This document shows positions 1-64,000 of a stretch of 64,000 nt of DNA, piece by piece. The translations under genes were made by a program, and so were the position numbers. The stretch is from Chiloscyllium plagiosum (taxonomy: Eukaryota): contig NC_057718.1 of NCBI RefSeq assembly GCF_004010195.1, positions 44,180,949 to 44,244,948 on the forward strand, written 5' to 3'. A model generated the notes under the pieces. The model ran no database searches and had not been told where the DNA came from. It saw only the letters and a list, made by a program, of their open reading frames with translations. How positions within the stretch are numbered: the first letter of the stretch is position 1; the number at the start of each line of letters is the position of its first letter.

Positions 1-758
1 CTTCACAGCCCATTGGCTCATCTGGTCAAGATCCTGTTGTAATCTGAGGTAACCCTCTTTGCTGTCCACTACACCTCCAATTTTGGTGTCATCTGCAAAT
101 TTACTAACTGTACCTCTTATGCTCGCATCCAAATCATTTATGTAAATGACAAAAAGTAGAGGACCCAGCACCGATCCTTGTGGCACTCCACTGGTCACAG
201 GCCTCCAGTCTGAAAAACAACCCTCCACTACCACCCTCTGTCTTCTACCTTTGAGTCAATTCTGTATCCAAATGGCTCGTTCTCCCTCTATTCTATGAGA
301 TCTAACCTCGCTAAACAGTCTCCCATGGGGAACCTTGTCGAACGCCTTACTGAAGTCCATATAAATCACATCTACTGCTCTGCCCTCATCAATCTTCTTT
401 GTTACTTCTTCAAAAAACTCAATCAAGTTTGTGAGACATGATTTCCCACGCACAAAGCCGAGTTGACTATCCCTAATCACTCCTTGCCTTTCCAAATATA
501 TGTACATCCCTCCAACAACTTGCCCACCACCGAGGTCAGGCTCACCAGTCTATAGTTCCCTGGCTTGTCTTTACCGCCCTTCTTAAACAGTGGCACCACG
601 TTTGTCAACCTCCAGTCTTCCAAAACCTCACCTGTGACTATCGATGATACAAATATCTCAGGAAGAGGCCCAGCAATCACTTCTCTAGCTTCCCACAGAG
701 TTCACGGGTACACCTGATCAGGTCCTGGGGATTTATCCACCTTTAACTGTTTCAAGAC
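1..758 (-). mobile_element. CR1-clade (HER1-like) LINE, RT region, 5'-truncated, continues left of the window
   Basis: Minus-strand ORFs with KKGGKDKPGNYRLVSLTSVVGKLLE, SQLGFVRGKSCLTNLIEFFEEVT, DVIYMDFSKAFDKVPH and a [10 protein letters not shown] motif at about 70-100. Confidence 0.95.
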
Positions 759-935
759 GTTACATACAAGTGCAGAGTAGCTGCTTGGAATGCTTATAGA
801 TAGGACATTAGTGACGTCTGCAGAGCTACCACTGTAAAAGTTGTGCCTCAGAGTATGAATCTGCCTGACGGAAGGACAGTAGACAACAGAAATGATATGA
901 TCTTGCTAAATTAGAATACTCCTGCACAATCAATG
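759..935 (+). pseudogene. Usherin-like exon remnant (about human exon 53), 5' part cut off by a LINE
   Basis: From 762: TYKCRVAAWNAYR*DISDVCRATTVKVVPQSMNLPDGRTVDNRNDMILLN*NTPAQS versus recalled human TYEYRISAWNSYGRGLSKAVRARTKEDVPQGVSPPTWTKIDNLEDTIVLNWRKPIQSNG. TAG at 801 and 912, 1-nt loss near 933, donor reads ATAAAT instead of GT. Confidence 0.85.
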
Positions 936-1021
936 ATAAATAAAGTGACACATTAAATAAAGCATTTTTTAATAAGAATATATCCTGCACCAAAACCATA
1001 TGAATACTAATAAATTCTGAG

Positions 1022-1186
1022 TCAAAGAGTGTGATGCTGGAAAAGCACAGCTGGTCAGGCAACATCCGAGGAGCAGGAGAATCGACATTTCGGGCATAAA
1101 TCCTTCTCTTGCTCCTCAGATGCTGTGCTTTTCCAGCACCACACTCGGACTCTGATCTACAACACCTGCAGTCATCACTTTCTCCC
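1022..1186. mobile_element. Short inverted (head-to-head) Penelope-like terminal fragment
   Basis: GCTGGAAAAGCACAGC...GAGGAGCAGGAGAA and its reverse complement within the element; same family as the 62680-62816 terminus. Flanked by aataaattctgag / aataagttctgag, a likely target-site duplication. Confidence 0.75.
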
Positions 1187-1891
1187 AATAAGTTCTGAGC
1201 ACTGTTTAAACTAATTTACTGTCGAATACAATTGCGAAGTAAAGTCAATAAAATAGGTATTGCAGTACTTCTTGTTGAAATTCCAAAACAAAAATATGCA
1301 CAGTTTTTATTAATATACTCAACACTGGCCAGATTTTTGTCATGTTTTCAGAGGTGCATTTCAGTCTATGAATGACCATCTTTGGCTTTCTTTCGGGAAA
1401 TCTGATTTTCTGCTGTATTCCCAATCTAGTGCCAATTTTCTTTAGCCCTTTTTGAAGGTCAGGAAAAACAAGTATGCAAAACAAACCTGGTTCCCCCTGA
1501 AGTTGGGTTCACTGTTTTGAATCAGGGATGAAAATTAGTTTTCGTACTGTACACTATTTTCATATGATGGTACAGGGTTTCGGAAGCTCGTTAAAAACAT
1601 ACCAGATTTGAGAATTTATGAGAATAATTCAAGGCCTCTTGAGTAGTTCAGAACATTCTAAAATGTAAATATATAGTGTTTTCACACCTTCAAATGTCAC
1701 TATTACATGCCTGTAAAATTACCTTTAAATTGAGGAAAAAAAATCACTTGAAGGATTAGTTTATTGGCTCAGAGAAAGGACATTATAGAAGCAGAAATGG
1801 GTGGAGGACATAGGAAAACTACAGCAATTATGCTTGATAACTTTAATTTATGTGAACATTAAATTAATCAAATTAGCAAAGGTAATCTAAG

Positions 1892-2580
1892 TGAGAAGGG
1901 CAATTAAAATGGGCGGTAACTAGGAGGTTCAGTCGGCCCCTGTGGGCCCAGCTGAGATGCACGTCGGGAGCATCTGATGCAGTAAACCTGTGTTAACTAG
2001 ACATGGTCTTCTTTACGTCTGGGAGATCAAACGGAAACTTAGGGAACGGTTCACCGAACATCTCAGCCAGGCCCGCAGGAGTTGACTGCATTCCGAGTCA
2101 CCCCCCATTTTAATTCCCCTTCCTATTCCCTTTCCAACATGACCATGCTTGGCCTCCTCCATTGCCACAACAAGCCAAACCACAAATTGGCTCATCTTCC
2201 ACCTTAGCAACCTACAGCCTGGAGGACTCAACATTGAGTTCTCCAACTTCAAATAACCTCTCCTCCCTTCCCCCAACTCCCTTCCTAGACCCTCCTCTTC
2301 CCTTCCACTCCTCCCATCTACCTTCCAGATTCATTCCTTCCATTGACCAACATGGTCATACCTCTATCTGTTTTCACCTATCCCCACTTCACCACCCTTC
2401 CCCTGCCACCCCCTTTATCTACAGCTTCCCCCAACACCCACTCCTCAGTCCTGAAGAAGGGTTACGCTCGAAATGTCAACTTCTCCATCTTCTGATGCTG
2501 CCTGGCTTGCTGTGTTCTTCCAGCGTCCTGCCTGTCGACTTTGGATTACAGCATCTGCAGGGTTTTTTTTTGTCTCAAAC
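1892..2580 (+). mobile_element. Penelope-like element 3' fragment (GIY-YIG C-half plus terminal repeat) with short 5' inversion
   Basis: LYVWEIKRKLRERFTEHL...HFNSPSYS...LIFHLSNLQPGGLNIEF (frames broken), then a pyrimidine-rich tail and CTGAAGA-AGGG...GAAA at 2451. 1892-1960 is an inverted copy of about 2060-2125. Confidence 0.8.
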
Positions 2581-2582
2581 CA

Positions 2583-4045
2583 ATCCCAGTGTCTGGATCA
2601 TTAATGAATTCTTGGAATCAGAAATAGTGCTGCAGGAGTGGAACACTGCCTGTTTAACAGCCTTATTCACTAAAGGAGGGAGAAAAAAAAACAGTGAATT
2701 ATAAGCTGTTTAGCTTAATGTCTCTCATTGGGAATTATTTGGTGATTATTATTAAGGATATCATAGCAGACAATTGAAAGACACATAATAAAATGAAGCA
2801 GACTATGGCTTCATATAGGAAAATTATACCTGACTAATTTATTGTAGTTCTTTGAAGAGGTAACAAGCAGGATAGATGAAGGGGAATCATTAGATGTAAT
2901 ATATTTGAATTTCAAAAAGGCATTAAATAAGGTATTCACATAAATCTATTTATAAATGCATAAGAACCCACCATTTTGGTGGTACTTTATTAGCATGGAT
3001 AGAGGATTAGCTAGCTAATAGAAAATAGAGTCGGGATAAAAAGGGCATTTTCAACATGGCACACTGTGACTAGCGCACACAGGGACCACAGGGGAGTGCC
3101 ACACAGCCCACAATTATTTATAGCATATATCAATAACTTGAATGATGGAAGGGAGTATACTATCACCAAGTTTGCAAATTACACAAAAATGGGTAGAAAG
3201 GCAAATTATGAAGATGACATAATAAGTCTCCAGAGAGATATTGACAGGGTATAGACAGGAGGAAATTGACAGATGGAATATAATTTGGAAAAATATGTGG
3301 TTTTGTATTCAGTCATGAAGAACAGGAGAGCTGAATAACATTTAGATCAGGAAAGACTGCAAAAAGATTCAGCAGACAGGGATTTATGATTCTCAAGCAT
3401 CAATCACAAAAAGCTGAACATGGATTATGGCAGGCAGAAGGAAGGCAAATGAACTGCTGGTCTTTATTTACAGGAAAATAGAGTATAAAAATAGGGGGGA
3501 GGTGTTAAGACTATGCAAGACTACTGCACACTCTGGAATACAATGAATAGTTTTGATCCTCTTATCTAAACAAAGATATTCTGATATTGGTTACAGTCCA
3601 GAGGCGATTCATTGGGTTGCTTCTGGGTATGAAAGGATTTTTCTTCAGAGGAAATGTTGAGTGGGCTGGGCTAGTTCTCATTGGAGTTCAGAAGAATGAA
3701 AAGAGACCTTACTGAAATAAGGTTTGTGATCCTGACCATAGAGATGGAGTGAGATTGATTCCCTCAAAGTAAGGGGTCACTCATTTAAGGCAAAGATGAA
3801 GAGGATTTATTTTCTCAGAAGGTAGGGAATCTGTGTAAATCTTTGCCAAAGAGGATTGTAGACATTGGGTCATTAAGTATTTTCAAGGCTAACATATACA
3901 GATTTAAAATCAGTAATGGAATCAAAGGCTATGGGGATTTGGCAAAAAAATTGAGCTGATGAATATCAGATCAGCTATGATCTTCTTGAAGGGCAGAATA
4001 GGTTCAGTAGGCCGAATGGTCTGTACCTGTTCCAACATCTTTTGA
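2583..4045 (+). mobile_element. Degenerate CR1-clade LINE (RT to 3' UTR)
   Basis: LFTKGGRKK, ITKFANYTKMG...LQRDIDR motifs and a CR1-type 3' UTR ending GGCCGAATGGTCTGTACCTG. Many stops. Confidence 0.85.
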
Positions 4046-4089
4046 AGTATAAAAATGAATGGTGCTTGTCACTGTCAGGTTGCTGTGAA

Positions 4090-4745
4090 TAAGCCAGAAA
4101 GATATTCTGCCCATAACACAAAATGAGTAATCTGCGATATGAATTTCAATGCCAATGTGATGCTAGGTATGCAGCCTGTACACCTGAAAGACTGGCAGCT
4201 CATATCAACACCATATTGTTTATGGCTGTTCACAACAAAGCATTTGCAAAACTCACAACTCAGTGTCCGACATTGGATGTGATTCCATGATGAAGAAACA
4301 TTTGCCAACGACTCTTGTGTGTGTAAGAATTATTCTGACAACCAATTTAGAATTGTCATTTGGTGCACTTGTGTGTATTGTTTGCTAACACATTAATACA
4401 CAGGACTATGTTCTTTACGGATAGAAAGAACATACACCTAAACTGCATTCAACAAAATAGGTGACAGTCATTCTCTGGTTCATTTATCAGGCGATGCCTT
4501 GACCAATTGATCAATCTTTCATTGTTTAAAATTTAAACAAAACTTAGTCGTTGACTTTCGGTTATCAATAACTGGGTGCATTCTCCATGAAAATGCCTGT
4601 ATCACTCAGAGTCCACTTCACACCCAATCAGCCGTTTCTTCTCATACAATATGAATGTCCTTCCCCTTTCCATTGATATTTCTTGTGAATGTTCTGATGA
4701 GTGCAAGGTAAAATTCTTCAATGAAATGTGTCTTTTCTCAGAATA
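4090..4745 (+). mobile_element. Degenerate Penelope-like element (second GIY-YIG family) 3' end
   Basis: KDILPITQ/MSNLRYEFQCQCDARYAACTPERLAAHI...KNYSDNQFRIV...INTQDYVLYG*KEH resembles a Penelope GIY-YIG C-terminus. Decayed CTGATGA-GTGCAAG motif at 4694. Confidence 0.65.
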
Positions 4746-6246
4746 AGCTCAAAAATTAATCTGTTATCAACAAACTGTGCAAGACATGTTAGAGGAATTA
4801 AATATAGGAAAGCTTTTTTATTGCTGCAAATGAGTAATTTACACAAGTCAAAATTGTACAGACTGAACTATGAAACCTGAACACAATTATTGCTTCATAC
4901 ATTCACCTCAGTATTTAAAAAAGTATTTGAATGATTCAAACCAGCTTCACCTAACTCAGTCTGCTTTCAGAGAGATTGGAGAAACATGGATGTCCGGTTC
5001 AGGTCACAAGAGGGTTCCATTGTCACCATTCTGGATTATGCTACTGTATGAGTAGATATAGGGCAGCGTGAGGCAACTCCCACAGCACAATATCTACGTG
5101 CACAATAGTATAAATGGTAAGATGCTCAGACACTCAGACCACTTTTGGGAATGACTGTTGCCACTGAACTTGCAAAGGTATTTACAGCAGACTTAAATTC
5201 ATAACATCGGTACTGGACATCATTAGGAAGGACCAGCTGAAGCATGCATCCTGCCCAAGAGCCAGGGGAGTGATTACTGCACAACACAGACACATCTATT
5301 TGTATTTCAGAATAGGCTGCAAAAAACCTGGAGCATGCACAGAATTCATTCTTCAGACTTTGCTGATATCATAAAATTGGAAGCAGCTAATGAGAAAACA
5401 GCTGCACTCTCCAATCCCAAGAAGTGCATCCTAATGAGGTAAGAACCCAGACCTGGAACTGGTGCATTATGACCATTTAAGCCACTGGTTTAAGTAAAAC
5501 AATCCTCTGAATAGTGCTGACCATGCCTGCTCTCATAAATTATGGCTGCAGTGACAAGAGGTTCTTTTGTGTAAATTACTAGTTTTCAACTTGCAAAAAA
5601 AAACTTTGCTAATGACTTGGCAGAAGCATAAATCATATGAGTGGGTACCACTGGTCTGACCTAAACACAATCAGTATTACTTGCTTAAAACGTGTGGAAG
5701 AGAACTTCTGACTTGTGGAAGACAAATTTGTAGCACATTCTGCAATATTGGCATTTCTGAATCATAACAGGTATTCAAGTACAAAACTCAAATCAAATTT
5801 GAAGGAAGAGCTGCAATTACTTTATTTGATTAGTGACATGGAAGGATCAATGATACTATTATTTGCTTAGCAACACCAAATAACTGACGATGGCATCATC
5901 AGAGGAGAAACAATAAATTTTCGAAATTATTATGACCTCATTTGTTCAGCTAGCATTCCAGCCTCACTATAAAATGGCACCAGGCCAGTTTGTTCATTAC
6001 TGGCCCCAGGATGCAAGAAATACCGTTATTTAGTCCAAAGCCTACAGAGTGGCTCTATTTTTAATGGAACTGTTTGCAGAAGAGTGAAAAGGTACTAAGA
6101 ATGACAAAAGCCAGAGATATATTTAAAAGCTGGCTGAGTAATTGCTAGCTCGGAGCAGATTTACAGGGTATTGCATGCTTTTAAGAGTTGCCGTTCAGCT
6201 GATTTGTTGCTTTTTTGCATCTAAACAGTATCTCTTATCGAACCAG

Positions 6247-6400
6247 GCATTATCATACATTACATTGTTCTACGCGATGGGACTGTTTGTTTTTGTGGGA
6301 CAGGCTTCTGTTTCACGGACACTGGTGGCATTCAGCCATACCAGGAATACACCTAGAACTGAGAGCTTGCACAATTGCTCAGTGTGCAGATAGCAGCAAG
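6247..6400 (+). pseudogene. Usherin-like exon remnant (about human exon 54)
   Basis: CAG acceptor. Reads GIIIHYIVLRDGTVCFCGTGFCFTDTGGIQPYQEYT, then a 1-nt deletion (about 6354), then ELRACTIAQCADSSK. Recalled human: GPIIYYILLRNGIERFRGTSLSFSDKEGIQPFQEYSYQLKACTVAGCATSSK. Donor is GA, not GT. Confidence 0.9.
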
Positions 6401-7870
6401 GAGGGTGTGCCACATGGAACACTTTGAAGGTCTGATAAACTGTGCATTACATCTGGTAATTTAATATATTATTATTTATCAATAATAATATAGTTCCTTC
6501 CTTTCTGCTATCTTAAAGCCACATACCAATTTACATTTCTTCCCTTCCCTGCATCATAAATATACTAACACTTCTTGCATTATTCCCTACACTATTTCAA
6601 TTTTTCCAGTTCAAAATTAGGAACACCTTAATTCACGCTCGGACTGGATTTTCACAGATACAGATGTGTTCAAAACTCACAGTCGGGATCCAATCCTGAG
6701 ATTCCAAGACCTATTCCAGCAATTTTCATTGGTGCATATGAAGTGTGTACTCCACTTCGTTAAAGGGCCAGGCATTTCCTAATCTTTCCTCATCCTTTCT
6801 CACCCCAACACCCACACAACCACTACTATTGCCTCCACAATTTTCTCCACCATTCATGGTTCTTGGGCCCTAGGATGAGTCTTGAACCAAATTGCATTCA
6901 ATAACATTTTCAAAGATATGCTCTAAAGATCAGGCCCACAACCTCAGCTATTCCCTATGCTCCCCCGTACTCTTCATGCTGAATTAATAGATGCTGAGGC
7001 TCCCCTGCCACTCCCATGACCCCCCAAATTCTCCATGCTAACCTGTTTCAAATTCACACCCCCTAAGACTTCATTTCATAATATTATTTGCTGACAACTA
7101 CCTTTAAACCCATTAATTGGTGCTTAAATGATAAGGCACAAATTGAACATGTGCCTTACTAGCAGCAAATAAACATGTCCACTGATGAAATTGTCAGGAA
7201 TTGACAGCTTAGCCATTCCATCTCACATTTGAAGATATTCCTCAATCTTATTGCCACCGAAGATAAATAACATTTCTCTTAATGCTGTCTTACATTTTGT
7301 TTCCTCTTCCCTTGATTTTGAAATAATGCTTATTTTCAAACAAAGAACTGAAACATCATATTTCTACCCTTCCACATCCAAGTTTTCTGATGAAATAAAC
7401 ATGATGTGCTTGTTGTGTAGAAGTCCACACTCTGAAATATTGACATGGACATTGGCTGTCAATAACAGAGACAGCAAACATAATTGCTCACACTACAAAT
7501 CACCACCACTCCCAAGCCTTCCATTCTCCATGTAACATCTCAATGTCAACTCATCCACTGACAGCTACTTCCCGTGGTCTTTCATATTCTCCATGTCAAT
7601 GAAATGCTAACTTCAAGTAGATGGTGGGCAAAGGGTGAGAAGTGAAGTCCTACTTTAGTTACGTTTGGGATAAAGTCCCAGTCAACTGAGGTGGGCCATC
7701 TAACCAGCCTGTGTCAGCATTGCTCACTTCTGTGGCCAGCTAGGATCTGTTTTCAGTATCAGCAGACTCGACTGTATCCCACACCTGCCTGCCCACTAAC
7801 TTTACCTTAAAAGGAGCATTGCGTATGACTGGGAAATTTAAACTGCGCTGGGCCTGCCAAATCAGGAAAT

Positions 7871-8201
7871 GTCATAGAACCCCTAGTGTGGAGACAGGCC
7901 CTTTGGCCCAACAAGTCCACACTGACCCTCTGAAGGGTAACCCACCAAGATGAATTCCCCTGCCCTATTATCCTATATTTACCCCTGACTAATGCACCTA
8001 ACCTGCACATCCTTGAACTCAATGGGCAATTTAGCATGCCAATGTACCTAACCTGCACATCTTTGGGTTGTGGGAGGGAACCAGAGCACCCGGAGGAAAC
8101 CCACACAGACACGTAGAGAATGTGCAAAGTTCACACAGACAGTTGCCTGAGGCTGGAATCGAACCTGAGTCCCTGGTGCTGTGAGGCAGCACTGTGTCGC
8201 C
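7871..8201 (-). mobile_element. HE1-type (V-SINE) SINE
   Basis: Reverse complement of the 17749-18072 element (V-domain GTGGGTTTCCTCCGGGTGCTC, CR1-like tail); head partly deleted. Confidence 0.9.
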
Positions 8202-8799
8202 TCTGACTCGAGTTATTCAGCTCAGTATCTAAAATCTGGACCTATGTCTTCTTGTGTGTCCTTGTGTGTTTTAAACCCAAGCTTGACAACACATCATCAT
8301 CAATTCTCAGTTTATCTCATTCAACTCCTCTGTTCTCTTCACCCTTTGCCTCTAAATTAGTATCTCAATTTGAAAGAAAGTCAGCCCACCTACAATTTCA
8401 AAATAAATATGCTGTCATGTGTGGAAATTGTAAATATGATCAAAAAATGTGTTTTGAAACAACAAAATAGAAGTTGTGTCTTATCAATGTAACATCAAAT
8501 GTGTTTCACAAACATAAAAGGTCATTAATCTGAAGTGTTAAACATCATTTTTCTCTCTCCAGATTCTGCCTGACATGCTGAGGATTTCCATCATCTTCTG
8601 TTTCTATTGTCTTTCAACTATTGACTTTTTGGATTCTCATATGACTTCTGCATGGCTGTTAATGAATATATCCAGGGAAATCATGAACATGACACTCATT
8701 CAGAATGTTTTGTATGAGTTCATGAGTTTATATTCTGGTACATTAACTGATGGTGCGTGATAATTGATAACTGCTGTCAAACTTCTTCTCACGTCATAG

Positions 8800-8998
8800 G
8801 TGGGTGTAGCAACTTTCTAAGGAGTCCCTGAAAGTTTCTACTCTCCAACAGTGGTTGTCTTCAATGCAACTGCTATACAGCTTTTGATGAGATCTCCAGC
8901 TAAGTTTAAAGGTGTAATACATAAGAGCCACATCCACCAGACTGAAACATGACTGATCTATACAGACACAACTAATAGGATGAAGTTTATTGCAGTAA
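8800..8998 (+). pseudogene. Usherin-like exon remnant (about human exon 55)
   Basis: AG/GT bounded, 199 nt: VGVATF*GVPESFYSPTVVVFNATAIQLLMRSPAKFKGVIHKSHIHQTET*LIYTDTTNRMKFIAV versus human VVAATTQGVPESILPP...GLIHTDTTDRRQHTVT. TAA at 8818, TGA at 8950, FN3 Trp lost. Confidence 0.88.
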
Positions 8999-11900
8999 GT
9001 ATAGAATGTCAGGATGTTTAATGGCTAACAATCCAAACTATCTTTTGAATTCTTAGGTTTAAAGTCTAGCAATCCAATTGTATGGAGTAGTGGCATACTA
9101 TAGGATTGAGTAAGTGTTTGTGAGAGTGGAAGAAGCATGTATGTACTTACTTTTTCTGATTCATACTTTCCATTGAAGTATCTCCAGGCTTATGCAGATA
9201 AATTAAAGGGCTATTTATTGGGATAAGTTTGCTTTTTCCCATCCTGCATACAAGCACACAAACTCATACCTGAACGCACATTTAACAGTAATAGATATTA
9301 ATGTGCCAGAAACTTCAGTTCGAAAAAATTTGCTTAAAGCTTTAGCCTGTTTGGATTGCTCCCTTTCTGATCAAAATTTACTCTGTTTACTACAACTTTG
9401 TTATACTAGGCTTCTAAGCAAACTGCTAAACTCAGTTCCCCATGTGAATTTTGTAATTTTCGAAACTACAAACGCGCAATGCACTTAATTAAGATATTTG
9501 ATCAAATTTCCAGGAACTTTTTAAAGGAATATAAAAGGGTGAAAACGTTAATTTTGATTTATTAGCTGCATTTAAATAAATTTGAATGGTAACCTTGTAA
9601 TGTTAGTTTATTAAAATGCAGAAAACCCACTATATCCCTTAAGGGTTACAAACAGGGAGATAAAAGTGCAATCTGTTTGAAGTATGACCTCCGGTAATTG
9701 CCATACTTTACAGACACTTACTTATTTTCCATAAACATCCCATATATTTTGCTGCTGTCAACCACAAGTGAATTACGTGCACATATTTTTCACATGCAGA
9801 TAGGTAAAATGTAACTTTTTGCCTTTTGAAGGTTTTAAACAGTTGTCGTAAAATAGTGGATTGTTTCTTTAATCTTTTTCATCATTGTAATATGAGCATC
9901 ATTTGAAATATTGGTATAAATGGCTTGTAATCCAGTAAATCAATGTACATTTCCTCTGGCATGATTTCTCTTTTTTTTTGGCTGCTGTGAAGTGTTTTCT
10001 GACAGCTTATTTTTAATTACATCTGAGCCTAAGAAACCTGATCTTATAAAGTGTTTCAGGGGGAAAGGGCAGAGTGAGCAGACATGCCATGTGAAATCCA
10101 GAAGTCATTCATAATTCTCTTAAGACAAAAAAGCATTAAGTAATTGAGGACAGGAAGTTCTCACTTAATTATTTAGGGGTGTTATCAATGCTTTAAGTAA
10201 ACTGAAGCATTTTCTACTGTCTCAACGAGCATAATACCTTTGGGACATGGACAGCAGCCATCATCTTCTCATGTTCTTTAATGCAAATAGCAAATGGCAG
10301 CTTGTCAATATCGGACCTTTTTATATCATTTATTACTGAACACTTCCAGTATCCTGTAAAAAACAATTTAGATGACAGTTATGGCATTGTTTCACTTTGT
10401 GTTATCAGTATTTAACAAATGGGCCAACTAATACTCCAAAGGAGAATTGCAATCATCATTTGTTTTTGATGCTGCTGGAAGAAAGGCTGATACTGCCCCC
10501 TTCAGTTCAACTCCCTTCACAAATATTAAAAGGGGACATCACAATCCTGAAAACTGTGGTTCATTTAAGCTTTTTTAAATGCATTGCTTTTGCAAAAATA
10601 TAACATGATATTGAATTACCTTCTCATCATGCATTACCTTCTCATCATGCATTCTGACAAAAAAAAATGCTTGATGTAGCTTTGGATTCTTTTTCCATTA
10701 ATGGAAGAATAAAAATATTGCCGTGAAGCTGATAACCTTGCATTTTCAAAACAGTCAAAATGCATTTTCTTGTAATTTTGTAGGTGCATGCAAAATCACC
10801 AGAAACCATAAAATATTAACTTTGTTCAATAAAATAAAAGCACAACAGATTTCAGTAGACAATAAACTTTGGATATGTTTCCCATTGTTCTCTGTTTTCT
10901 GATCAGAATGTATGTCTCTGAGGATGAAACTTGTGCCCAACACAGAGAGATTGTATTTCTGGTTGTCCAGTCTCTTTGAAGGTGTTCATTCAGATCTGGG
11001 GACCTGTTGCAACAAGAGAAATTGCACTGAGCTTCTGAAAATAAGTTTTGTTTTCTCTACAAAATTTTTGCAGCAAATATCTAACAACAAGAGGTCCTTA
11101 ACATACGACTCCAACAATCAGGATAAGCTATTGCTACCTGTGGGAAATACAATAAAGGCCACAGTTCCCTCATATTACCTTAGGTGTTCAAGTACATTTT
11201 AGGCAGCCCAACAGGAAATAGGAGCAAGTGAGTGTACTTGTAGAGCATACCCCATACTAAGGTTTGGTTCATGGGTGTCTCAAACTATCAAAATAATTGT
11301 GAGAAGCAGGTAGAAAATTTGCTCAGTATTTTCAGTAGCATTTGTTAAATGTATTGCATGGCTATGTTACAAACGCCTCTAAAAATAATGACCTACTGCT
11401 GCTTCAAAGCTGTTTTGCTCAACCTTGTGAAATGTGGAGTCTCTTTCTCCTGCATGGGATATTGCACTGAAGGGTAGAACCAAAATCTTCCGAATCAAAT
11501 TACCACAATTTTTAGAATGGAAGGGGACCTTGAATAGTGACTACTGTGCACATGGATATGGATTGACCTCCATAAGGGAATATAAGTGTTGTACTAGTGA
11601 GGATGAAGTGAGGCATGTGATCTGGTCTCCTGAAGAGATGTAAATTCTATCTTAACAATTACTCCCAGGTTTGAAAGGGTACCCTGTATAACTGCCATAT
11701 TGGTGAACAGTCAAATTTACAAAGGTATGCAGAAGAAGATACTTGCATATGTCTTCATTTGCTCTGAGATGCCCTTCCACTAATCCGACAACACTGATAG
11801 GATGAACACAAGAAGTTGTTACCAGGCGCCATTTAATGTTACTATTGCAGTTCCATTTTGGGCCTGATGAGACTTATTGGGACCAATTTTAACTCTGAGT

Positions 11901-13324
11901 GGACTGAGTTTCAATGAGTTAAGATTTTACCAGTGAATGTGAACTCAGCAGTTGAAACTGAACTTAACATATACTGTTTTTCTTGGCAATTCAAAGTCAT
12001 ATTCTGTTAAGTGGAACTCCAAAAGAATAATTTTGATTTAGGCATTAAGATATTATTGCCAAAATCCTCCAACATCAGCAGAGTACAATCATTGGTTGCA
12101 CTGCTATTACTTCAGTAGGTTAGTGCGCTCAGTGGAAAGGCACCTAATCTGAATAAGCCACGTTTGTGTAAGTTGCACCTTAGTGGCAGTTTGTCCCATG
12201 TATGCGTGAAAATTTGACTATTCACTTAGTCCTTGTTGAATTACCCAAGCATCCTTCCTGGCCTACCATGGTATTGATCAGCTTCCAAGAGGGGTAACTG
12301 ACAGAATTTGTTTTTAAAATTCTGTTAGGGCTCCAGTTTTGGAGTCACATGTGCCTTTGTAAAGGTCAATTTGTCGAATCTGTGTTGGCATTTTGACTAT
12401 CATTGATGTGGTCAGCACCAGGCACTTTCACTCACTATAACTGCCTTACATGGGTGGTCAGAATATCTGTCCCTTTCAAATCAATACAGAAAGTCTCAAA
12501 GTCATGGTGGAGAATAGTTGAATCCTCTTGGAATTTCAGGAACATTATTTTATATAAAATCTGAAAAGGTAGGAAATTAATATTGTATATTAATTTAATC
12601 CTTTTGATCTATATAAAATGATTTAAATTCAAGTGTCTGAAAGTGGGTTTAATTCCATTTGTGTATTGCTTTAGCTCACTTGTTAACCCATTCATATCCA
12701 TTTATATACATTAATCTGTTTACTTTAAATAGACTACTGTCTATGCCAAAATAGAACAGCAATGAATTTATGCAAATGTGTTAAAAGGGGCTAAAAATAG
12801 CATAGCAAGGGAATTAAACACGCTGATCACAAGATGTTTCGTGCTATGAAGTTGAAAGTAGTGTGTAAAATTGATTACAAATTCACGGAAACGTTTGTAT
12901 TTGTTAGATTTACCTGCAATTGATAAAATAACACTTACAAGTTTCACGCCTATGCATTTAGATTTTAACACTAATATTGTAAAATGCAGTTTTGAACTTA
13001 AATCCAACTACTTTAAATGATACCACAGCTACTGTATATTTCCCATGCAAGTCCAGCATGATCTTGACTCTAAGAATTCATAAAATCAGGAAAGTTGTTG
13101 TGTAGAATTTTAATCCCTCAGAACAGGACAAAAAGAGTTAGGGGACTGGGGCATTGTTATGTTTATACAAATGGAACCCTGACCCCGATCCACCATGAAA
13201 GCAATTACTTCCAGCTTAAACAGGATTGGTTGTGGGGCTGTGCCAATGACCTGATCTCAAAAGGTGACTCTAATTATTTGTTAATAAAGTTACATGCCTC
13301 AGATTTTAGCAAGTATCTGGATTT

Positions 13325-13848
13325 TTTAAATCCTTTCATGGGATACGAGAATCACTGGCAAGGCCAGCAGTGGTTAGCCATCCATGATTGCCCTTCAGAA
13401 GACTCTGGTGAGCCAAGTTCTTGAATCACTGCAGATCTTGATATGAAGTAAGAGCTGTTAACATAGTCATTTCTGCTGCCCAAAACAATGTCAGGAGGTC
13501 AGACTGATTTCATTTCGTTTGAGTTTGGCACAATTGAGTGACTTGCTGAGCTATTTCAGAGGGTAGTTCAAAGTCAGCCACATTGCTGTGATCCTGGAAT
13601 CATGTGTATATATCAGACTAAGACTGTAGATTGCTTTCCCTATAAGGTATCAGTGCATCAGACAGATTTTTATGATAAAAAAGTAGTTTCTTGGGCACAA
13701 TTCTTGAGAGTATCTTTTAATTCCGGATTTAGTAACTAATTGAAATGAACTTGCACCAGCTGCCATGATGAGATGTGAACAAAGTGTCTGCAGAGCATTA
13801 GTCATGAATTCTGGATCACAAGTCCAGTAATATTACTTATACACCACC
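13325..13848 (-). mobile_element. Old tRNA-derived SINE, same family as 41975-42296
   Basis: Shares the tail (GGCCAGCA...GCCATCC) and the internal and head segments with the 41975-42296 copy; heavily diverged. Confidence 0.55.
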
Positions 13849-14149
13849 AATTTTGAATCAACTTCATAAATCTCAGGAAACCAAACATCCGAAGGGAGAA
13901 TGTAACTGTCAAGTTCAGTAGTTAAGAGGTTTTCCAATGTTGCTTGTGGGGTAGGAGAAGTAGACATGCTATTCCTTTACATCCCAGGTTAACATGTTGG
14001 GATTTCCCTAAATGTGACCGTCATTTTGATCTGTGACCTTTACTCCTGATTTTTTCCCTCCCTCTGAGAACTAATGCATCCATCAATGAACCTTTCCATC
14101 CTCTACAAGGTGTCTAATTCACCTGCCTCACTGGGATTTTCTCCCCTCA

Positions 14150-14470
14150 TCTCTAGAAACTAGGACAAAAGGTCATAGCCTCAAAATTAGGGGGAGCAAA
14201 GTTAGGACTGAATTGTGAAGGAACCTCTTCACCAATAGGGTTGTGAATCTGTGGAATTCCCTGCCCAGTGAAGTAGTTGATGCCACTTCAGGAAATACTT
14301 TTAAAGCTCATGTAGATTTTTTTTGGACCAATAAAATAATTTATGGTTACGATGAGAGGGCAGGGAAGTTGAGTTGAGGCCACGAAAAGATCAGCCATGA
14401 TCTTATGGAATGACAGAGCAGGCTTGATGAGCCAGATTTCCTACTCCTGCTCCTAGTTCTTATGTTCTTG
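14150..14470 (+). mobile_element. CR1 LINE 3' end fragment
   Basis: RTKGHSLKIRG...RNLFTNRVVNLWNSLP, followed by a 3' UTR ending CCTACTCCTGCTCCTAGTTCTTATGTTCTT. Confidence 0.85.
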
Positions 14471-14605
14471 ACTTCAATCTATATTCAACCTACCAACTTC
14501 TCCATCAGGCCAGCTACTGAGAATTTTTTTTGACGATATTGGTCATGGCAAAAGTTATTTGAATGTTAACAGAAATGATGGGGTCAACCTGAGTGCCCTT
14601 GACTA

Positions 14606-14944
14606 GTCATAGAATCATAGAATCCTACAGTGTGAAAGCAAGCCATTCAGCCCATTGAATCCACACCAATCCACCCATCTACCTTATACCAGTAGCCCTG
14701 CATTTCCCATGGTTAATTCAACTAGCCTAAACATCCCTGGACACTATAAGCAACTTAGCATGGCCAATCCACCTGACTGCATAGTTTTGGACTGTGGGAG
14801 GAAACCAGAGCTCCCAGGGGAAATCAGCGCAGACACGGGGTGAATGTACAAACCTCAACAGACAGTTGTCCGAGAGTGGAATCAAACCTTAGTCTATGGT
14901 GCTGAGAGGCAGCAGTGCAAACCACTGAGCCACTGTGGCCACCC
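14606..14944 (-). mobile_element. HE1-type SINE
   Basis: Homologous to 17749-18072; (ATTCTATG)n tail on the minus strand. Confidence 0.85.
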
Positions 14945-15328
14945 TTTTGGGGTGATGCCCTCCAGAATTAATACCTGTTAGCATTGCCATATCGGGCAGG
15001 TTCCATCTTAAAAGAAACTGACCGTTGGATTTCTAAAACTCACATTTGTTTCAGGCAATAATCCCCCTTTCAGAATGTAAACTGATGTCTCATGCCATTT
15101 TAAGTTCAGAACTGGGCAACTCAATGTGATGTGACATAGATGAGATCTTCTAAAAGCAAATAATTAAATGTTTTTACACACTCTGGAACAACAAGAGCAT
15201 GTGTACTGATCACACAAAAATAAATTGAGCAACATCCATCCCAAAACATGCATCTATTGGATCACACCACCATCACTGAATCCAGAGTCAATCTTCCTGC
15301 TGGTAGGTTTCAATCTGCGGGACTGCAT

Positions 15329-15949
15329 TGTTATGGACCAGACCAGAGTCCCCAGAATGTAGTGTGAAGATAGCCTAGACTCTAACTTATGCATTTTTTT
15401 CAAAGGCAAGTTTAAGACACTGTGTTCCAGATGTGATTTGATTTGATCTTTAATCAAAACATACTATTTTTCTCATAATGTGATTAAAGTACAACAAAAG
15501 GAAGAATTGGCACTTAATGAGATAATGCATTATTTAACCACTAACTACCAACTGTTCCAGTATAGGCAGTATCCCATAAACACACCTTTTGGCAATAAAT
15601 GCCATTCGGCAGAGCAGTGTAGATTTACACGTGCTGATTCTCTCTAGTCCAATCTGCCCCTTTTGATGTTGAAGAGTAAGCCTCACTCTATCAGCAGATA
15701 ATTCAAGGTTTTAGCTCCAGCAGCCAGCAGAAACCTTCTCAATTAATGCAAAGCAAAAGTACATGTTTTCCTCGATCTGACACTGCCCACTCATGATTCT
15801 TTTGTCTTATTTTTTGAAAAAGCCAGGTAGAACTCAAAAACTGTTTACCAACTGCCTGTCTGAAGGAGATATTTCAGTAACCCTGTGACAACACCCTTTG
15901 CAAGAGAAACAGGACATAACACATCTTTTAAAGGAGCAGTACCATCACA
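15329..15949. mobile_element. Solo LTR
   Basis: Begins TGTTATGG, ends CCATCACA (7/8 inverted termini, TG...CA). Flanked by GCAT on both sides (15325-15328, 15950-15953); 621 nt, non-coding. Confidence 0.7.
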
Positions 15950-16092
15950 GCATTGTGATACCTTTTGAATTTAAATAAGAGAAAAACCTTAAATGGCATG
16001 AAGTGTCTTTGCCACTGGGTTGTACAGTAAATGGGTGCACAGACTGCATTAAAATTCACAGTTGAGTAATGAAGATTGGAAAATATATGTAA

Positions 16093-16214
16093 CACCCTGC
16101 TAAAGGGATTTTTTTTTCTCTCTCTCTCACACACACACCCCACTAAAGGGATAGTCTCTTTCTCTCTCTCTCTCTCACACACACACACCCACCCTGCTAA
16201 AAGAATATTCTCTC

Positions 16215-16247
<33 letters not shown>

Positions 16248-16299
16248 TTCATCCTGTCCTGACATCAAACACACACATTCATCCTGTCCTGACATCAAA
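16093..16299. repeat. Compound (CT)n(CA)n microsatellite in three larger units, plus a 30-nt tandem duplication
   Basis: Three units of ACCC(T/C)(G/A)CTAAA..(CT)n(CA)n, then ACACACATTCATCCTGTCCTGACATCAAA twice. Confidence 0.9.
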
Positions 16300-16319
16300 T
16301 GAGGCCCCAAGTTTATATT

Positions 16320-19310
16320 TTTACTTCATTCAAGGGATGCAGCATTCATTGCCAGCACGAACATTAATTGCCCAGCCCTAGTTGTGATTGAGAATGTAAT
16401 GGTGAACTGGTGCTTTGAACTTCTACAGTCTATTTTGTATACATACACCTACAATGCTGTTAAAAAGGGAATTCCAGGATTTTGATCCAATGACACTGAA
16501 GGAACATTGATATATTTCCAAGTCAGAAGGATGAGTGGCTTGCAGGGGAACTTATTGGGGAACCTGCAGGTGGTGATATTCCCATATATTTGCTGCCATT
16601 GTCCTTCTAGCTGAAAGTGACTGTGGTTTTGTCAGGTGCTGTCTCAGGAATCTTGGTGAATTTCTGGAGTGCATCTTGTTGATGGTACACAACACAGTCA
16701 TTGAGCATTGGTAGTGGAGGGAGTGATGTTTTTGTGCATGCGGTGACAATCAAGTGGGCTGATTTGTTCTGCATGGTGTCAAGCTTCTTGAATGTTGTTG
16801 GTGCTGTGCTCATCCAGGCAAGTGGGGAGTATTCTATCTCATTCCCAACTCATGCCTGATAGTGAGTGGACAGACTTTGGGGAGACAAGAGGTGTGTATT
16901 CATAGCAGAATTCCTAGCCTCTGGTCTACTCTCGTAGCTACAGAACTTATATGGCAAGTCCAATTCAATTTCTGGTCAATGGTAACCACCAGGATATTTA
17001 TGGTGGGGCATTTGATGATGGTAATTTTACTGAATGTCAAGAAGTGACATCTTGCTGGAGATGATCATTGCCTGACACTTGCATAGTTAGAATGTTTTTT
17101 GTCATCTGACAGCCTGAGGTTGGATGCTGTCCAGGTTTCGTTGCATTTGTATATTGACTGCGAATGGTGCTGAACATCAGGCAATTATCAGCCAGCATCG
17201 TCATTTCTGATTTTATAATGGAGGAAAGGTCACGATGAAGTAGCTGAAGATGGTTGCATTTAGGATACTATCCTGAGGAACTCATGCAGAAATATTCTGG
17301 AACTGAAATTACGAACTTGCAACAACCACAACCACCGTCCTTTGTGTAAGGTGTGACTCCAGTCAGCAGACTTTTCCATGATTCTCATTGCCGCTAGTAT
17401 TTTTTTATGGCTGCTTGATGCCACATGTGGTCAAAAGTGGCTTTGATATCAAGGGCATTCACTGTTATCTGGCTTTTGGGGTTCAATTGTTCCATCTATG
17501 TTTAAACCAAGGGTGTAATGAGGACAGGAGTTGTTTAGACCTCGCCAAATCCAAACTGATTATTAATGAGCATGCCATTGCTAAGCATAAGCTACTTGAG
17601 AGCGCTGTTGATGACACCTTCCATCAAATTACTTAGGATGGACAGTGGGCTGATGTGATAATTGGCCATGTTGGATTTGTCCTGCTTTTTGTGTACAGGA
17701 CATACCATTGTTGGTTAGTTGCCAGGGTTGTAGCTATGCTGGAATGGTGGGCGGCACGGTGGCACAGTGGTTAGCACTGCTGCCTCACAGCGCCGGAGAC
17801 CCAGGTTCAATTCCCGCCTCAGGCGACTGACTGTGTGGAGTTTGCACATTCTCCCCGTGTCTGCGTGGGTTTCCTCCGGGTGCTCCGGTTTCCTCCCACA
17901 GTCCAAAGATGTGCAGGTCAGGTGAATTGGCCATACTAAATTGCCCGTAGTGTTAGGTAAGGGGTAAATGTAGGGGTATGGGTGGGTTGCGCTTCGGCGG
18001 GGCGGTGTGGACTTGTTGGGCCGAAGGGCCTGTTTCCACACTGTAAGTAATCTAAAATCTAAGTAATCTAAAGAACAGTTTAGCTAGGGGTATGGCAAGT
18101 TCTTCAGTGTTATTGCCAAATGTGGTCAGCACACATAACTTTTGCAGTATCCAGTGCCTTCAGCTGTTTCTTCCCATTATGTGATTGAATTGAATTGGCT
18201 GAGGATGATCATCCACTCGGCATTTCTAGCTGTAGATTGTTGCAAATGCTTCAAATGTATCAATTGCACTAAAATTCTGAGTGACTCTGTCATCTGGATG
18301 GGGATATTTGTGGAGCTCTTCCTCCACTGAGTTTGTAACTTGTCCATCAATATTCACACCTGGATATGGCAAAACAACAGAGTTTAAATCTGTTGTGGAA
18401 TTGCTTAATCCAGTCTATCACATGCTGCTTACACGGTTTAGCATGTAAGTAGTCCTGTGTTGTAGCTTCACCAGCTTGACACCTCATTTTTAAGTATGCC
18501 TGGTGCTATACCTTGCTAGCACTCCTTATTGAACTAGGATTGATCATCAGGTTTAATGATAATGATAATGTGGGTTATATGATGGGTCATGTGATTGCAG
18601 ATTATTTTTGAGCACAATTCTATTCTGGCTGATGGCACTCAGTGTTGAGTTGCTAGATCTATTTGAAATTTGCTCCATTTAGCACAGTGATAGAATCATG
18701 ATACATGATGGAGGGCATTCTCAAGGTGGAGGCAGGATTTCATCTCCACAAAGACTGTGCGGTGGTCTCTCCAACCAATACTGTCATGGGGAGATATGTC
18801 TGCAGCAAGCAAGTAAGTGAGGACGATATCATATGTTTTTCCCATATGTTGCTTCCTACACCACCGCAGATGACCAGCTATGTCCTTTAGGACTCGACCA
18901 GCTCAGTCAGTAATCATGCTGCTGAGGCACTCTACATCATGGACATTGATGAGGCCCACCTTTTGTGTCCAATGCCACACACAGCACTTCCTTCAAGTGC
19001 TTTTCAAAATGGCAGACAACTAATTCATCAGCCAAAGGTAGGATAGAGGAGGCACATGGTTATCAGCAGGAAATCTCCTTGCCATGTTTAACCTAATGTC
19101 ATTAAGATTTGATTGGATCTGAATTTAATGTTGAGGGCTTCTTGCATATCCCATGGTCTTTGTAGAATTGTGTTGCCACCTCTGTAAAGTTTGCCCTACC
19201 TGGGACAGGAAAGGACCCAGAGGTAGTGATTTTGTTGTCTGGATATTGTCTGTAAGTTACAATTCCTTGAGTTTGATTACGTCAGCTTGTTACTTAATCT
19301 GTGTCTTTGA
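16320..19310 (-). mobile_element. Old CR1/L2-like LINE, near-full ORF2, interrupted by an HE1 SINE
   Basis: Minus-strand WMSTAPTTFKKLDTMQNKSAHLI, LDIKATFDHMWH (RT motif, about 17420-17455), endonuclease-like 5' part near 19250, 3' tail GGGCTGGGCAATTAATG. Heavily mutated. Confidence 0.75.
17749..18072 (+). mobile_element. HE1-type V-SINE, young full-length copy
   Basis: tRNA-derived head (GGCACAGTGGTTAG A-box, GGTTCAATTCCC B-box), V-domain, tail GGGCCGAAGGGCCTGTTTCCACACTGTAAGTAATCTAA. CpGs retained. Confidence 0.95.
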
Positions 19311-19503
19311 GGCTGTGATGTGATTAGATTATAGCCACGCTTCCCCTATTTGATATGGTTCTGGGGGGAATCTCCATACTGTTAAACCGCCAGGTGAGGA
19401 AGGATGAACTGGCGCTTCTTTCTTATTCACCTACCCATTCCATTGGTTGCAGCAGGTTTAATTTGAAAAGGATCTCTCCTAAACTCTGTGACAGCATCAC
19501 GTT

Positions 19504-19688
19504 GGTGAGTGATGACTTACTGCCCTGAACTCCCTGTCTTGATAATGTTGGTGAATGGGGACTGATTGTCCTGATCTCCCTATTACAGAGTCATGTCAGT
19601 GAATGGGGATTGGCTATCCTGATCTCACTGTGACAGGGTCATGTCAGTGAATGTGGATTAGCCATCCTGATCTCACTGTGGCATAGTC
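19504..19688. repeat. 48-bp minisatellite, about 4 diverged copies
   Basis: GTGAATG(G/T)GGA...CCTGATCTC units start at 19551, 19599 and 19647; a more diverged copy starts at about 19504. Confidence 0.8.
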
Positions 19689-22618
19689 GGGGTTGGCTTG
19701 CTATTGACCAGGGAGTCATCAGCCCCTTTGTTATCTTTGTCATCATAAGAGATCATAGTCCAGTTTGTTTGATGTTTCTTTGATGCTTTGGGTGTTACAA
19801 TCCATCCATCTCTCTCCCGCACGCTCGCTCTCTCTCTCTCTCTCTTTGTACAGCCACATCTGCAGCGATTTTTGACTATATCAGACTCTGTATCAAAATA
19901 AAACACATTTTGGAATTCAAATGTTTACAGTACTTTGGAATTCTGACCCATTGTCTTAACAACAGCTGCATCAATTTTTGCACTTATCTCTGATGTTAGT
20001 AAGAAGGATTTTACAAGCTCAACAGGGCTGAATTGTTTTGTTATTTCCAGTTGTGGTTTCCAATAATTAACAGTCTCAGCCCAGTGCCACTGGGATTTTA
20101 CCAACTACAAGTGGGTCTGTTGCCCTGCTGTGTGTCCAATAGGTCAACCTGTGCAGGCAACTTGTCAGCTTGGGGATCCATGGATCAAAGGCAATCAGTC
20201 CACGATTGACAGACTGAATATGGGGCAGGGATATGTACTCTGAGAACCACCTCCTGCTATTGCTTTCAATCCATGTCCTCTCTCCCCATGACCCTAAACT
20301 CAGAAACACCCCTCACACAAATCACATCTGACCCCCTTGTCTTCTCCTGGTACTCTCCTGGCAGCGGTCACAGGCTCTTCTGAGGTGCTGTTGTGTGTGC
20401 AAGAGATGTTGACCTTGAATGGAAGGCACCTCTCACTGGGTGGGCCATACACTCCCAGGATCTTAATGCCAGGTTGAATGCTATCAGTGGCCTCACCAAT
20501 GCCTGAACAGCATTAGATCTGGCCGGTCTTCCATGGGACAGGCAGTGCGGGTCTCTTTCCTGCTTTCTGGTCAGTTACCACCACAGAAAGGTTCCCCAAG
20601 AAGTCTATTCCAAAGGATTTACTTAGATTTTGTTTTCCAACTGTTAAGTTTTACTCTTTAGAAATTTTAATTCTCTTAAAATTTATTTTTGGAGTTTTCA
20701 AACAGGCAACAAACAGAAATCTAAGGAATGAGTAGGAAGAGTTTATGGGCTTGAACAAAGTTACAAAAATAGAGAGGATCTGTCAACGGAGGAATCTCAA
20801 ATCACAAAGGGCAGAGATAAAGCAATGTGGACACAGAGTCAATGCTGATCAGTGAGGATGAAAAGGAATAGAAATCAGGTTTGGTACAGGATAGGATACA
20901 AGCAGTAGAGTTTTTGATGAGCTGAAACAATGAAGTTTGGAAATTGGGCGGTCAGTAAAGAAAGATTTGCGGTAATCTAGTCTGAAGATGACCAAATCAT
21001 GCTCAAAAATTTCAAGAGCAGATTGATTAATGTGGGGAAGGGGGCAGTAAACAATAAGTGGGTGCAACTCTCTTTCTCTTAACTGGCCAAAATTCAAAGT
21101 TGGAAACTTAGTCTAGGGATGAACATAAGATCACTTTCTTTGCACCAATATCCCATTGTTGTAATGAAAAAATAATCAAAGTTTTCATCAACTGGGAATA
21201 AAAGACTTAATTGTTTTCACTTTGCTATGGAAAAGTCCATTCTCTCTCATTCTTTTACTGTGAAAGCAACAAAATCTAATTAATCTAATTATGGAATTTG
21301 TATTGAGTGTCTTAAAATGATGTTTTATACCACAGAATAGAAAAACTCCTCAACATCATTAGCAAACAAAAGCAGTCATCTCGATAGCTCAGTATTCAAC
21401 GTACTTGTACAAATATGAAACAAAATCTGAACAACTGCAACACTTAATAGAATTACAAAAAAGCAACATTTCATTCCTTGTTAGTTATTTCTCTTTTTTA
21501 TTGTAGTGACTAATTTTTCATTTTAAAATTAAGCAACACTGTTTTATAGTCAGCACATTATAAACAGTCTGATAAATTTGTGTCATGGTTCTGACTCTGA
21601 TTGAAACGATTAGTGAAAATTAAACAAATCTGAGGCCTGAAACAAATTGGATAGAAAAACAGAACATTGATTAAGCATCATTATCACTCTGTAAATCAAT
21701 GGATATTGCAAGACTGCAATGATTGGAACTTAAAGAAAGTTCAACATATCAGTTTCAGGCTCTATAAAGTAACCTGCATACATGAATGCTGAAAGCAGCT
21801 TTAATTTACTTTGAATGTGTTAAAAGCAAAATAAAACATTTGTAGATTTTTATTTATCTATTTAATTTTTTGCATCAAAGGAGGAAATGTATCTGCAGGC
21901 AATACTATCCCTGCTTTTTGTCCCTTTGTGAATTTTTCCAATTACCAAATATTTTGATCTGCTTTCTATTTATAAATTCACTGCTAAATTTCATCAGCTT
22001 TGCATTCAGTGGGTAGTCTCAGCTTGTTTCTGGAATTAATTTAATATTATGGTCTTGCACAAATCATAAATAAAGTGATTTTCTTTCTGCTTGTCTGCTT
22101 TGGATTTGGACTTTACTTTCAGGAGTGAAATGTCACACTGATAGAACCATCATGCAATCTATCCCCATACAACTTCCTGTTAATTAACTACAAGTAGGTA
22201 ATTGCTGTTGATTGATATAATTTCGTGACATAGTTGAGGTTCCTGTTCTGAACAGATGACCTGCCAAGAAATTCGACAGCTGCCCAAAATGGGCAAGGAA
22301 ATGTAATGCAACTATTTAAGCTGCTGACACACTCCATCATTAAATCTAAAGTAAGTCAGGCTCAAATGGCCTCTTTTAAGTATTACTGGTGAGATGTGGA
22401 CTCTAAACATGAACCCTGCACCATTTACGAAAGGGCGGTAAGCTTGATAGGCCCATGCAGATTGGCAGAAGGGTGCGATCAAGGAGTTGGCAAGAGTGCT
22501 GGGGACCTCAGATGGGACAGCAACTGATGATTTGTGCTCTGAACTTTGGAAGAGCAATCCAACTTCTTCTTGTGCTCAGAAATTCTACATTTCCTGAACA
22601 GCTTTTAAACATGTGTCA

Positions 22619-23985
22619 TGCTGAGATATTTGTATTATCAATAGTCACAGGTGAGGGGCCGGAAGACTGGAGGTTGGCAAACGTGGTGCCACTGTTTAAG
22701 AAGGGCAGTAAAGACAAGCCAGGGAACTATAGACCGTTGAGCCTGACCACAGTGGTGGGCAAGTTGTTGGAGGGAATCCTGAGGGACAGGATGTACATGT
22801 ATTTGGAAAGGCAAGGACTGATTAGGGATAGTCAACATGGCTTTGTGCATGGGAAATCATGTCTCACAAACTTGATTGAGTTTTTTGAAGAAGTAACAAA
22901 GAAGTTTGATGAGGGCAGAGCAGTAGATGTGATTTATATGGACTTCAGTAAGGCGTTTGACAAGGTTCCCCATGGGAGACTGATTAACAAGGTTAGATCT
23001 CATGGAATACAGGGAGAACTAGCCATTTGGATACAGAACTGGCTCAAAGGTAGAAGANNNNNNNNNNNNNNNNNNNNNNNNNNNNNNNNNNNNNNNNNNN
23101 NNNNNNNNNNNNNNNNNNNNNNNNNNNNNNNNNNNNNNNNNNNNNNNNNNNNNNNNNNNNNNNNNNNNNNNNNNNNNNNNNNNNNNNNNNNNNNNNNNNN
23201 NNNNNNNNNNNNNNNNNNNNNNNNNNNNNNNNNNNNNNNNNNNNNNNNNNNNNNNNNNNNNNNNNNNNNNNNNNNNNNNNNNNNNNNNNNNNNNNNNNNN
23301 NNNNNNNNNNNNNNNNNNNNNNNNNNNNNNNNNNNNNNNNNNNNNNNNNNNNNNNNNNNNNNNNNNNNNNNNNNNNNNNNNNNNNNNNNNNNNNNNNNNN
23401 NNNNNNNNNNNNNNNNNNNNNNNNNNNNNNNNNNNNNNNNNNNNNNNNNNNNNNNNNNNNNNNNNNNNNNNNNNNNNNNNNNNNNNNNNNNNNNNNNNNN
23501 NNNNNNNNNNNNNNNNNNNNNNNNNNNNNNNNNNNNNNNNNNNNNNNNNNNNNNNNNNNNNNNNNNNNNNNNNNNNNNNNNNNNNNNNNNNNNNNNNNNN
23601 NNNNNNNNNNNNNNNNNNNNNNNNNNNNNNNNNNNGGGGCATGGATAGGATAAATAGACAAAGTCTTTTCCCTGGGGTCGGGGAGTCCAGAACTAGAGGG
23701 CATATGTTTAGGGTGAGAGGGGAAAGACATAAAAGAGACCTAAGGGGCAACTTTTTCACATAGAGAGTGGTGCGTGTATGGAATGAGCTGCCAGAGGATG
23801 TGTTGGAGGCTGATACAATTGCAACATTTAAGAGGAATTTGGATGGGTATATGAATAGAAAGGGTTTGTAGGGATATGGGCTGGGTGCTGGCAGGTGGGA
23901 CTAGATTGGGTTGGGATATCTGGTCGGCATGGACAGGTTGGACTGAAGGGTCTGTTTCCAGGCTGTAGATCTCTCTGACTCTATG
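22619..23985 (+). mobile_element. CR1-clade (HER1-like) LINE, 5'-truncated, spanning an assembly gap
   Basis: Open RT N-half (EDWRLANVVPLFKKG...DFSKAFDKVPH); after the gap, ORF2 C-terminus and a 3' tail ending CTCTGACTCTATG. Same subfamily as 1-758. Confidence 0.95.
23058..23635. other. Assembly gap (578 N)
   Basis: Run of n. Confidence 1.
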
Positions 23986-24712
23986 TGAACCACTTTTCAG
24001 ACAGCTGCCATTATTGTTGAGTTTGAAGACTAAGGACAATGCATTTTAAAGAAAGGAGATCATCCGTGAACAAAATGAAGAGAATATCCTCAAGAGAGCT
24101 TACCACCACACAGTCCCAAATTCTAAATCTCACCAGAATTGATTGCCAACTGAATACAAAATTTCAGGGCCTCGTTTAGGAACATAAATTAATAGCAAAT
24201 GTTTGTGCTTCTTTCAGTGCAAATGTTTGGCATCAAATCAGTCTTGTCTTTGTAAATGACATCATAAAGGGGGACCTGCAGAAAAAGTTCACATGAGTTT
24301 TGTCAGAATCGTGAATTTGACATGGGAGATGTAACACAATTTGGTTTACCTCCAAATTGTTCATTGCTGCTCAGCTTTGAAAAGCTGATGCCAAAAGTTG
24401 TATGGAACTTCCAGTCTTAGGTCTACAAATGTCAGTTGACAGCAAAACTATACGCTAGGTTGCAATGTGCAATTAACTGGTACTCATTGTTTCTGATGGA
24501 ACACCACATCAACTTAGTCCTGCCTGCTCACTACCATGATTGTAGCTTGCATCTAGCACTAACCTATGCAGTTGAGCAGCAGTGTCACAAGAAAGTAGCC
24601 AAAATTGTGAAAGAATAGCACCAGGTATAGCTAGCCTGCACCCCTTCAAGAGAATTGGCAGGAACAAGGATTGGAAGTCAGTGTAAAACCAATTCTAACC
24701 TGGAAAATTAAC

Positions 24713-24912
24713 ATGAATGGCACACCATGGGAAAGAGACAAGGCTGCAAAAGTTTTAGATGTTGCACTTGATGCATTGGTTGAGAAGGATTAAACGAGAA
24801 TGCTGTTGAGACATATTATCAGACGTCAATAAGGGCATACAGTCAGAATTAAGTCCTGAAGACTTGCAAGAAATGTTGCAAAATGTTCAGTGACCTCACG
24901 TAAGTGACCAAG
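24713..24912 (+). mobile_element. PIF/Harbinger Myb/SANT-like DNA-binding gene relic
   Basis: AAKVLDVALDALVEKD and VLKTCKKCCKMFSDLT*VTK resemble the APRFSD..LE.LV and RT..QCRK.FNDL motifs of Harbinger Myb proteins. Confidence 0.55.
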
Positions 24913-27089
24913 TTTAGTGAATGTATGTTCAAATGCCATAATCTGTCAGTAGCACGCTAGCCTTATATTCAGACCATGCCATTTCACTCAGCTAACCATA
25001 ATTGCTCTCAGAACTTATACTTGATGTTTATAGTTTTACCTCACCCTCATACATTTAACACTTCAACCAGCCTCATTTCCATATCTCACTACTTACACAA
25101 ATTGTCTCCCAATGATTGCCAGTTCTGCCTCTGATTATATACTGCCTTATACTGGAAGATAAAGTGATATGACAATATTGCCCAAACAGTTTGAACACAT
25201 TCATTGGTTCCCTTCTCTCTATCTTGTAGAATATATTAGCACACGACTAGATGTGACATGTGCTCACCTTTATTGATGTGCCCATGTTAAGATTATATTG
25301 TGACAGGGCTGATACAATTTAAAATAATGGTATGTTCATATCCAATCCTCCTTGTTATATTCTATTTCCTCCTCAGTCCACAATCTCTTATGATTACAAG
25401 TTGAGGATGGGTAAGTATGTTACTTACTTGGGCCCCCATTCTACAACACTATCCTTATGCCCTTTTCCATGAAGATACTCAAAAATAGCAATCTGATCAG
25501 AGTGCTAGAACAGCAATAAGAGGGAGAGCAGGAAGACTGTAATGATGAAGAAATATCATCAAATGATCTCATACTCAATGCTTCAAGCTCAGATGGCATA
25601 CATTGCATATTCTTTTGAGAATTGCTTAGAGACAGGATATACAGTGTCTGAACAACTATGCTGGTGTCCTGTACTCACAAACTTTGCTCTCCCACACTCC
25701 CATCAACTGCCAACACCTACACGTTAGTTGAAACTAAATGTATTACACCACAATTACTATTCCACAATGACTATTCAGCCCAACTACTGCCATCTTCTAT
25801 CAGAGCATCCCATATGGCATAATCTTCCTGAGCAAGATCAATCAGTAGATTTCAGTTAATCCTTTGGATCAAAGAACAGGAAGTACAAGAACTCACTAAC
25901 AAGTTACTTGTGACAAGTCCTATTGATTGAATCTGAGACTTTGTACTCCCACACTGAGAGTAATACTTGCTAAGCAGGTAAAGCCATGGCTCTAATGTGG
26001 CCAACCACTGCTGCTGGTGCCTTAGTACAAACCGATTGGGAGAAACAAGCAATGCTGCATAAGATCAAGCAGTGTCCCCTAAACAAACTAATCAGACTGA
26101 GCAAATCAGGAGGCTATCACTTGGTTTTGTTGATTTGCATTTGCTAAATAAAAAGAAATAATTAGGTGCAGCTCCCTGGAGCATGAGTTTTCATGCTAGA
26201 TCTGCTGCAGAAAGCTCAGATGAGCACATTGATGGGACAGATTGCAGAGGAAGGCTAATGGGAGTATGCAAAGATAGAAGGGCTTAATGTATTTGCAGAC
26301 CAACTAGAATGCCTGCTTTGCAATGGCAAAGAGAGAGGAGGAATCCAGAATTAACTTTGCAAATGACTTCACTTGTATGCTTGGACATAATGGCCAGCTC
26401 CATTAGCACAATAATAGACCAAAACATGATGTAGCATCTTATGGCCAAATTCAATTGCAGGACAAGTAGAAACAAATTATTCTCCAGATGGTACCATGCA
26501 AGTTCTAGTTTCTGTCTTCCATTTCAGCCTGCTGCCATCATGGTTGCCAATTGCCGTGTGTAAATGGTCTAGAAGTTCAGTAGTCGGCCCTACATAGGTT
26601 TGATAGGATCTGCTGAGGTGTTTCCCCAGGCGAGTGGAAGTGGTTCCATGGGAGGATAAACCTACTGTCCTTTCTCAGGGAAGGGTTATTCATTGACCTG
26701 CCATGACGAGTGCCCTGGCTATTGTCCCTGAGTCAGTCCAGCACTGCTGCCTATGGTTAGTTGGTACAGTTTGCAACTGGATCTTCCAGGCTGTTCGATA
26801 CCATCTTCTGAGATTATCTGCAGTCCCTCTCTGTGAAAGTAAGCAACTTCCTATTTGCCATGTTGCAGCAATTGGCAAAGCATTCTTTGGACTACTAGGA
26901 ATTACAAATCTACTTGGAAACAGCACTTAGGAGTACTCAACTGTGGTAAGCTAATTATCTGAATATTTCCTTTGCCTATTCAATGGTTCTGATGTTTGCA
27001 CTGTATTAAGCAGATCCTGTGATGGTCAGGAACAGACATTTGTGAAGATGTTGGGCTCTTGGGGAATGACAAGATGAATTATTCACAAA

Positions 27090-27400
27090 CAGCTTGGTAT
27101 GAAAGGGATTTTCAAGATTTCATTCTCCGTTCCAACTCCTCTTTCTGTTCCTCAGCTGCACCTCATGTGGCCAAGCCTGTGGCCTCATGATTTCAAGACT
27201 GTGCAACATACAGCAGACCACCATGAACCTTGACTGCCACACTATTGAGCATGGCAAAGCATGCAGAGTTGTCCAAACAGTGGAAGTGTGGTTTTTGTAC
27301 AATAATGGCTTTCGCTGTCAGATTTTATGTGGAAGCATTGGCTCTGTGCATGCTATCCACGCTTGTGTCTTTTTCACACCAGAGTCATCATTAAGACTGA
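27090..27400 (-). mobile_element. Harbinger (HARBI1-like) transposase C-terminal relic
   Basis: Minus strand: ANAST*NLTAKAIIVQKPHFHCLDNS and SRFMVVCCMLHSLEIMRPQ, matching the H..TR..IE..IG.LK.RFRCLD and CC.LHN motifs. Confidence 0.7.
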
Positions 27401-27560
27401 GATAACAAGAACTGTATTCACCCAGAGGGTGAATCTTTAGAATTCCCAACCTTAGAGATCTGTGGAAGCTCAATCATTGAGTATGGTCAAGACAGAAATT
27501 GATATATTTCCTGAGAATAATGACACCAAGGGAAAGGAGAATAATGCAGGAAAGTGGTGT
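27400..27560 (+). mobile_element. Old CR1 3' fragment
   Basis: TTCACCCAGAGGGTGAATC...GTCAAGACAGAAATTGATATATT, a CR1 ORF2 end / 3' UTR pattern. Confidence 0.65.
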
Positions 27561-27994
27561 TGAAGTAAATAATCATCAGCTCCTACCAACCATATTCCGG
27601 TTTGTTGTGATAGTTCAAATGAGATTGGCAGAATGGACTAGTACAGAATGAAGGCAACAGCTGAGATTTTCTTAAAGTTGTGGATAATCCAGGGACTTTA
27701 AAAAATAGCAGGCAGAATCAAAAATCCCACCGTCATTTCTGACACATCCTATTTCTGTCAATAAGGGAATGGGGTAAGGACATGAATCACACAGAGGGAA
27801 GCTCAAACTCAACAGAGCTGTTTGAACTCAGTGCTGGGTTCCACAGACCAGATTTTCACTCGAGCACAGGCAGTATTCCCCAGTGTAAGAGTTATAATTT
27901 TTTAGTACATACATTAACACTCATGAAGGGCAAATACAACATTTCTGTAGAAATGTCAAGTTTTGCATCTTCTCTAGTAGGTACATCCACATAC

Positions 27995-28550
27995 TGAATC
28001 AGAAAATTTTCTTCTACACACTTAGCAAATTCCTCTCTATCCACTATCGCAGTCCCAGTCTATGTTTGGAAAGTTGAAATCCCCTACCATAACCATCTTA
28101 TTATTCTTACAGATAACTGAGTTCTCCTTACAAATTCGTTTTTCAATTCCCCTCTGACTACTGGGGGGGGGGGGGGGGGAGGGGGGTCTATAGTACAATC
28201 CCAATAAGGTGATCAGCCCTTTCTTATTTCTCAGTTCCCACCCAAATAACTCCCCTGGATGTACTCCAGGAATATCCTCCGTAAGTACAACTGCAATGTT
28301 ATTCCTATCAAAAACACCACTCCCCTCCTCTCTTGAACCGCCCCCTCCCCCAATCCTTCCGATAGTATCTGTATCCTGGAACATTAAGCTGCCAGTCCTC
28401 TCCATCCCTGAGCCATGTCTCTGTAATTGCTTTGATATCCCAGTCCCGTGTTCCCAGCCATGCACTGAGTTCATTTGCTTTACCTGTTAGGCCTCTGGCA
28501 TTGAAATAAATGCAGTTTAATTTATCAGTCCTACTTAGTTCCTTGCTTTG
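27995..28550 (-). mobile_element. CR1 LINE endonuclease-domain fragment
   Basis: Minus-strand GWELRNKKGLITLLGLYYRPP...MVGDFNFPNIDW, an APE-type endonuclease. Confidence 0.9.
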
Positions 28551-28552
28551 TT

Positions 28553-29375
28553 CCTCAAAAGTGGAGTTGCAGGTAGATAGGATAGTGAAGAAGGTATTTG
28601 GTATGGTTTCCTTTATTGGTCAATGTGTTGAGTATAGGAGTTGGGAGGTCATGTACAGAATATTGGAATACTGCATGCAGTTCTTGTCTCCCTGCTGCAG
28701 GAAGGACGTTGTGAAATTTGAAAAAGTTCAGGAAAGATTTACAAGGATGTTGCCAGGATTTGAGGGCTTGAGCTCAGGGGAGAGGTTGAACAGGCTGGGA
28801 CTATTTTCCCTGGAGGCTGAGGGGCAACCTTATAGAGGTTTATAAAATCATGACGGGCATGGATAGGGTAAATAGACAAGATCTTTGCTCTGGGGTGAGA
28901 GAGTCCAAAACTAGATTGCATCGGCCTAAGATAAAAGAGTAAAGATTTAAAAGGGACCTAAGGGGCACCTTTTTCACAAAAAGGGTGGTGCGTGTATGGA
29001 ATGAGCTGCCAAAGAAAGTGATGCATGCTATCCACGCTTATGTCTTTTTCACACCGGCGTCATCATTAAGACTGAGATAACAAGAAATTTATTCACCCAG
29101 AGGGTGAATCCTTGGAATTCTCGACCTTAGAGATCAGTGGCAGCTCAAGATTTGAGCATGGTCAAGACAAAATTGGATATATTTCTTGAGAATAATGACA
29201 CCAATTACAGCATTTAAAAGGCATCTGGATGGGTATATGAATAGGAAAGGTATGGAGGGATATGAGCCAACTGCTGGCAAATGGGTCTAGATTAGGTTAA
29301 GATACCAGGTCGGCATGGATGAGTTGGACTGAAGGGTCTATTTCTGTGCTGCATATTTCTATGACTCTGTGACTG
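28553..29375 (+). mobile_element. CR1 LINE 3' fragment containing a 183-nt templated insert
   Basis: KVELQVDRIVKK...LEYCMQF...[11 protein letters not shown], 3' tail CTATGACTCTGTGACT. Insert at 29022-29204. Confidence 0.9.
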
Positions 29376-30189
29376 TATGTCAAGCTTCAAGTTATTTCAA
29401 TTGCCTGTTCTTTAAAAGTTAAAAAGAAAGCCTCTTGTTTCTCTGTTTGAAAAAACGTTGTGCTAGGAGTTTCAATAACTATTATTTGACATTACACTAA
29501 GTAGAATTATTATCATAATATTACTTATTGACTGCTTTCCACAACCCATCACTATTATCATAATGATGAACTGTAAGATCAGAGTTTGATTGACAGTTCA
29601 AAGAGTTGATGAAAGGATTAACTTTCTTGAATAAGGGGTTATGACTACAAGTATTTGTTTTTATAAAAGATTAAGAACTTGAAGGAATGCAAATATATTG
29701 AGTAGGCTTTCATGAATTAGTAGGGGTTTATGCAGTTTAGAACTGTATTTTATTTCATTTCAATATGCTTCCTGAGGTCTGCCAATGGAGGATGCTGAGG
29801 GAAAGGATGGTGGGTTGAAGACATTCATTTGCACAAAACTGCTATTGGGGCTAATGGTTAAATTACAATCGGGTAGGTGGGAGGTCATGAGTTGGCTCAG
29901 GGGCTATAAGAACTAGTAAGGATTTGTAAGATGCATGGGTCAAACAGAATTATCATGTGTGAGCATAGGGAATAAATAGGTTGTGGTGAGCTTTGAGTAG
30001 TGCAGGAGAGAGGTGTTGACAATTAAACAAAATAATTGTACAAAGTCACAGACTTTTAATCCATCTTGGCAACCCACCACCTCCATCGCACCCCCTCCAC
30101 CCCTCCCCAGACTCACCATGAAACAAAGATCCCATCAATGGGGGCACTTTTTTCCCCAGGTGCGAGAATCGAACCAGGAAATTTCCCAA

Positions 30190-30480
30190 CTGTGCACCTG
30201 CCTCTGGGCAAATTCCAACATGGCTGCTGCAAGAACACAAAACATTGACCTGCAGAGTGTTTGCATATGACTGGACACCAGCTGGACATTGAGGGAGAAG
30301 AATTGCTTCTGATTGCAACAAAGCACAGAACCGATGTGTGGCAAAGCACCATTTGCACTCTACATTCCTGACAAAGTTCACTCTTCCTTTATCTCTGTAG
30401 CACAAGAGAAAAACATATAATTAGCTCTGCTCAATTTGAGAATGTCAATGGCGTCCCTTATGCAACAATGGATGGTGAAC
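30190..30480 (-). mobile_element. Harbinger transposase middle-region relic
   Basis: Minus strand QFTIHCCIRDAIDIL..RANYMFF, NQKQFFSLNVQLVS and LQVNVLCSCSSH, matching NRKG.SLNVQLVCD and PGSSHD motifs. Confidence 0.7.
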
Positions 30481-30657
30481 TGTGAGAACAGCAAAAATCT
30501 TCTGTTGAATTCCACAGGCTCACTGCTCTCTGGGTGAAGAAAATACATTATCTTAGTTCTGAGTGACTGACCCATATCCTTAGGACACTGTGATTGTGTA
30601 CATGTGGCCTTCAGCTGTGACCCAACAAACCTGCCTCAGCCCATCTATGCCTCTTAG

Positions 30658-32550
30658 ATTCATAGAATCATAGAATTATACAGCACAGAAACAGACCCTC
30701 TGGTCCAACTCATCCACATGAACCAGATATGCTAATCCAATTTGTCAGCATTTGGCCAATATCCATGTAAACCCTTCCTATTCATATACCCATCCAGATG
30801 CCTTTTAAGCATTGTAATTGTATCCACTTCAACATTTCCTTGGCAGCTCATTCCGTGCACGCACCACCCTCTGCACGAAAAGGTTACCTCTCAACTTAAA
30901 TCTATGCCCTTTACTTTTGTACTTCTTTACCCTCGGAAAAAAAGATCTTGGCTATTCATCCAATCCATGCACCTCATGATTTTATAAACCTGTATAAAGT
31001 CACCCTTCAGTCTCCAGGGAGGAAAGCTCCAGTGTCTTCAGCCCCCTCCAATCCAAACACCATCCTTGTAAACCTCTTCTGAACTTTTTCAAGTTTAACA
31101 ATAGCTTTCCTGTAGCAGGTAGGCCAGAATTGAACACAGTATTCTAAAAGGGGCCTCACTAATGTCCTGTACAACTGCAATATGAGTCCAATCCCTATAC
31201 TCAATGCACTGATCAATGAGCATGAGTGCCAAACCACCCTGTCTACTTGCGACTCCACTTTCAAGGAACTATGAACCTGCACCCCCAGGTCTTTGTTCAG
31301 CAACACTCCCCAGAGCCCTACCATTAAGTATATAAGTCCTTTCCTGCTCTGCCCTGGTTTGCCTTACCAAAACGCAGCATCTCACATTTACGTAAATTAA
31401 ACTCTATGTGCCAATCCTTGGCCTATTAGTCCATCTGATCAAGGTCCCATTTAACTTTGAAGTACCCTTCTTCACTGTCCATACAAATCCAATTTTGGTA
31501 TCATCTGCAATGTTACTAACCATCCAAATCATTTATATAAATGATATAAACCAGTAGACCCAGCACCGATCTTTGTGGCACAGCACTGGTCACAGACCTC
31601 CAGTCCGAAAAACAATCCTCTACCACCACTCTCTGTCTCCTATCTCCAATTGATTAGCTCTCCTTGGATTCCAAGTGACCTAACCTTGCTAACCAATCTA
31701 CCATGCAGAACCTTGCTGAATACCTTACGGAAATCCATGTAGACAAAGTCTACTGCTCTTCCTTCATCAATCTTCTTTGTGACCTCTTCAAAAACTCAAT
31801 TAAATTAGTCAGATATGATTTCCCAAGCATAAAGCCGAGTTGGCTATCCTTAACCAGCCCTTGCCTTTCCAAGTGCACATAAATCCTGTCCCTCAGAATT
31901 CCACTCCAACAACCTACCCACCTCTGATGTCAGGCTCACCGGTCTGTAGTTCCCTGACTTTTCCTCATCACCTTTCTTAAATAATGGCACCACATTACCC
32001 ACCTCAGTCTTCCTCACCCATGACTGTAGACAATACATATATCTCATCAAAGGGCCCAGAAATCTCTTCCTTAGCTTCCCACGAAGCTTTGGAATACACC
32101 TAATCAGGTCCCATGGATCTATCTGCTTTTATGCTTTTTAAGACCTCCTGAACCTGCTCGTCTGTAATATGGACACTTTTTAAGACATAGGAGAAAGTGA
32201 GGACTGCAGATCTTGGAGAGTCAAACATGAAAAGGGCAGCGCTGGAAAAGCACAGCAGGTAGGGCAGCATCTGAGGAGCAGGACATCAGTAGTTATTTCC
32301 CCAAGTTCCTTATCTTCCATGTCCTTGTTCACAGTAAATACTAACATGAAATATTCATTTGGTATCTCACTCATCTCCTGTGGTTCCAGACATAGAGGCC
32401 ACATTGATCTTTAAGGAGCCCTATTCACTCCCTAATTACTCTTTTGTTTCCTTGACCCCAGCTGCCAATGCCTGACATATGCTTCCTTCTTTTCTTGACC
32501 TGAGCCTCAATTTTTTGAGCCATCCAACATTCCCTGCACCTACCAGCCTT
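30658..32550 (-). mobile_element. CR1 LINE (RT to 3' end), interrupted by a Penelope-like terminal fragment at about 32189-32281
   Basis: VVPLFKKGDEEKSGNYRPVSLTS and [17 protein letters not shown] motifs, (ATTCTATG)n tail. The insert is flanked by GACAT on both sides. Confidence 0.9.
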
Positions 32551-34404
32551 CAATAAATCTTCTCACAGCTTGTCTTACTCTGTGTGACCTTTGATCGTTT
32601 TCCAAATCATGTTGCATTCCAAAGGAATGTCTACTAGTGCACCTATGTCAGGAGATAACTGACTTGTTCAGAAGCCTTAAAGTCAGAACAACTGCCTTTA
32701 AAACCTGCCAAGCCACTCACTGTTTCTGACTTTAGAAATGCAGAAAAACTCTAGAAAGGATAAAATCTTGTAAACTCATAGCAACAACCCGTCACCATCT
32801 ATCTACAAGTACTAATCCTGTTAAAGTCCTTCCTGATTACTGGACCAATGTTCAGCCATGAATGATGAAGAGTCAGTGTTAGCTGGAGTACTGAGCTCCA
32901 AATGGCAGCATTAACATCAAATCAGAGTGACTTGTTTGTTGAAGCCATGATTTGTCAATTTGCATAATTCCTGCATATGCTAAATGTGTGCTAACTAATT
33001 TTGTCACTAATATGGCTTTTGGCATGACTCACATAGGAAGTAACTAAAGGAGCCAAGGACACCATTTTAAACCACTAAGGCTACTTATCACATCCCAAAA
33101 GCTAGGTCGAGACATTAGAATTTTGCATCCATTTTTGACCATGCTCTGTATGGACACATATAAATCAAATACCAATGGAATAATACATTGTCTGATTTAT
33201 TTCCAACTGTTCGTATTATTTTAAAAACTGTGCACAAATTAAGGATTCAAAGCTCGAAGTCTGAAAAATGTTTGTTACCAAATACCTGTACAAGCACTCA
33301 GAATGTGTTTATTGTTTTCAAACCAATCAGGTCGAAAAGGAAGCCAGTTGCAGCCAAAGGTGCAGACTGTCACTCAGAATCAGGGCTAAATTTATAATGG
33401 AAAGTTGACTTATCCTTTGGAGATCTTCCAATTTTGGCCACTTGCGCAATCCTAATTTTAATCACTATTATTGACAGCTGTGCTTTCAGCTGCTGTCGCC
33501 TTAAACTCTGGTATTCCCACAATAAAATTGTTCTTCTCTCGATCAGTCTCTACTCCATTAAGAAGTTCCTTCAAACACAACCCTTTGACCAAGGATAGGG
33601 TCATCTGTTCCAGTATCACATTTGTGGAGTCAAATGTTGTTTTTTGGTAGTGTTATGAAATAGGATATTTTACTGTATTATAGGTAATATATAAATGGTC
33701 TTGATATTGCTCGAGAGTTGCAGCTTAATTAAATGCAGCTTAGCAGAGAGTCCAAGCTGTGATCATCACACAATTTCTTGTGTGTCTTCACAACATATTC
33801 TATACTGACCTCAAAATATGTTACAGATTTCTCCAAAATGACAGGATCCTGAATTCATCAGTTGTTTCTATATATAATGATTGGAATAAAGGGTTAAATC
33901 AAACGTTTATGATGTGATGATAAAAGCACCAGTTGAGGAGGTAAACAGAGTATATGGTAGAAAGTTTACCTCATTTAGATAATTTGAAAATGGTCTGGAA
34001 ATCCTTAGGTCACTTCTGCATGCTTACACTGGGTAGTGTCACTTTGGCATGAATTAAACTTGAGCAAATGCAGCTTCTTTTGCATTGCTAGTTCATCTGC
34101 TTATGCCTGTATGAAATGCTGGCACTCAGCTGCCAGTTGAGGTAGAATGCCAAAATCTGACCACAACCTGACCTCAGAGTCTTATTGCCTCAGGAGGTCC
34201 AGACCAGTTGTGCTGTCGGTCTTGCCAGGTTCAGGAGTGGCTTAAGTCTGTCAACAAATTTAGCTTGTGGACAGAAATTCCACCATGAGTGGCAGAATTT
34301 TGACAGAATTTCTGTCCCATGGAATATAATACTGGAAGAGGATTACTGATTGGCAAATTTTGCATTCTGTACCAAATAATCCACTGCAGAAATTGAAGAC
34401 TGAT

Positions 34405-35060
34405 GATAGACAATAGACAATAGGTGCAGGAGTAGGCCATTCAGCCCTTCGAGCCTGCACCGCCATTCAACATGATCATGGCTGATCATTCCTAATCAAT
34501 ATCCTGTTCCTGCCTTATCTCCATAACCCTTGATTCCACTATCTTTGAGAGCTCTATCCAACTCTTTCTTAAATGAATCCAGAGACTGGGCTCTGGGGCA
34601 GAGCATTCCACACAGCCACCACTCTTTGGGTGAAGAAGTTTCTCCTCATCTCTGTCCTAAATGGTCTACCCCGTATTTTTAAGCTGTGTCCTCTGGTTCG
34701 GCACTCACCCATCAGCGGAAACATGTTTCCTGCTGCCAGAGTGTCCAATCCTTTCATAATCTTCTCCGTCTCAATCAGATCCCCTCTCAGTCTTCTAAAT
34801 TCAAGGGTATACAAGCCCAGTCGCTTCAGTCTTTCAGTGTAAGGTAATCCCGCCATTTCAGGAATTGACCTCGTGAACCTACGCTGCACTCCCTCAATAG
34901 CCAGAATGTCTTTCCTCAAATTTGGAGACCAGAACTGCACACAGTACTCCAGGTGTGGTCTCACCAGGGCCCTGTACAGCTGCAGAAGCACCTCTTTGCT
35001 TCTATACTCAATTCCTCTTGTTATGAAGGCCAGCATGCTATTAGCCTTCTTCACTACCTG
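34405..35060 (-). mobile_element. Young CR1 LINE 3' fragment (distinct subfamily)
   Basis: Long open ORF2 C-terminal frame ([41 protein letters not shown]...FTQRVVAVWNALP); (TTGTCTA)n tail. Confidence 0.95.
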
Positions 35061-35878
35061 ATTTAAAATTTGTTACAAATAGTCCTGACAGAAGTTCGAA
35101 GCAGGGAGAATAATATAATTTATACCACAGCACTTGGCTGCAAAGAGAAAAAGTAGCAAGTGTGAGGTGATAATTTAAACATTCAATGTGAAAACTGTCT
35201 AAAACTAAAACATTTTATTCATTGATGTTAGGGGAACAGAAATCATCCCCTAGGACCCGATGCACAAACATCAGTACACAAGTTCTTAGACATGCATTAC
35301 AGACATAATTTAACTTACATCAAACACATGTAGCTACTAAAACATAGAACATACCCATCAAGTTGTTAATCAAAGTAATTATTGTGTAAATGTTCCAATT
35401 AGAGTTTACCAGTACAAGGTGATCATTAATTATACGGTTTGGCAAAAGGCTCTAAACCCCAGGATATAAGTTAGATCAGGATATAGATGAATGCCACATC
35501 ATTCTCCTGCCCCAAACCCTGCCCTCGATCCCCACCATTCCCCCTTTACTTTAGTGGATTGGTTAAAATTCTGAAATCAGAATAACATTCCGTAAATGAT
35601 ATTGTGGTGCTGGCCACTCCCGATGCTTAGAGGACGCAAAATGATTCATGAAGATAAAACTTATGCAGAGAGGGAAGAATTTCTGTTCTCCCAATTATCT
35701 GTCATGGATTTGGCAGGAGATCAGAAGAAACACTTGAGAAGTGGCATAAACTGACTGTGAATGGGCAAATCTCTGGAAATTTTATGCATTTAATAATAAA
35801 AATCAATATTTAACTGTAATAAGATAAACATAAATGACTTTATATAAAGGACATGGATTGTCTCTTTGTTTGATACAG

Positions 35879-35986
35879 GTCTTCAGCCGCACACTGACCA
35901 CAGTGTCACAGTGATTGTGTGCACTTCTGCTGGAAGCAGCACAAGTCCATTTGCAACAGACCAGACTCTGCAAGCTTCTCCTGAAG
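35879..35986 (+). pseudogene. Usherin-like exon (about human exon 56), frame and splice sites intact
   Basis: cag|GT...GAAG|gtatga, 108 nt: LQPHTDHSVTVIVCTSAGSSTSPFATDQTLQASPEG versus human LQPYTNYSFTLTACTSAGCTSSEPFLGQTLQAAPEG. Confidence 0.92.
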
Positions 35987-36529
35987 GTATGAGAAATCAA
36001 TTGTATGAGTAAAATCATTCTTACGAGCAGTTTTCAAGTCTAGAACACAGTGCTACATAAACTCATTTTGCAGTTTTCATCCTGGTTCAGTATGTCAAAA
36101 TAAGGTCAAAACATTCCCCATATGGTATCTATGACATAACCATGTCAGTCTGACAAGCCTGGGTTTTGGTTGACTGAAAGGTGGCATGTACACGCTTTTT
36201 TTAAAGACATGCATTCACCTCCAACGTGCACAGTGGGAGATAGGATCAAGAAGAAACTAGGTAAGTAGAACAATTTAACCTTCATTTTACAGGGAGGAAC
36301 AGCTAAAAAGATAATTTAGGTTAGTTAGGAAGAAAAGTAAAGCAAAAGCTAAAAATGATAGGCCATATGGAGAAAAGAGTGAGCAACCACAAAAAATTGG
36401 GAATGTGAAGGACATTGTGAACAGAAATAAGGAGTATTTTAACATAAGAGTGATTCCAGCAAGAAAGCAAATTAATTTTCTGTCCATCAATGACAGAAGG
36501 ATGACTTTGACAATTTTAACCACTGGGCT

Positions 36530-37430
36530 GTACTTAAATGTCACACGTCTATTTTCAGTCAGGCGGATGAGCTTGCAGATTGTCTACCTGCTACTCCCAA
36601 TTGGTGTGAATTGGGTAACTGCCAACTTTAGATTCAAAGGCTGAAAAAGAATTTCCTGAGGTCAAGTGAATCAGGAGTAGGAGGGAAGTATCCAAGACAC
36701 AGCGGCTGCAATTATCCACTTGCTTGAATGATTGCAGCTCCAATAACATGCAAGATGCTTGACACCATACAGGACAAATCAATCCATTAGCACGCTGCCC
36801 ACCACCTTATATATTCACTATCTCCACCACTGGTGCACAGTCGCAGTACATACCACAATCAAGACGTACTATCTACAACATGCACAACGCTCTTTCAACG
36901 TAACAAGTGAGGACTGCATAGGGTGGAGATGAGAGTCGAAAAGTATGGCACTGGAAAAGCATACCTTATGCTCAAAATGTTGACTCTCCTGCTCCTTGGA
37001 TGCTGCCTGACCAGCTGTACTTTTCCAGTGCCGCACTTTTTGAAGCTGGAAAAACACAGCAGGTCAGGCAGCATCCAAGGAGCAAGCAAATCGACATTTA
37101 GGGCAGAAGCCTGCCACCAGGAATGATGAAGGGCTTATGCCCATGACCTGCTGTGTTTTTCCAGCAACACACTTTTTGGTTCCTTCAACTCAGCCTTCCA
37201 TGTCAGGATCCTTACCACTTGGAAGATCAAAGGCATCATGCATATAACACCCACAAGTTTTCCTCCAATCCACACAGTATCCTCATTTGGAAGTGAATTG
37301 TTATTGTCCTAGAAATGTCTTCCGTATAGCATTATGGATGTAGCTACACCAGATAAATTGTATGATTCAAGAAGGGGGACACACCCTAACTTTCCCAAGA
37401 GCAATTGGGAATAGGCAACAAATGTTTGCA
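36530..37430 (+). mobile_element. Old CR1/L2-like LINE 3' fragment (family of 16320-19310) with a nested Penelope-like palindrome at about 36903-37180
   Basis: PITCKMLDTIQDK motif and GCAATTGGGAATAGGCAA tail. Internal alternating-orientation copies of the GCTGGAAAAGCACAGC terminus. Confidence 0.7.
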
Positions 37431-38724
37431 ATAAACATTTTACAGGAAGGATTTTTTTTTTAAATTATCCTTGTGGGGCTACAGAAGCACTTTCTATGCC
37501 CCAAGTTATGGTAAATGACTGCAAATGCTGAAACTCAGTAGGTCTGGAAGCATTCTGTGGAGACATAAAAAGAGAAAATGTTTAGAATTTGATATGGTTT
37601 AGTTCACTGTCACTTCACTTCCAGGTCTGCCTACCTTGAAGAAGTTCTCACCTTCTTTCCAATGGGTTTTCTATTTTAATCATTCAGTGTGTTTATTCTC
37701 ATCTGCCTCTTATGTCAGATAAAATATTTGCTGAAACTTACTTTCAGAGTACAGCTTCTTCCTCTGTAAGCTGTTTGGTTCTAGCTTATCCCACAAGGAT
37801 TCCAGCTGAAGTTCCATCCTTATGTCTCTAACCCAACCAAGGTTACAGTTATCTCCAAAACATACATGCTCCTCAGACAGCTGCTCTCATATATCCTGGG
37901 GTCCACATTTAGTGCCATGTGCCACCACATGCATAAGCTTGACCTCTCTTTTCATCAGCACCCAGTCCCCTGTTCCATTTCATTCTTAGTCTCATCTGAT
38001 GCTTTCATAATTTTTTTTCTCTTCTTTTCAGCTGTTAAGGAATGGAGTCATGCCATGCTTCTCTCTCCATGGATACTGCCCGACTTGCTGAATTCTCCAT
38101 GTTTACTTCTTTACCTTTAGCTTCACAAAGGAATGTTTCTGACTAGCCTCAAGGAATTTTTATTCCTTCCTATAGGTGGTTAAACTGCCATAATTTGGCA
38201 AAAGAGCCATAGCAGCTTAATTCCTTCACCTAAGGTTAAATAGCACAGGAATAGGTTGTGAATGGTATAAATTCACAAGGCCATCTTTTGTCTTGTGAAA
38301 GGACCTCAGTTAGTCAGGTTTTCCATCAAAATCCACCCAAAGTTTTTTTTCAACAATTTTCAGTAACAATTGATTTACCTTTGTATATTTTAGTTCTGTA
38401 GAATTAGAATTAGAACAAGAAAACATATTTGATTTTTGAGTAATATTCTTAATCGACCATTAAAGCTCAATCAAAATGTGTGAATTTAAGAAGCAATATT
38501 TCAGATTGGCCAGTGGACAGGATTTCTCCAGCCTCAAAGTCAATCTACAGGTTAATTTTTAGAGATCATAAATCATGAAAAATTTCAACATGAGCAAAAT
38601 GGTCCTTTTCTGCACAAACGTAATGCAAATACAGGTTTCAGAGATTCAGTCATAAAATACTTAATGTACTGTGAACAAAATAATGCTTCCTCAGCAAACA
38701 AACTTGTCTTTATTTTTCTTGTAG

Positions 38725-38908
38725 GTATTTGGCCAAACCCTTATCATATTACTGTAAGCCCCAACATTGTGGAACTCTATTGGACAGTGCCAATAAAGCC
38801 AAATGGGTTCACCATTCAATACTATTTACTCCACAATGATACAGTCATCTTCACTGGTGGCAGTGTATGTCTCAACCATATAGATACTGGCTTTCAGCCC
38901 AACACAAG
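38725..38908 (+). pseudogene. Usherin-like exon (about human exon 57), frame and splice sites intact
   Basis: Pyrimidine tract + tag| ... AG|gtaaaa, 184 nt: GIWPNPYHITVSPNIVELYWTVPIKPNGFTIQYYLLHNDTVIFTGGSVCLNHIDTGFQPNTR versus human GVWVTPRHIIINSTTVELYWSLPEKPNGLVSQYQLSRNGNLLFLGGSEEQNFTDKNLEPNSR. Confidence 0.93.
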
Positions 38909-39497
38909 GTAAAACTTTTGCAGATCTTTAACAAGCTTTTAAGCAGTGATTATTGGTGATATCCAATCTGTGAGAGTCTGAAAGAATCTTTTGACTTGCT
39001 CTTAAAAAGCCAAACAGTGGTGATACTTAATCATTAAAATTAAAAAAAATCTTTAGGAGAGCTCTTAAAAGACAAATATTGGTGATATTCAATCACCTAC
39101 TGTCTTTTGTGACTCCTCTTGTTTATTGATGTGCTTTAATGATTGTGCTCTATGTCAGCTTCTCTTTTATCTCCTTTATCTGAGTGGGAATTAAAAATAC
39201 ATTGCAAGTTGCTGAGATATACATGAGCTAAACATTAATATAATTGCTAGAGTACCATTTCTACATAGATTACAATCTCATTTTAAATATTATAGGCACA
39301 GGAATGATATTTTTATCATACTGTTTGTATTGTGTGCATCAAATTACAAAATAAATGTGTTAATGACTCTTGTAAAATACTCACAAAGGAATTTAATGTT
39401 AACACATCAATGTGCTGAAAATAGCATGCAGAAGAATACCAATCCCATTCTCATCTATTTTTAAATTAAAAGTCCAGAACTTGCAGCCAGACATGTT

Positions 39498-41858
39498 GGG
39501 CTGAATTGTACCTTTTTTTGGCTAAGTATCAGTTTTGTCAAGTGTATTGGAGGATTTTCACCATGAGACCTAGCAAGATTTCTCACCATATTTTACCAAA
39601 TTCACCACATTAACTACTTATACCAGTCGAATGGCACTCCCTTCACATAATTCTAGTCCCATCTTCTCATGTGCTGTTCACAGAACTCATTACTCACCAG
39701 GTATCTGCCAAAACACCAGCATTCCTGACACCCAGCATCTTTAAGAGACTGCCAAGTAACCTGACAAGCATTGACAATCTGGCGTTGCCCCTCACTGGTG
39801 ATGTAATTGCAGAGCAGCCACAAAGCCATACTGCTTACAGCACATTACTAATATGCTTGCCAGTCCCTCACAATGCAACCTCATTCTCATATCCTGATCA
39901 CTGCTTAATCTCCACAGCACACAGTTACCAGATGTTAGCTAGATTCTGTCTAAACACCCTTTTTCTTGGTCACTGTCCCCCAGTACCCACTGTATGCCCT
40001 CATCTTGTCATTGTCCAGTCGGGGACCATCATATAAAGATAAGCAATAACCTTATATTTACAGCTAGCAAAAGGAAACACAAATAAAATGCATAAAGGCT
40101 GCAGTTCATCCACAAAATGCAGATCAAATACTGACATGAAGATCACTGACTATTTTACATTCCATGGTGGCCTGCTCTTATCTGCTGGAACCAAGTATGA
40201 GTTAGATCCTGTGTGGCTCGTGGTGCCTGTCACAGCTGAGCTCTGTAATGGACAAGGAGAACTTCCTCCTCTGCAGTGTCCTCTTCCTCAGAAGAAGAAA
40301 ATTCCTATTCTTCCAGTTTCTCAGCATCCATCATGTCGCATGTTGCCTCTTCAATTGTACATAGCACAGAATGCCAGGATGATGCAGCACTAGAGGACAG
40401 CCCAGACCGGTCCAAGCAACTGATCCAAATCTTCAGCGGCTCTATTGTCTGCTCCACCATGGCACTGGCCAAAGTATGGGCAATATTGTATCTGTGTTCC
40501 ATCTTTAAACCTTGAGTTTCTCCCCATCTTTTCTTATTGACCCCACCTCAACACATGACTCTTCTTCCCCATTCCCTTGACTGCCTGATACCCTTTCAGC
40601 AATGAGACCATCTTTGTTCCATTTTCAACAATCAACATGCAGACCCTAGGATTGTATTTACCATAGACTTCTGACTGGCGTTGACAAGCAGACCTAGACA
40701 AGATGCATCAAACTCTGGACCACTGTCTTTGCAATTCTCCAACTGACAATATGAGGTTCCTCAGGCTGTTAGCCTGGATTGTGGTTAGACATATCCCTTC
40801 ACCATGACCAGTCTGAGCAAACTACAGACCATGGTCATGGACTCTGGGTGGACTATATTCATGATTGATAGTACTACAACCCCAACTGGCAACTGCTCTG
40901 CCCCCCTATCCTACCTTCCTTTACTGCATCTCTGACATGGCCATTAGAAGAAATTTGGAATCTGTTTACTGTGCTGACAGCTGGTACATGCTGTAGGTCT
41001 TAGACTGTCTTAGATTAGATTACTTACAGTGTGGAAACAGGCCCTTCGGGCCAACAAGTCCACAACGACCAGCCAAAGCACAACCCACCCAGACCCATTC
41101 CCCTATATTTATCCCTTCACCTAACACTACGGGCAATTTACCATGGCCAGTTCACCTAACCTGCACATTTTTGGACTATGGGAGGAAATTGGAGCACCCA
41201 GAGGAAACCCACACAGACACGGGGAGAATGTGCAAACTCCACATATTCAGTCGCCTGAGGTGGGAATTGAACCCGGGTCTCTGGCGCTGTGAGGCAGCAG
41301 TGCTAACCACTGTGCCACCGTGCCACCCACAGTCTTGGGTACATGTTCTTGTGCATGAAGTCTCCTTGCACCAACCTTTCTGTGCCAGCTGTGTGTGCAC
41401 CCTGCAATGTGGATCTGTGCTTCTTAAGAGTTTTGCAAGTAGACTGGAGAGCTGCCATGAGGATAGTGAAGAGTTGACAAGTATCTTATGACAATGTCCT
41501 AGTTTGAGGGTTGCATGCAGCTAGTACCCCTCATTTGTGCCCTAAGATGTTGTTCTGTGCTAAACAACATGGAGGACCTTCACAGCCAGGGGTGATCTGA
41601 AGTCTCACTCTTTGACTTCCATGTTGAGATTTCTCAGTGTCTAATTTGCTCTCGGTGGGTAGTAGGATAGGAAGCTGCATGTTAATGATGTGAGATCTGC
41701 AGGCAATAAGTTGTTAACAAGCGATAATCCTTTTAATAGTCAACTTACTGCCCATTAGTAAGGATCTTACACCGATGCCCAGAACTTGCTTAAATGATGC
41801 AGTGAATTACTCCCAATATCGACACAGGCCATGCTGGATGTTTTGCACAGTTCTGCCT
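39498..41858 (-). mobile_element. Harbinger-type DNA transposon relic, with an HE1 SINE nested at 41010-41328
   Basis: Minus-strand EHRYNIAHTLASAMVEQTIEPLKIWISCLDRSG (40305-40502) matches the HARBI1 C-terminal motif. Imperfect termini GGGCTGAATTGTAC / GCACAGTTCTGCCT. Boundaries approximate. Confidence 0.65.
41010..41328 (-). mobile_element. HE1-type SINE, young copy
   Basis: Close reverse complement of 17749-18072. Confidence 0.95.
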
Positions 41859-41974
41859 CAATTTTCGCCATAGGCCATATTGTTCAGGCTTCTCTAAGCT
41901 TCTGCTCAATTTGTTATGAAATGAAACAAAGAACAGTGGTTGGAAATCTGAAACAAAAAAGGCTGCCAGACTAT

Positions 41975-42296
41975 TTCTTTTATTCATTAATGGGAAGAGG
42001 GCATTGCTAGCTTGGCCAGCATTCATTGCCCATCCCTAATTGACCAAAGGACAGTTAAGCATCCTTTGGGTCTGGAGACCATGTAAGGATGGCAGTTTCC
42101 TTCCTTAAAGTACATGGGTTTTTCTGATTGTCGAAAATGAATTCATAGTCCCCATTAGATTCATCATTCCAGATTTTCTTTTATTGAATTCAAATTTTTC
42201 CATCTGCCATGGTGGGATTCAAACCCAGGTCTCCAAAATATTACCTGGGTTTCTGGATTAATAGTCGAGCATAATATCAGTAGGCCATTGCCTCCC
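41975..42296 (-). mobile_element. tRNA-derived SINE with a LINE-shared 3' tail (non-HE1 family)
   Basis: Minus-strand head GGGAGGCAATGGCCTA...CCTGGGTTTGAATCCCACC (B-box); tail TAGGGATGGGCAATGAATGCTGGCC resembles the 3' end of the 16320 LINE. Confidence 0.75.
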
Positions 42297-42453
42297 CGAT
42301 TCAAGATCCTTACTCAAAACATTAGCTCTGCTTACTCCCCACAGATGTTGCCAGATCTGCTGAGTTTTATCAAAAGTTTCTTTTTATGTTATAAAATGAC
42401 TTAAGTGATGTTACAATGGAACTTTGCTAATCCTTTGATTTATTTTTCTCTAG

Positions 42454-42609
42454 ATAAGTGTATAGATTGCAGACCAACACAAGAGGAGGGAGTGGTAGAA
42501 GTGAAATTTATGTTGTTCAAACAGCAGCATCAATGCCAGAGAAAATTCTAGTTCCATATAATGTCACAGTAGCATCCATCTTCATTGTTCACAGCCTGGA
42601 CTCCACCTG
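42454..42609 (+). pseudogene. Usherin-like exon remnant (about human exon 58)
   Basis: tag|A TAA (stop at 42455, where human has Y), then VYRLQTNTRGGSGRSEIYVVQTAASMPEKILVPYNVTVA, a frameshift near 42575, then PSSLFTAWTPP. Recalled human: YTYKLEVKTGGGSSASDDYIVQTPMSTPEEIYPPYNITVIGPYSIFVAWIPPG. Confidence 0.9.
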
Positions 42610-44599
42610 TATATTGGCGTTTAGAGATATGGTGTTTTTCTTCAGGAACATTTCCAAAAGCAGATATTAGAGAGACATTGTTGGATTAAGTTTTAATTAA
42701 ATAAAACAAAAATAGAAATCCATTTCACAGCAATGCATAATCCTTGTTCAGTGACCTCAGCCCAGAACCTGTAAGATTATACTTAGTATGTGTTTCAGTG
42801 TAGTACACATAAGTATTATGATTATCTTCCAGGAAGGACTGCCTTGTTCTCAAGAAAGAGATATGGTTACGGGTTAAATAAACCATTGGATAACTGTAAT
42901 TTAAAACGCATAGCTGAATAAATTGCTCCTATATTTTGGGTAGAAAAGATGGGCAAAAACCACCAATTCCGTGTACAAAGGATACCTGATGCAACAGCCA
43001 TAATGTTGGTTTCAACAATAATCAGATGCCTTCAACAGATATTAGGCTCTTGAATCTGTAAATAATTCCTGAAGTTGCAGATTGTTGACAGAAGCAGTGT
43101 AGTTTTGCAGCTATTTGTCCTGGCCTAGCCAATAGCCACCCACAAAGTTTATGTTCCTGGTCAAGATGCCTTTTCATTATAATGCAAATTCTGATGATCA
43201 GTTATGAATTTCAATTTGAAATGTTAATTCTGTTTCTCCCGCTGATGCTGCATCTCCTGCTATTTCCAGTTTGTTTTGAATTTATTTTAGATTTCCAGGA
43301 TCTGAAATATTTTGCATTAATGGTTGCCATTTCTTTCTGATGTTACATTCACATTGGCCAGAGTTTGCACAATCTTCCTTCACTTTCTCCTGCCCGAACC
43401 TCCTCACCCCTTTATGACTTGTCTGAAGTCCAAATTGGTGATCTGCCTCAGGAGGCAAAATTGCCATTTCACAGTAATCTGAAATATGTGGGCTTCAGTT
43501 CAAATTACCTTCAAATAGGAACGGGTTTATACAAATTTATCATAATAAGCTATTTAAGAGTTAACATGTTTAAAAATGTTGAAAGTGTCTATGAATATTA
43601 ACCCATCTATTACCAAATATTAATTTAGAATATTTGTCTCTACAAAGGTTAAATTTTACCACCTTTAGACCACAAAGAATGAAGTCTAAAACCATGTATC
43701 GTTGTAAGTGATACATGTGCAGTGACATTTTTTTTTAATCAAGGAAGTTTAATAATTTAACTTTTTCCATTTGTAAAGATAAAGTAATAATCAACTTGCT
43801 CTCTGCATACATTTCAGCTTCATAAATCTTGAATTAACTATCCATGCTTCATTGTTCTGAATAATGAAAAAGGTCATTACACAGAATGCTAACAAACTAA
43901 AGTGTGATGTCTTGGCTAGAGCCAGAATGGATTAAGGCAAATGCTAAATTTGAAAGATTTGTGTTCCTAAATTCCAAAAAATAAGTGGTGGAAGTTACAA
44001 ATTTGTCAAACCTTATAACTTATGTCTCTCAACTTAAATAATTCAGGTACAATTTGGGAAAGAGATGGGGACAGAGGATGATGGGCATTTGAGGAATTGT
44101 TGGGTTACCCTCCAAGTAACGCCTGTGACCTGCTGCCTGTCAAGACGGTGGAAATGGAAACAATCTATTGTTTCAACAGGAAATTAGTTAGGTGCTTACA
44201 GGGTCATAGGCTGAGACTTAAGGAATAAAAGTGACTGAATTGCTTCATTGAGAGCCAGCAAAGACTTAATAGGTCAACTGACCTCCTACAATTCTGTAAA
44301 TGAATGTATAGTCAGAATTTGGTGGAGCCTGCCAGCACAATAATGGGTGCTCTGATGAAGGTAAGTTGGGCAAGAATAGCTAAAGTACCCACATTTGATT
44401 CTCCGATGGGAAAACTAATGGAGCAGGAGGTTGGAAGGGCCTAACACGGAAATACTAGCCACTGGTGAGAGGATGTCAATTAGGTTCATCAATGAGCCCC
44501 TTAAAGCAAATTTGCTCTGAGCCCACTAGGATTTAGTAATAACTCAGGGATTAACAGGAGACAGACAAGAGTCGCATGACTCCATAAGGCCACCAAGTA

Positions 44600-44850
44600 G
44601 GAGCAAATTACTGGATATAGGTTTGCTCACTGAGCTGGAAGGTTCATGTTCAGATGTTTCATCACCATATTAAGTAACATCTTCAGTGAGCCTCCAGACA
44701 AAGCATTGCTGATGATTTCTGCTTTCTATTTATATGTTTTGGCTTCTTTGAATCGGTGATGTCATTTCCTGTGGCAATGTCATTTCCTATGGTGATGTCA
44801 TTACCCGTTCTTTTTCTCAGGGGGTTGTAAATCGGGTCCAACTCAATACA
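44600..44850 (-). mobile_element. Penelope-like 3' end (third GIY-YIG family) with an 18-nt internal repeat
   Basis: IELDPIYNPLRKRT, then a GNDI(T/A) repeat x3, then a terminus with CTGAAGA...GAAAC. Confidence 0.7.
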
Positions 44851-44852
44851 AA

Positions 44853-45410
44853 TTACTGCAAATGCTGGAGTCTGTGCTGAAAGCAAAAAAAATTGCTGGA
44901 AATCACAGTGGGTCAGGTAGATCAGTGGAGAGAGAGCAAACTTACATTTCAAGTCTAGATGATTCTTCATCAGAGCTGGCATGATCAAGTCAAGGCAGTG
45001 GAGTACTGGGGGCTTGGTATTTTACAACCTTCTGGACGTAATATTGAGTTCAATACCTTCAGATTGTGAACTCATTTCTTCCCTTTTAGCTTTACTTGCA
45101 TTCTCTGTCACCATATCCTCTCTTCCCTCCCCCACCCACCCTAAACCCTGGTGGGATCATCTTTTCTTTTAAATCTAGTGGTTAGACACACTATTGTTCT
45201 GCCATTCTCATATTCCAATAATTTAATCTGCACTTTGCATCCCCCCCCACCCCCCAGCATTCCATCCCTCCCACAACTGCATAAATTCTGTCGCCTCCAC
45301 ACTGCACGTCAACTCTGATGAGGAGTCCTCTCGACTCAATGTTAGCTTGCTCTCGCTCCACGGGTGCTGCCTGACTTGCTGTGAGTTCCAGCATTTTTTT
45401 CGTTGTCATC
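44853..45410 (+). mobile_element. Penelope-like 3' fragment bounded by inverted terminal copies
   Basis: 44853-44980 is an inverted copy of 45311-45410. The interior has LQPSGRNIEFNTF (GIY-YIG end) and a pyrimidine tract. Confidence 0.75.
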
Positions 45411-45436
45411 AAGCAAACTATGTCGGATTAAGTCTA

Positions 45437-45612
45437 AAGATCACACAACACCAGGTTATAGTCCAACAAGTTTAGTTGGAATCACTAGTTTTTGAAGGAT
45501 GAAGAAGCAGCACTTCGAAAGCTAGTGCTTCCAAATAAACCTGTTAGACTATAACCTGGTGTTGTGTGATTTTTAACTTTGTCCATCCCAGTCCAACACC
45601 GGCTCCTCCAAA
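45437..45612. mobile_element. Palindromic Penelope-derived short element (family of 48175-48379), centre deleted
   Basis: ATCACACAACACCAGGTTATAGTC ... GACTATAACCTGGTGTTGTGTGAT inverted arms. Confidence 0.8.
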
Positions 45613-46499
45613 TTACATCAATTTAGTATGTGGCCTCATTAAGAGGGGAGCTCCCACATTAACAGGCAATAAGTGCGCAATTGAGAGATGATGCATGAAG
45701 AAAGGTGATCACTGAAAGCCAATCACACTGCCTTTTGGTTTCTTGTGGCACAGCAGTAGTATCCTGACCTTTGAACCAGGTTACTCAGGTTCAAATCCCA
45801 CCTGTTCCTACAAGTATGTCTTAACATTTCTGAGCAGGTTAATTAGAAAATATCCCACAGTGTTTGTAACCAACCCCAACACTCCCCGTTTGCTGACCCT
45901 TGTCCCCCAGGGGCTGTGTGGTGCTAACAACAATGAACAAGTGACAATCTCTCGCTGACATCTTTCAGGGTGAACTTTCCACTCCATGACAGCCTTGTTC
46001 ATCTGAGAGGCAAGTTAAGTGCCTAGTTACACCTAAACAGTGATATGATCCCAACTAATAGTACTTCTGGGTATATCTGAATCCAAAGTAAAACCTGGCC
46101 TGATAGAACCATATTTATTTATTTTAGTTAATGCGGTGGTCATTTATTGAAACATAGTCACACAAGGCTGCAAAGTTCCTTTAACCATAGAACAGAAGTT
46201 ATTACAAAACAGATGAAAACAAAAATAAGTTATATTAACATAGAACACAATTAGTAAAAAAAAAACATTTTAACACACTCTAACACAATCTATTTCCCAA
46301 AACAATTGCCTTACAGCAATTAAAATTCAGTGAGATTACCATTCTATATCAAATCTTGATGTAGTTGATTCTTTCCAATTCTGTCCTGTAAATTGCAAAG
46401 TCATCTTTCATTTATAATCACAAAATTAAGATATCAGACTTTCTCAACTTGTTGTAACTTGCAGATTTCTGCCCAAACACTCCTCATCTGAAAGTTATA

Positions 46500-47265
46500 C
46501 ATCAGAGGGTTGTACAGCACAGAAACAGACCTTTTGGTCCAACTCATTCATGTTAACCAGATATCCTAAATTAATCTAGTCCCATTTGACAGCATTTTGA
46601 CCCATATCTCTCTAAACCCATCTTATTCATATACTCATCCAGATGACGTTTAAATGTTGTAACTGTACCAGCCTCCACCACTTCCTCTATCAGTTCATTC
46701 CATACATGCAGCACTACACTCTGTGTTAAAAAGTTGGCCCTCAGGTCCCCTTTCATTTTTCCCCTCTCACTTTAATCCCATGCCCTCTAGTTTTGGACTC
46801 CCCTATCCTTGAAAAAATAATTTAGTTATTTGCTCTATCTATGCCCCTCAAGATTTTACAAATCTCTATAAGGTCACCTCTCAATCTCCAATGCTCCAGG
46901 GAAAATAGACCCAGCCTATTGCTCAACCTCAACAACAGCCTTGTAATTCTTTTCTGCACCTTTCAAGGTTAACAACGTATTTTCTAAAGCAGAAGGACCA
47001 GAATTGAACACAGTATTCCAAAAGTGGCCTAACAAATGCCCTGTACATCCGCAACGTGACATCCCAACTCCTATACTCGATGCACTGACCAAAAAAGGAA
47101 AGTGTGCCAAACCCTTCTCCATTACCCTGTGTACTCATAGCTCCACCTTCAAGGAACTATGAACCTGCGCCCCAAGGTGTCTTTGTTCAGAAACCTTCCC
47201 TGGGACCTTACCATTAAGTGTACCATAAGTCCTGCCGTGATTTGCCTGACCAAAATGCAACATCA
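46500..47265 (-). mobile_element. CR1 LINE 3' fragment
   Basis: [16 protein letters not shown] and VWNELIEEVVEAGTVTTFKRHLD motifs. Confidence 0.9.
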
Positions 47266-48174
47266 GACATTTTATTCCTCACAAGTTGCACAAATTAAAT
47301 GTCTTTGCCCAGGTATCTCTGCTTTCCCTGAAGATTTCTGTACTCTTTCTTTTAAGAGAGACACTATGTTTTCTTCTGATGCAAGTGTGGTCTCCTCCAA
47401 ACTGCCCGAAACCTTTCAGTATCTGGATTTTCTAAGAAAATATCAATCCTTGATTATTCTGAATCAAAAGCAAGTTAATGTTTGCATCGAGGATTAGTAG
47501 TCCCTATGTTAGGTTACCATGATAATACCAATCTTCCATTAACACTCCAGGAGATCCCTGCTGTCTGATACAAGCTGGATTAAATCTCTGCTCTGAAAAA
47601 ACTGCCTGACCTACTAACTTATTTTTTGAGACCCTAAGAAAAATAACCAAACCAAAATGCCACTATTCTATAATACAAACTCTTCAAAATCATGTCAGAC
47701 ACATTTTATCACAATAATATTAAGTCTTCCAGACAGCAGCAAGGCGTGGGTTACATTGGTTCTCCAACTAGTGGGAGGACTCTGCCATAGATACTGCGTT
47801 CTTGCCTATGACTCTAATTTACTTTGAAATAATCTATGGTAGATGCCTTTTTTTTTATCAGGAATGCATGATAGAATTGCTCATAGGAAATTAATCCTTT
47901 CACAAGCACTGTTGCACAATAAAACTACAATAAAACCAATTAAACCACAATTTAAATAAAATTGGGTAAACGTTATGTTTATCATGATAAGGAGTTACAA
48001 TACTGAATAACGGAATATTCTCCCATATGTTTCATTCAATGGCAATACAGAAAAGTCCTAGAAAGCATGTGAACAAAGAGCATCCCTTAACATTAAATTC
48101 AGAACATTATCTCTATTGCACAAATGTGAACTTTTCCATTTTCTCCTTCTGCACCCTTTTGTCCTCTCTCTTGA

Positions 48175-48379
48175 TTTAGAGGTGCTGGTGTTGGACTGGG
48201 GTGTACAAAGTTAAAAATCACACAACACCAGGTTATAGTCCAACAGGTTGATTTGGAAGCACTAGCTTTCGGAGCGCTCTTCCTTCATCTACAACCACCT
48301 GATGAAGGAGCAGCGCTTTGAAAGCTAGTGCTTCCAAATCAACCTGTTGGACTATAACCTGGTGTTGTGTGATTTTTAA
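48175..48379. mobile_element. Palindromic Penelope-derived short element with 60-bp perfect arms
   Basis: 48211-48270 is the exact reverse complement of 48320-48379. Confidence 0.85.
48296..48330 (+). ncRNA. Minimal type I hammerhead ribozyme motif
   Basis: CAC-CUGAUGA-A-GGAGC agc GCUUU-GAA-AGCU-A-GUG. Stem I CAC/GUG, stem II with two G-U pairs, palindromic AGCU in place of stem III, predicted cleavage after CUA. Confidence 0.6.
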
Positions 48380-48855
48380 TGTTGTCTCTCTGAATGCGAT
48401 TTGATATGGCATTGACAAGTAGTGATAAGTTATAGCTTGTAGACTGATGTCATTGTTATAACTTAGAAAACTAAAGTGAAGGGGCAAAATAAAGACTGGA
48501 GGTCACTGCTAAGTTTGAAAACAAATAAGCGGGATGAAGGATAAAATACACTGTAATAGGTAATGCTCAGCTAGTACTATCCTTAGAGCTGCTAATGCAG
48601 CACCACCATCACCTTTATCAGAAGGTAGGCAGAATTCCTATATAAACAGACTATTCTCCACCCTTCTCAAGTCTGGTGACTGAATGGTAGTTGGTCTTGG
48701 GAATACTTCAGGCCCATAAAACCCTGCATAATGGAGCTGGGGAAAAAAGACTGAGAGAAAAAAAAAAGCAATTTTGAGTCCGGTTTGGAGATTCAGTTTA
48801 CTTTGATAACAGCACGATTGAATTTGTTTTGTACTTTTTTTTTCATCACTTTTAG

Positions 48856-49012
48856 TTGTTTTCAATATCAGAACATCTCACTTTTACAATGTTACTTTAA
48901 ATCTTGGGACTGCCCAAGCAATTATTTATCCCACTGGTCATAATCATTCCTTATTAGTGAAGAACTGAATCTATTTACAATGAAGAGATAAGAATTCAGA
49001 CATCTCAGCCAG
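48856..49012 (+). pseudogene. Usherin-like exon remnant (about human exon 59)
   Basis: ttttag| ... CCAG|gtaagg, 157 nt: VFNIRTSHFYNVTLNLGTAQAIIYPTGHNHSLLVKN / LNLFTM / EIRIQTSQPG, with two 1-nt deletions. Recalled human: ...YNVLLNDGSVTPLAFSVGHHQSTLLENLTPFTQYEIRIQACQNG. Confidence 0.8.
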
Positions 49013-49097
49013 GTAAGGAACAATTTGTTATCAGTTCCCATTGCTATCTAAGAGCTAATTTAATAACCTTGTCTCTGTGTCTTTTAAAGTAATAAAG

Positions 49098-49405
49098 ATC
49101 ATAGAATCCCTACAGTGTGGAATCAGGCCATTCGGTCCATTGAATCCACACCAGCCCTCCGAAGAGCAATCTATCCAGATCCATCTCCCTCTGACACTAT
49201 ACTTGTAACCCTGCATTTTCCACAGCCAATCCACTTAACCTGCACATCTTTGGAATGTGGGAGAAAACTGGAATACCCAGAGGAAACCGATGGCAACACA
49301 GGGAGAACACAAATTCCACACAGACGGTTGCCTGAGGCTGGAATTGAATCCAGGCCCCTGGTGCTGTGAGGAAGTAGTGCTAACCACTGAGCCACCATGC
49401 CACCC
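49098..49405 (-). mobile_element. HE1-type SINE
   Basis: Homologous to 17749-18072. Confidence 0.9.
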
Positions 49406-50639
49406 AAGAATGTTGAGAATGGGATATTGAGAAACAACCTTTCTGTTAAATCCTTACTGGTTAGATTGCAGTCAACTTAAAATAACATACATCTTCTTGA
49501 ATGTGCCAATGTATTTTGCTTTAAAACATTTAACCCATCATGGATTTAAATCAGTTACCACAATCAGACTATAATAGCCATCAAATTGAAATGACAATCA
49601 AATTTTTGTAAATGTTATCCCTTGTCCCTTCCAATCCAAATGCTTCTAATGGTGAAGCAGTTTCTAGTACTTGAGGAATATAAGTTGAATAGCCTTCAAT
49701 CTTTGCTTTTTACTTGATGTTTCCCTCTCACAGACTAAATGACTGGACAAATTCACTTCAGAGTTGATGGGAAAATTCTTGTCCAATTATTTTGGAACAG
49801 TGAGTTAGAGCACTCTTATGCAGTGTCATTGAGCCACAATCAACTGCCTTTGTCATCACAGAAACATTCTTATTTAGAATTTGTTCTGTTGTTCCATTAA
49901 CCCTATCACCTATACTTCCCTATAACAGTACGTTCATTCTACCAACTGAAGTGAATGTTTCAGTGGCACCATAACTGCTGATCACTCTCAATCTTCTAAT
50001 GAATCCAGGAAATAGACATGGTTAAGAGCAATAGTCCCAAGTCCAGCATCTTTCAGCAGAGTAAGGATCCAATCGATGATCGAATCCTAACAGGGTTTAA
50101 TCAAATTTGAAACATTAACTCTGATTCTCTCTCTCCGTTGATGATAATTGATATGCTGAGTTTTTTCAGCAATTTCAGTCTTTCTTTAAGATGCAGGCTC
50201 ATTTGACATCATTGATGGTCCATGGTACACATTATTTAGTTCATGAAAACTAAAAATTTGGACATTCTCATTTTGTGTAATAAAGCTAATAATTATAATG
50301 GAATCAAAGAACATAAATTTAAATACTGAATCTTGACAGTCATCTATGTATGTATGCATACAATGAAGTCTTTAGCAAGATCACAAAAAGGATCGCCTTA
50401 TTAATATAGATCTGTGCTAGTCAGGTCACCATAAATAGTTCACCATTTGCAAAGAGTCACAAAATAACAGGAGTGCCTAAAGTAAGGAAAGGAAGGTAAT
50501 TGATGGCTTCAAGGAATGTGAATGTGTAAGTAGTGACCAGCAATCCAGTAGCAGTTTTTAAGAAGCAACCAAGAAGGCCACTTCAACACTTCAATAAAAA
50601 ACATTACTGTCTTCAGATCTGTTTCCCTTTAGCTAAGTG

Positions 50640-51000
50640 ATCATAAGAACATTGGAAAGGAAAAGGCCATTCACCCTTGAGCCTGTGACCTCACTTCATA
50701 TGTCTGCCTTTAGCCCAAATCCCTGGATATCTTTGCTTAACAAAAAAAAACTATTTATCTCAGATTTAAAATTAATAACTGGTCGAGCATCCACAGAGTC
50801 AAAGAGCTTCCTAACATCGCTCCTGAATTAACTGACCCTAATTCTCAGACTATGCTTCCTAGTTCTGGAATATCCGATGAGTGGAAATAATTTATCTTTA
50901 CTTGCCCTGTCCTTTCCTGTTAATATCTTGAAGACTTCAATCAGATCACCCCTTAATCTTCTAAATTCTAGAGAAAACAAGCCTGATTAGTATGTTTTGT
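50640..51000 (-). mobile_element. Degenerate CR1 3' fragment
   Basis: Minus strand FSLEFRRLRGDLIEVFKILTG; TCATAAGAACA tail pattern. Confidence 0.75.
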
Positions 51001-53301
51001 CATAATGAGACAGTATCTTTAATAGACACTGATATAGTGTGTATTATAGATAATGGTGAACTTGGAGAGAACCTGTAAAATTGCTCCAGTAACCCACACA
51101 TGCCATCACTACTCCTTTGCCCAATTGAGTATTGGGTGCTAATGGAATAGTATGTAATTATATAGTAACTGCACAGTCTTTGTTGTGTTTACTTGTGGCC
51201 AATGCAAACTCTCATTATTAATGGCTGAAGCAGATCATCCCAGTATCTAAGTGGCAACCACACAAATAGCCTTCACCCTCAATTGAAGATGGCACAGATG
51301 ACAGGGGCACAAATAAAATACAGTGGCTGTAACCTCAAAGCAGGCACAGAATGCATTTTCCAGAATAACTGTGCTTTCCATCTTTGACATCAGGATTTGA
51401 GGAATCACTTTGTTCAAGCTTGTAAGATTTGATAAATTCAAAATTATGTAGGACAACCACGGGAATGAAGTTCAGCCCAGTAAAAGAGAAAAAGGAAATG
51501 ATACTATGCCTTTCTCATGCAAAGAGTTATCAATAAATAAAATAGACCTCTGAACATAGTAGTGAAGGTAAAAATGCTGAAATCATGTAAGCAACAATTG
51601 ATTGCTGTATTGGGAAGAATTTGAGTGTCTTTTTGAATGGATGAACACAAATGGGACAAATAGCCTTAACTGTGACAGAGTGAATTGTCCTTTGGGTCAT
51701 GTAGGCCATGACATTGTGTTTTCTCACTCGGATGGCCACAGGGATACTATTAGTTATTCTTGGACTTTGAGTATCTCAACAATGCAGTGACATTGGTCAG
51801 CTGCCTCATACAGTTGTTATTATTCAGCGAGAGAGAGGAGATGCCTGTAACTTGTTTGATATTCTATATAGAGGCCAAATGCTTGATATAACAGATGCCT
51901 CTGTGCTGAATAGAATCAGAAGCTTAAAAACTAAGGGAATGGGATGACCTTGATTGGCACTTGCAGTTCTACCTCTGTGGCAAAAGTTGTCTGCATTCTT
52001 TGATATGGTGTAACTCTAAAACTGTCTGAGTATTGGGATAGAGTCTGTGGAGATACTTCATCTCAGTCTAGGCAAGGTATGTATGTCAAAGCATGCACAT
52101 AATACTGATATAATAATTGTGGGCACAAGAACTTTGGAATATGGCAGAAACTGATCACCTTGCTGTGCCTTATTTGCACTTTTTCACTTGCCACTTTTCA
52201 AACATTATTCCGTGAAAACAACTTATTGTAAAATTAGTGGATGCCCATAAACATTTGTGGTGAAATGAGTATCTCTCTAAAAATGGTACTTCTTTAAATC
52301 CCCGTCACAGGCTAATCCATCCTTCTATGCTATTCTTCTCATTCTATACCTGTCAGTGACTATCATCTAAATCAAATAATTTTCATCCTACTGTTTCTCT
52401 CCATGCCCTACCTTAACCCGATCCCACATTCCACAACTCTCCCCCAGGACATTTTTGTTCCTCTCCTGGCAGTTCCATGCCATATTCCCTTCCCTCCTTC
52501 CCATGTTATCTCCCTATCTCATGTTGTCCCCTTTTGTCTCTTATCCTTATGCTGTATCCCATTCCCATAGTTGCCCTCATCTTGTGCTGTACCTACGTTT
52601 CCTTGCACCAATTATTATCATCAATAGCTCAGTAAACATACCAGGGTGTGGCAAGGGATGGAGGCAAGAATATGAGGCCAGGGAATGTGTGGACTCACTG
52701 CCAATAACTAGACTTGGAGTGTGTAGGGGTGAGGGGAGATCAATGAGGCTAGAGAGCAGCAGTTGCAGGGACCAGGGGCCTAAAAGCAAGGAACATGCAT
52801 GAGATGCCAAATCAAACCATCAAGCAAACAGAAAATCTGGACAGGCAGAATCCGTGTCTTATTGCTTTACATTATCATTATCTTAAAAAGAAGCTGTGGC
52901 CTTTCAATAGATTCTGATACTGTATTACAAGCAAAATGTTTGTTCTTAATGGCCACGTTGAATGGGCAGACTTAATGCACAAGGTACTGCGACCCAAAAT
53001 TTGTAAAATTGACCATTGACTGTTAATACTTCTTTTAAGTGAACTTAGTATTCATTCCAAAGCTTTTGCACATTCTGTGTGAGGCCTGTATCAACTGGCA
53101 GTCATAAAATAATAAGATGCACTTAGAAGTACATTACAATGGAACAATTTTCTGGCATCTACTGGAGATTAGTGTCAGTAGGATCATTGTAGTAGCTCAG
53201 AATTTGATCTAGACACATGATAAAAATATACAAGCATCTGAGGGTTGTTTATATTTTGGTTCTTAGATTTTAGTTGATTTAGATATGATATTTTGTCATA
53301 A

Positions 53302-53464
53302 GTGGTTGTGGAGCTGGTGAACGAACATACATAAAGACGGTGGAAGTATCAAGTCAATATCAACAGCCTCCTGTCCTAACAACAGTTAGTTTAGCAGTTG
53401 TGAAAGTCAAATGGCTTCTGCCTGAAAAGCTTAATGGAATTATCACAAATTAAACTATTTACAG
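53302..53464 (+). pseudogene. Usherin-like exon remnant (about human exon 60)
   Basis: 163 nt: GGCGAGERTYIKTVEVSSQYQQPPVLTTVSLAVVKVKWLLPEKLNGIITN*TIYR|gtaaaa versus human GSCGVSSRMFVKTPEAAPMDLNSPVLKALGSACIEIKWMPPEKPNGIIINYFIYR. Acceptor is AA instead of AG; TAA at 53451. Confidence 0.9.
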
Positions 53465-53621
53465 GTAAAAGTTTAACATGGTCATCGTTTTACTTTCATT
53501 GATATACTTTGCCCTAGAAGTTCCATTGCACTGTGTAAAATGGTTGCTTGCATGACAACCCCTGTCCACGATGCCTTCCCACAGAGGAGAGAGTGTGCAA
53601 GGTCAGCAATGCCTTTCCAAT

Positions 53622-54705
53622 CAGTTCTGAGGAATAGGATTTATGACTATTTGGCAAAGCATAGTGTGATTAAAGACAGTCAGCATGGCTTTGTGAGGGA
53701 CAAGTCATGCTTCACAAATCTTATTGAGTTCTTTGAGGAAGTGTCAAGACAGGTTGCGACGGTCGAGCAATGGATGTGGTGTATATGGACTTCAGCAAGG
53801 CATTTGATAGGGTTCCCCATGGTAGGCTCATTCATAAAGTCGGGAAGTATGGGATACAGGGAGACTGGTATCTGGATTCAGAATTGGCTGGCTGACAGAA
53901 GACAGAGAGTGGTTGTGGATGGAAAGTATTCTGCCTAGAGGTCAGTGTTGAGTGGGGTCCCACAGGGCTCTGTTCTTGGGGCTCTGCTCTTTGTAGTTTT
54001 TACAAATGACTTGGATGAGGAGGTTGAGGGGTGGGTTAGTAATTTAGCAGATGACACAAAGGTTAGAGGTGCTGTCGATATTATAGAGGGCTACTGCAGG
54101 CTGCAGCGTGACATAGATAGGATGCAGAGCTGGGCTGAGAAATGGCAGATGGAGTTCAACCTTGATAAATGTGAAATCATGCATTTTGGAAGGTTGAACT
54201 CAAAAGATGAATATAGGATTAAAGACAGGATTCATAGCAGTGTGGAAGAACAGAGTGATCTGTGTGTTCAAGTACATAGATTCCTCAAAGTTGCCACCCA
54301 AGTGGATAGGGTTATTAAGAAAGCATATGGTGTTTTGGCTTTCATTAACAGGAGGATCGAGTTTAAAAGCGTGAGGTTTTGCTGCAGCTCTACAAATCCC
54401 TGGTGAGACCACACTTGGAATATTGTGTCCAGTTCTGGTGGCCCTACTATAGGAAAGATACAGAGGCTTTGGAGAGGGTGCAAAGAAGGTTTACCAGGAT
54501 GCTGCCTGGACTGGAGGGCTTGCCTTATGAAGAAAAAGCTCAGACTTTTCTCTCTGGAGTAAAGGAGGAAGAGAGGAGACCTGATTGAGATATACAAAAT
54601 AATGAGAGGAATAGATAGAGTCAATAGCCATAGACTAGTCAATCCAGGGCAGGATTGACTGGTACAAGAAGTCATAGTTTGAAGATATTAGGAGGAATGT
54701 ATAAA
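53622..54705 (+). mobile_element. CR1 LINE RT fragment
   Basis: [39 protein letters not shown] and [13 protein letters not shown] motifs; several frameshifts. Confidence 0.95.
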
Positions 54706-56552
54706 GTTGAACTTGTCTGAAGCAGTGGGTGGCAAGCACCTTCAGGAGGCCAGATCTATCTGCCTATTGCATTGATAAAGCAGGTGGCAGCCATGTTCAG
54801 AGCTGCTGCCTTAGCTTTGCCAATTAGAGTAGGTGAATCATTGGAAAGTCAGGAGGTCACATGCAGCAGTAAGTGACCATTCATACAAGATCACCAGTGG
54901 TGTTGTTGGCAATACTTGACCTCTCAGATTTACTTGCAAAGTAACTCCAGTTGTGCTCAAGGTTCACCACAAGAAATTTGAAAATTCCAATCCTGAACAT
55001 ATTAGTCCCTTAACAAACCTCTTCAGGAGCTTAAGCAGTAATTGGCATTTCCCACTCCATCTGTTGCCAGCTCTTCGAAAATTCAAAACAAATGTGGCGT
55101 TGGGATCCATCGACAACTTCAATGTCTAAAGACCATCTACACAGGGTTCCAGTCTTGAGTGTCTTTGAAAATTCGCTCGATATCTTTTTTCTTCCTTACT
55201 TTCTTGTTCTCCAATAATTTCTTTGTGCTTTTCTGTTCACTTCTGTTCTTCTTGCTTTTAGAAATGAACAGAAAGCTTTTAAACACAAAACTGACCCTAA
55301 AACTTAACAGTACAGAAATGTTTATATGTGTGACAAATCCTTCTTTGCTACTATCAGCACAAACACACAATGCAAAATCATTTTCAAACGAGGTAGCACC
55401 AATATGTCACCTGAAATAATCTTCTTTACTCCTCCATCTATTAAAGGCATGTGCTAGGAAATGGAACTAACCTGCCAGCAAGTATCCCAGTTCTGTCATT
55501 ATAAACATCTGTTTTGTCACTGTCATCAGCGAAAGATTTAATATTGTGGTTGTTTCAATGACTCTAAACTCCAACTAAAATCACTGGCAAGTGATTCATT
55601 GTGATATTGCCCAATATAACATTTGTATCTAGTGCCCCAGTGCAGCATTTTCATTACACTTTAAATAAAATCAGTTCTCTATCTCTGTCAATCAGCAACA
55701 TTCTGCTGTACACAGAGGAATCCAACAATCTACAATTATGATTTTGATTTGATTGTGTCATTTGAACAGAAGGTTTATTACTTTCGACTCGGTTCGGCAG
55801 AATGCCTACTATCCACCCTTTTCTAACTGTGCCTCGAATAAGTAACTACATTCCAAGCAGAAATGTTCCCTATTTTTAGCAAGTGTCACATTTTAATGGG
55901 AACCAGTGTCCCACTGTGGCAAAAGATTGCTTTAGTCTCTGTCTTCCTATTAAACAGATTCTGAAGAATACATGGGGAATAAATCCTTTCCTTAGCAAAT
56001 GCTCCATTTAAATTAACATCCTTATTAAAAAAGAATTAATTAAATGCCGTACTCTGCTGTATTCTCCACTGTCTTTCACCATAATAAAAGTTATTTATCC
56101 AAGTAAAATAAAGTAGGACATCTGTGCTGGTTAATGTTTATGAAGGGGTTTATAAAACAAGCCAAATCCGACAAGCAGTAAGCAATGTTAATGAAACTGC
56201 TCATCATGGCAAGTTATAGGAGGGTGTTCATAGCCTTATCTTGTAGAAGTCACTATCAATCCTATATTCTTTTCTAAACTGTTTCTAACTCTTTTAAAAT
56301 GATGACAGAGTTAGCTTAAAGGAGTTTCACTGTAACTACTGCTGAAACTACTGGCTACAAAGATTGAATAAAAGGAACCCAAAATAAATCAATTTGAGGG
56401 AAGTCAAGATGTTCAGAAGTCTCTGTTTCAAAAGATCACTTGCTTATTTTTTTTTTAATTGGACTTTCAATATATTTTCCAGTCTATCGAAATTGTGAGC
56501 TGTTCTTCGTAATTTTTAGACACCAACTTCCTGTCTAAATCAAGAACAAGTG

Positions 56553-57135
56553 GAGTCATAGAGCTGTACCGCACAGAAACAGACCATTCAGTCCAACTTG
56601 TCCATGCCAACCAGATATCCTAAATTAGTCTAGTCCCATTTGCCAGCATTTGGACATTATCTCTCTCAACCCTTCCTATTCATACAACTATCCAAATGCA
56701 TTTAAATGTTGTAATTGTACCAGCCTCTGCCACTTTCACTGCAGCTCATTCCACACACAACACCACCCTCAGTGTGAAACAGTTGTCCCTTAGGTCCCTT
56801 TTAAATTTTACCCTCTCACATTAAACCTATGCCCTCTAGTTTTGGGCTCCCCTCCCTGTGAAAAAGACCTTGGCTATTCACCCTATCCATGTCCCAATGT
56901 CTATAAGGTCATCACTCCGCCTCTGAAGCTCCAGAGAAAATAGCCCCATGCTACTAAGTCTCTCCTTATAGCTCAAATCCTCTAACCTTGGCACCATCCT
57001 TGTAAATCTTTTCTGAACCCTTTCAAGTTTAACAACATCTTTCCTATAGCAGGGAGACCAGAATTGAATGCAGTATTCCAAAACTGGCCTAACTACCGCC
57101 CTGTACAGCTGCAACATGACCTCCCAACTCCTACA
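56553..57135 (-). mobile_element. CR1 LINE 3' fragment
   Basis: LQLYRAVVRPVLEYCIQFWSPCYRKDVVKLERVQKRFTRM plus HER1-type 3' UTR. Confidence 0.9.
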
Positions 57136-58479
57136 CAGTTGAAAAGAAAACCAGGAACAGTGGCTGAGAAATTAATTTTGCCTCATTTATGAGATAATAG
57201 CCCACAATATAGTTGTGGGTCTTTTAAGGAGATGGCTTAACTCCAATAGTATCTCCAAGAATTATTGGTTTGGCTGCAGGAGAAAGCAATAAACTAAGTG
57301 GGGCTGCCCTAGCAACAAGACAAATTTCCACTGGTGGTCCTTACAAAAAGGAATCTATTGTCTACGTTAGGGAACACCAAGGATGCTAAAATATTGCCCA
57401 TCCCAAAATGATATTGAGATGTCCTTAATCATGGGAGGCATAGATGAATGGGCACAATAAGTTCACCTTCTATCCCAAATGTCACAGACACCAGTTGCTA
57501 AAGACAAAAACTTTTTACAAGAATATGAGCCATGAGTACAGCCAAACTCTTTAATGTAGGAGTTATAGTGTCAGTATGTGAGTATTATTATAACCAGTAA
57601 ATATGCCTTACTCATCCTGTCCTCACCAGCCATTGCTGGATGTATGGTATTGTGGGGAACCTTTAACATTGCATGATGGGAAAAAAATGACCAAACTCTC
57701 GAGTTATAGATCAGTAAGTTAAAAAGGACTGTGGAAAAAGGTCAGAGATAGTAAACATTACACAGGCTGAAAGCACACAAAATCTTTAACCTTGTAACAG
57801 CTCCTTGTATATTTTGAACTGCAGATTTTTGCCTAAACAAAATTTCCATACACAGAAACAAAGTTATGTAATGATGTGAATGATTGATGTATTGGAAAAC
57901 CAATAAGGCAAAGTTTAGTGTTATGTATTATAAATATTTCATGATTATTTGTCATTTCTCAGCATATTTTAAAGTATATAATCCTTTCTTTTGTAAAGGC
58001 GGGAACAATGTGGAGAGTTTGGGATCCTTTGGTTTCTCCCTCTCTTATGTTTTTTTTAGCTGAAGAACTGAATGCTGTGGTTTGTTTAATAAAGACTGAA
58101 TATGTTTCAGTTCAAGGTTTTTGAATCTTTATCTAAGTGTTGAGTTTCTTCTACAAATCCCTGCTAATTAAAATCCGATTCAACATATGCACTGCCAAAC
58201 TTTTTTTGTGTTATGGAGCTGTGGCAGACTCTTAATTTCTGACAGGACTACACAGGACAGACCTTTCCCAGTGGTTACCTATACCTGTGATAAATTGTAG
58301 CCAATTATGTCCACTGACTGGGAAATTTTAGTTGAACAATGTTAGGTTCAAGGGGAATGGGTGGACATATGTCTCAGCATGATATTCTAGCATCTGAAAG
58401 TCAAAATCTAGGCCACTAGATTCCTCTTTCCAATTTAGACTTGGTGAAAAACAATCTCTCTTTGAAATTAAAGTGAGTG

Positions 58480-59790
58480 AGCAGGGTCAGCTGAAGAGAG
58501 AGCAAAGAGAGATGAGCAGCTGACAAATGCAGTCTATCATGTGGAGTGAGAGAGAAAGGAAGACGATGAAAGGTGTGGGAGAAATGCATGCAACATCCTC
58601 TGCAGCATTTCCACTCAGCATGGCTGAGGCTTCTCCATACCTGCGTGTCAGCTCCAGGACCTGTTGTTTACTATTTATGCAGGAGGCCTCAAGATCTGCC
58701 CAATTCCTCATTTGATGTAGTATTTCTCAAGGAAAGAAAAAAAGGAAGGAAAAAGGCAAGGAAGGATTGAGATGAATTGAACTAGATAGAGTAGTGTGGA
58801 AATTTGGGAAATGCTCACATGTTGTTTTTAATGAGGGATTTTTGTTAATAAAATTGAGTTGAACCTCAAATCGAAACCTGTGTCCCTTTATTTGTCTTAC
58901 CGACAAGAGCACTTGGGTAAAGTGTTTTTAATACATAAACTGGTCAAAGTGGCCAAAGCACAAACAACAGGAGAGCCTCCTAACTCTGAATACACTGAGT
59001 AGCTGATTGACCATTTTCAAGTCCCTGGATAGATACTGAAGGCTGCCATTGACTTACTGTGTCAGGACCCCTGACTGAAGGTTGCCTCCCTTGAATTGAA
59101 TGAAGATGACTGACTGCCATGAGAATCTTCCTGGCATTGCGATGCGCTAAGCAGTACAGCAGTACAGAAATAGCATCAGCCTGGTATCTCTGTCTGAGAC
59201 GCCAAAGCACAAAGAGTAAAGACATGAAATGCATGCCAGGGAAACTTGGAGCATCCAGATAGTTTCAGAATCAGTGGGCACTATGAGAACAAGCAAACAG
59301 ATTGGAGGTGCAGCCTTGGTCAGACAATGAACTTGGTGCATGACCCTGCACAGCATCCTTGCAGCCACATTGCAATGATGTTTGGCATGAAGTGCAGAAA
59401 TATCCTGTAAGTGGATTGGAAATATACCACGAGGATCCTTAGAGCTTGGCACATGCCATTGCTGATAGAGTGTGCCTTGAGATGTTGGTGCCTAGTGTCC
59501 AACATTGGAGGTCCTTTGGAGCAAACAGCAAGCTGAAGTTACCAGGTACCTGCTATCAGTTCCAGGTTGAAATTTCTTGTTGAGCTTGTGCAACACATTT
59601 GGTAAGATAGGAAGCTGAATATCAGTGAGGCAAACTGTGGCATTACAAAAGTATTTAACAAGCTATTAATTGGCAACTCACTGCTGCCGAGTGAGAAATT
59701 TGCCTTGTCATTTAGCAAATGCATGAAAGATATAGAGAGTTGCTGCAGGTCTCAAGATATGCCTCACTGGACTTTTTGCACAATTCTGCC
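58480..59790. mobile_element. Probable Harbinger-type relic (terminus similar to 41700-41858)
   Basis: Right end CTGGACTTTTTGCACAATTCTGCC resembles CTGGATGTTTTGCACAGTTCTGCC at about 41835-41857. No clear protein motif recognised. Confidence 0.35.
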
Positions 59791-62092
59791 ACAAATCTTT
59801 CCATAACACACATTGCTCAGACCCTGTAAGATGCTCTTTAAAACACCTAAAGAGAATCCACAGATGTGAGTTCGCAGAATTAACTGTAGTAAGCATGTTC
59901 ATATCTCATTCTTATCAGAACAAGGATCTTCTATTCTCTTCAATTTTCTACATTCTATTTCTCCTCGACACATCATTTTGTAATTCAGTTCTTTTCAATT
60001 TTGTGTTCTGAAAAGCAACAAGACAATGTGTAAGATTCCTAATGATCAAAAAAAAGCTGATGTCTTGGTTGACAAAAGGCCATTGGTTCCTTAAAGTCTG
60101 ATCTCTCCACTGTCCTAAGCCTCCCACTAAAACTTTTAATTTCTTTTTGAACGTCCCTAAAGTTTCTGCCTTTATTATGCTGCCTGGTAGATTGGGTGAT
60201 TATATAATCACTGAGTAAAGAAGTTCCTCGTTTCTATAATTAAGATATTTTTCACTAACTTTAAATTATGCCTTTTTTTGCTGCTTTCCTGACTCATATT
60301 GAAGTATTGCTCTGATCCTACATTATCTGTCTATTCAATATTTTGCATGCTAGGTTTTTGAATTAATTCCCTAACCTGGTACATGCTCTGCAAACTCAGT
60401 GTTGAAATATCCCTCTTCTCTGCATCTTTCAGAGAGCTATTGTATAGTTTTTGGACCGTGGTGAACACACTTAAAAATGTAAATTTGCCTATTACAAAAC
60501 AATAATTATTACTGCACCTTTCATATCACAGCCACTGAATTACTTAATGGAAGTGCAGTTGTTGTTAACAGCAGCTAATTTGAACTCAAAAGGGTTCTCT
60601 TTTTCTTAGTTTCATAAGGTACAATGCCCTGGGAGGGCATTAGCAATAATGAACTTCAAATGAACTGGTCCATGATTACGCTTGGCAAAGTATTGCGACG
60701 GTTTGTACTGTCTTCTGTAGTCTAGCTGATTGAAAAACCTTTATCGTCCATAATTTGGTGTATAGAATGGTATTACAGGTGGATATTCAGCCTGTTTGGC
60801 CCCATTATGAACAAAGCTTCAATAGCCACCTTGCCCTGATGGCTGCCACTGCACCTCAATACCTCAATCAACAGGGCTCTACAAAGACAGAAAGAACGAT
60901 GAGTGAACTGTTGTAATACATCAGTCAGGTAATTCAATTACAGAAACATTAAACATGAAAGTAGAAAAAGGTGTACACAAGAGAGAACTTTATGATATCT
61001 GCAGCTGTTCTTTTAGACTTGTATTGTTTACAGCCCATTCACTCTGAGTATACCAAAGTTAAATAAGTTTGTTCCTCCCTTTACTGATTTCCTTTTTCCT
61101 TTTCCTCCATTCATTTTCATTAACAATTGTGAATCTTAAACCTTGAATAATCATTTACCATTTTGTTTTGATGAGCTATTTGCTAAGAACTTGATAGATA
61201 TCGAAATCAAATCAAGTACATGTTTCCAACTCATTCTACATAGATTCGAGCTCAAACGTCACCTTTCATGTCCAGCCCCATGATTATTGCTATTTCCATA
61301 GCATGCAATGCTCTTTTAACTAGTGCTCTCACCACATCATCAAATCCACTCTTTCTACTTTGGGCAAGCATATATTTAGTCATGATTTTGCTGTACCACA
61401 GCAAAGATTCACTTTGTTTCAAGCTGAACCGGTGTTCTGTTCTTTTTTGTCTTTGACACATCTGATGGTTTAAAAATAACTTGTTTCCTTCTTCAAGAAC
61501 TGAAACTCAAACAACACTTGAATATCAGTGTACCTCTAAATCCCACATCTTTCATAAACTTCAAATCTTATTTCTTCTACTAATCATCCCTTGATGGATT
61601 TTCACTGCTCCCTTTGATCTTTCCCTCCATGACCCTGAACAATCTGTCCACAGCAGCGGATTCCATTTAATCCCACTATATCGCCACCTAAATAAGGTCT
61701 AGATGCACCTTTATGTCAAATTCTCCTTGCCTTTGACTTTGTGCCTTCTTTTTTTTGGGGGGTCACCATCATGTACCCTGCAGTCTTCATTTAATGGTCC
61801 CTTACCTGCTTTACTCTACTTCTAAAATAGCAAACAGCTTTGGGGTTTCTTCATTCTCCTCACACATTCCATCTCCCTCTGAACTTGCAATGCTGCAGTC
61901 CCTCATCTCTAACTGAGACATCACCATTATACTTGATAACAACAGGGGCATTGAAGCTCTCATCTCTAATCTGGTAAGATCAGATACCACAGGTAGAATT
62001 TAATGTTCCTCCTAGGAATTGGCTGGGAGACATATAGTTGGAAGGCTTGGGGTGGAGACTTCTTCTTCCCACCTCCGTCCTCTTAAAACAAA

Positions 62093-62816
62093 CTGCGCCC
62101 ACACCTCCTCCCTCACCTCCATCCAAGGCCCTAAAGGAGCCTTCCACATCCATCAAAGTTCTACCTGCACATCCACCAATATCATTTATTGTATCCGTTG
62201 CTCTCGATGCAGTCTCCTCTACATTAGGGAGACTGGACGCCTCCTTGCAGAGCGCTTTAGGGAACATCTCTGGGACACCCGCACCAATCAACCACACCGC
62301 CCTGTGGACCAACATTTCAACTCTCCCTCCCACTCTGCCGAGGACATGAAGGTCCTGGGCCTCCTTCACCGCCGCTCCCTGGAGGAAGAACGCCTCATCT
62401 TCTGCCTCGGAACACTTCAACCCCAGGGCATCAATGTGGACTTCAACCGTTTCCTCATTTCCCCTTGCCCCACCTCACCCCAGTTCCAAATCTCCAGCTC
62501 AGCACTGTCACTATGACTTGTCCAGCTGCCTATCTTCTTTTCCACCTATCCACTCCACCCCCCTCCCCCCTGACTCATCACCTTCATCCCCTTCCACACT
62601 CACCTATTGTACTCTATGCTACTTTCTCCCCACCCCCATCCTACTCTCATTTATCTCTCCACCCTTCAGGTTCTCTGCCTGTATTCCTGATGAAGGGCTT
62701 TTGCCCGAAACATCAATTTTACTGCTCCCTCAGATGCTGCCAAAGCTGCTATGCTTTTCCAGCACCACTCTAATCTAGACTCTGCTTTCCAGCATCTGCA
62801 GTCATTGTTTTTACCT
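62093..62816 (+). mobile_element. Penelope-like (Neptune-type) element 3' portion: GIY-YIG endonuclease plus terminal repeat
   Basis: TCTSTNIIYCIRCSRCSLLYIRETGRLLAERFREHL...QHFNSPSHS...EEERLIFCLGTLQPQGINVDF, then a pyrimidine tract and the terminus. Confidence 0.92.
62683..62717 (+). ncRNA. Minimal hammerhead ribozyme motif in a Penelope terminus (CpG-decayed)
   Basis: AUUC-CUGAUGA-A-GGGC uuuu GCCC-GAA-ACAU-C-AAU. Perfect stem II; the expected ACGU-C-GA has two CpG-type changes. Confidence 0.6.
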
Positions 62817-64000
62817 ACATTGGGGAATCGCCCAGTGGAACCTCCAATTTCCAGGTAATTCCTGTAAAGAATGCTACGTCAGGTATTCTGCAGGGTCCTA
62901 ATATACATTATCCTTTCTACACTGTAGAAATTACTATCAGCCATTGGAAAATCCAAACCATAACATCTTAGCATCTTTCCTCATGTGATGTCATATTTAC
63001 CACTGAGTTTGCTGAATCTTGTGAACAGTTTGGGGTATCCATTCTCAAAAGGAACTGTTACACCTTTGCTGTTCCAATTCTTCAACCTTTTGAACAAGTT
63101 TGAGGACAAAACACATTTTCTTACTCAAGATTAAGCTTTTTTTGTTTAAGAATTACATGTGCATTCTCTACTTTGTGAAACAATCAATGTTACTTTGCTA
63201 TCTATCGCATACCATTCATGTTGAAAGTTCTACCTCCTGCACTCTGCTTCAAGTCTGCAGGCTATGATGTCTACTCCTTTATCTGTGGCATTTGGTTTGC
63301 TAGGGAATTGAAACTCATGCCTGTACCAAGCTTAAAATTTGTGAAATGTTCATTGACAAAATAAACTTGATCAAACTTGGGTCAATTGACTCACCAAATT
63401 TACCTTGGAATCCCCTAGCACCTTTCCAATAATAGAAGCTTTAGCTCATTAACACCTTTGTACGAGTAAGCCTTTGGCTTTCCACTACTTGGAAACTATG
63501 TCTTCCTTACTGTTACGATCATTGTTAAAATTAACTATCAATGTTTAACTTTCACCATTTATCTTGAATACATGAGATTTTATAAAGGACACTTCGGACC
63601 TAAAATGGCTGCAGTGATCTCTTGATAAGTCCACGCAACCACCATGCAATTTACAAGATCACTTGCCTCAGAAGAACCATTTTAATCATGGAGCATTAAA
63701 ACTCTGAAATATAGTACATATTTTATGTTTTACTCACAGTTGTATGATAACTGTACAAAAAAAAGATTAAAAATTGCCTGCAACTGTCCAGCTTGAAATG
63801 AAACAATCATCAGATACGAAAATTTGCAAAGGAACTGTATAACAGCACCCTGAGAGGGAGAACTTAATATGGACTAATAACAGCAGGGATACTGAAAACT
63901 CTTTTCTCTCTCTCTCTTAATCACAGAAACCAACGCTAGTTAAAAAACAACCCAGAAACATCATTGTTCACTGAGGACTGAAATCTGTACTTTGTCACTG

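Follow-up and report, generated by a model that had tools for sequence, protein, structure and literature searches.

An old unitary pseudogene of usherin (USH2A), probably with a surviving 3' tail, in the bamboo shark Chiloscyllium plagiosum

Can a vertebrate lineage with working eyes and ears lose usherin, and what does it keep if it does? Loss of USH2A leads to deaf-blindness in humans, in whom it is the gene most often mutated in Usher syndrome type 2 and recessive retinitis pigmentosa, and usherin is intact in every full-length vertebrate record among those listed here, from lamprey to mammals. A reading of a 64,000-nucleotide stretch of the genome of the bamboo shark Chiloscyllium plagiosum (GCF_004010195.1, NC_057718.1:44180949-44244948; hereafter the window), made from the sequence alone, had described in it a long-dead, intron-containing copy of this gene. 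The locus poses the question of whether these exons are a spare copy or the remains of the only usherin gene that the animal has and, in the latter case, how much of that gene is left. Here we conclude, with a probability of about 0.9, that the window holds eight consecutive exons of the shark's single usherin gene, a unitary pseudogene. The locus as a whole is probably an old unitary pseudogene whose tail survives as a minigene.

The assignment of the window exons to an usherin (USH2A) orthologue is supported by sequence similarity, by the architecture of one locus and by placement in a tree. Searched with the usherins of five sharks (tblastn), the window yields eight colinear matches on the + strand, in agreement with the eight colinear FN3 exons of the original prediction, and its attribution of the pieces to the USH2A family also held, usherins being the best matches and colinear along the whole gene. 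Pieces of the Cetorhinus usherin (5221 residues) fall at 759-929, 6246-6412, 8770-9006, 35881-35991, 38724-38909, 42449-42608, 48858-48962 and 53301-53465, together covering usherin residues 3487-3921, with E-values per piece of 2e-7 to 2e-21 that are far beyond chance. The outer limits of the exons as we derived them (Table 1) coincide to the base with the span of 759 to 53464 first proposed. When exon 5 was compared with 1.84 billion representatives, 207 proteins were found at E<=0.001, and the named top matches were usherins of sharks, teleosts, lamprey, crinoid and Ciona. In the protein tree, the window sequence lies within the galeomorph sharks (support 95/99). Colinearity with usherin in exon order, phases and domain succession holds across the whole gene: the contig that includes the window (C9) carries, in order, the laminin N-terminal domain, laminin-EGF, the Cys-rich part, FN3 exons, the large exon, the membrane span and the DTQL end. 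Pfam fn3 gave no match to single window exons at E<=0.01, the exons being too short, and a crude FN3 motif scan of the window detected exon 5 alone. We take the window exons to be the counterparts of human USH2A exons ~53-60, which are FN3 repeats of the long isoform, a numbering that had also been put forward beforehand. One indirect check fits it: human p.Y3565, placed in exon 54 in the portion of PMC7453661 cited here, corresponds (by hand mapping through a marmoset offset) to one of the two Tyr in the EY(T/S)YQL motif of window exon 2.

Table 1. Usherin exons and adjoining retroelement sequence in the window, with positions counted from its first base.
Feature	Position	Strand	State
Insertion, 3' part	1..758	-	LINE-type reverse-transcriptase ORFs; splits usherin exon 1 (presumed counterpart of human exon 53)
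Exon 1, downstream part	759..935	+	TGG>TAG stops at 801 and 912; one base lost near 932-934
Exon 2	6247..6400	+	AG acceptor kept; one-base deletion at ~6354 in a Tyr codon, giving an immediate TAG
Exon 3	8800..8998	+	Stops at 8818 (Q>TAA) and 8950 (R>TGA)
Exon 4	35879..35986	+	Frame open, AG/GT intact; invariant Cys replaced by Ser
Exon 5	38725..38908	+	Frame open, AG/GT intact; 66% identity to Cetorhinus usherin; single-copy in the genome
Exon 6	42454..42608	+	TAA at 42455 in the first full codon; two-base deletion at ~42575; one base lost at the donor junction
Exon 7	48856..49012	+	One-base deletions at ~48957 and ~48980; phase mismatch with exon 8 (one more base lost)
Exon 8	53303..53464	+	TAA at 53451 at an invariant Tyr; GT donor intact
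Intronic LINE fragment	53477..54687	+	Starts 13 bases behind exon 8; reverse-transcriptase ORFs

Lesions were called by reading the DNA and by frameshift-aware alignment to orthologues. They disable six of the eight exons, as had been predicted, with exons 4 and 5 spared, and all six of the in-frame stops originally listed are indeed stop codons inside exons; from 5' to 3' they read TAG, TAG, TAA, TGA, TAA and TAA, at sites where orthologues have W, W, Q, R, H/Y and Y, respectively. The stop at 912 sits at an FN3 Trp that is invariant in 11 orthologues, while in exon 3 Met has taken the place of the invariant FN3 Trp, with alterations at the PNG and Tyr positions as well. A TAG at 8797, considered as a seventh stop, was discounted as the acceptor AG of exon 3. 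About five frameshifting indels had been proposed; we found four internal frameshifts in the window (~6354, -1; ~42575, -2; ~48957, -1; ~48980, -1) and, in addition, three one-base deficits, at the end of exon 1, at the end of exon 6 and at the junction of exons 7 and 8. The claim of broken splice dinucleotides stood, with the count lowered from three to two non-GT donors: AT at 936-937, after exon 1, and GA at 6401-6402, after exon 2, where the nearest following GT lies four bases on. The LINE insertion, too, was borne out. Between the halves of exon 1 lie 4379 bases (4.4 kb), 3289 of them N in the sequence analysed, and the first 20 bases of the exon (…DTNLDPY) occupy C9:44177308-44177327, a site 4.4 kb upstream and beyond the limits of the window, where an AG acceptor precedes them. 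Within the part of this insertion that reaches into the window, Pfam RVT_1 matches positions 1-255 (E 1.2e-10) and 256-549 (E 6.9e-7), both on the - strand. The same family matches the intronic LINE fragment at 53939-54406 (E 4.2e-10), with no Pfam family matched in 53477-53938, and the exon that follows exon 8 lies outside the window at C9:44250182. Two other explanations of such a gene structure were ruled out, namely recoding or readthrough, as three kinds of stop are present together with frameshifts, and a retrocopy, as introns are present.

Similar damage extends along most of the gene. The assembly shows one usherin locus, of ~855 kb on C9 (43.54-44.40 Mb), with disruptions running from the laminin domain to around residue 4811. 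Downstream of the window, all eight of the exons for residues 3917-4887 have lesions (11 stops and 10 frameshifts in 965 aligned codons), and the decayed part in total has 17 stops, one of them probably intronic, and 14 internal frameshifts in 1379 aligned codons. Among the five upstream exons read at the DNA level, two are open and three are disabled: the laminin N-terminal exon has acquired a stop, a laminin-EGF exon has TGA in place of Cys, and at residues 2686-2722 a frameshift and a stop occur together. Most N-terminal exons were seen as search matches only. The exons that are still open, i.e. exons 4 and 5 and those for residues 681-745 (94%) and 3210-3266, are short, and their survival is what chance leads one to expect, but it shows that decay is patchy. 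No long usherin can be produced from such a locus, because the ectodomain exons examined have lost splice sites and otherwise invariant residues and contain stops, frameshifts and an inserted retroelement. The window exons would be functionless, serving as intron-like filler of any transcript that still spans them. The description of an intron-containing usherin copy was thus right as to the introns but wrong as to the copy, the locus being the organism's only one for usherin; 'long-dead' applies well to the ectodomain exons but not to the whole locus, the last exons of which are intact and conserved and appear in annotation as a short protein. Annotation was expected to miss the window exons, and the protein collections hold nothing for them.

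The divergence of the window exons is what would be expected of sequence evolving without purifying selection. Their translation is 62.6-66.4% identical to the usherins of five sharks over 414 columns, whereas those sharks share 80-97% identity with one another. Among the columns invariant in 11 jawed-vertebrate orthologues, 28 of 116 (24%) are changed in the window; when real orthologues were left out, each in turn, 0-15 of 116-131 invariant columns were changed (0-11.5%). The terminal protein branch of the window measures 0.40, as against 0.011-0.095 in other sharks. From this we infer an old decay, with an age on the order of 10^8 years, because the branch is at least four times that of any other shark, about what would result if nearly all of it since the split from other galeomorphs had been neutral. 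The decay probably predates the split of the bamboo sharks from the zebra shark, since those species, too, show only short annotated models. A relative (B) diverges from the window by ~2.6% over the 7422 bases compared, and among the differences listed for exon 1, five of six sites change the amino acid (codons read by hand).

What is left of the gene lies at its 3' end, outside the window. The last six usherin exons carry no lesion: no stop or frameshift interrupts the last 348 codons, and canonical splice sites are kept. Identity of the tail exons to the usherins of other sharks and of the elephant fish is 81-90%. Over the last 195 residues, which comprise the membrane span and the PDZ-binding tail, none of 53 invariant columns is changed, as opposed to the 28 of 116 in the window (Fisher p=1e-5). 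In the 161 residues directly upstream, 8 of 55 are changed, which is not significantly fewer than in the dead part (p=0.17), so that the limit of constraint is soft. The tail has a branch length similar to that of other sharks and groups with two carpet-shark models (100/99). Three species retain its frame, splice sites and DTQL end, and a 24-residue alternative exon of this genome matches the zebra shark model at 24 of 24 residues. Annotated models are short in Chiloscyllium plagiosum (356 aa), Stegostoma tigrinum (219 aa) and Chiloscyllium punctatum (195 aa); five of the seven exons of the 356-aa model match the tail of the locus at 100%, and the other two models are 94-98% identical over the last 195 residues. 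To judge by these comparisons, the tail combines an open frame and canonical splicing with constraint equal to that of functional orthologues.

We lean, with modest confidence, towards the survival of the last four or five exons as a minigene that would encode a protein of ~195-219 residues. Its product would consist of a short outer stub, the membrane span and a cytoplasmic tail ending in the PDZ-binding DTQL, which presupposes a promoter and translation starting at the conserved Met. In other vertebrates, it is through this portion that usherin is connected to whirlin and the USH2 complex. A broader and more tentative proposal, the chances of which we put just short of even, is that carpet sharks (bamboo sharks, the zebra shark and perhaps the whole order) may have lost the whole ectodomain ~10^8 years ago and may retain under selection a mini-usherin of ~200 residues that includes the 24-residue alternative exon.

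The most serious rival to a surviving minigene holds that the whole locus is dead, including its 3' end, with the last exons intact by chance or kept as non-coding sequence (e.g. enhancers of a neighbouring gene) and with the short proteins as artefacts of homology prediction. As would be the output of automatic pipelines, the short models start either with the Met that comes first after the last lesion or with one common to all chondrichthyan usherins; the FN3 part of the 356-aa model is relaxed (the 8 of 55 columns above), and the tail was studied here through its sequence and gene models. Yet 30 lesions in 1379 decayed codons lead one to expect, by hand arithmetic, 4.2 lesions in 195 codons and 7.6 in 348, and the probability of finding none is ~0.014 for the shorter stretch and ~0.0005 for the longer. 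The unchanged invariant columns of the last 195 residues, the ordinary branch length, the features kept in three species and the identical alternative exon also tell against a dead tail. We consider it doubtful, if well short of far-fetched, and hold to the reading of an old unitary pseudogene with a probable surviving tail minigene.

It is very improbable that a functional long usherin is missing from the assembly or collapsed in it, the window being a duplicated dead copy. The assembly is fragmented, and although no intact usherin paralogue was found among its 101,977 contigs, the searches began with a stricter first look, which may miss matches. But the exons tested are single-copy, and in searches of the shark's own genome with three usherin fragments, the best usherin-like matches fell on C9 only, in gene order on one contig and over ~855 kb with introns, which is the pattern of an ancestral locus; matches off C9 reached 27-63% identity, the higher values being short laminin-EGF matches to the N-terminal query. 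An intact copy at 80-90% identity to the queries would outscore the decayed one, and in public annotation two related species show short usherin models only, one of them on a 99-Mb contig.

Still less credible is an intact gene with lesions produced by errors of sequencing or assembly. Several of the lesions are one-base deletions, which are typical of long-read assemblies, but the six stops arise from substitution and nearly a quarter of the invariant residues are replaced, as reported above. For the part of the lesions that they cover, contigs from sequencing runs of two studies on this organism match the window. One from an independent study (X5), spanning window positions 6133-6644, covers exon 2 and its deletion and is identical, with no differences and no gaps; another (X1) differs over 8167-9100 at 8727 and 9033 only, is exact at both exon 3 stops, and has two differences over exon 1. 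In the same assembly, another FN3 gene has an open frame of 5734 codons and the tail exons are clean, and relatives diverged by 2.6-3.4% have the same locus. The view already taken in the original prediction, that such lesions are not sequencing error, is borne out by the substitution-type stops, the contigs of two studies and the clean controls alike. Just as implausible is that the pieces belong to a different FN3-repeat gene: single exons do fall below Pfam fn3 thresholds and FN3 repeats cross-match, but the window pieces are 54-72% identical to their own successive usherin stretch versus 23-37% to other repeats of the same protein, and the same contig holds usherin's full domain series in order, to the DTQL end.

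In the literature we found no paper on loss or pseudogenization of USH2A or usherin in sharks, including Chiloscyllium, the zebra shark and Orectolobiformes, and none of USH2A, usherin, ADGRV1 and whirlin is mentioned in the main text of the catshark sensory-genome paper. New here are the lesion-free last six exons and the conserved 195-residue tail. Annotation hides such a loss, as the public record for the species consists only of a 356-residue 'usherin-like' protein. A wild lineage with working eyes and ears that has long been without long usherin amounts to a natural knockout, and it raises the questions of what substitutes for usherin in ankle-link and periciliary complexes, and of whether ADGRV1, whirlin and PDZD7 changed alongside. 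A Calx-beta family scan identified a four-exon cluster without stops on a second contig (C2), which our guess would assign to ADGRV1. If the tail is expressed, its scaffold role would be separable from the adhesion role of the ectodomain, with a bearing on the design of mini-gene and exon-skipping therapies. A true mini-usherin would be a natural experiment in which the intracellular tail works independently of the ectodomain, and would mean that the usherin fibres credited with building ankle links and the periciliary complex are dispensable to vertebrate photoreceptors and hair cells.

How does this locus compare with known systems? It is the same gene, with the same order, phases and domains, as the intact usherins of Cetorhinus, Carcharodon, Scyliorhinus, Mustelus, Heterodontus and Callorhinchus (4760-6054 residues), but unlike them it has stops, frameshifts and lost splice sites in the ectodomain and keeps its frame in the last 195-356 residues only. 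The short carpet-shark models comprise the tail only, and the window exons are in none of them. A change in usherin has also been claimed in Sinocyclocheilus cavefish, species with regressed senses (PMC4698820); the portion of that paper cited here gives two amino-acid changes only in Ush2a and no pseudogene, unlike the shark locus. Usherin acts with ADGRV1 and whirlin at the periciliary region in photoreceptors and, in hair cells, at the ankle links (PMC9944904, in the part cited). Human USH2A disease alleles and mouse and zebrafish knockouts present the same kinds of lesion (nonsense, frameshift and splice) in the same exons. The human allele p.Y3565* (PMC7453661, as excerpted here) even affects, by hand mapping, one of the two Tyr of the motif in which window exon 2 has its one-base deletion. 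Those alleles, however, are single recent lesions that come with pathology, whereas the fixed lesions of the shark number in the dozens, and its wild lineage can see and hear.

The window is vertebrate DNA of ~40% G+C, rich in retroelement debris and with a single run of N, and belongs to an assembly of 3.56 Gb in 101,977 contigs. A protein search with a clean exon (38709–38909) against 1.84 billion representatives returned 207 proteins at E<=0.001; five of the ten matches looked up carry usherin or usherin-like names (basking and white shark, lamprey, pupfish, crinoid, Ciona), and the rest are unnamed or hypothetical FN3 proteins that cluster with the usherins. When shark usherins were compared with the window by tblastn, eight forward-strand pieces were recovered in protein order (residues 3487–3921 of the 5221-residue basking shark usherin; E 2e-7 to 2e-21 each), in agreement with the original prediction of eight colinear usherin exons, the limits of which we set by reading the DNA around each piece and by frameshift-aware protein-to-DNA alignment. 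Their numbering as human exons ~53–60 fits in the one check made: human p.Y3565, which an excerpt of one report places in exon 54 (PMC7453661), maps via the marmoset offset to one of two tyrosines in the exon 2 deletion motif.

Six of the eight exons are disabled, exons 4 and 5 alone keeping an open frame, and the earlier tally of lesions was correct almost item by item. All six predicted in-frame stops are present and lie inside exons, at codons for which the orthologs have W, W, Q, R, H/Y and Y. The frameshifting indels, put at about five, are also there, their count now being four internal frameshifts and three one-base losses at exon ends, and two donors are non-GT, against three broken splice dinucleotides in the prediction. 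The predicted LINE insertion splits exon 1, the first 20 bases of which (…DTNLDPY), preceded by a good acceptor, lie 4.4 kb upstream; the intervening 4379 bases, 3289 of them N in the sequence examined, end in reverse-transcriptase ORFs. The raw alignment also showed a seventh, TAG at 8797, which was rejected because it is the acceptor AG of exon 3.

Coordinates of the usherin exons, their lesions and other features (window positions unless a contig is named; C9, NC_057718.1, carries the window at 44180949–44244948, L018–L021 and L027 are stretches of C9 outside it, and C2 and C7 are other contigs of the same assembly, G000)
Feature	Position	Strand	Remarks
Reverse-transcriptase ORFs, end of insertion in exon 1	1–549	-	
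Exon 1	759–935	+	stops 801, 912; one-base loss at end; donor AT
Exon 2	6247–6400	+	frameshift ~6354; donor GA
Exon 3	8800–8998	+	stops 8818, 8950
(CA)n-type microsatellite	~16100–16300		HTHTHT in ORF translations
N run with flanking ORFs	22413–23900		
N run	23058–23635		
Exon 4	35879–35986	+	open
Exon 5	38725–38908	+	open
Exon 6	42454–42608	+	stop 42455; frameshift ~42575; one-base loss at end
Exon 7	48856–49012	+	frameshifts ~48957, ~48980; one-base loss at exon 7/8 junction
Exon 8	53303–53464	+	stop 53451
LINE fragment	53477–54687	+	reverse-transcriptase ORFs
166-codon ORF	62016–62516	+	Cys-rich motif, then YIRETGR…ERF.EH
Laminin-EGF exon	L027:359–553 (C9:43593358–43593552)		open
Last six usherin exons	L018–L021, C9:44372806–44395562		outside window
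24-residue exon	L020:1172–1243 (C9:44386120–44386191)		AG/GT flanks
Control frame	G000:C7:43017919–43048199		5734 codons, open, FN3-rich
Calx-beta exon matches	G000:C2:47536568–47751745		four, no internal stops

Other elements of the window include a LINE fragment that starts 13 bases past the exon 8 donor, a microsatellite, and reverse-transcriptase-like ORFs on both sides of the N run, an assembly gap that probably lies inside a LINE. The 166-codon ORF, which has no Pfam family at E<=0.01, is reminiscent of the end of Penelope-like elements that encodes the GIY-YIG endonuclease.

Sequencing error, discounted in the original prediction, is very unlikely to account for these lesions. Logan contigs of four runs (contigs, not raw reads) were compared with window 700–9100, among them X1 and X5, from two studies of the same organism. 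X5 is identical to the window over 6133–6644 (0 differences, 0 gaps), so that an independent data set bears out both the one-base deletion in exon 2 and the GA at its donor; X1, which may be the assembly's own source, differs over 8167–9100 at 8727 and 9033 only, and so both exon 3 stops stand. Over exon 1, X1 offers a 317-base contig with two differences, and X5 (depth 8.8) has no difference among those listed. As controls of assembly quality, another FN3 gene holds a 5734-codon open frame, and the last usherin exons are clean. Two relatives diverge from the window by ~2.6% (192/7422 bases) and 3.4% (200/5851) at the locus, by hand sums. One of them, organism B, has six differences in exon 1 among those listed (3.4%), five of them non-synonymous with codons read by hand, one of which restores the ancestral Gly beside the first stop; this pattern is the prediction of neutral drift.

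Three usherin fragments (cloudy catshark residues 2456–4115 and teleost N- and C-terminal pieces) served as queries against the genome. The best usherin matches all lie on C9, at 43,540,019–44,394,599, in gene order; those on other contigs reach 27–63% only and belong to other laminin-EGF/FN3 genes, the higher values being short EGF matches. Exon 5 has no second copy. To judge from these matches, the C9 locus is the only usherin locus in the assembly. The original prediction of a dead, intron-containing usherin copy holds, with the refinement that this is the sole locus and not a spare.

Beyond the window we examined 200 kb around and downstream of it and four small upstream regions. Two upstream exons are still open (residues 681–745 and residues 3210–3266). 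The former, the laminin-EGF exon in L027, 61/65 (94%) identical to basking shark usherin, is far better kept than its neighbours, which could reflect chance or an overlapping conserved element. Elsewhere, the laminin N-terminal exon contains a stop, another upstream laminin-EGF exon has a Cys codon turned to TGA and has lost several cysteines, and the exon for residues 2629–2722 has a frameshift and a stop. Downstream, all eight exons for residues 3917–4887 are damaged. Their 965 aligned codons hold 11 stops, of which one is probably intronic, and 10 frameshifts; the large exon alone accounts for 2 of these stops and 5 of these frameshifts and has several deletions besides. Because lesions extend from the laminin N-terminal exon through the downstream exons, both the short and the long mammalian-type isoforms are gone. 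The window exons are the fossils of a unitary pseudogene, without function.

The window pieces were aligned to 11 usherins, a set that includes sharks, marmoset and zebrafish. Across 414 columns their identity to five sharks is 62.6–66.4%, against 80–97% among those sharks, and identity to elephant fish is 55%. Of the columns invariant in all 11 orthologs, 28/116 (24%) are altered in the window, including FN3 core tryptophans, the Pro-Asn-Gly turn, tyrosines and a cysteine, while leaving out each real ortholog in turn gave 0–15 changes in 116–131 invariant columns (0–11.5%). A maximum-likelihood tree places the window sequence within galeomorph sharks (support 95/99), on an end branch of 0.40 changes per site versus 0.011–0.095 in the five sharks, a length that suggests inactivation of usherin early on the carpet-shark lineage. 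As a rough guide, 0.40 approximates a fully neutral branch since divergence from the lamniform and carcharhiniform sharks if constrained usherin evolves at ~1/5 of the neutral rate, and six stops in 414 codons would fit a neutral divergence of ~0.1 per site. For zebra shark, the shortness of the usherin model, on a contig of 99 Mb, is circumstantial evidence that also points to early inactivation.

No stop or frameshift interrupts the last six usherin exons (348 codons), which lie outside the window; they have canonical splice sites, are 77–93% identical to basking shark, and end in frame at …TDTQL-TAA, the last 195 residues being a membrane span and a tail ending DTQL. The decayed part carries 30 lesions per 1379 codons; at that density the 348 codons should contain 7.6 lesions and the final 195 codons 4.2. 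By hand arithmetic, the probability of none is ~0.0005 and ~0.014, respectively. Three short public models were recovered by a word search that took the cytoplasmic exon as query: ‘usherin-like [Chiloscyllium plagiosum]’ (356 aa), ‘usherin [Stegostoma tigrinum]’ (219 aa) and a Chiloscyllium punctatum protein (195 aa). The first maps to the C9 tail, with 100% identity on five of seven exon matches and 91–99% on the other three, partly overlapping. Over the last 195 residues, each of the three carpet-shark sequences has 0/53 columns invariant in the 11 orthologs altered, and 4–6/126 chondrichthyan-invariant columns altered, which falls inside the 0.8–5.3% seen in sharks whose usherin is intact; for invariant-column changes in tail versus window, Fisher p=1e-5. 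The path length of the tail in the tree (stem 0.066 plus tips of 0.005–0.035) is ordinary for a shark. Since the preceding 161 residues are intermediate (8/55 invariant columns altered, no lesion), the limit of constraint falls near the exon for residues 5017–5044. The 24-residue exon, identical (24/24) to an exon of the zebra shark 219-aa model and found also in white shark and smooth-hound usherins, corresponds to an exon that mammalian USH2A splices alternatively and that is enriched in the ear. The survivor, as read from sequence, is probably a small single-pass membrane protein with the usherin cytoplasmic tail, encoded by a putative minigene. In mouse and zebrafish, according to an extract of one study, the usherin tail links to whirlin and ADGRV1 (PMC9944904). 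The Calx-beta matches on C2, spread over 215 kb, are possibly, at a guess, this partner ADGRV1, apparently intact.

Among the 120 of 320 matches listed, full-length chondrichthyan usherins are those of basking shark, white shark, catshark, smooth-hound, horn shark and elephant fish, with none from a carpet shark or ray, a weak negative at that coverage. Our literature search turned up no report of usherin loss in sharks, and the catshark sensory-genome paper, in the main text as available, has zero occurrences of USH2A, usherin, ADGRV1 or whirlin. Unitary pseudogenes are of a well-described kind, for which usherin is an unexpected gene; in Sinocyclocheilus cavefish, the portion of the report at hand gives Ush2a two substitutions only (PMC4698820).

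Follow-up and report, generated by a model that had tools for sequence, protein, structure and literature searches.

Decayed usherin stalk exons in the carpet shark Chiloscyllium plagiosum point to loss of the long USH2A product and possible retention of its C-terminal end

The stretch of Chiloscyllium plagiosum DNA analysed here (64,000 nucleotides, hereafter the window, in whose coordinates all positions are given) carries eight plus-strand exons of usherin between 759 and 53464, recovered by tblastn and frameshift-aware alignment and colinear with residues 3487–3921 of the usherin of the basking shark Cetorhinus maximus (P0003). We take these exons, E1 to E8, to be the counterparts of human USH2A exons 53–60, E1 being exon 53. 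E1 (759–935; FN3 residues 3487 to ~3545) contains stops at 801–803 and 912–914, lacks one nucleotide at its 3′ end and has AT at its donor position; no acceptor was identified for it, and its 5′ end adjoins a repeat that extends to ~725. E2 (6247–6400; residues 3546–3597) has a 1-nt frameshift near 6355 and a GA donor, and an 18-nt deletion at its end suggested by tblastn was rejected, the position being the end of the exon with its GA donor. E3 (8800–8994; residues 3598 to ~3663) is interrupted by stops at 8818–8820 and 8950–8952 and measures 195 nt up to its GT, compared with the 199 expected from the shark protein. E4 (35879–35986; 108 nt, residues 3664–3700) and E5 (38725–38908; 184 nt, residues 3700–3761) are open with intact AG and GT dinucleotides, and their lengths are presumably those of human exons 56 and 57. 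E6 (42454–42608; residues 3761–3813) has a stop at 42455–42457, a 2-nt frameshift near 42575 and a 3′ end short by 1 nt, E7 (48856–49012; residues 3814–3867) has 1-nt frameshifts near 48958 and 48981, and E8 (53302–53464; residues 3867–3921) has an AA acceptor and a stop at 53451–53453.

Six of the eight exons are thus disabled, by 6 stops, 4 frameshifts within exons, deletions at the ends of 3 exons and loss of 3 splice dinucleotides, and this locus cannot encode a long usherin. The exons are separated by introns of 2.4–27 kb, on account of which a processed pseudogene was rejected. Identification of the open exons is firm: E4 aligns to P0003 residues 3665–3701 with 65% identity (tblastn E 4e-8) and E5 to residues 3700–3761 with 66% (E 5e-22), both without indels, whereas the reversed window, used as a control, gave a best match of only E 0.24. 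E5, the longer of the two, was searched with phmmer against 1.84 billion representatives and returned 220 matches at E ≤ 0.001, with usherins on top and the basking shark protein as the best match. Random scattering of the 13 counted lesions spared at least two of the eight exons in 47% of trials and two neighbouring exons in 16%; two open exons therefore need no special explanation, and E4 and E5 are chance survivors. Pfam gave a single match to their peptides, below threshold, and a PDB search weak generic FN3 matches only; a 60-aa exon peptide searched against longer proteins (up to 2,000 aa) gave two candidates, none of which was scored, and Rfam found no match in the window.

A LINE-like repeat at 72–758, close to the start of E1, matches 31521–32111 and 53648–54071, and E1 itself is without its first codons and acceptor, possibly through insertion of a repeat into the exon. 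The one tblastn match outside the eight exons (17827–17955, E 0.08) was rejected, as it lies within a SINE-like repeat. An assembly gap of 578 N (23058–23635) falls within the 27-kb intron that separates E3 from E4, two related palindromic, MITE-like elements of ~150–210 nt lie at 45430–45613 and 48174–48386, and eight short rows of tandem repeats are irrelevant to the USH2A question. Open reading frame fragments at 34569–35072 (minus strand), 53477–54403 (plus) and 62016–62513 (plus) resemble what we take to be LINE reverse transcriptase and a Penelope/GIY-YIG-like element.

Sequencing reads indicate that the lesions of E1–E3 are real, and suggest that they are shared and carried at a single locus. 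The stretch was present in 20 of 24 listed runs, from three organisms (A, B and C), and 4 of the 24 were compared over 740–9100 at 80% likeness, with 40 of 835 difference rows listed. Contigs of run X3 (organism A), possibly from the same study as the assembly, cover E1–E3 with 2, 6 and 3 other letters, respectively, and no gaps; the lesions of E1–E3 are therefore present in reads. That the lesions are errors of the assembly, which does contain the 578-N gap, is thereby refuted for these three exons, and 110 of 423 window codons carry residues found in none of six intact chondrichthyans, so that we give this explanation next to no credence overall. Per contig, organisms B and C diverge about 2–6% from the window. 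Organism B shows 13 differences over 740–1047, where E1 would need at least 23 changes to reach the residues of intact relatives, and organism C shows 22 over 8413–9100, where E3 would likewise need at least 23; a gap-free contig of organism B (8162–9100) shares the shortened end of E3. As the differences are fewer than the changes needed, both relatives would be largely decayed too, an argument made from difference counts and not from individual stops.

A harder alternative to separate is that a segmental duplicate, arising in galeomorph or carpet sharks, decayed here while an intact USH2A sits elsewhere in the genome, since the tree pattern described below would be the same as for loss of the orthologue. 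At exon position 6325, however, organisms A, B and C each yielded one contig at 80% likeness, exon bins had single-copy depth with no excess, and reads over 740–9100 showed no second USH2A copy, although one at around 80% identity or less could escape this comparison. About twice the depth at 6287 in run X3 (13.2 vs 6.6) is probably due to an allelic contig. Moreover, no full-length carpet-shark usherin appears among the 120 of 320 full-length matches listed, and four carpet-shark species have tail models of the kind discussed below. We thus consider a decayed duplicate quite unlikely, and prefer the reading that the window holds the only copy. An RNA run (X21), of which about 2 in 100 was read, had essentially no depth on the exons and carries no weight either way.

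Conservation of the exon translations argues that the stalk exons have escaped purifying selection. In the window, 20 of 89 columns that are invariant among gnathostomes are altered, as are 110 of 334 variable columns, whereas six intact chondrichthyans alter 0–4 of 89–93 invariant columns. The open exons share in this: E4 and E5 together alter 4 of 20 gnathostome-invariant columns, and their divergence from sharks is that of their broken neighbours. By these invariant-column counts, the exons are in near-neutral decay. The first-pass annotation had remarked that E4 and E5 differ from human usherin at about half of their residues, and this holds against the marmoset (46 of 95 residues identical) and the polar bear (45 of 95), the mammal references in a protein set that did not include human usherin. 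Over the same columns, however, intact usherins match the marmoset at 55 of 95 (Cetorhinus), 51 of 95 (Scyliorhinus canicula) and 52 of 95 (Callorhinchus); intact shark usherins are almost as far from mammals, and the half-divergence of E4 and E5 therefore says little about paralogy.

Paralogy was the first of the two options that the same annotation had raised, namely a second vertebrate usherin, an ancient duplicate (such as a whole-genome ohnolog) kept in cartilaginous fishes and then dead; it was assessed here as a 1R/2R ohnolog. Low identity to mammals despite conserved exon lengths would accord with it, as would the long branch of the window (0.39, compared with about 0.06–0.11 from the same node for intact sharks). 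Yet in a maximum-likelihood tree of the FN3 region (27 rows, LG+C20, with two outgroup branches long and meeting) the window exons nested within galeomorph sharks, as sister to Lamniformes plus Carcharhiniformes and inside Heterodontus and chimaera (support 95/93, 100/99 and 98/96). The intact shark usherins closest to the window are those of Cetorhinus maximus XP_078412490.1, Carcharodon carcharias XP_041063177.1, Scyliorhinus canicula XP_038667644.1, Mustelus asterias XP_078086591.1 and Heterodontus francisci XP_067901794.1; Pristiophorus (P0332) was excluded from the tree, its FN3 region being uncovered (29% identity) and its C-terminus truncated, which kept it out of the tail tree too. Identity of the exon translation, scored over 417 columns with X at breaks, followed the same order, from 68% with Lamniformes, 66% with Carcharhiniformes and 64% with Heterodontus to 57% with chimaera, 41–54% with bony vertebrates and 35% with lamprey. 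Of 22 shark-specific columns, 14 have the shark residue in the window, 3 that of chimaera or bony vertebrates and 5 some other residue. Forcing the window outside gnathostome USH2A, a constraint named before the tree was built, was rejected by the AU test (p=0.000246), as was placement outside chondrichthyan USH2A (p=0.000489); placement outside shark USH2A was weakly rejected (p=0.026), the latter two constraints having been picked after the tree. Long-branch artefacts draw sequences towards the outgroup and not into a shallow clade, which further counts against the ohnolog, and we regard it as virtually eliminated. On sequence comparison, the window locus is the true USH2A lineage. According to the available text of PMC7617844, USH2A is single-copy and lies beside ERRgamma and lamprey ERRa. 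Human USH2A sits between KCTD3 and ESRRG, and the window itself showed no flanking gene. The formal rejection of paralogy is new here.

Annotated proteins suggest what may remain of the gene. Among the 120 of 320 full-length matches listed (down to 1,367 bits, about 51% identity), five chondrichthyans held ranks 1–5 (Cetorhinus, S. canicula, Mustelus, Heterodontus and Callorhinchus), with no carpet shark or ray. A search of shorter proteins with the usherin tail gave 104 matches, all listed, among them tail-only models named usherin in four carpet sharks (C. plagiosum, 356 aa; C. punctatum, 195; Stegostoma, 219; Rhincodon, 134) and in rays (Hypanus, Hemitrygon, Mobula birostris and Narcine, 219–222; M. 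hypostoma, 83). The five ray species (P0334, P0419, P0420, P0421 and P0340) have tail-sized models only and no full-length match among those listed, making batoids a candidate for an independent loss of the long usherin, to judge from annotations; skates and sawfish had no match among the 120 of 320 full-length or the 104 tail matches. Tail-only models also occur in Polypterus and Erpetoichthys (273–297 aa, Polypterus isoform X1 being 297) and in the caecilians Rhinatrema and Geotrypetes (222–250 aa). Bichir, reedfish and the two caecilians (P0324, P0331, P0423, P0357, P0361 and P0377) are candidates for further losses, and a long form from bichirs or caecilians could sit among the 200 full-length matches outside the 120 listed; USH2A transcripts are reported from caecilian upper-jaw tissue in the accessible portion of PMC12771924. 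The tail-only entries of birds, Latimeria, Myotis, Pelodiscus and Silurus are probably pieces of genes that are intact; in Silurus, short and long forms are 100% identical. Tail-only models can thus be fragments of intact genes, and annotation alone is therefore no proof of loss; outside the window locus, the putative tail-only pattern draws on annotations.

Within carpet sharks, the tail models have the appearance of a maintained protein. In a quick tail tree (47 rows, LG+G4, SH-aLRT only), the three of four carpet-shark tails included formed a clade (99) with short branches and a galeomorph position like that of the window, at 87–88% identity to Cetorhinus. The cytoplasmic tail of C. plagiosum matches that of Cetorhinus at 115 of 125 residues, on a par with intact sharks (116–117 of 125), compared with 68% for the window exons. 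The tail models of the four carpet sharks, and the four from rays that are full-length, keep the reading frame and the terminal DTQL motif, and the PDZ-binding motif of the usherin tail binds whirlin and PDZD7, according to the available part of PMC7317166. An opposing view is that the whole gene is dead, tail included, and that the tail models are late-decaying exons called as open reading frames. Start methionines vary by lineage, no model has an evident signal peptide, and C. plagiosum shows some erosion ahead of the helix, where two segments are identical at 75 of 91 and 55 of 70 positions (two intact sharks: 85–87 of 95 and 63 of 70), all of which would be expected of a decaying tail. The intact cytoplasmic part, the conserved frame and motif, and a teleost duplicate clade that retained the same portion weigh against it, and we judge a dead tail improbable, though less so than a decayed duplicate.

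The teleost duplicate comprises eight short proteins (167–256 aa; P0373, P0378, P0380, P0399, P0400, P0402, P0403 and P0404) that form one clade (100) in the tail tree, apart from long teleost usherins; in Arapaima, Betta and Perca they share 36–50% identity with the long form found in that species. This clade is likely a tail-only copy from the teleost genome duplication, by sequence relationship, and a second usherin-derived gene thus probably exists in teleosts and not at the window locus. A 164-aa tail model of Acipenser oxyrinchus (P0375), 88% identical to the long usherin of that species (P0317) and on a contig of different size, is possibly a copy from sturgeon duplication. A short tail insert occurs in 16 of 24 short rows compared with 3 of 23 long rows, a difference that may reflect annotation choice; by its position, the insert would correspond to the inner-ear exon 71 described in the accessible text of PMC3207874.

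We therefore consider it highly probable that the window holds eight decayed FN3-stalk exons of the shark orthologue of USH2A, likely its only copy, which yields no long usherin and was likely inactivated early in carpet-shark history. Four observations support the second option of the first-pass annotation, loss of the long USH2A itself: the lesions in the exons, their neutral decay, reads that show a single-copy pattern and, among the matches listed, no full-length carpet-shark usherin. Under the mechanism we propose, a single early lesion would have abolished the 5,200-residue isoform and left the ectodomain exons to drift neutrally thereafter; an early date in carpet sharks is suggested because the branch far exceeds the divergence among organisms A, B and C, and because whale and zebra shark likewise show tail models only. 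Selection may have continued to act on the terminal exons, which specify the transmembrane helix and the PDZ-binding tail, since these are likely expressed from an internal promoter, giving a small N-out membrane protein that would still scaffold whirlin/PDZD7-type partners. The 3′ end of USH2A accordingly appears to be retained, an outcome that the first-pass annotation had not anticipated, although we infer the link from window to tail protein; carpet sharks likely keep only a small membrane anchor and tail, and rays, some other fishes and amphibians possibly do so too.

The wider pattern offers a more surprising lead than the loss itself, and the added value of this analysis lies there. We speculate that an ancient C-terminal ‘mini-usherin’, made up of the helix and PDZ-binding tail and often the inner-ear exon, has an essential role of its own, and that the giant ectodomain is dispensable and disappeared several times (carpet sharks, stingrays and electric rays, bichirs, caecilians and one copy from the teleost genome duplication), each time sparing the same ~200–300 residues; on present sequences we would lean slightly against this idea. 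A shark lineage able to see and hear with no long usherin would offer a natural knockout in which to ask what ankle links and the photoreceptor periciliary complex require, and a tail kept alone and convergently would point to an overlooked short isoform and a minimal functional unit. Such a unit would bear on mini-gene therapy, the gene being too large for standard vectors, and on the interpretation of 3′ variants. A literature search, largely of open-access papers, found among the papers listed no report of shark USH2A loss, a tail-only isoform or a teleost duplicate, and the accessible portion of PMC13723404 held nothing on sharks bearing on the USH2A question.

Two isoforms of USH2A are described in the available text of PMC12047242: isoform A, an N-terminal product of 1,546 aa from 21 exons, and isoform B, of 5,202 aa from 72 exons, the product of the same gene that contains the exons found in the window. 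The candidate surviving product, being C-terminal and tail-only, is neither of these and is absent from the accessible part of PMC12047242. Set beside the long usherin of intact sharks, the window has the same FN3 repeats in the same order, carries the same lineage-specific residues and falls in the same clade, but at 64–68% identity to intact sharks, which are 84–97% identical among themselves, and with six of its eight exons disabled and no sign of constraint. A further parallel is with unitary pseudogenes, lineage-specific losses such as GULO and UOX in primates: like them, the locus is an intron-containing relic with multiple lesions and neutral drift, and likely with no functional copy. 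Unlike them, the loss of USH2A appears to be partial, as the 3′ exons for the transmembrane helix and tail appear to be preserved in carpet sharks.
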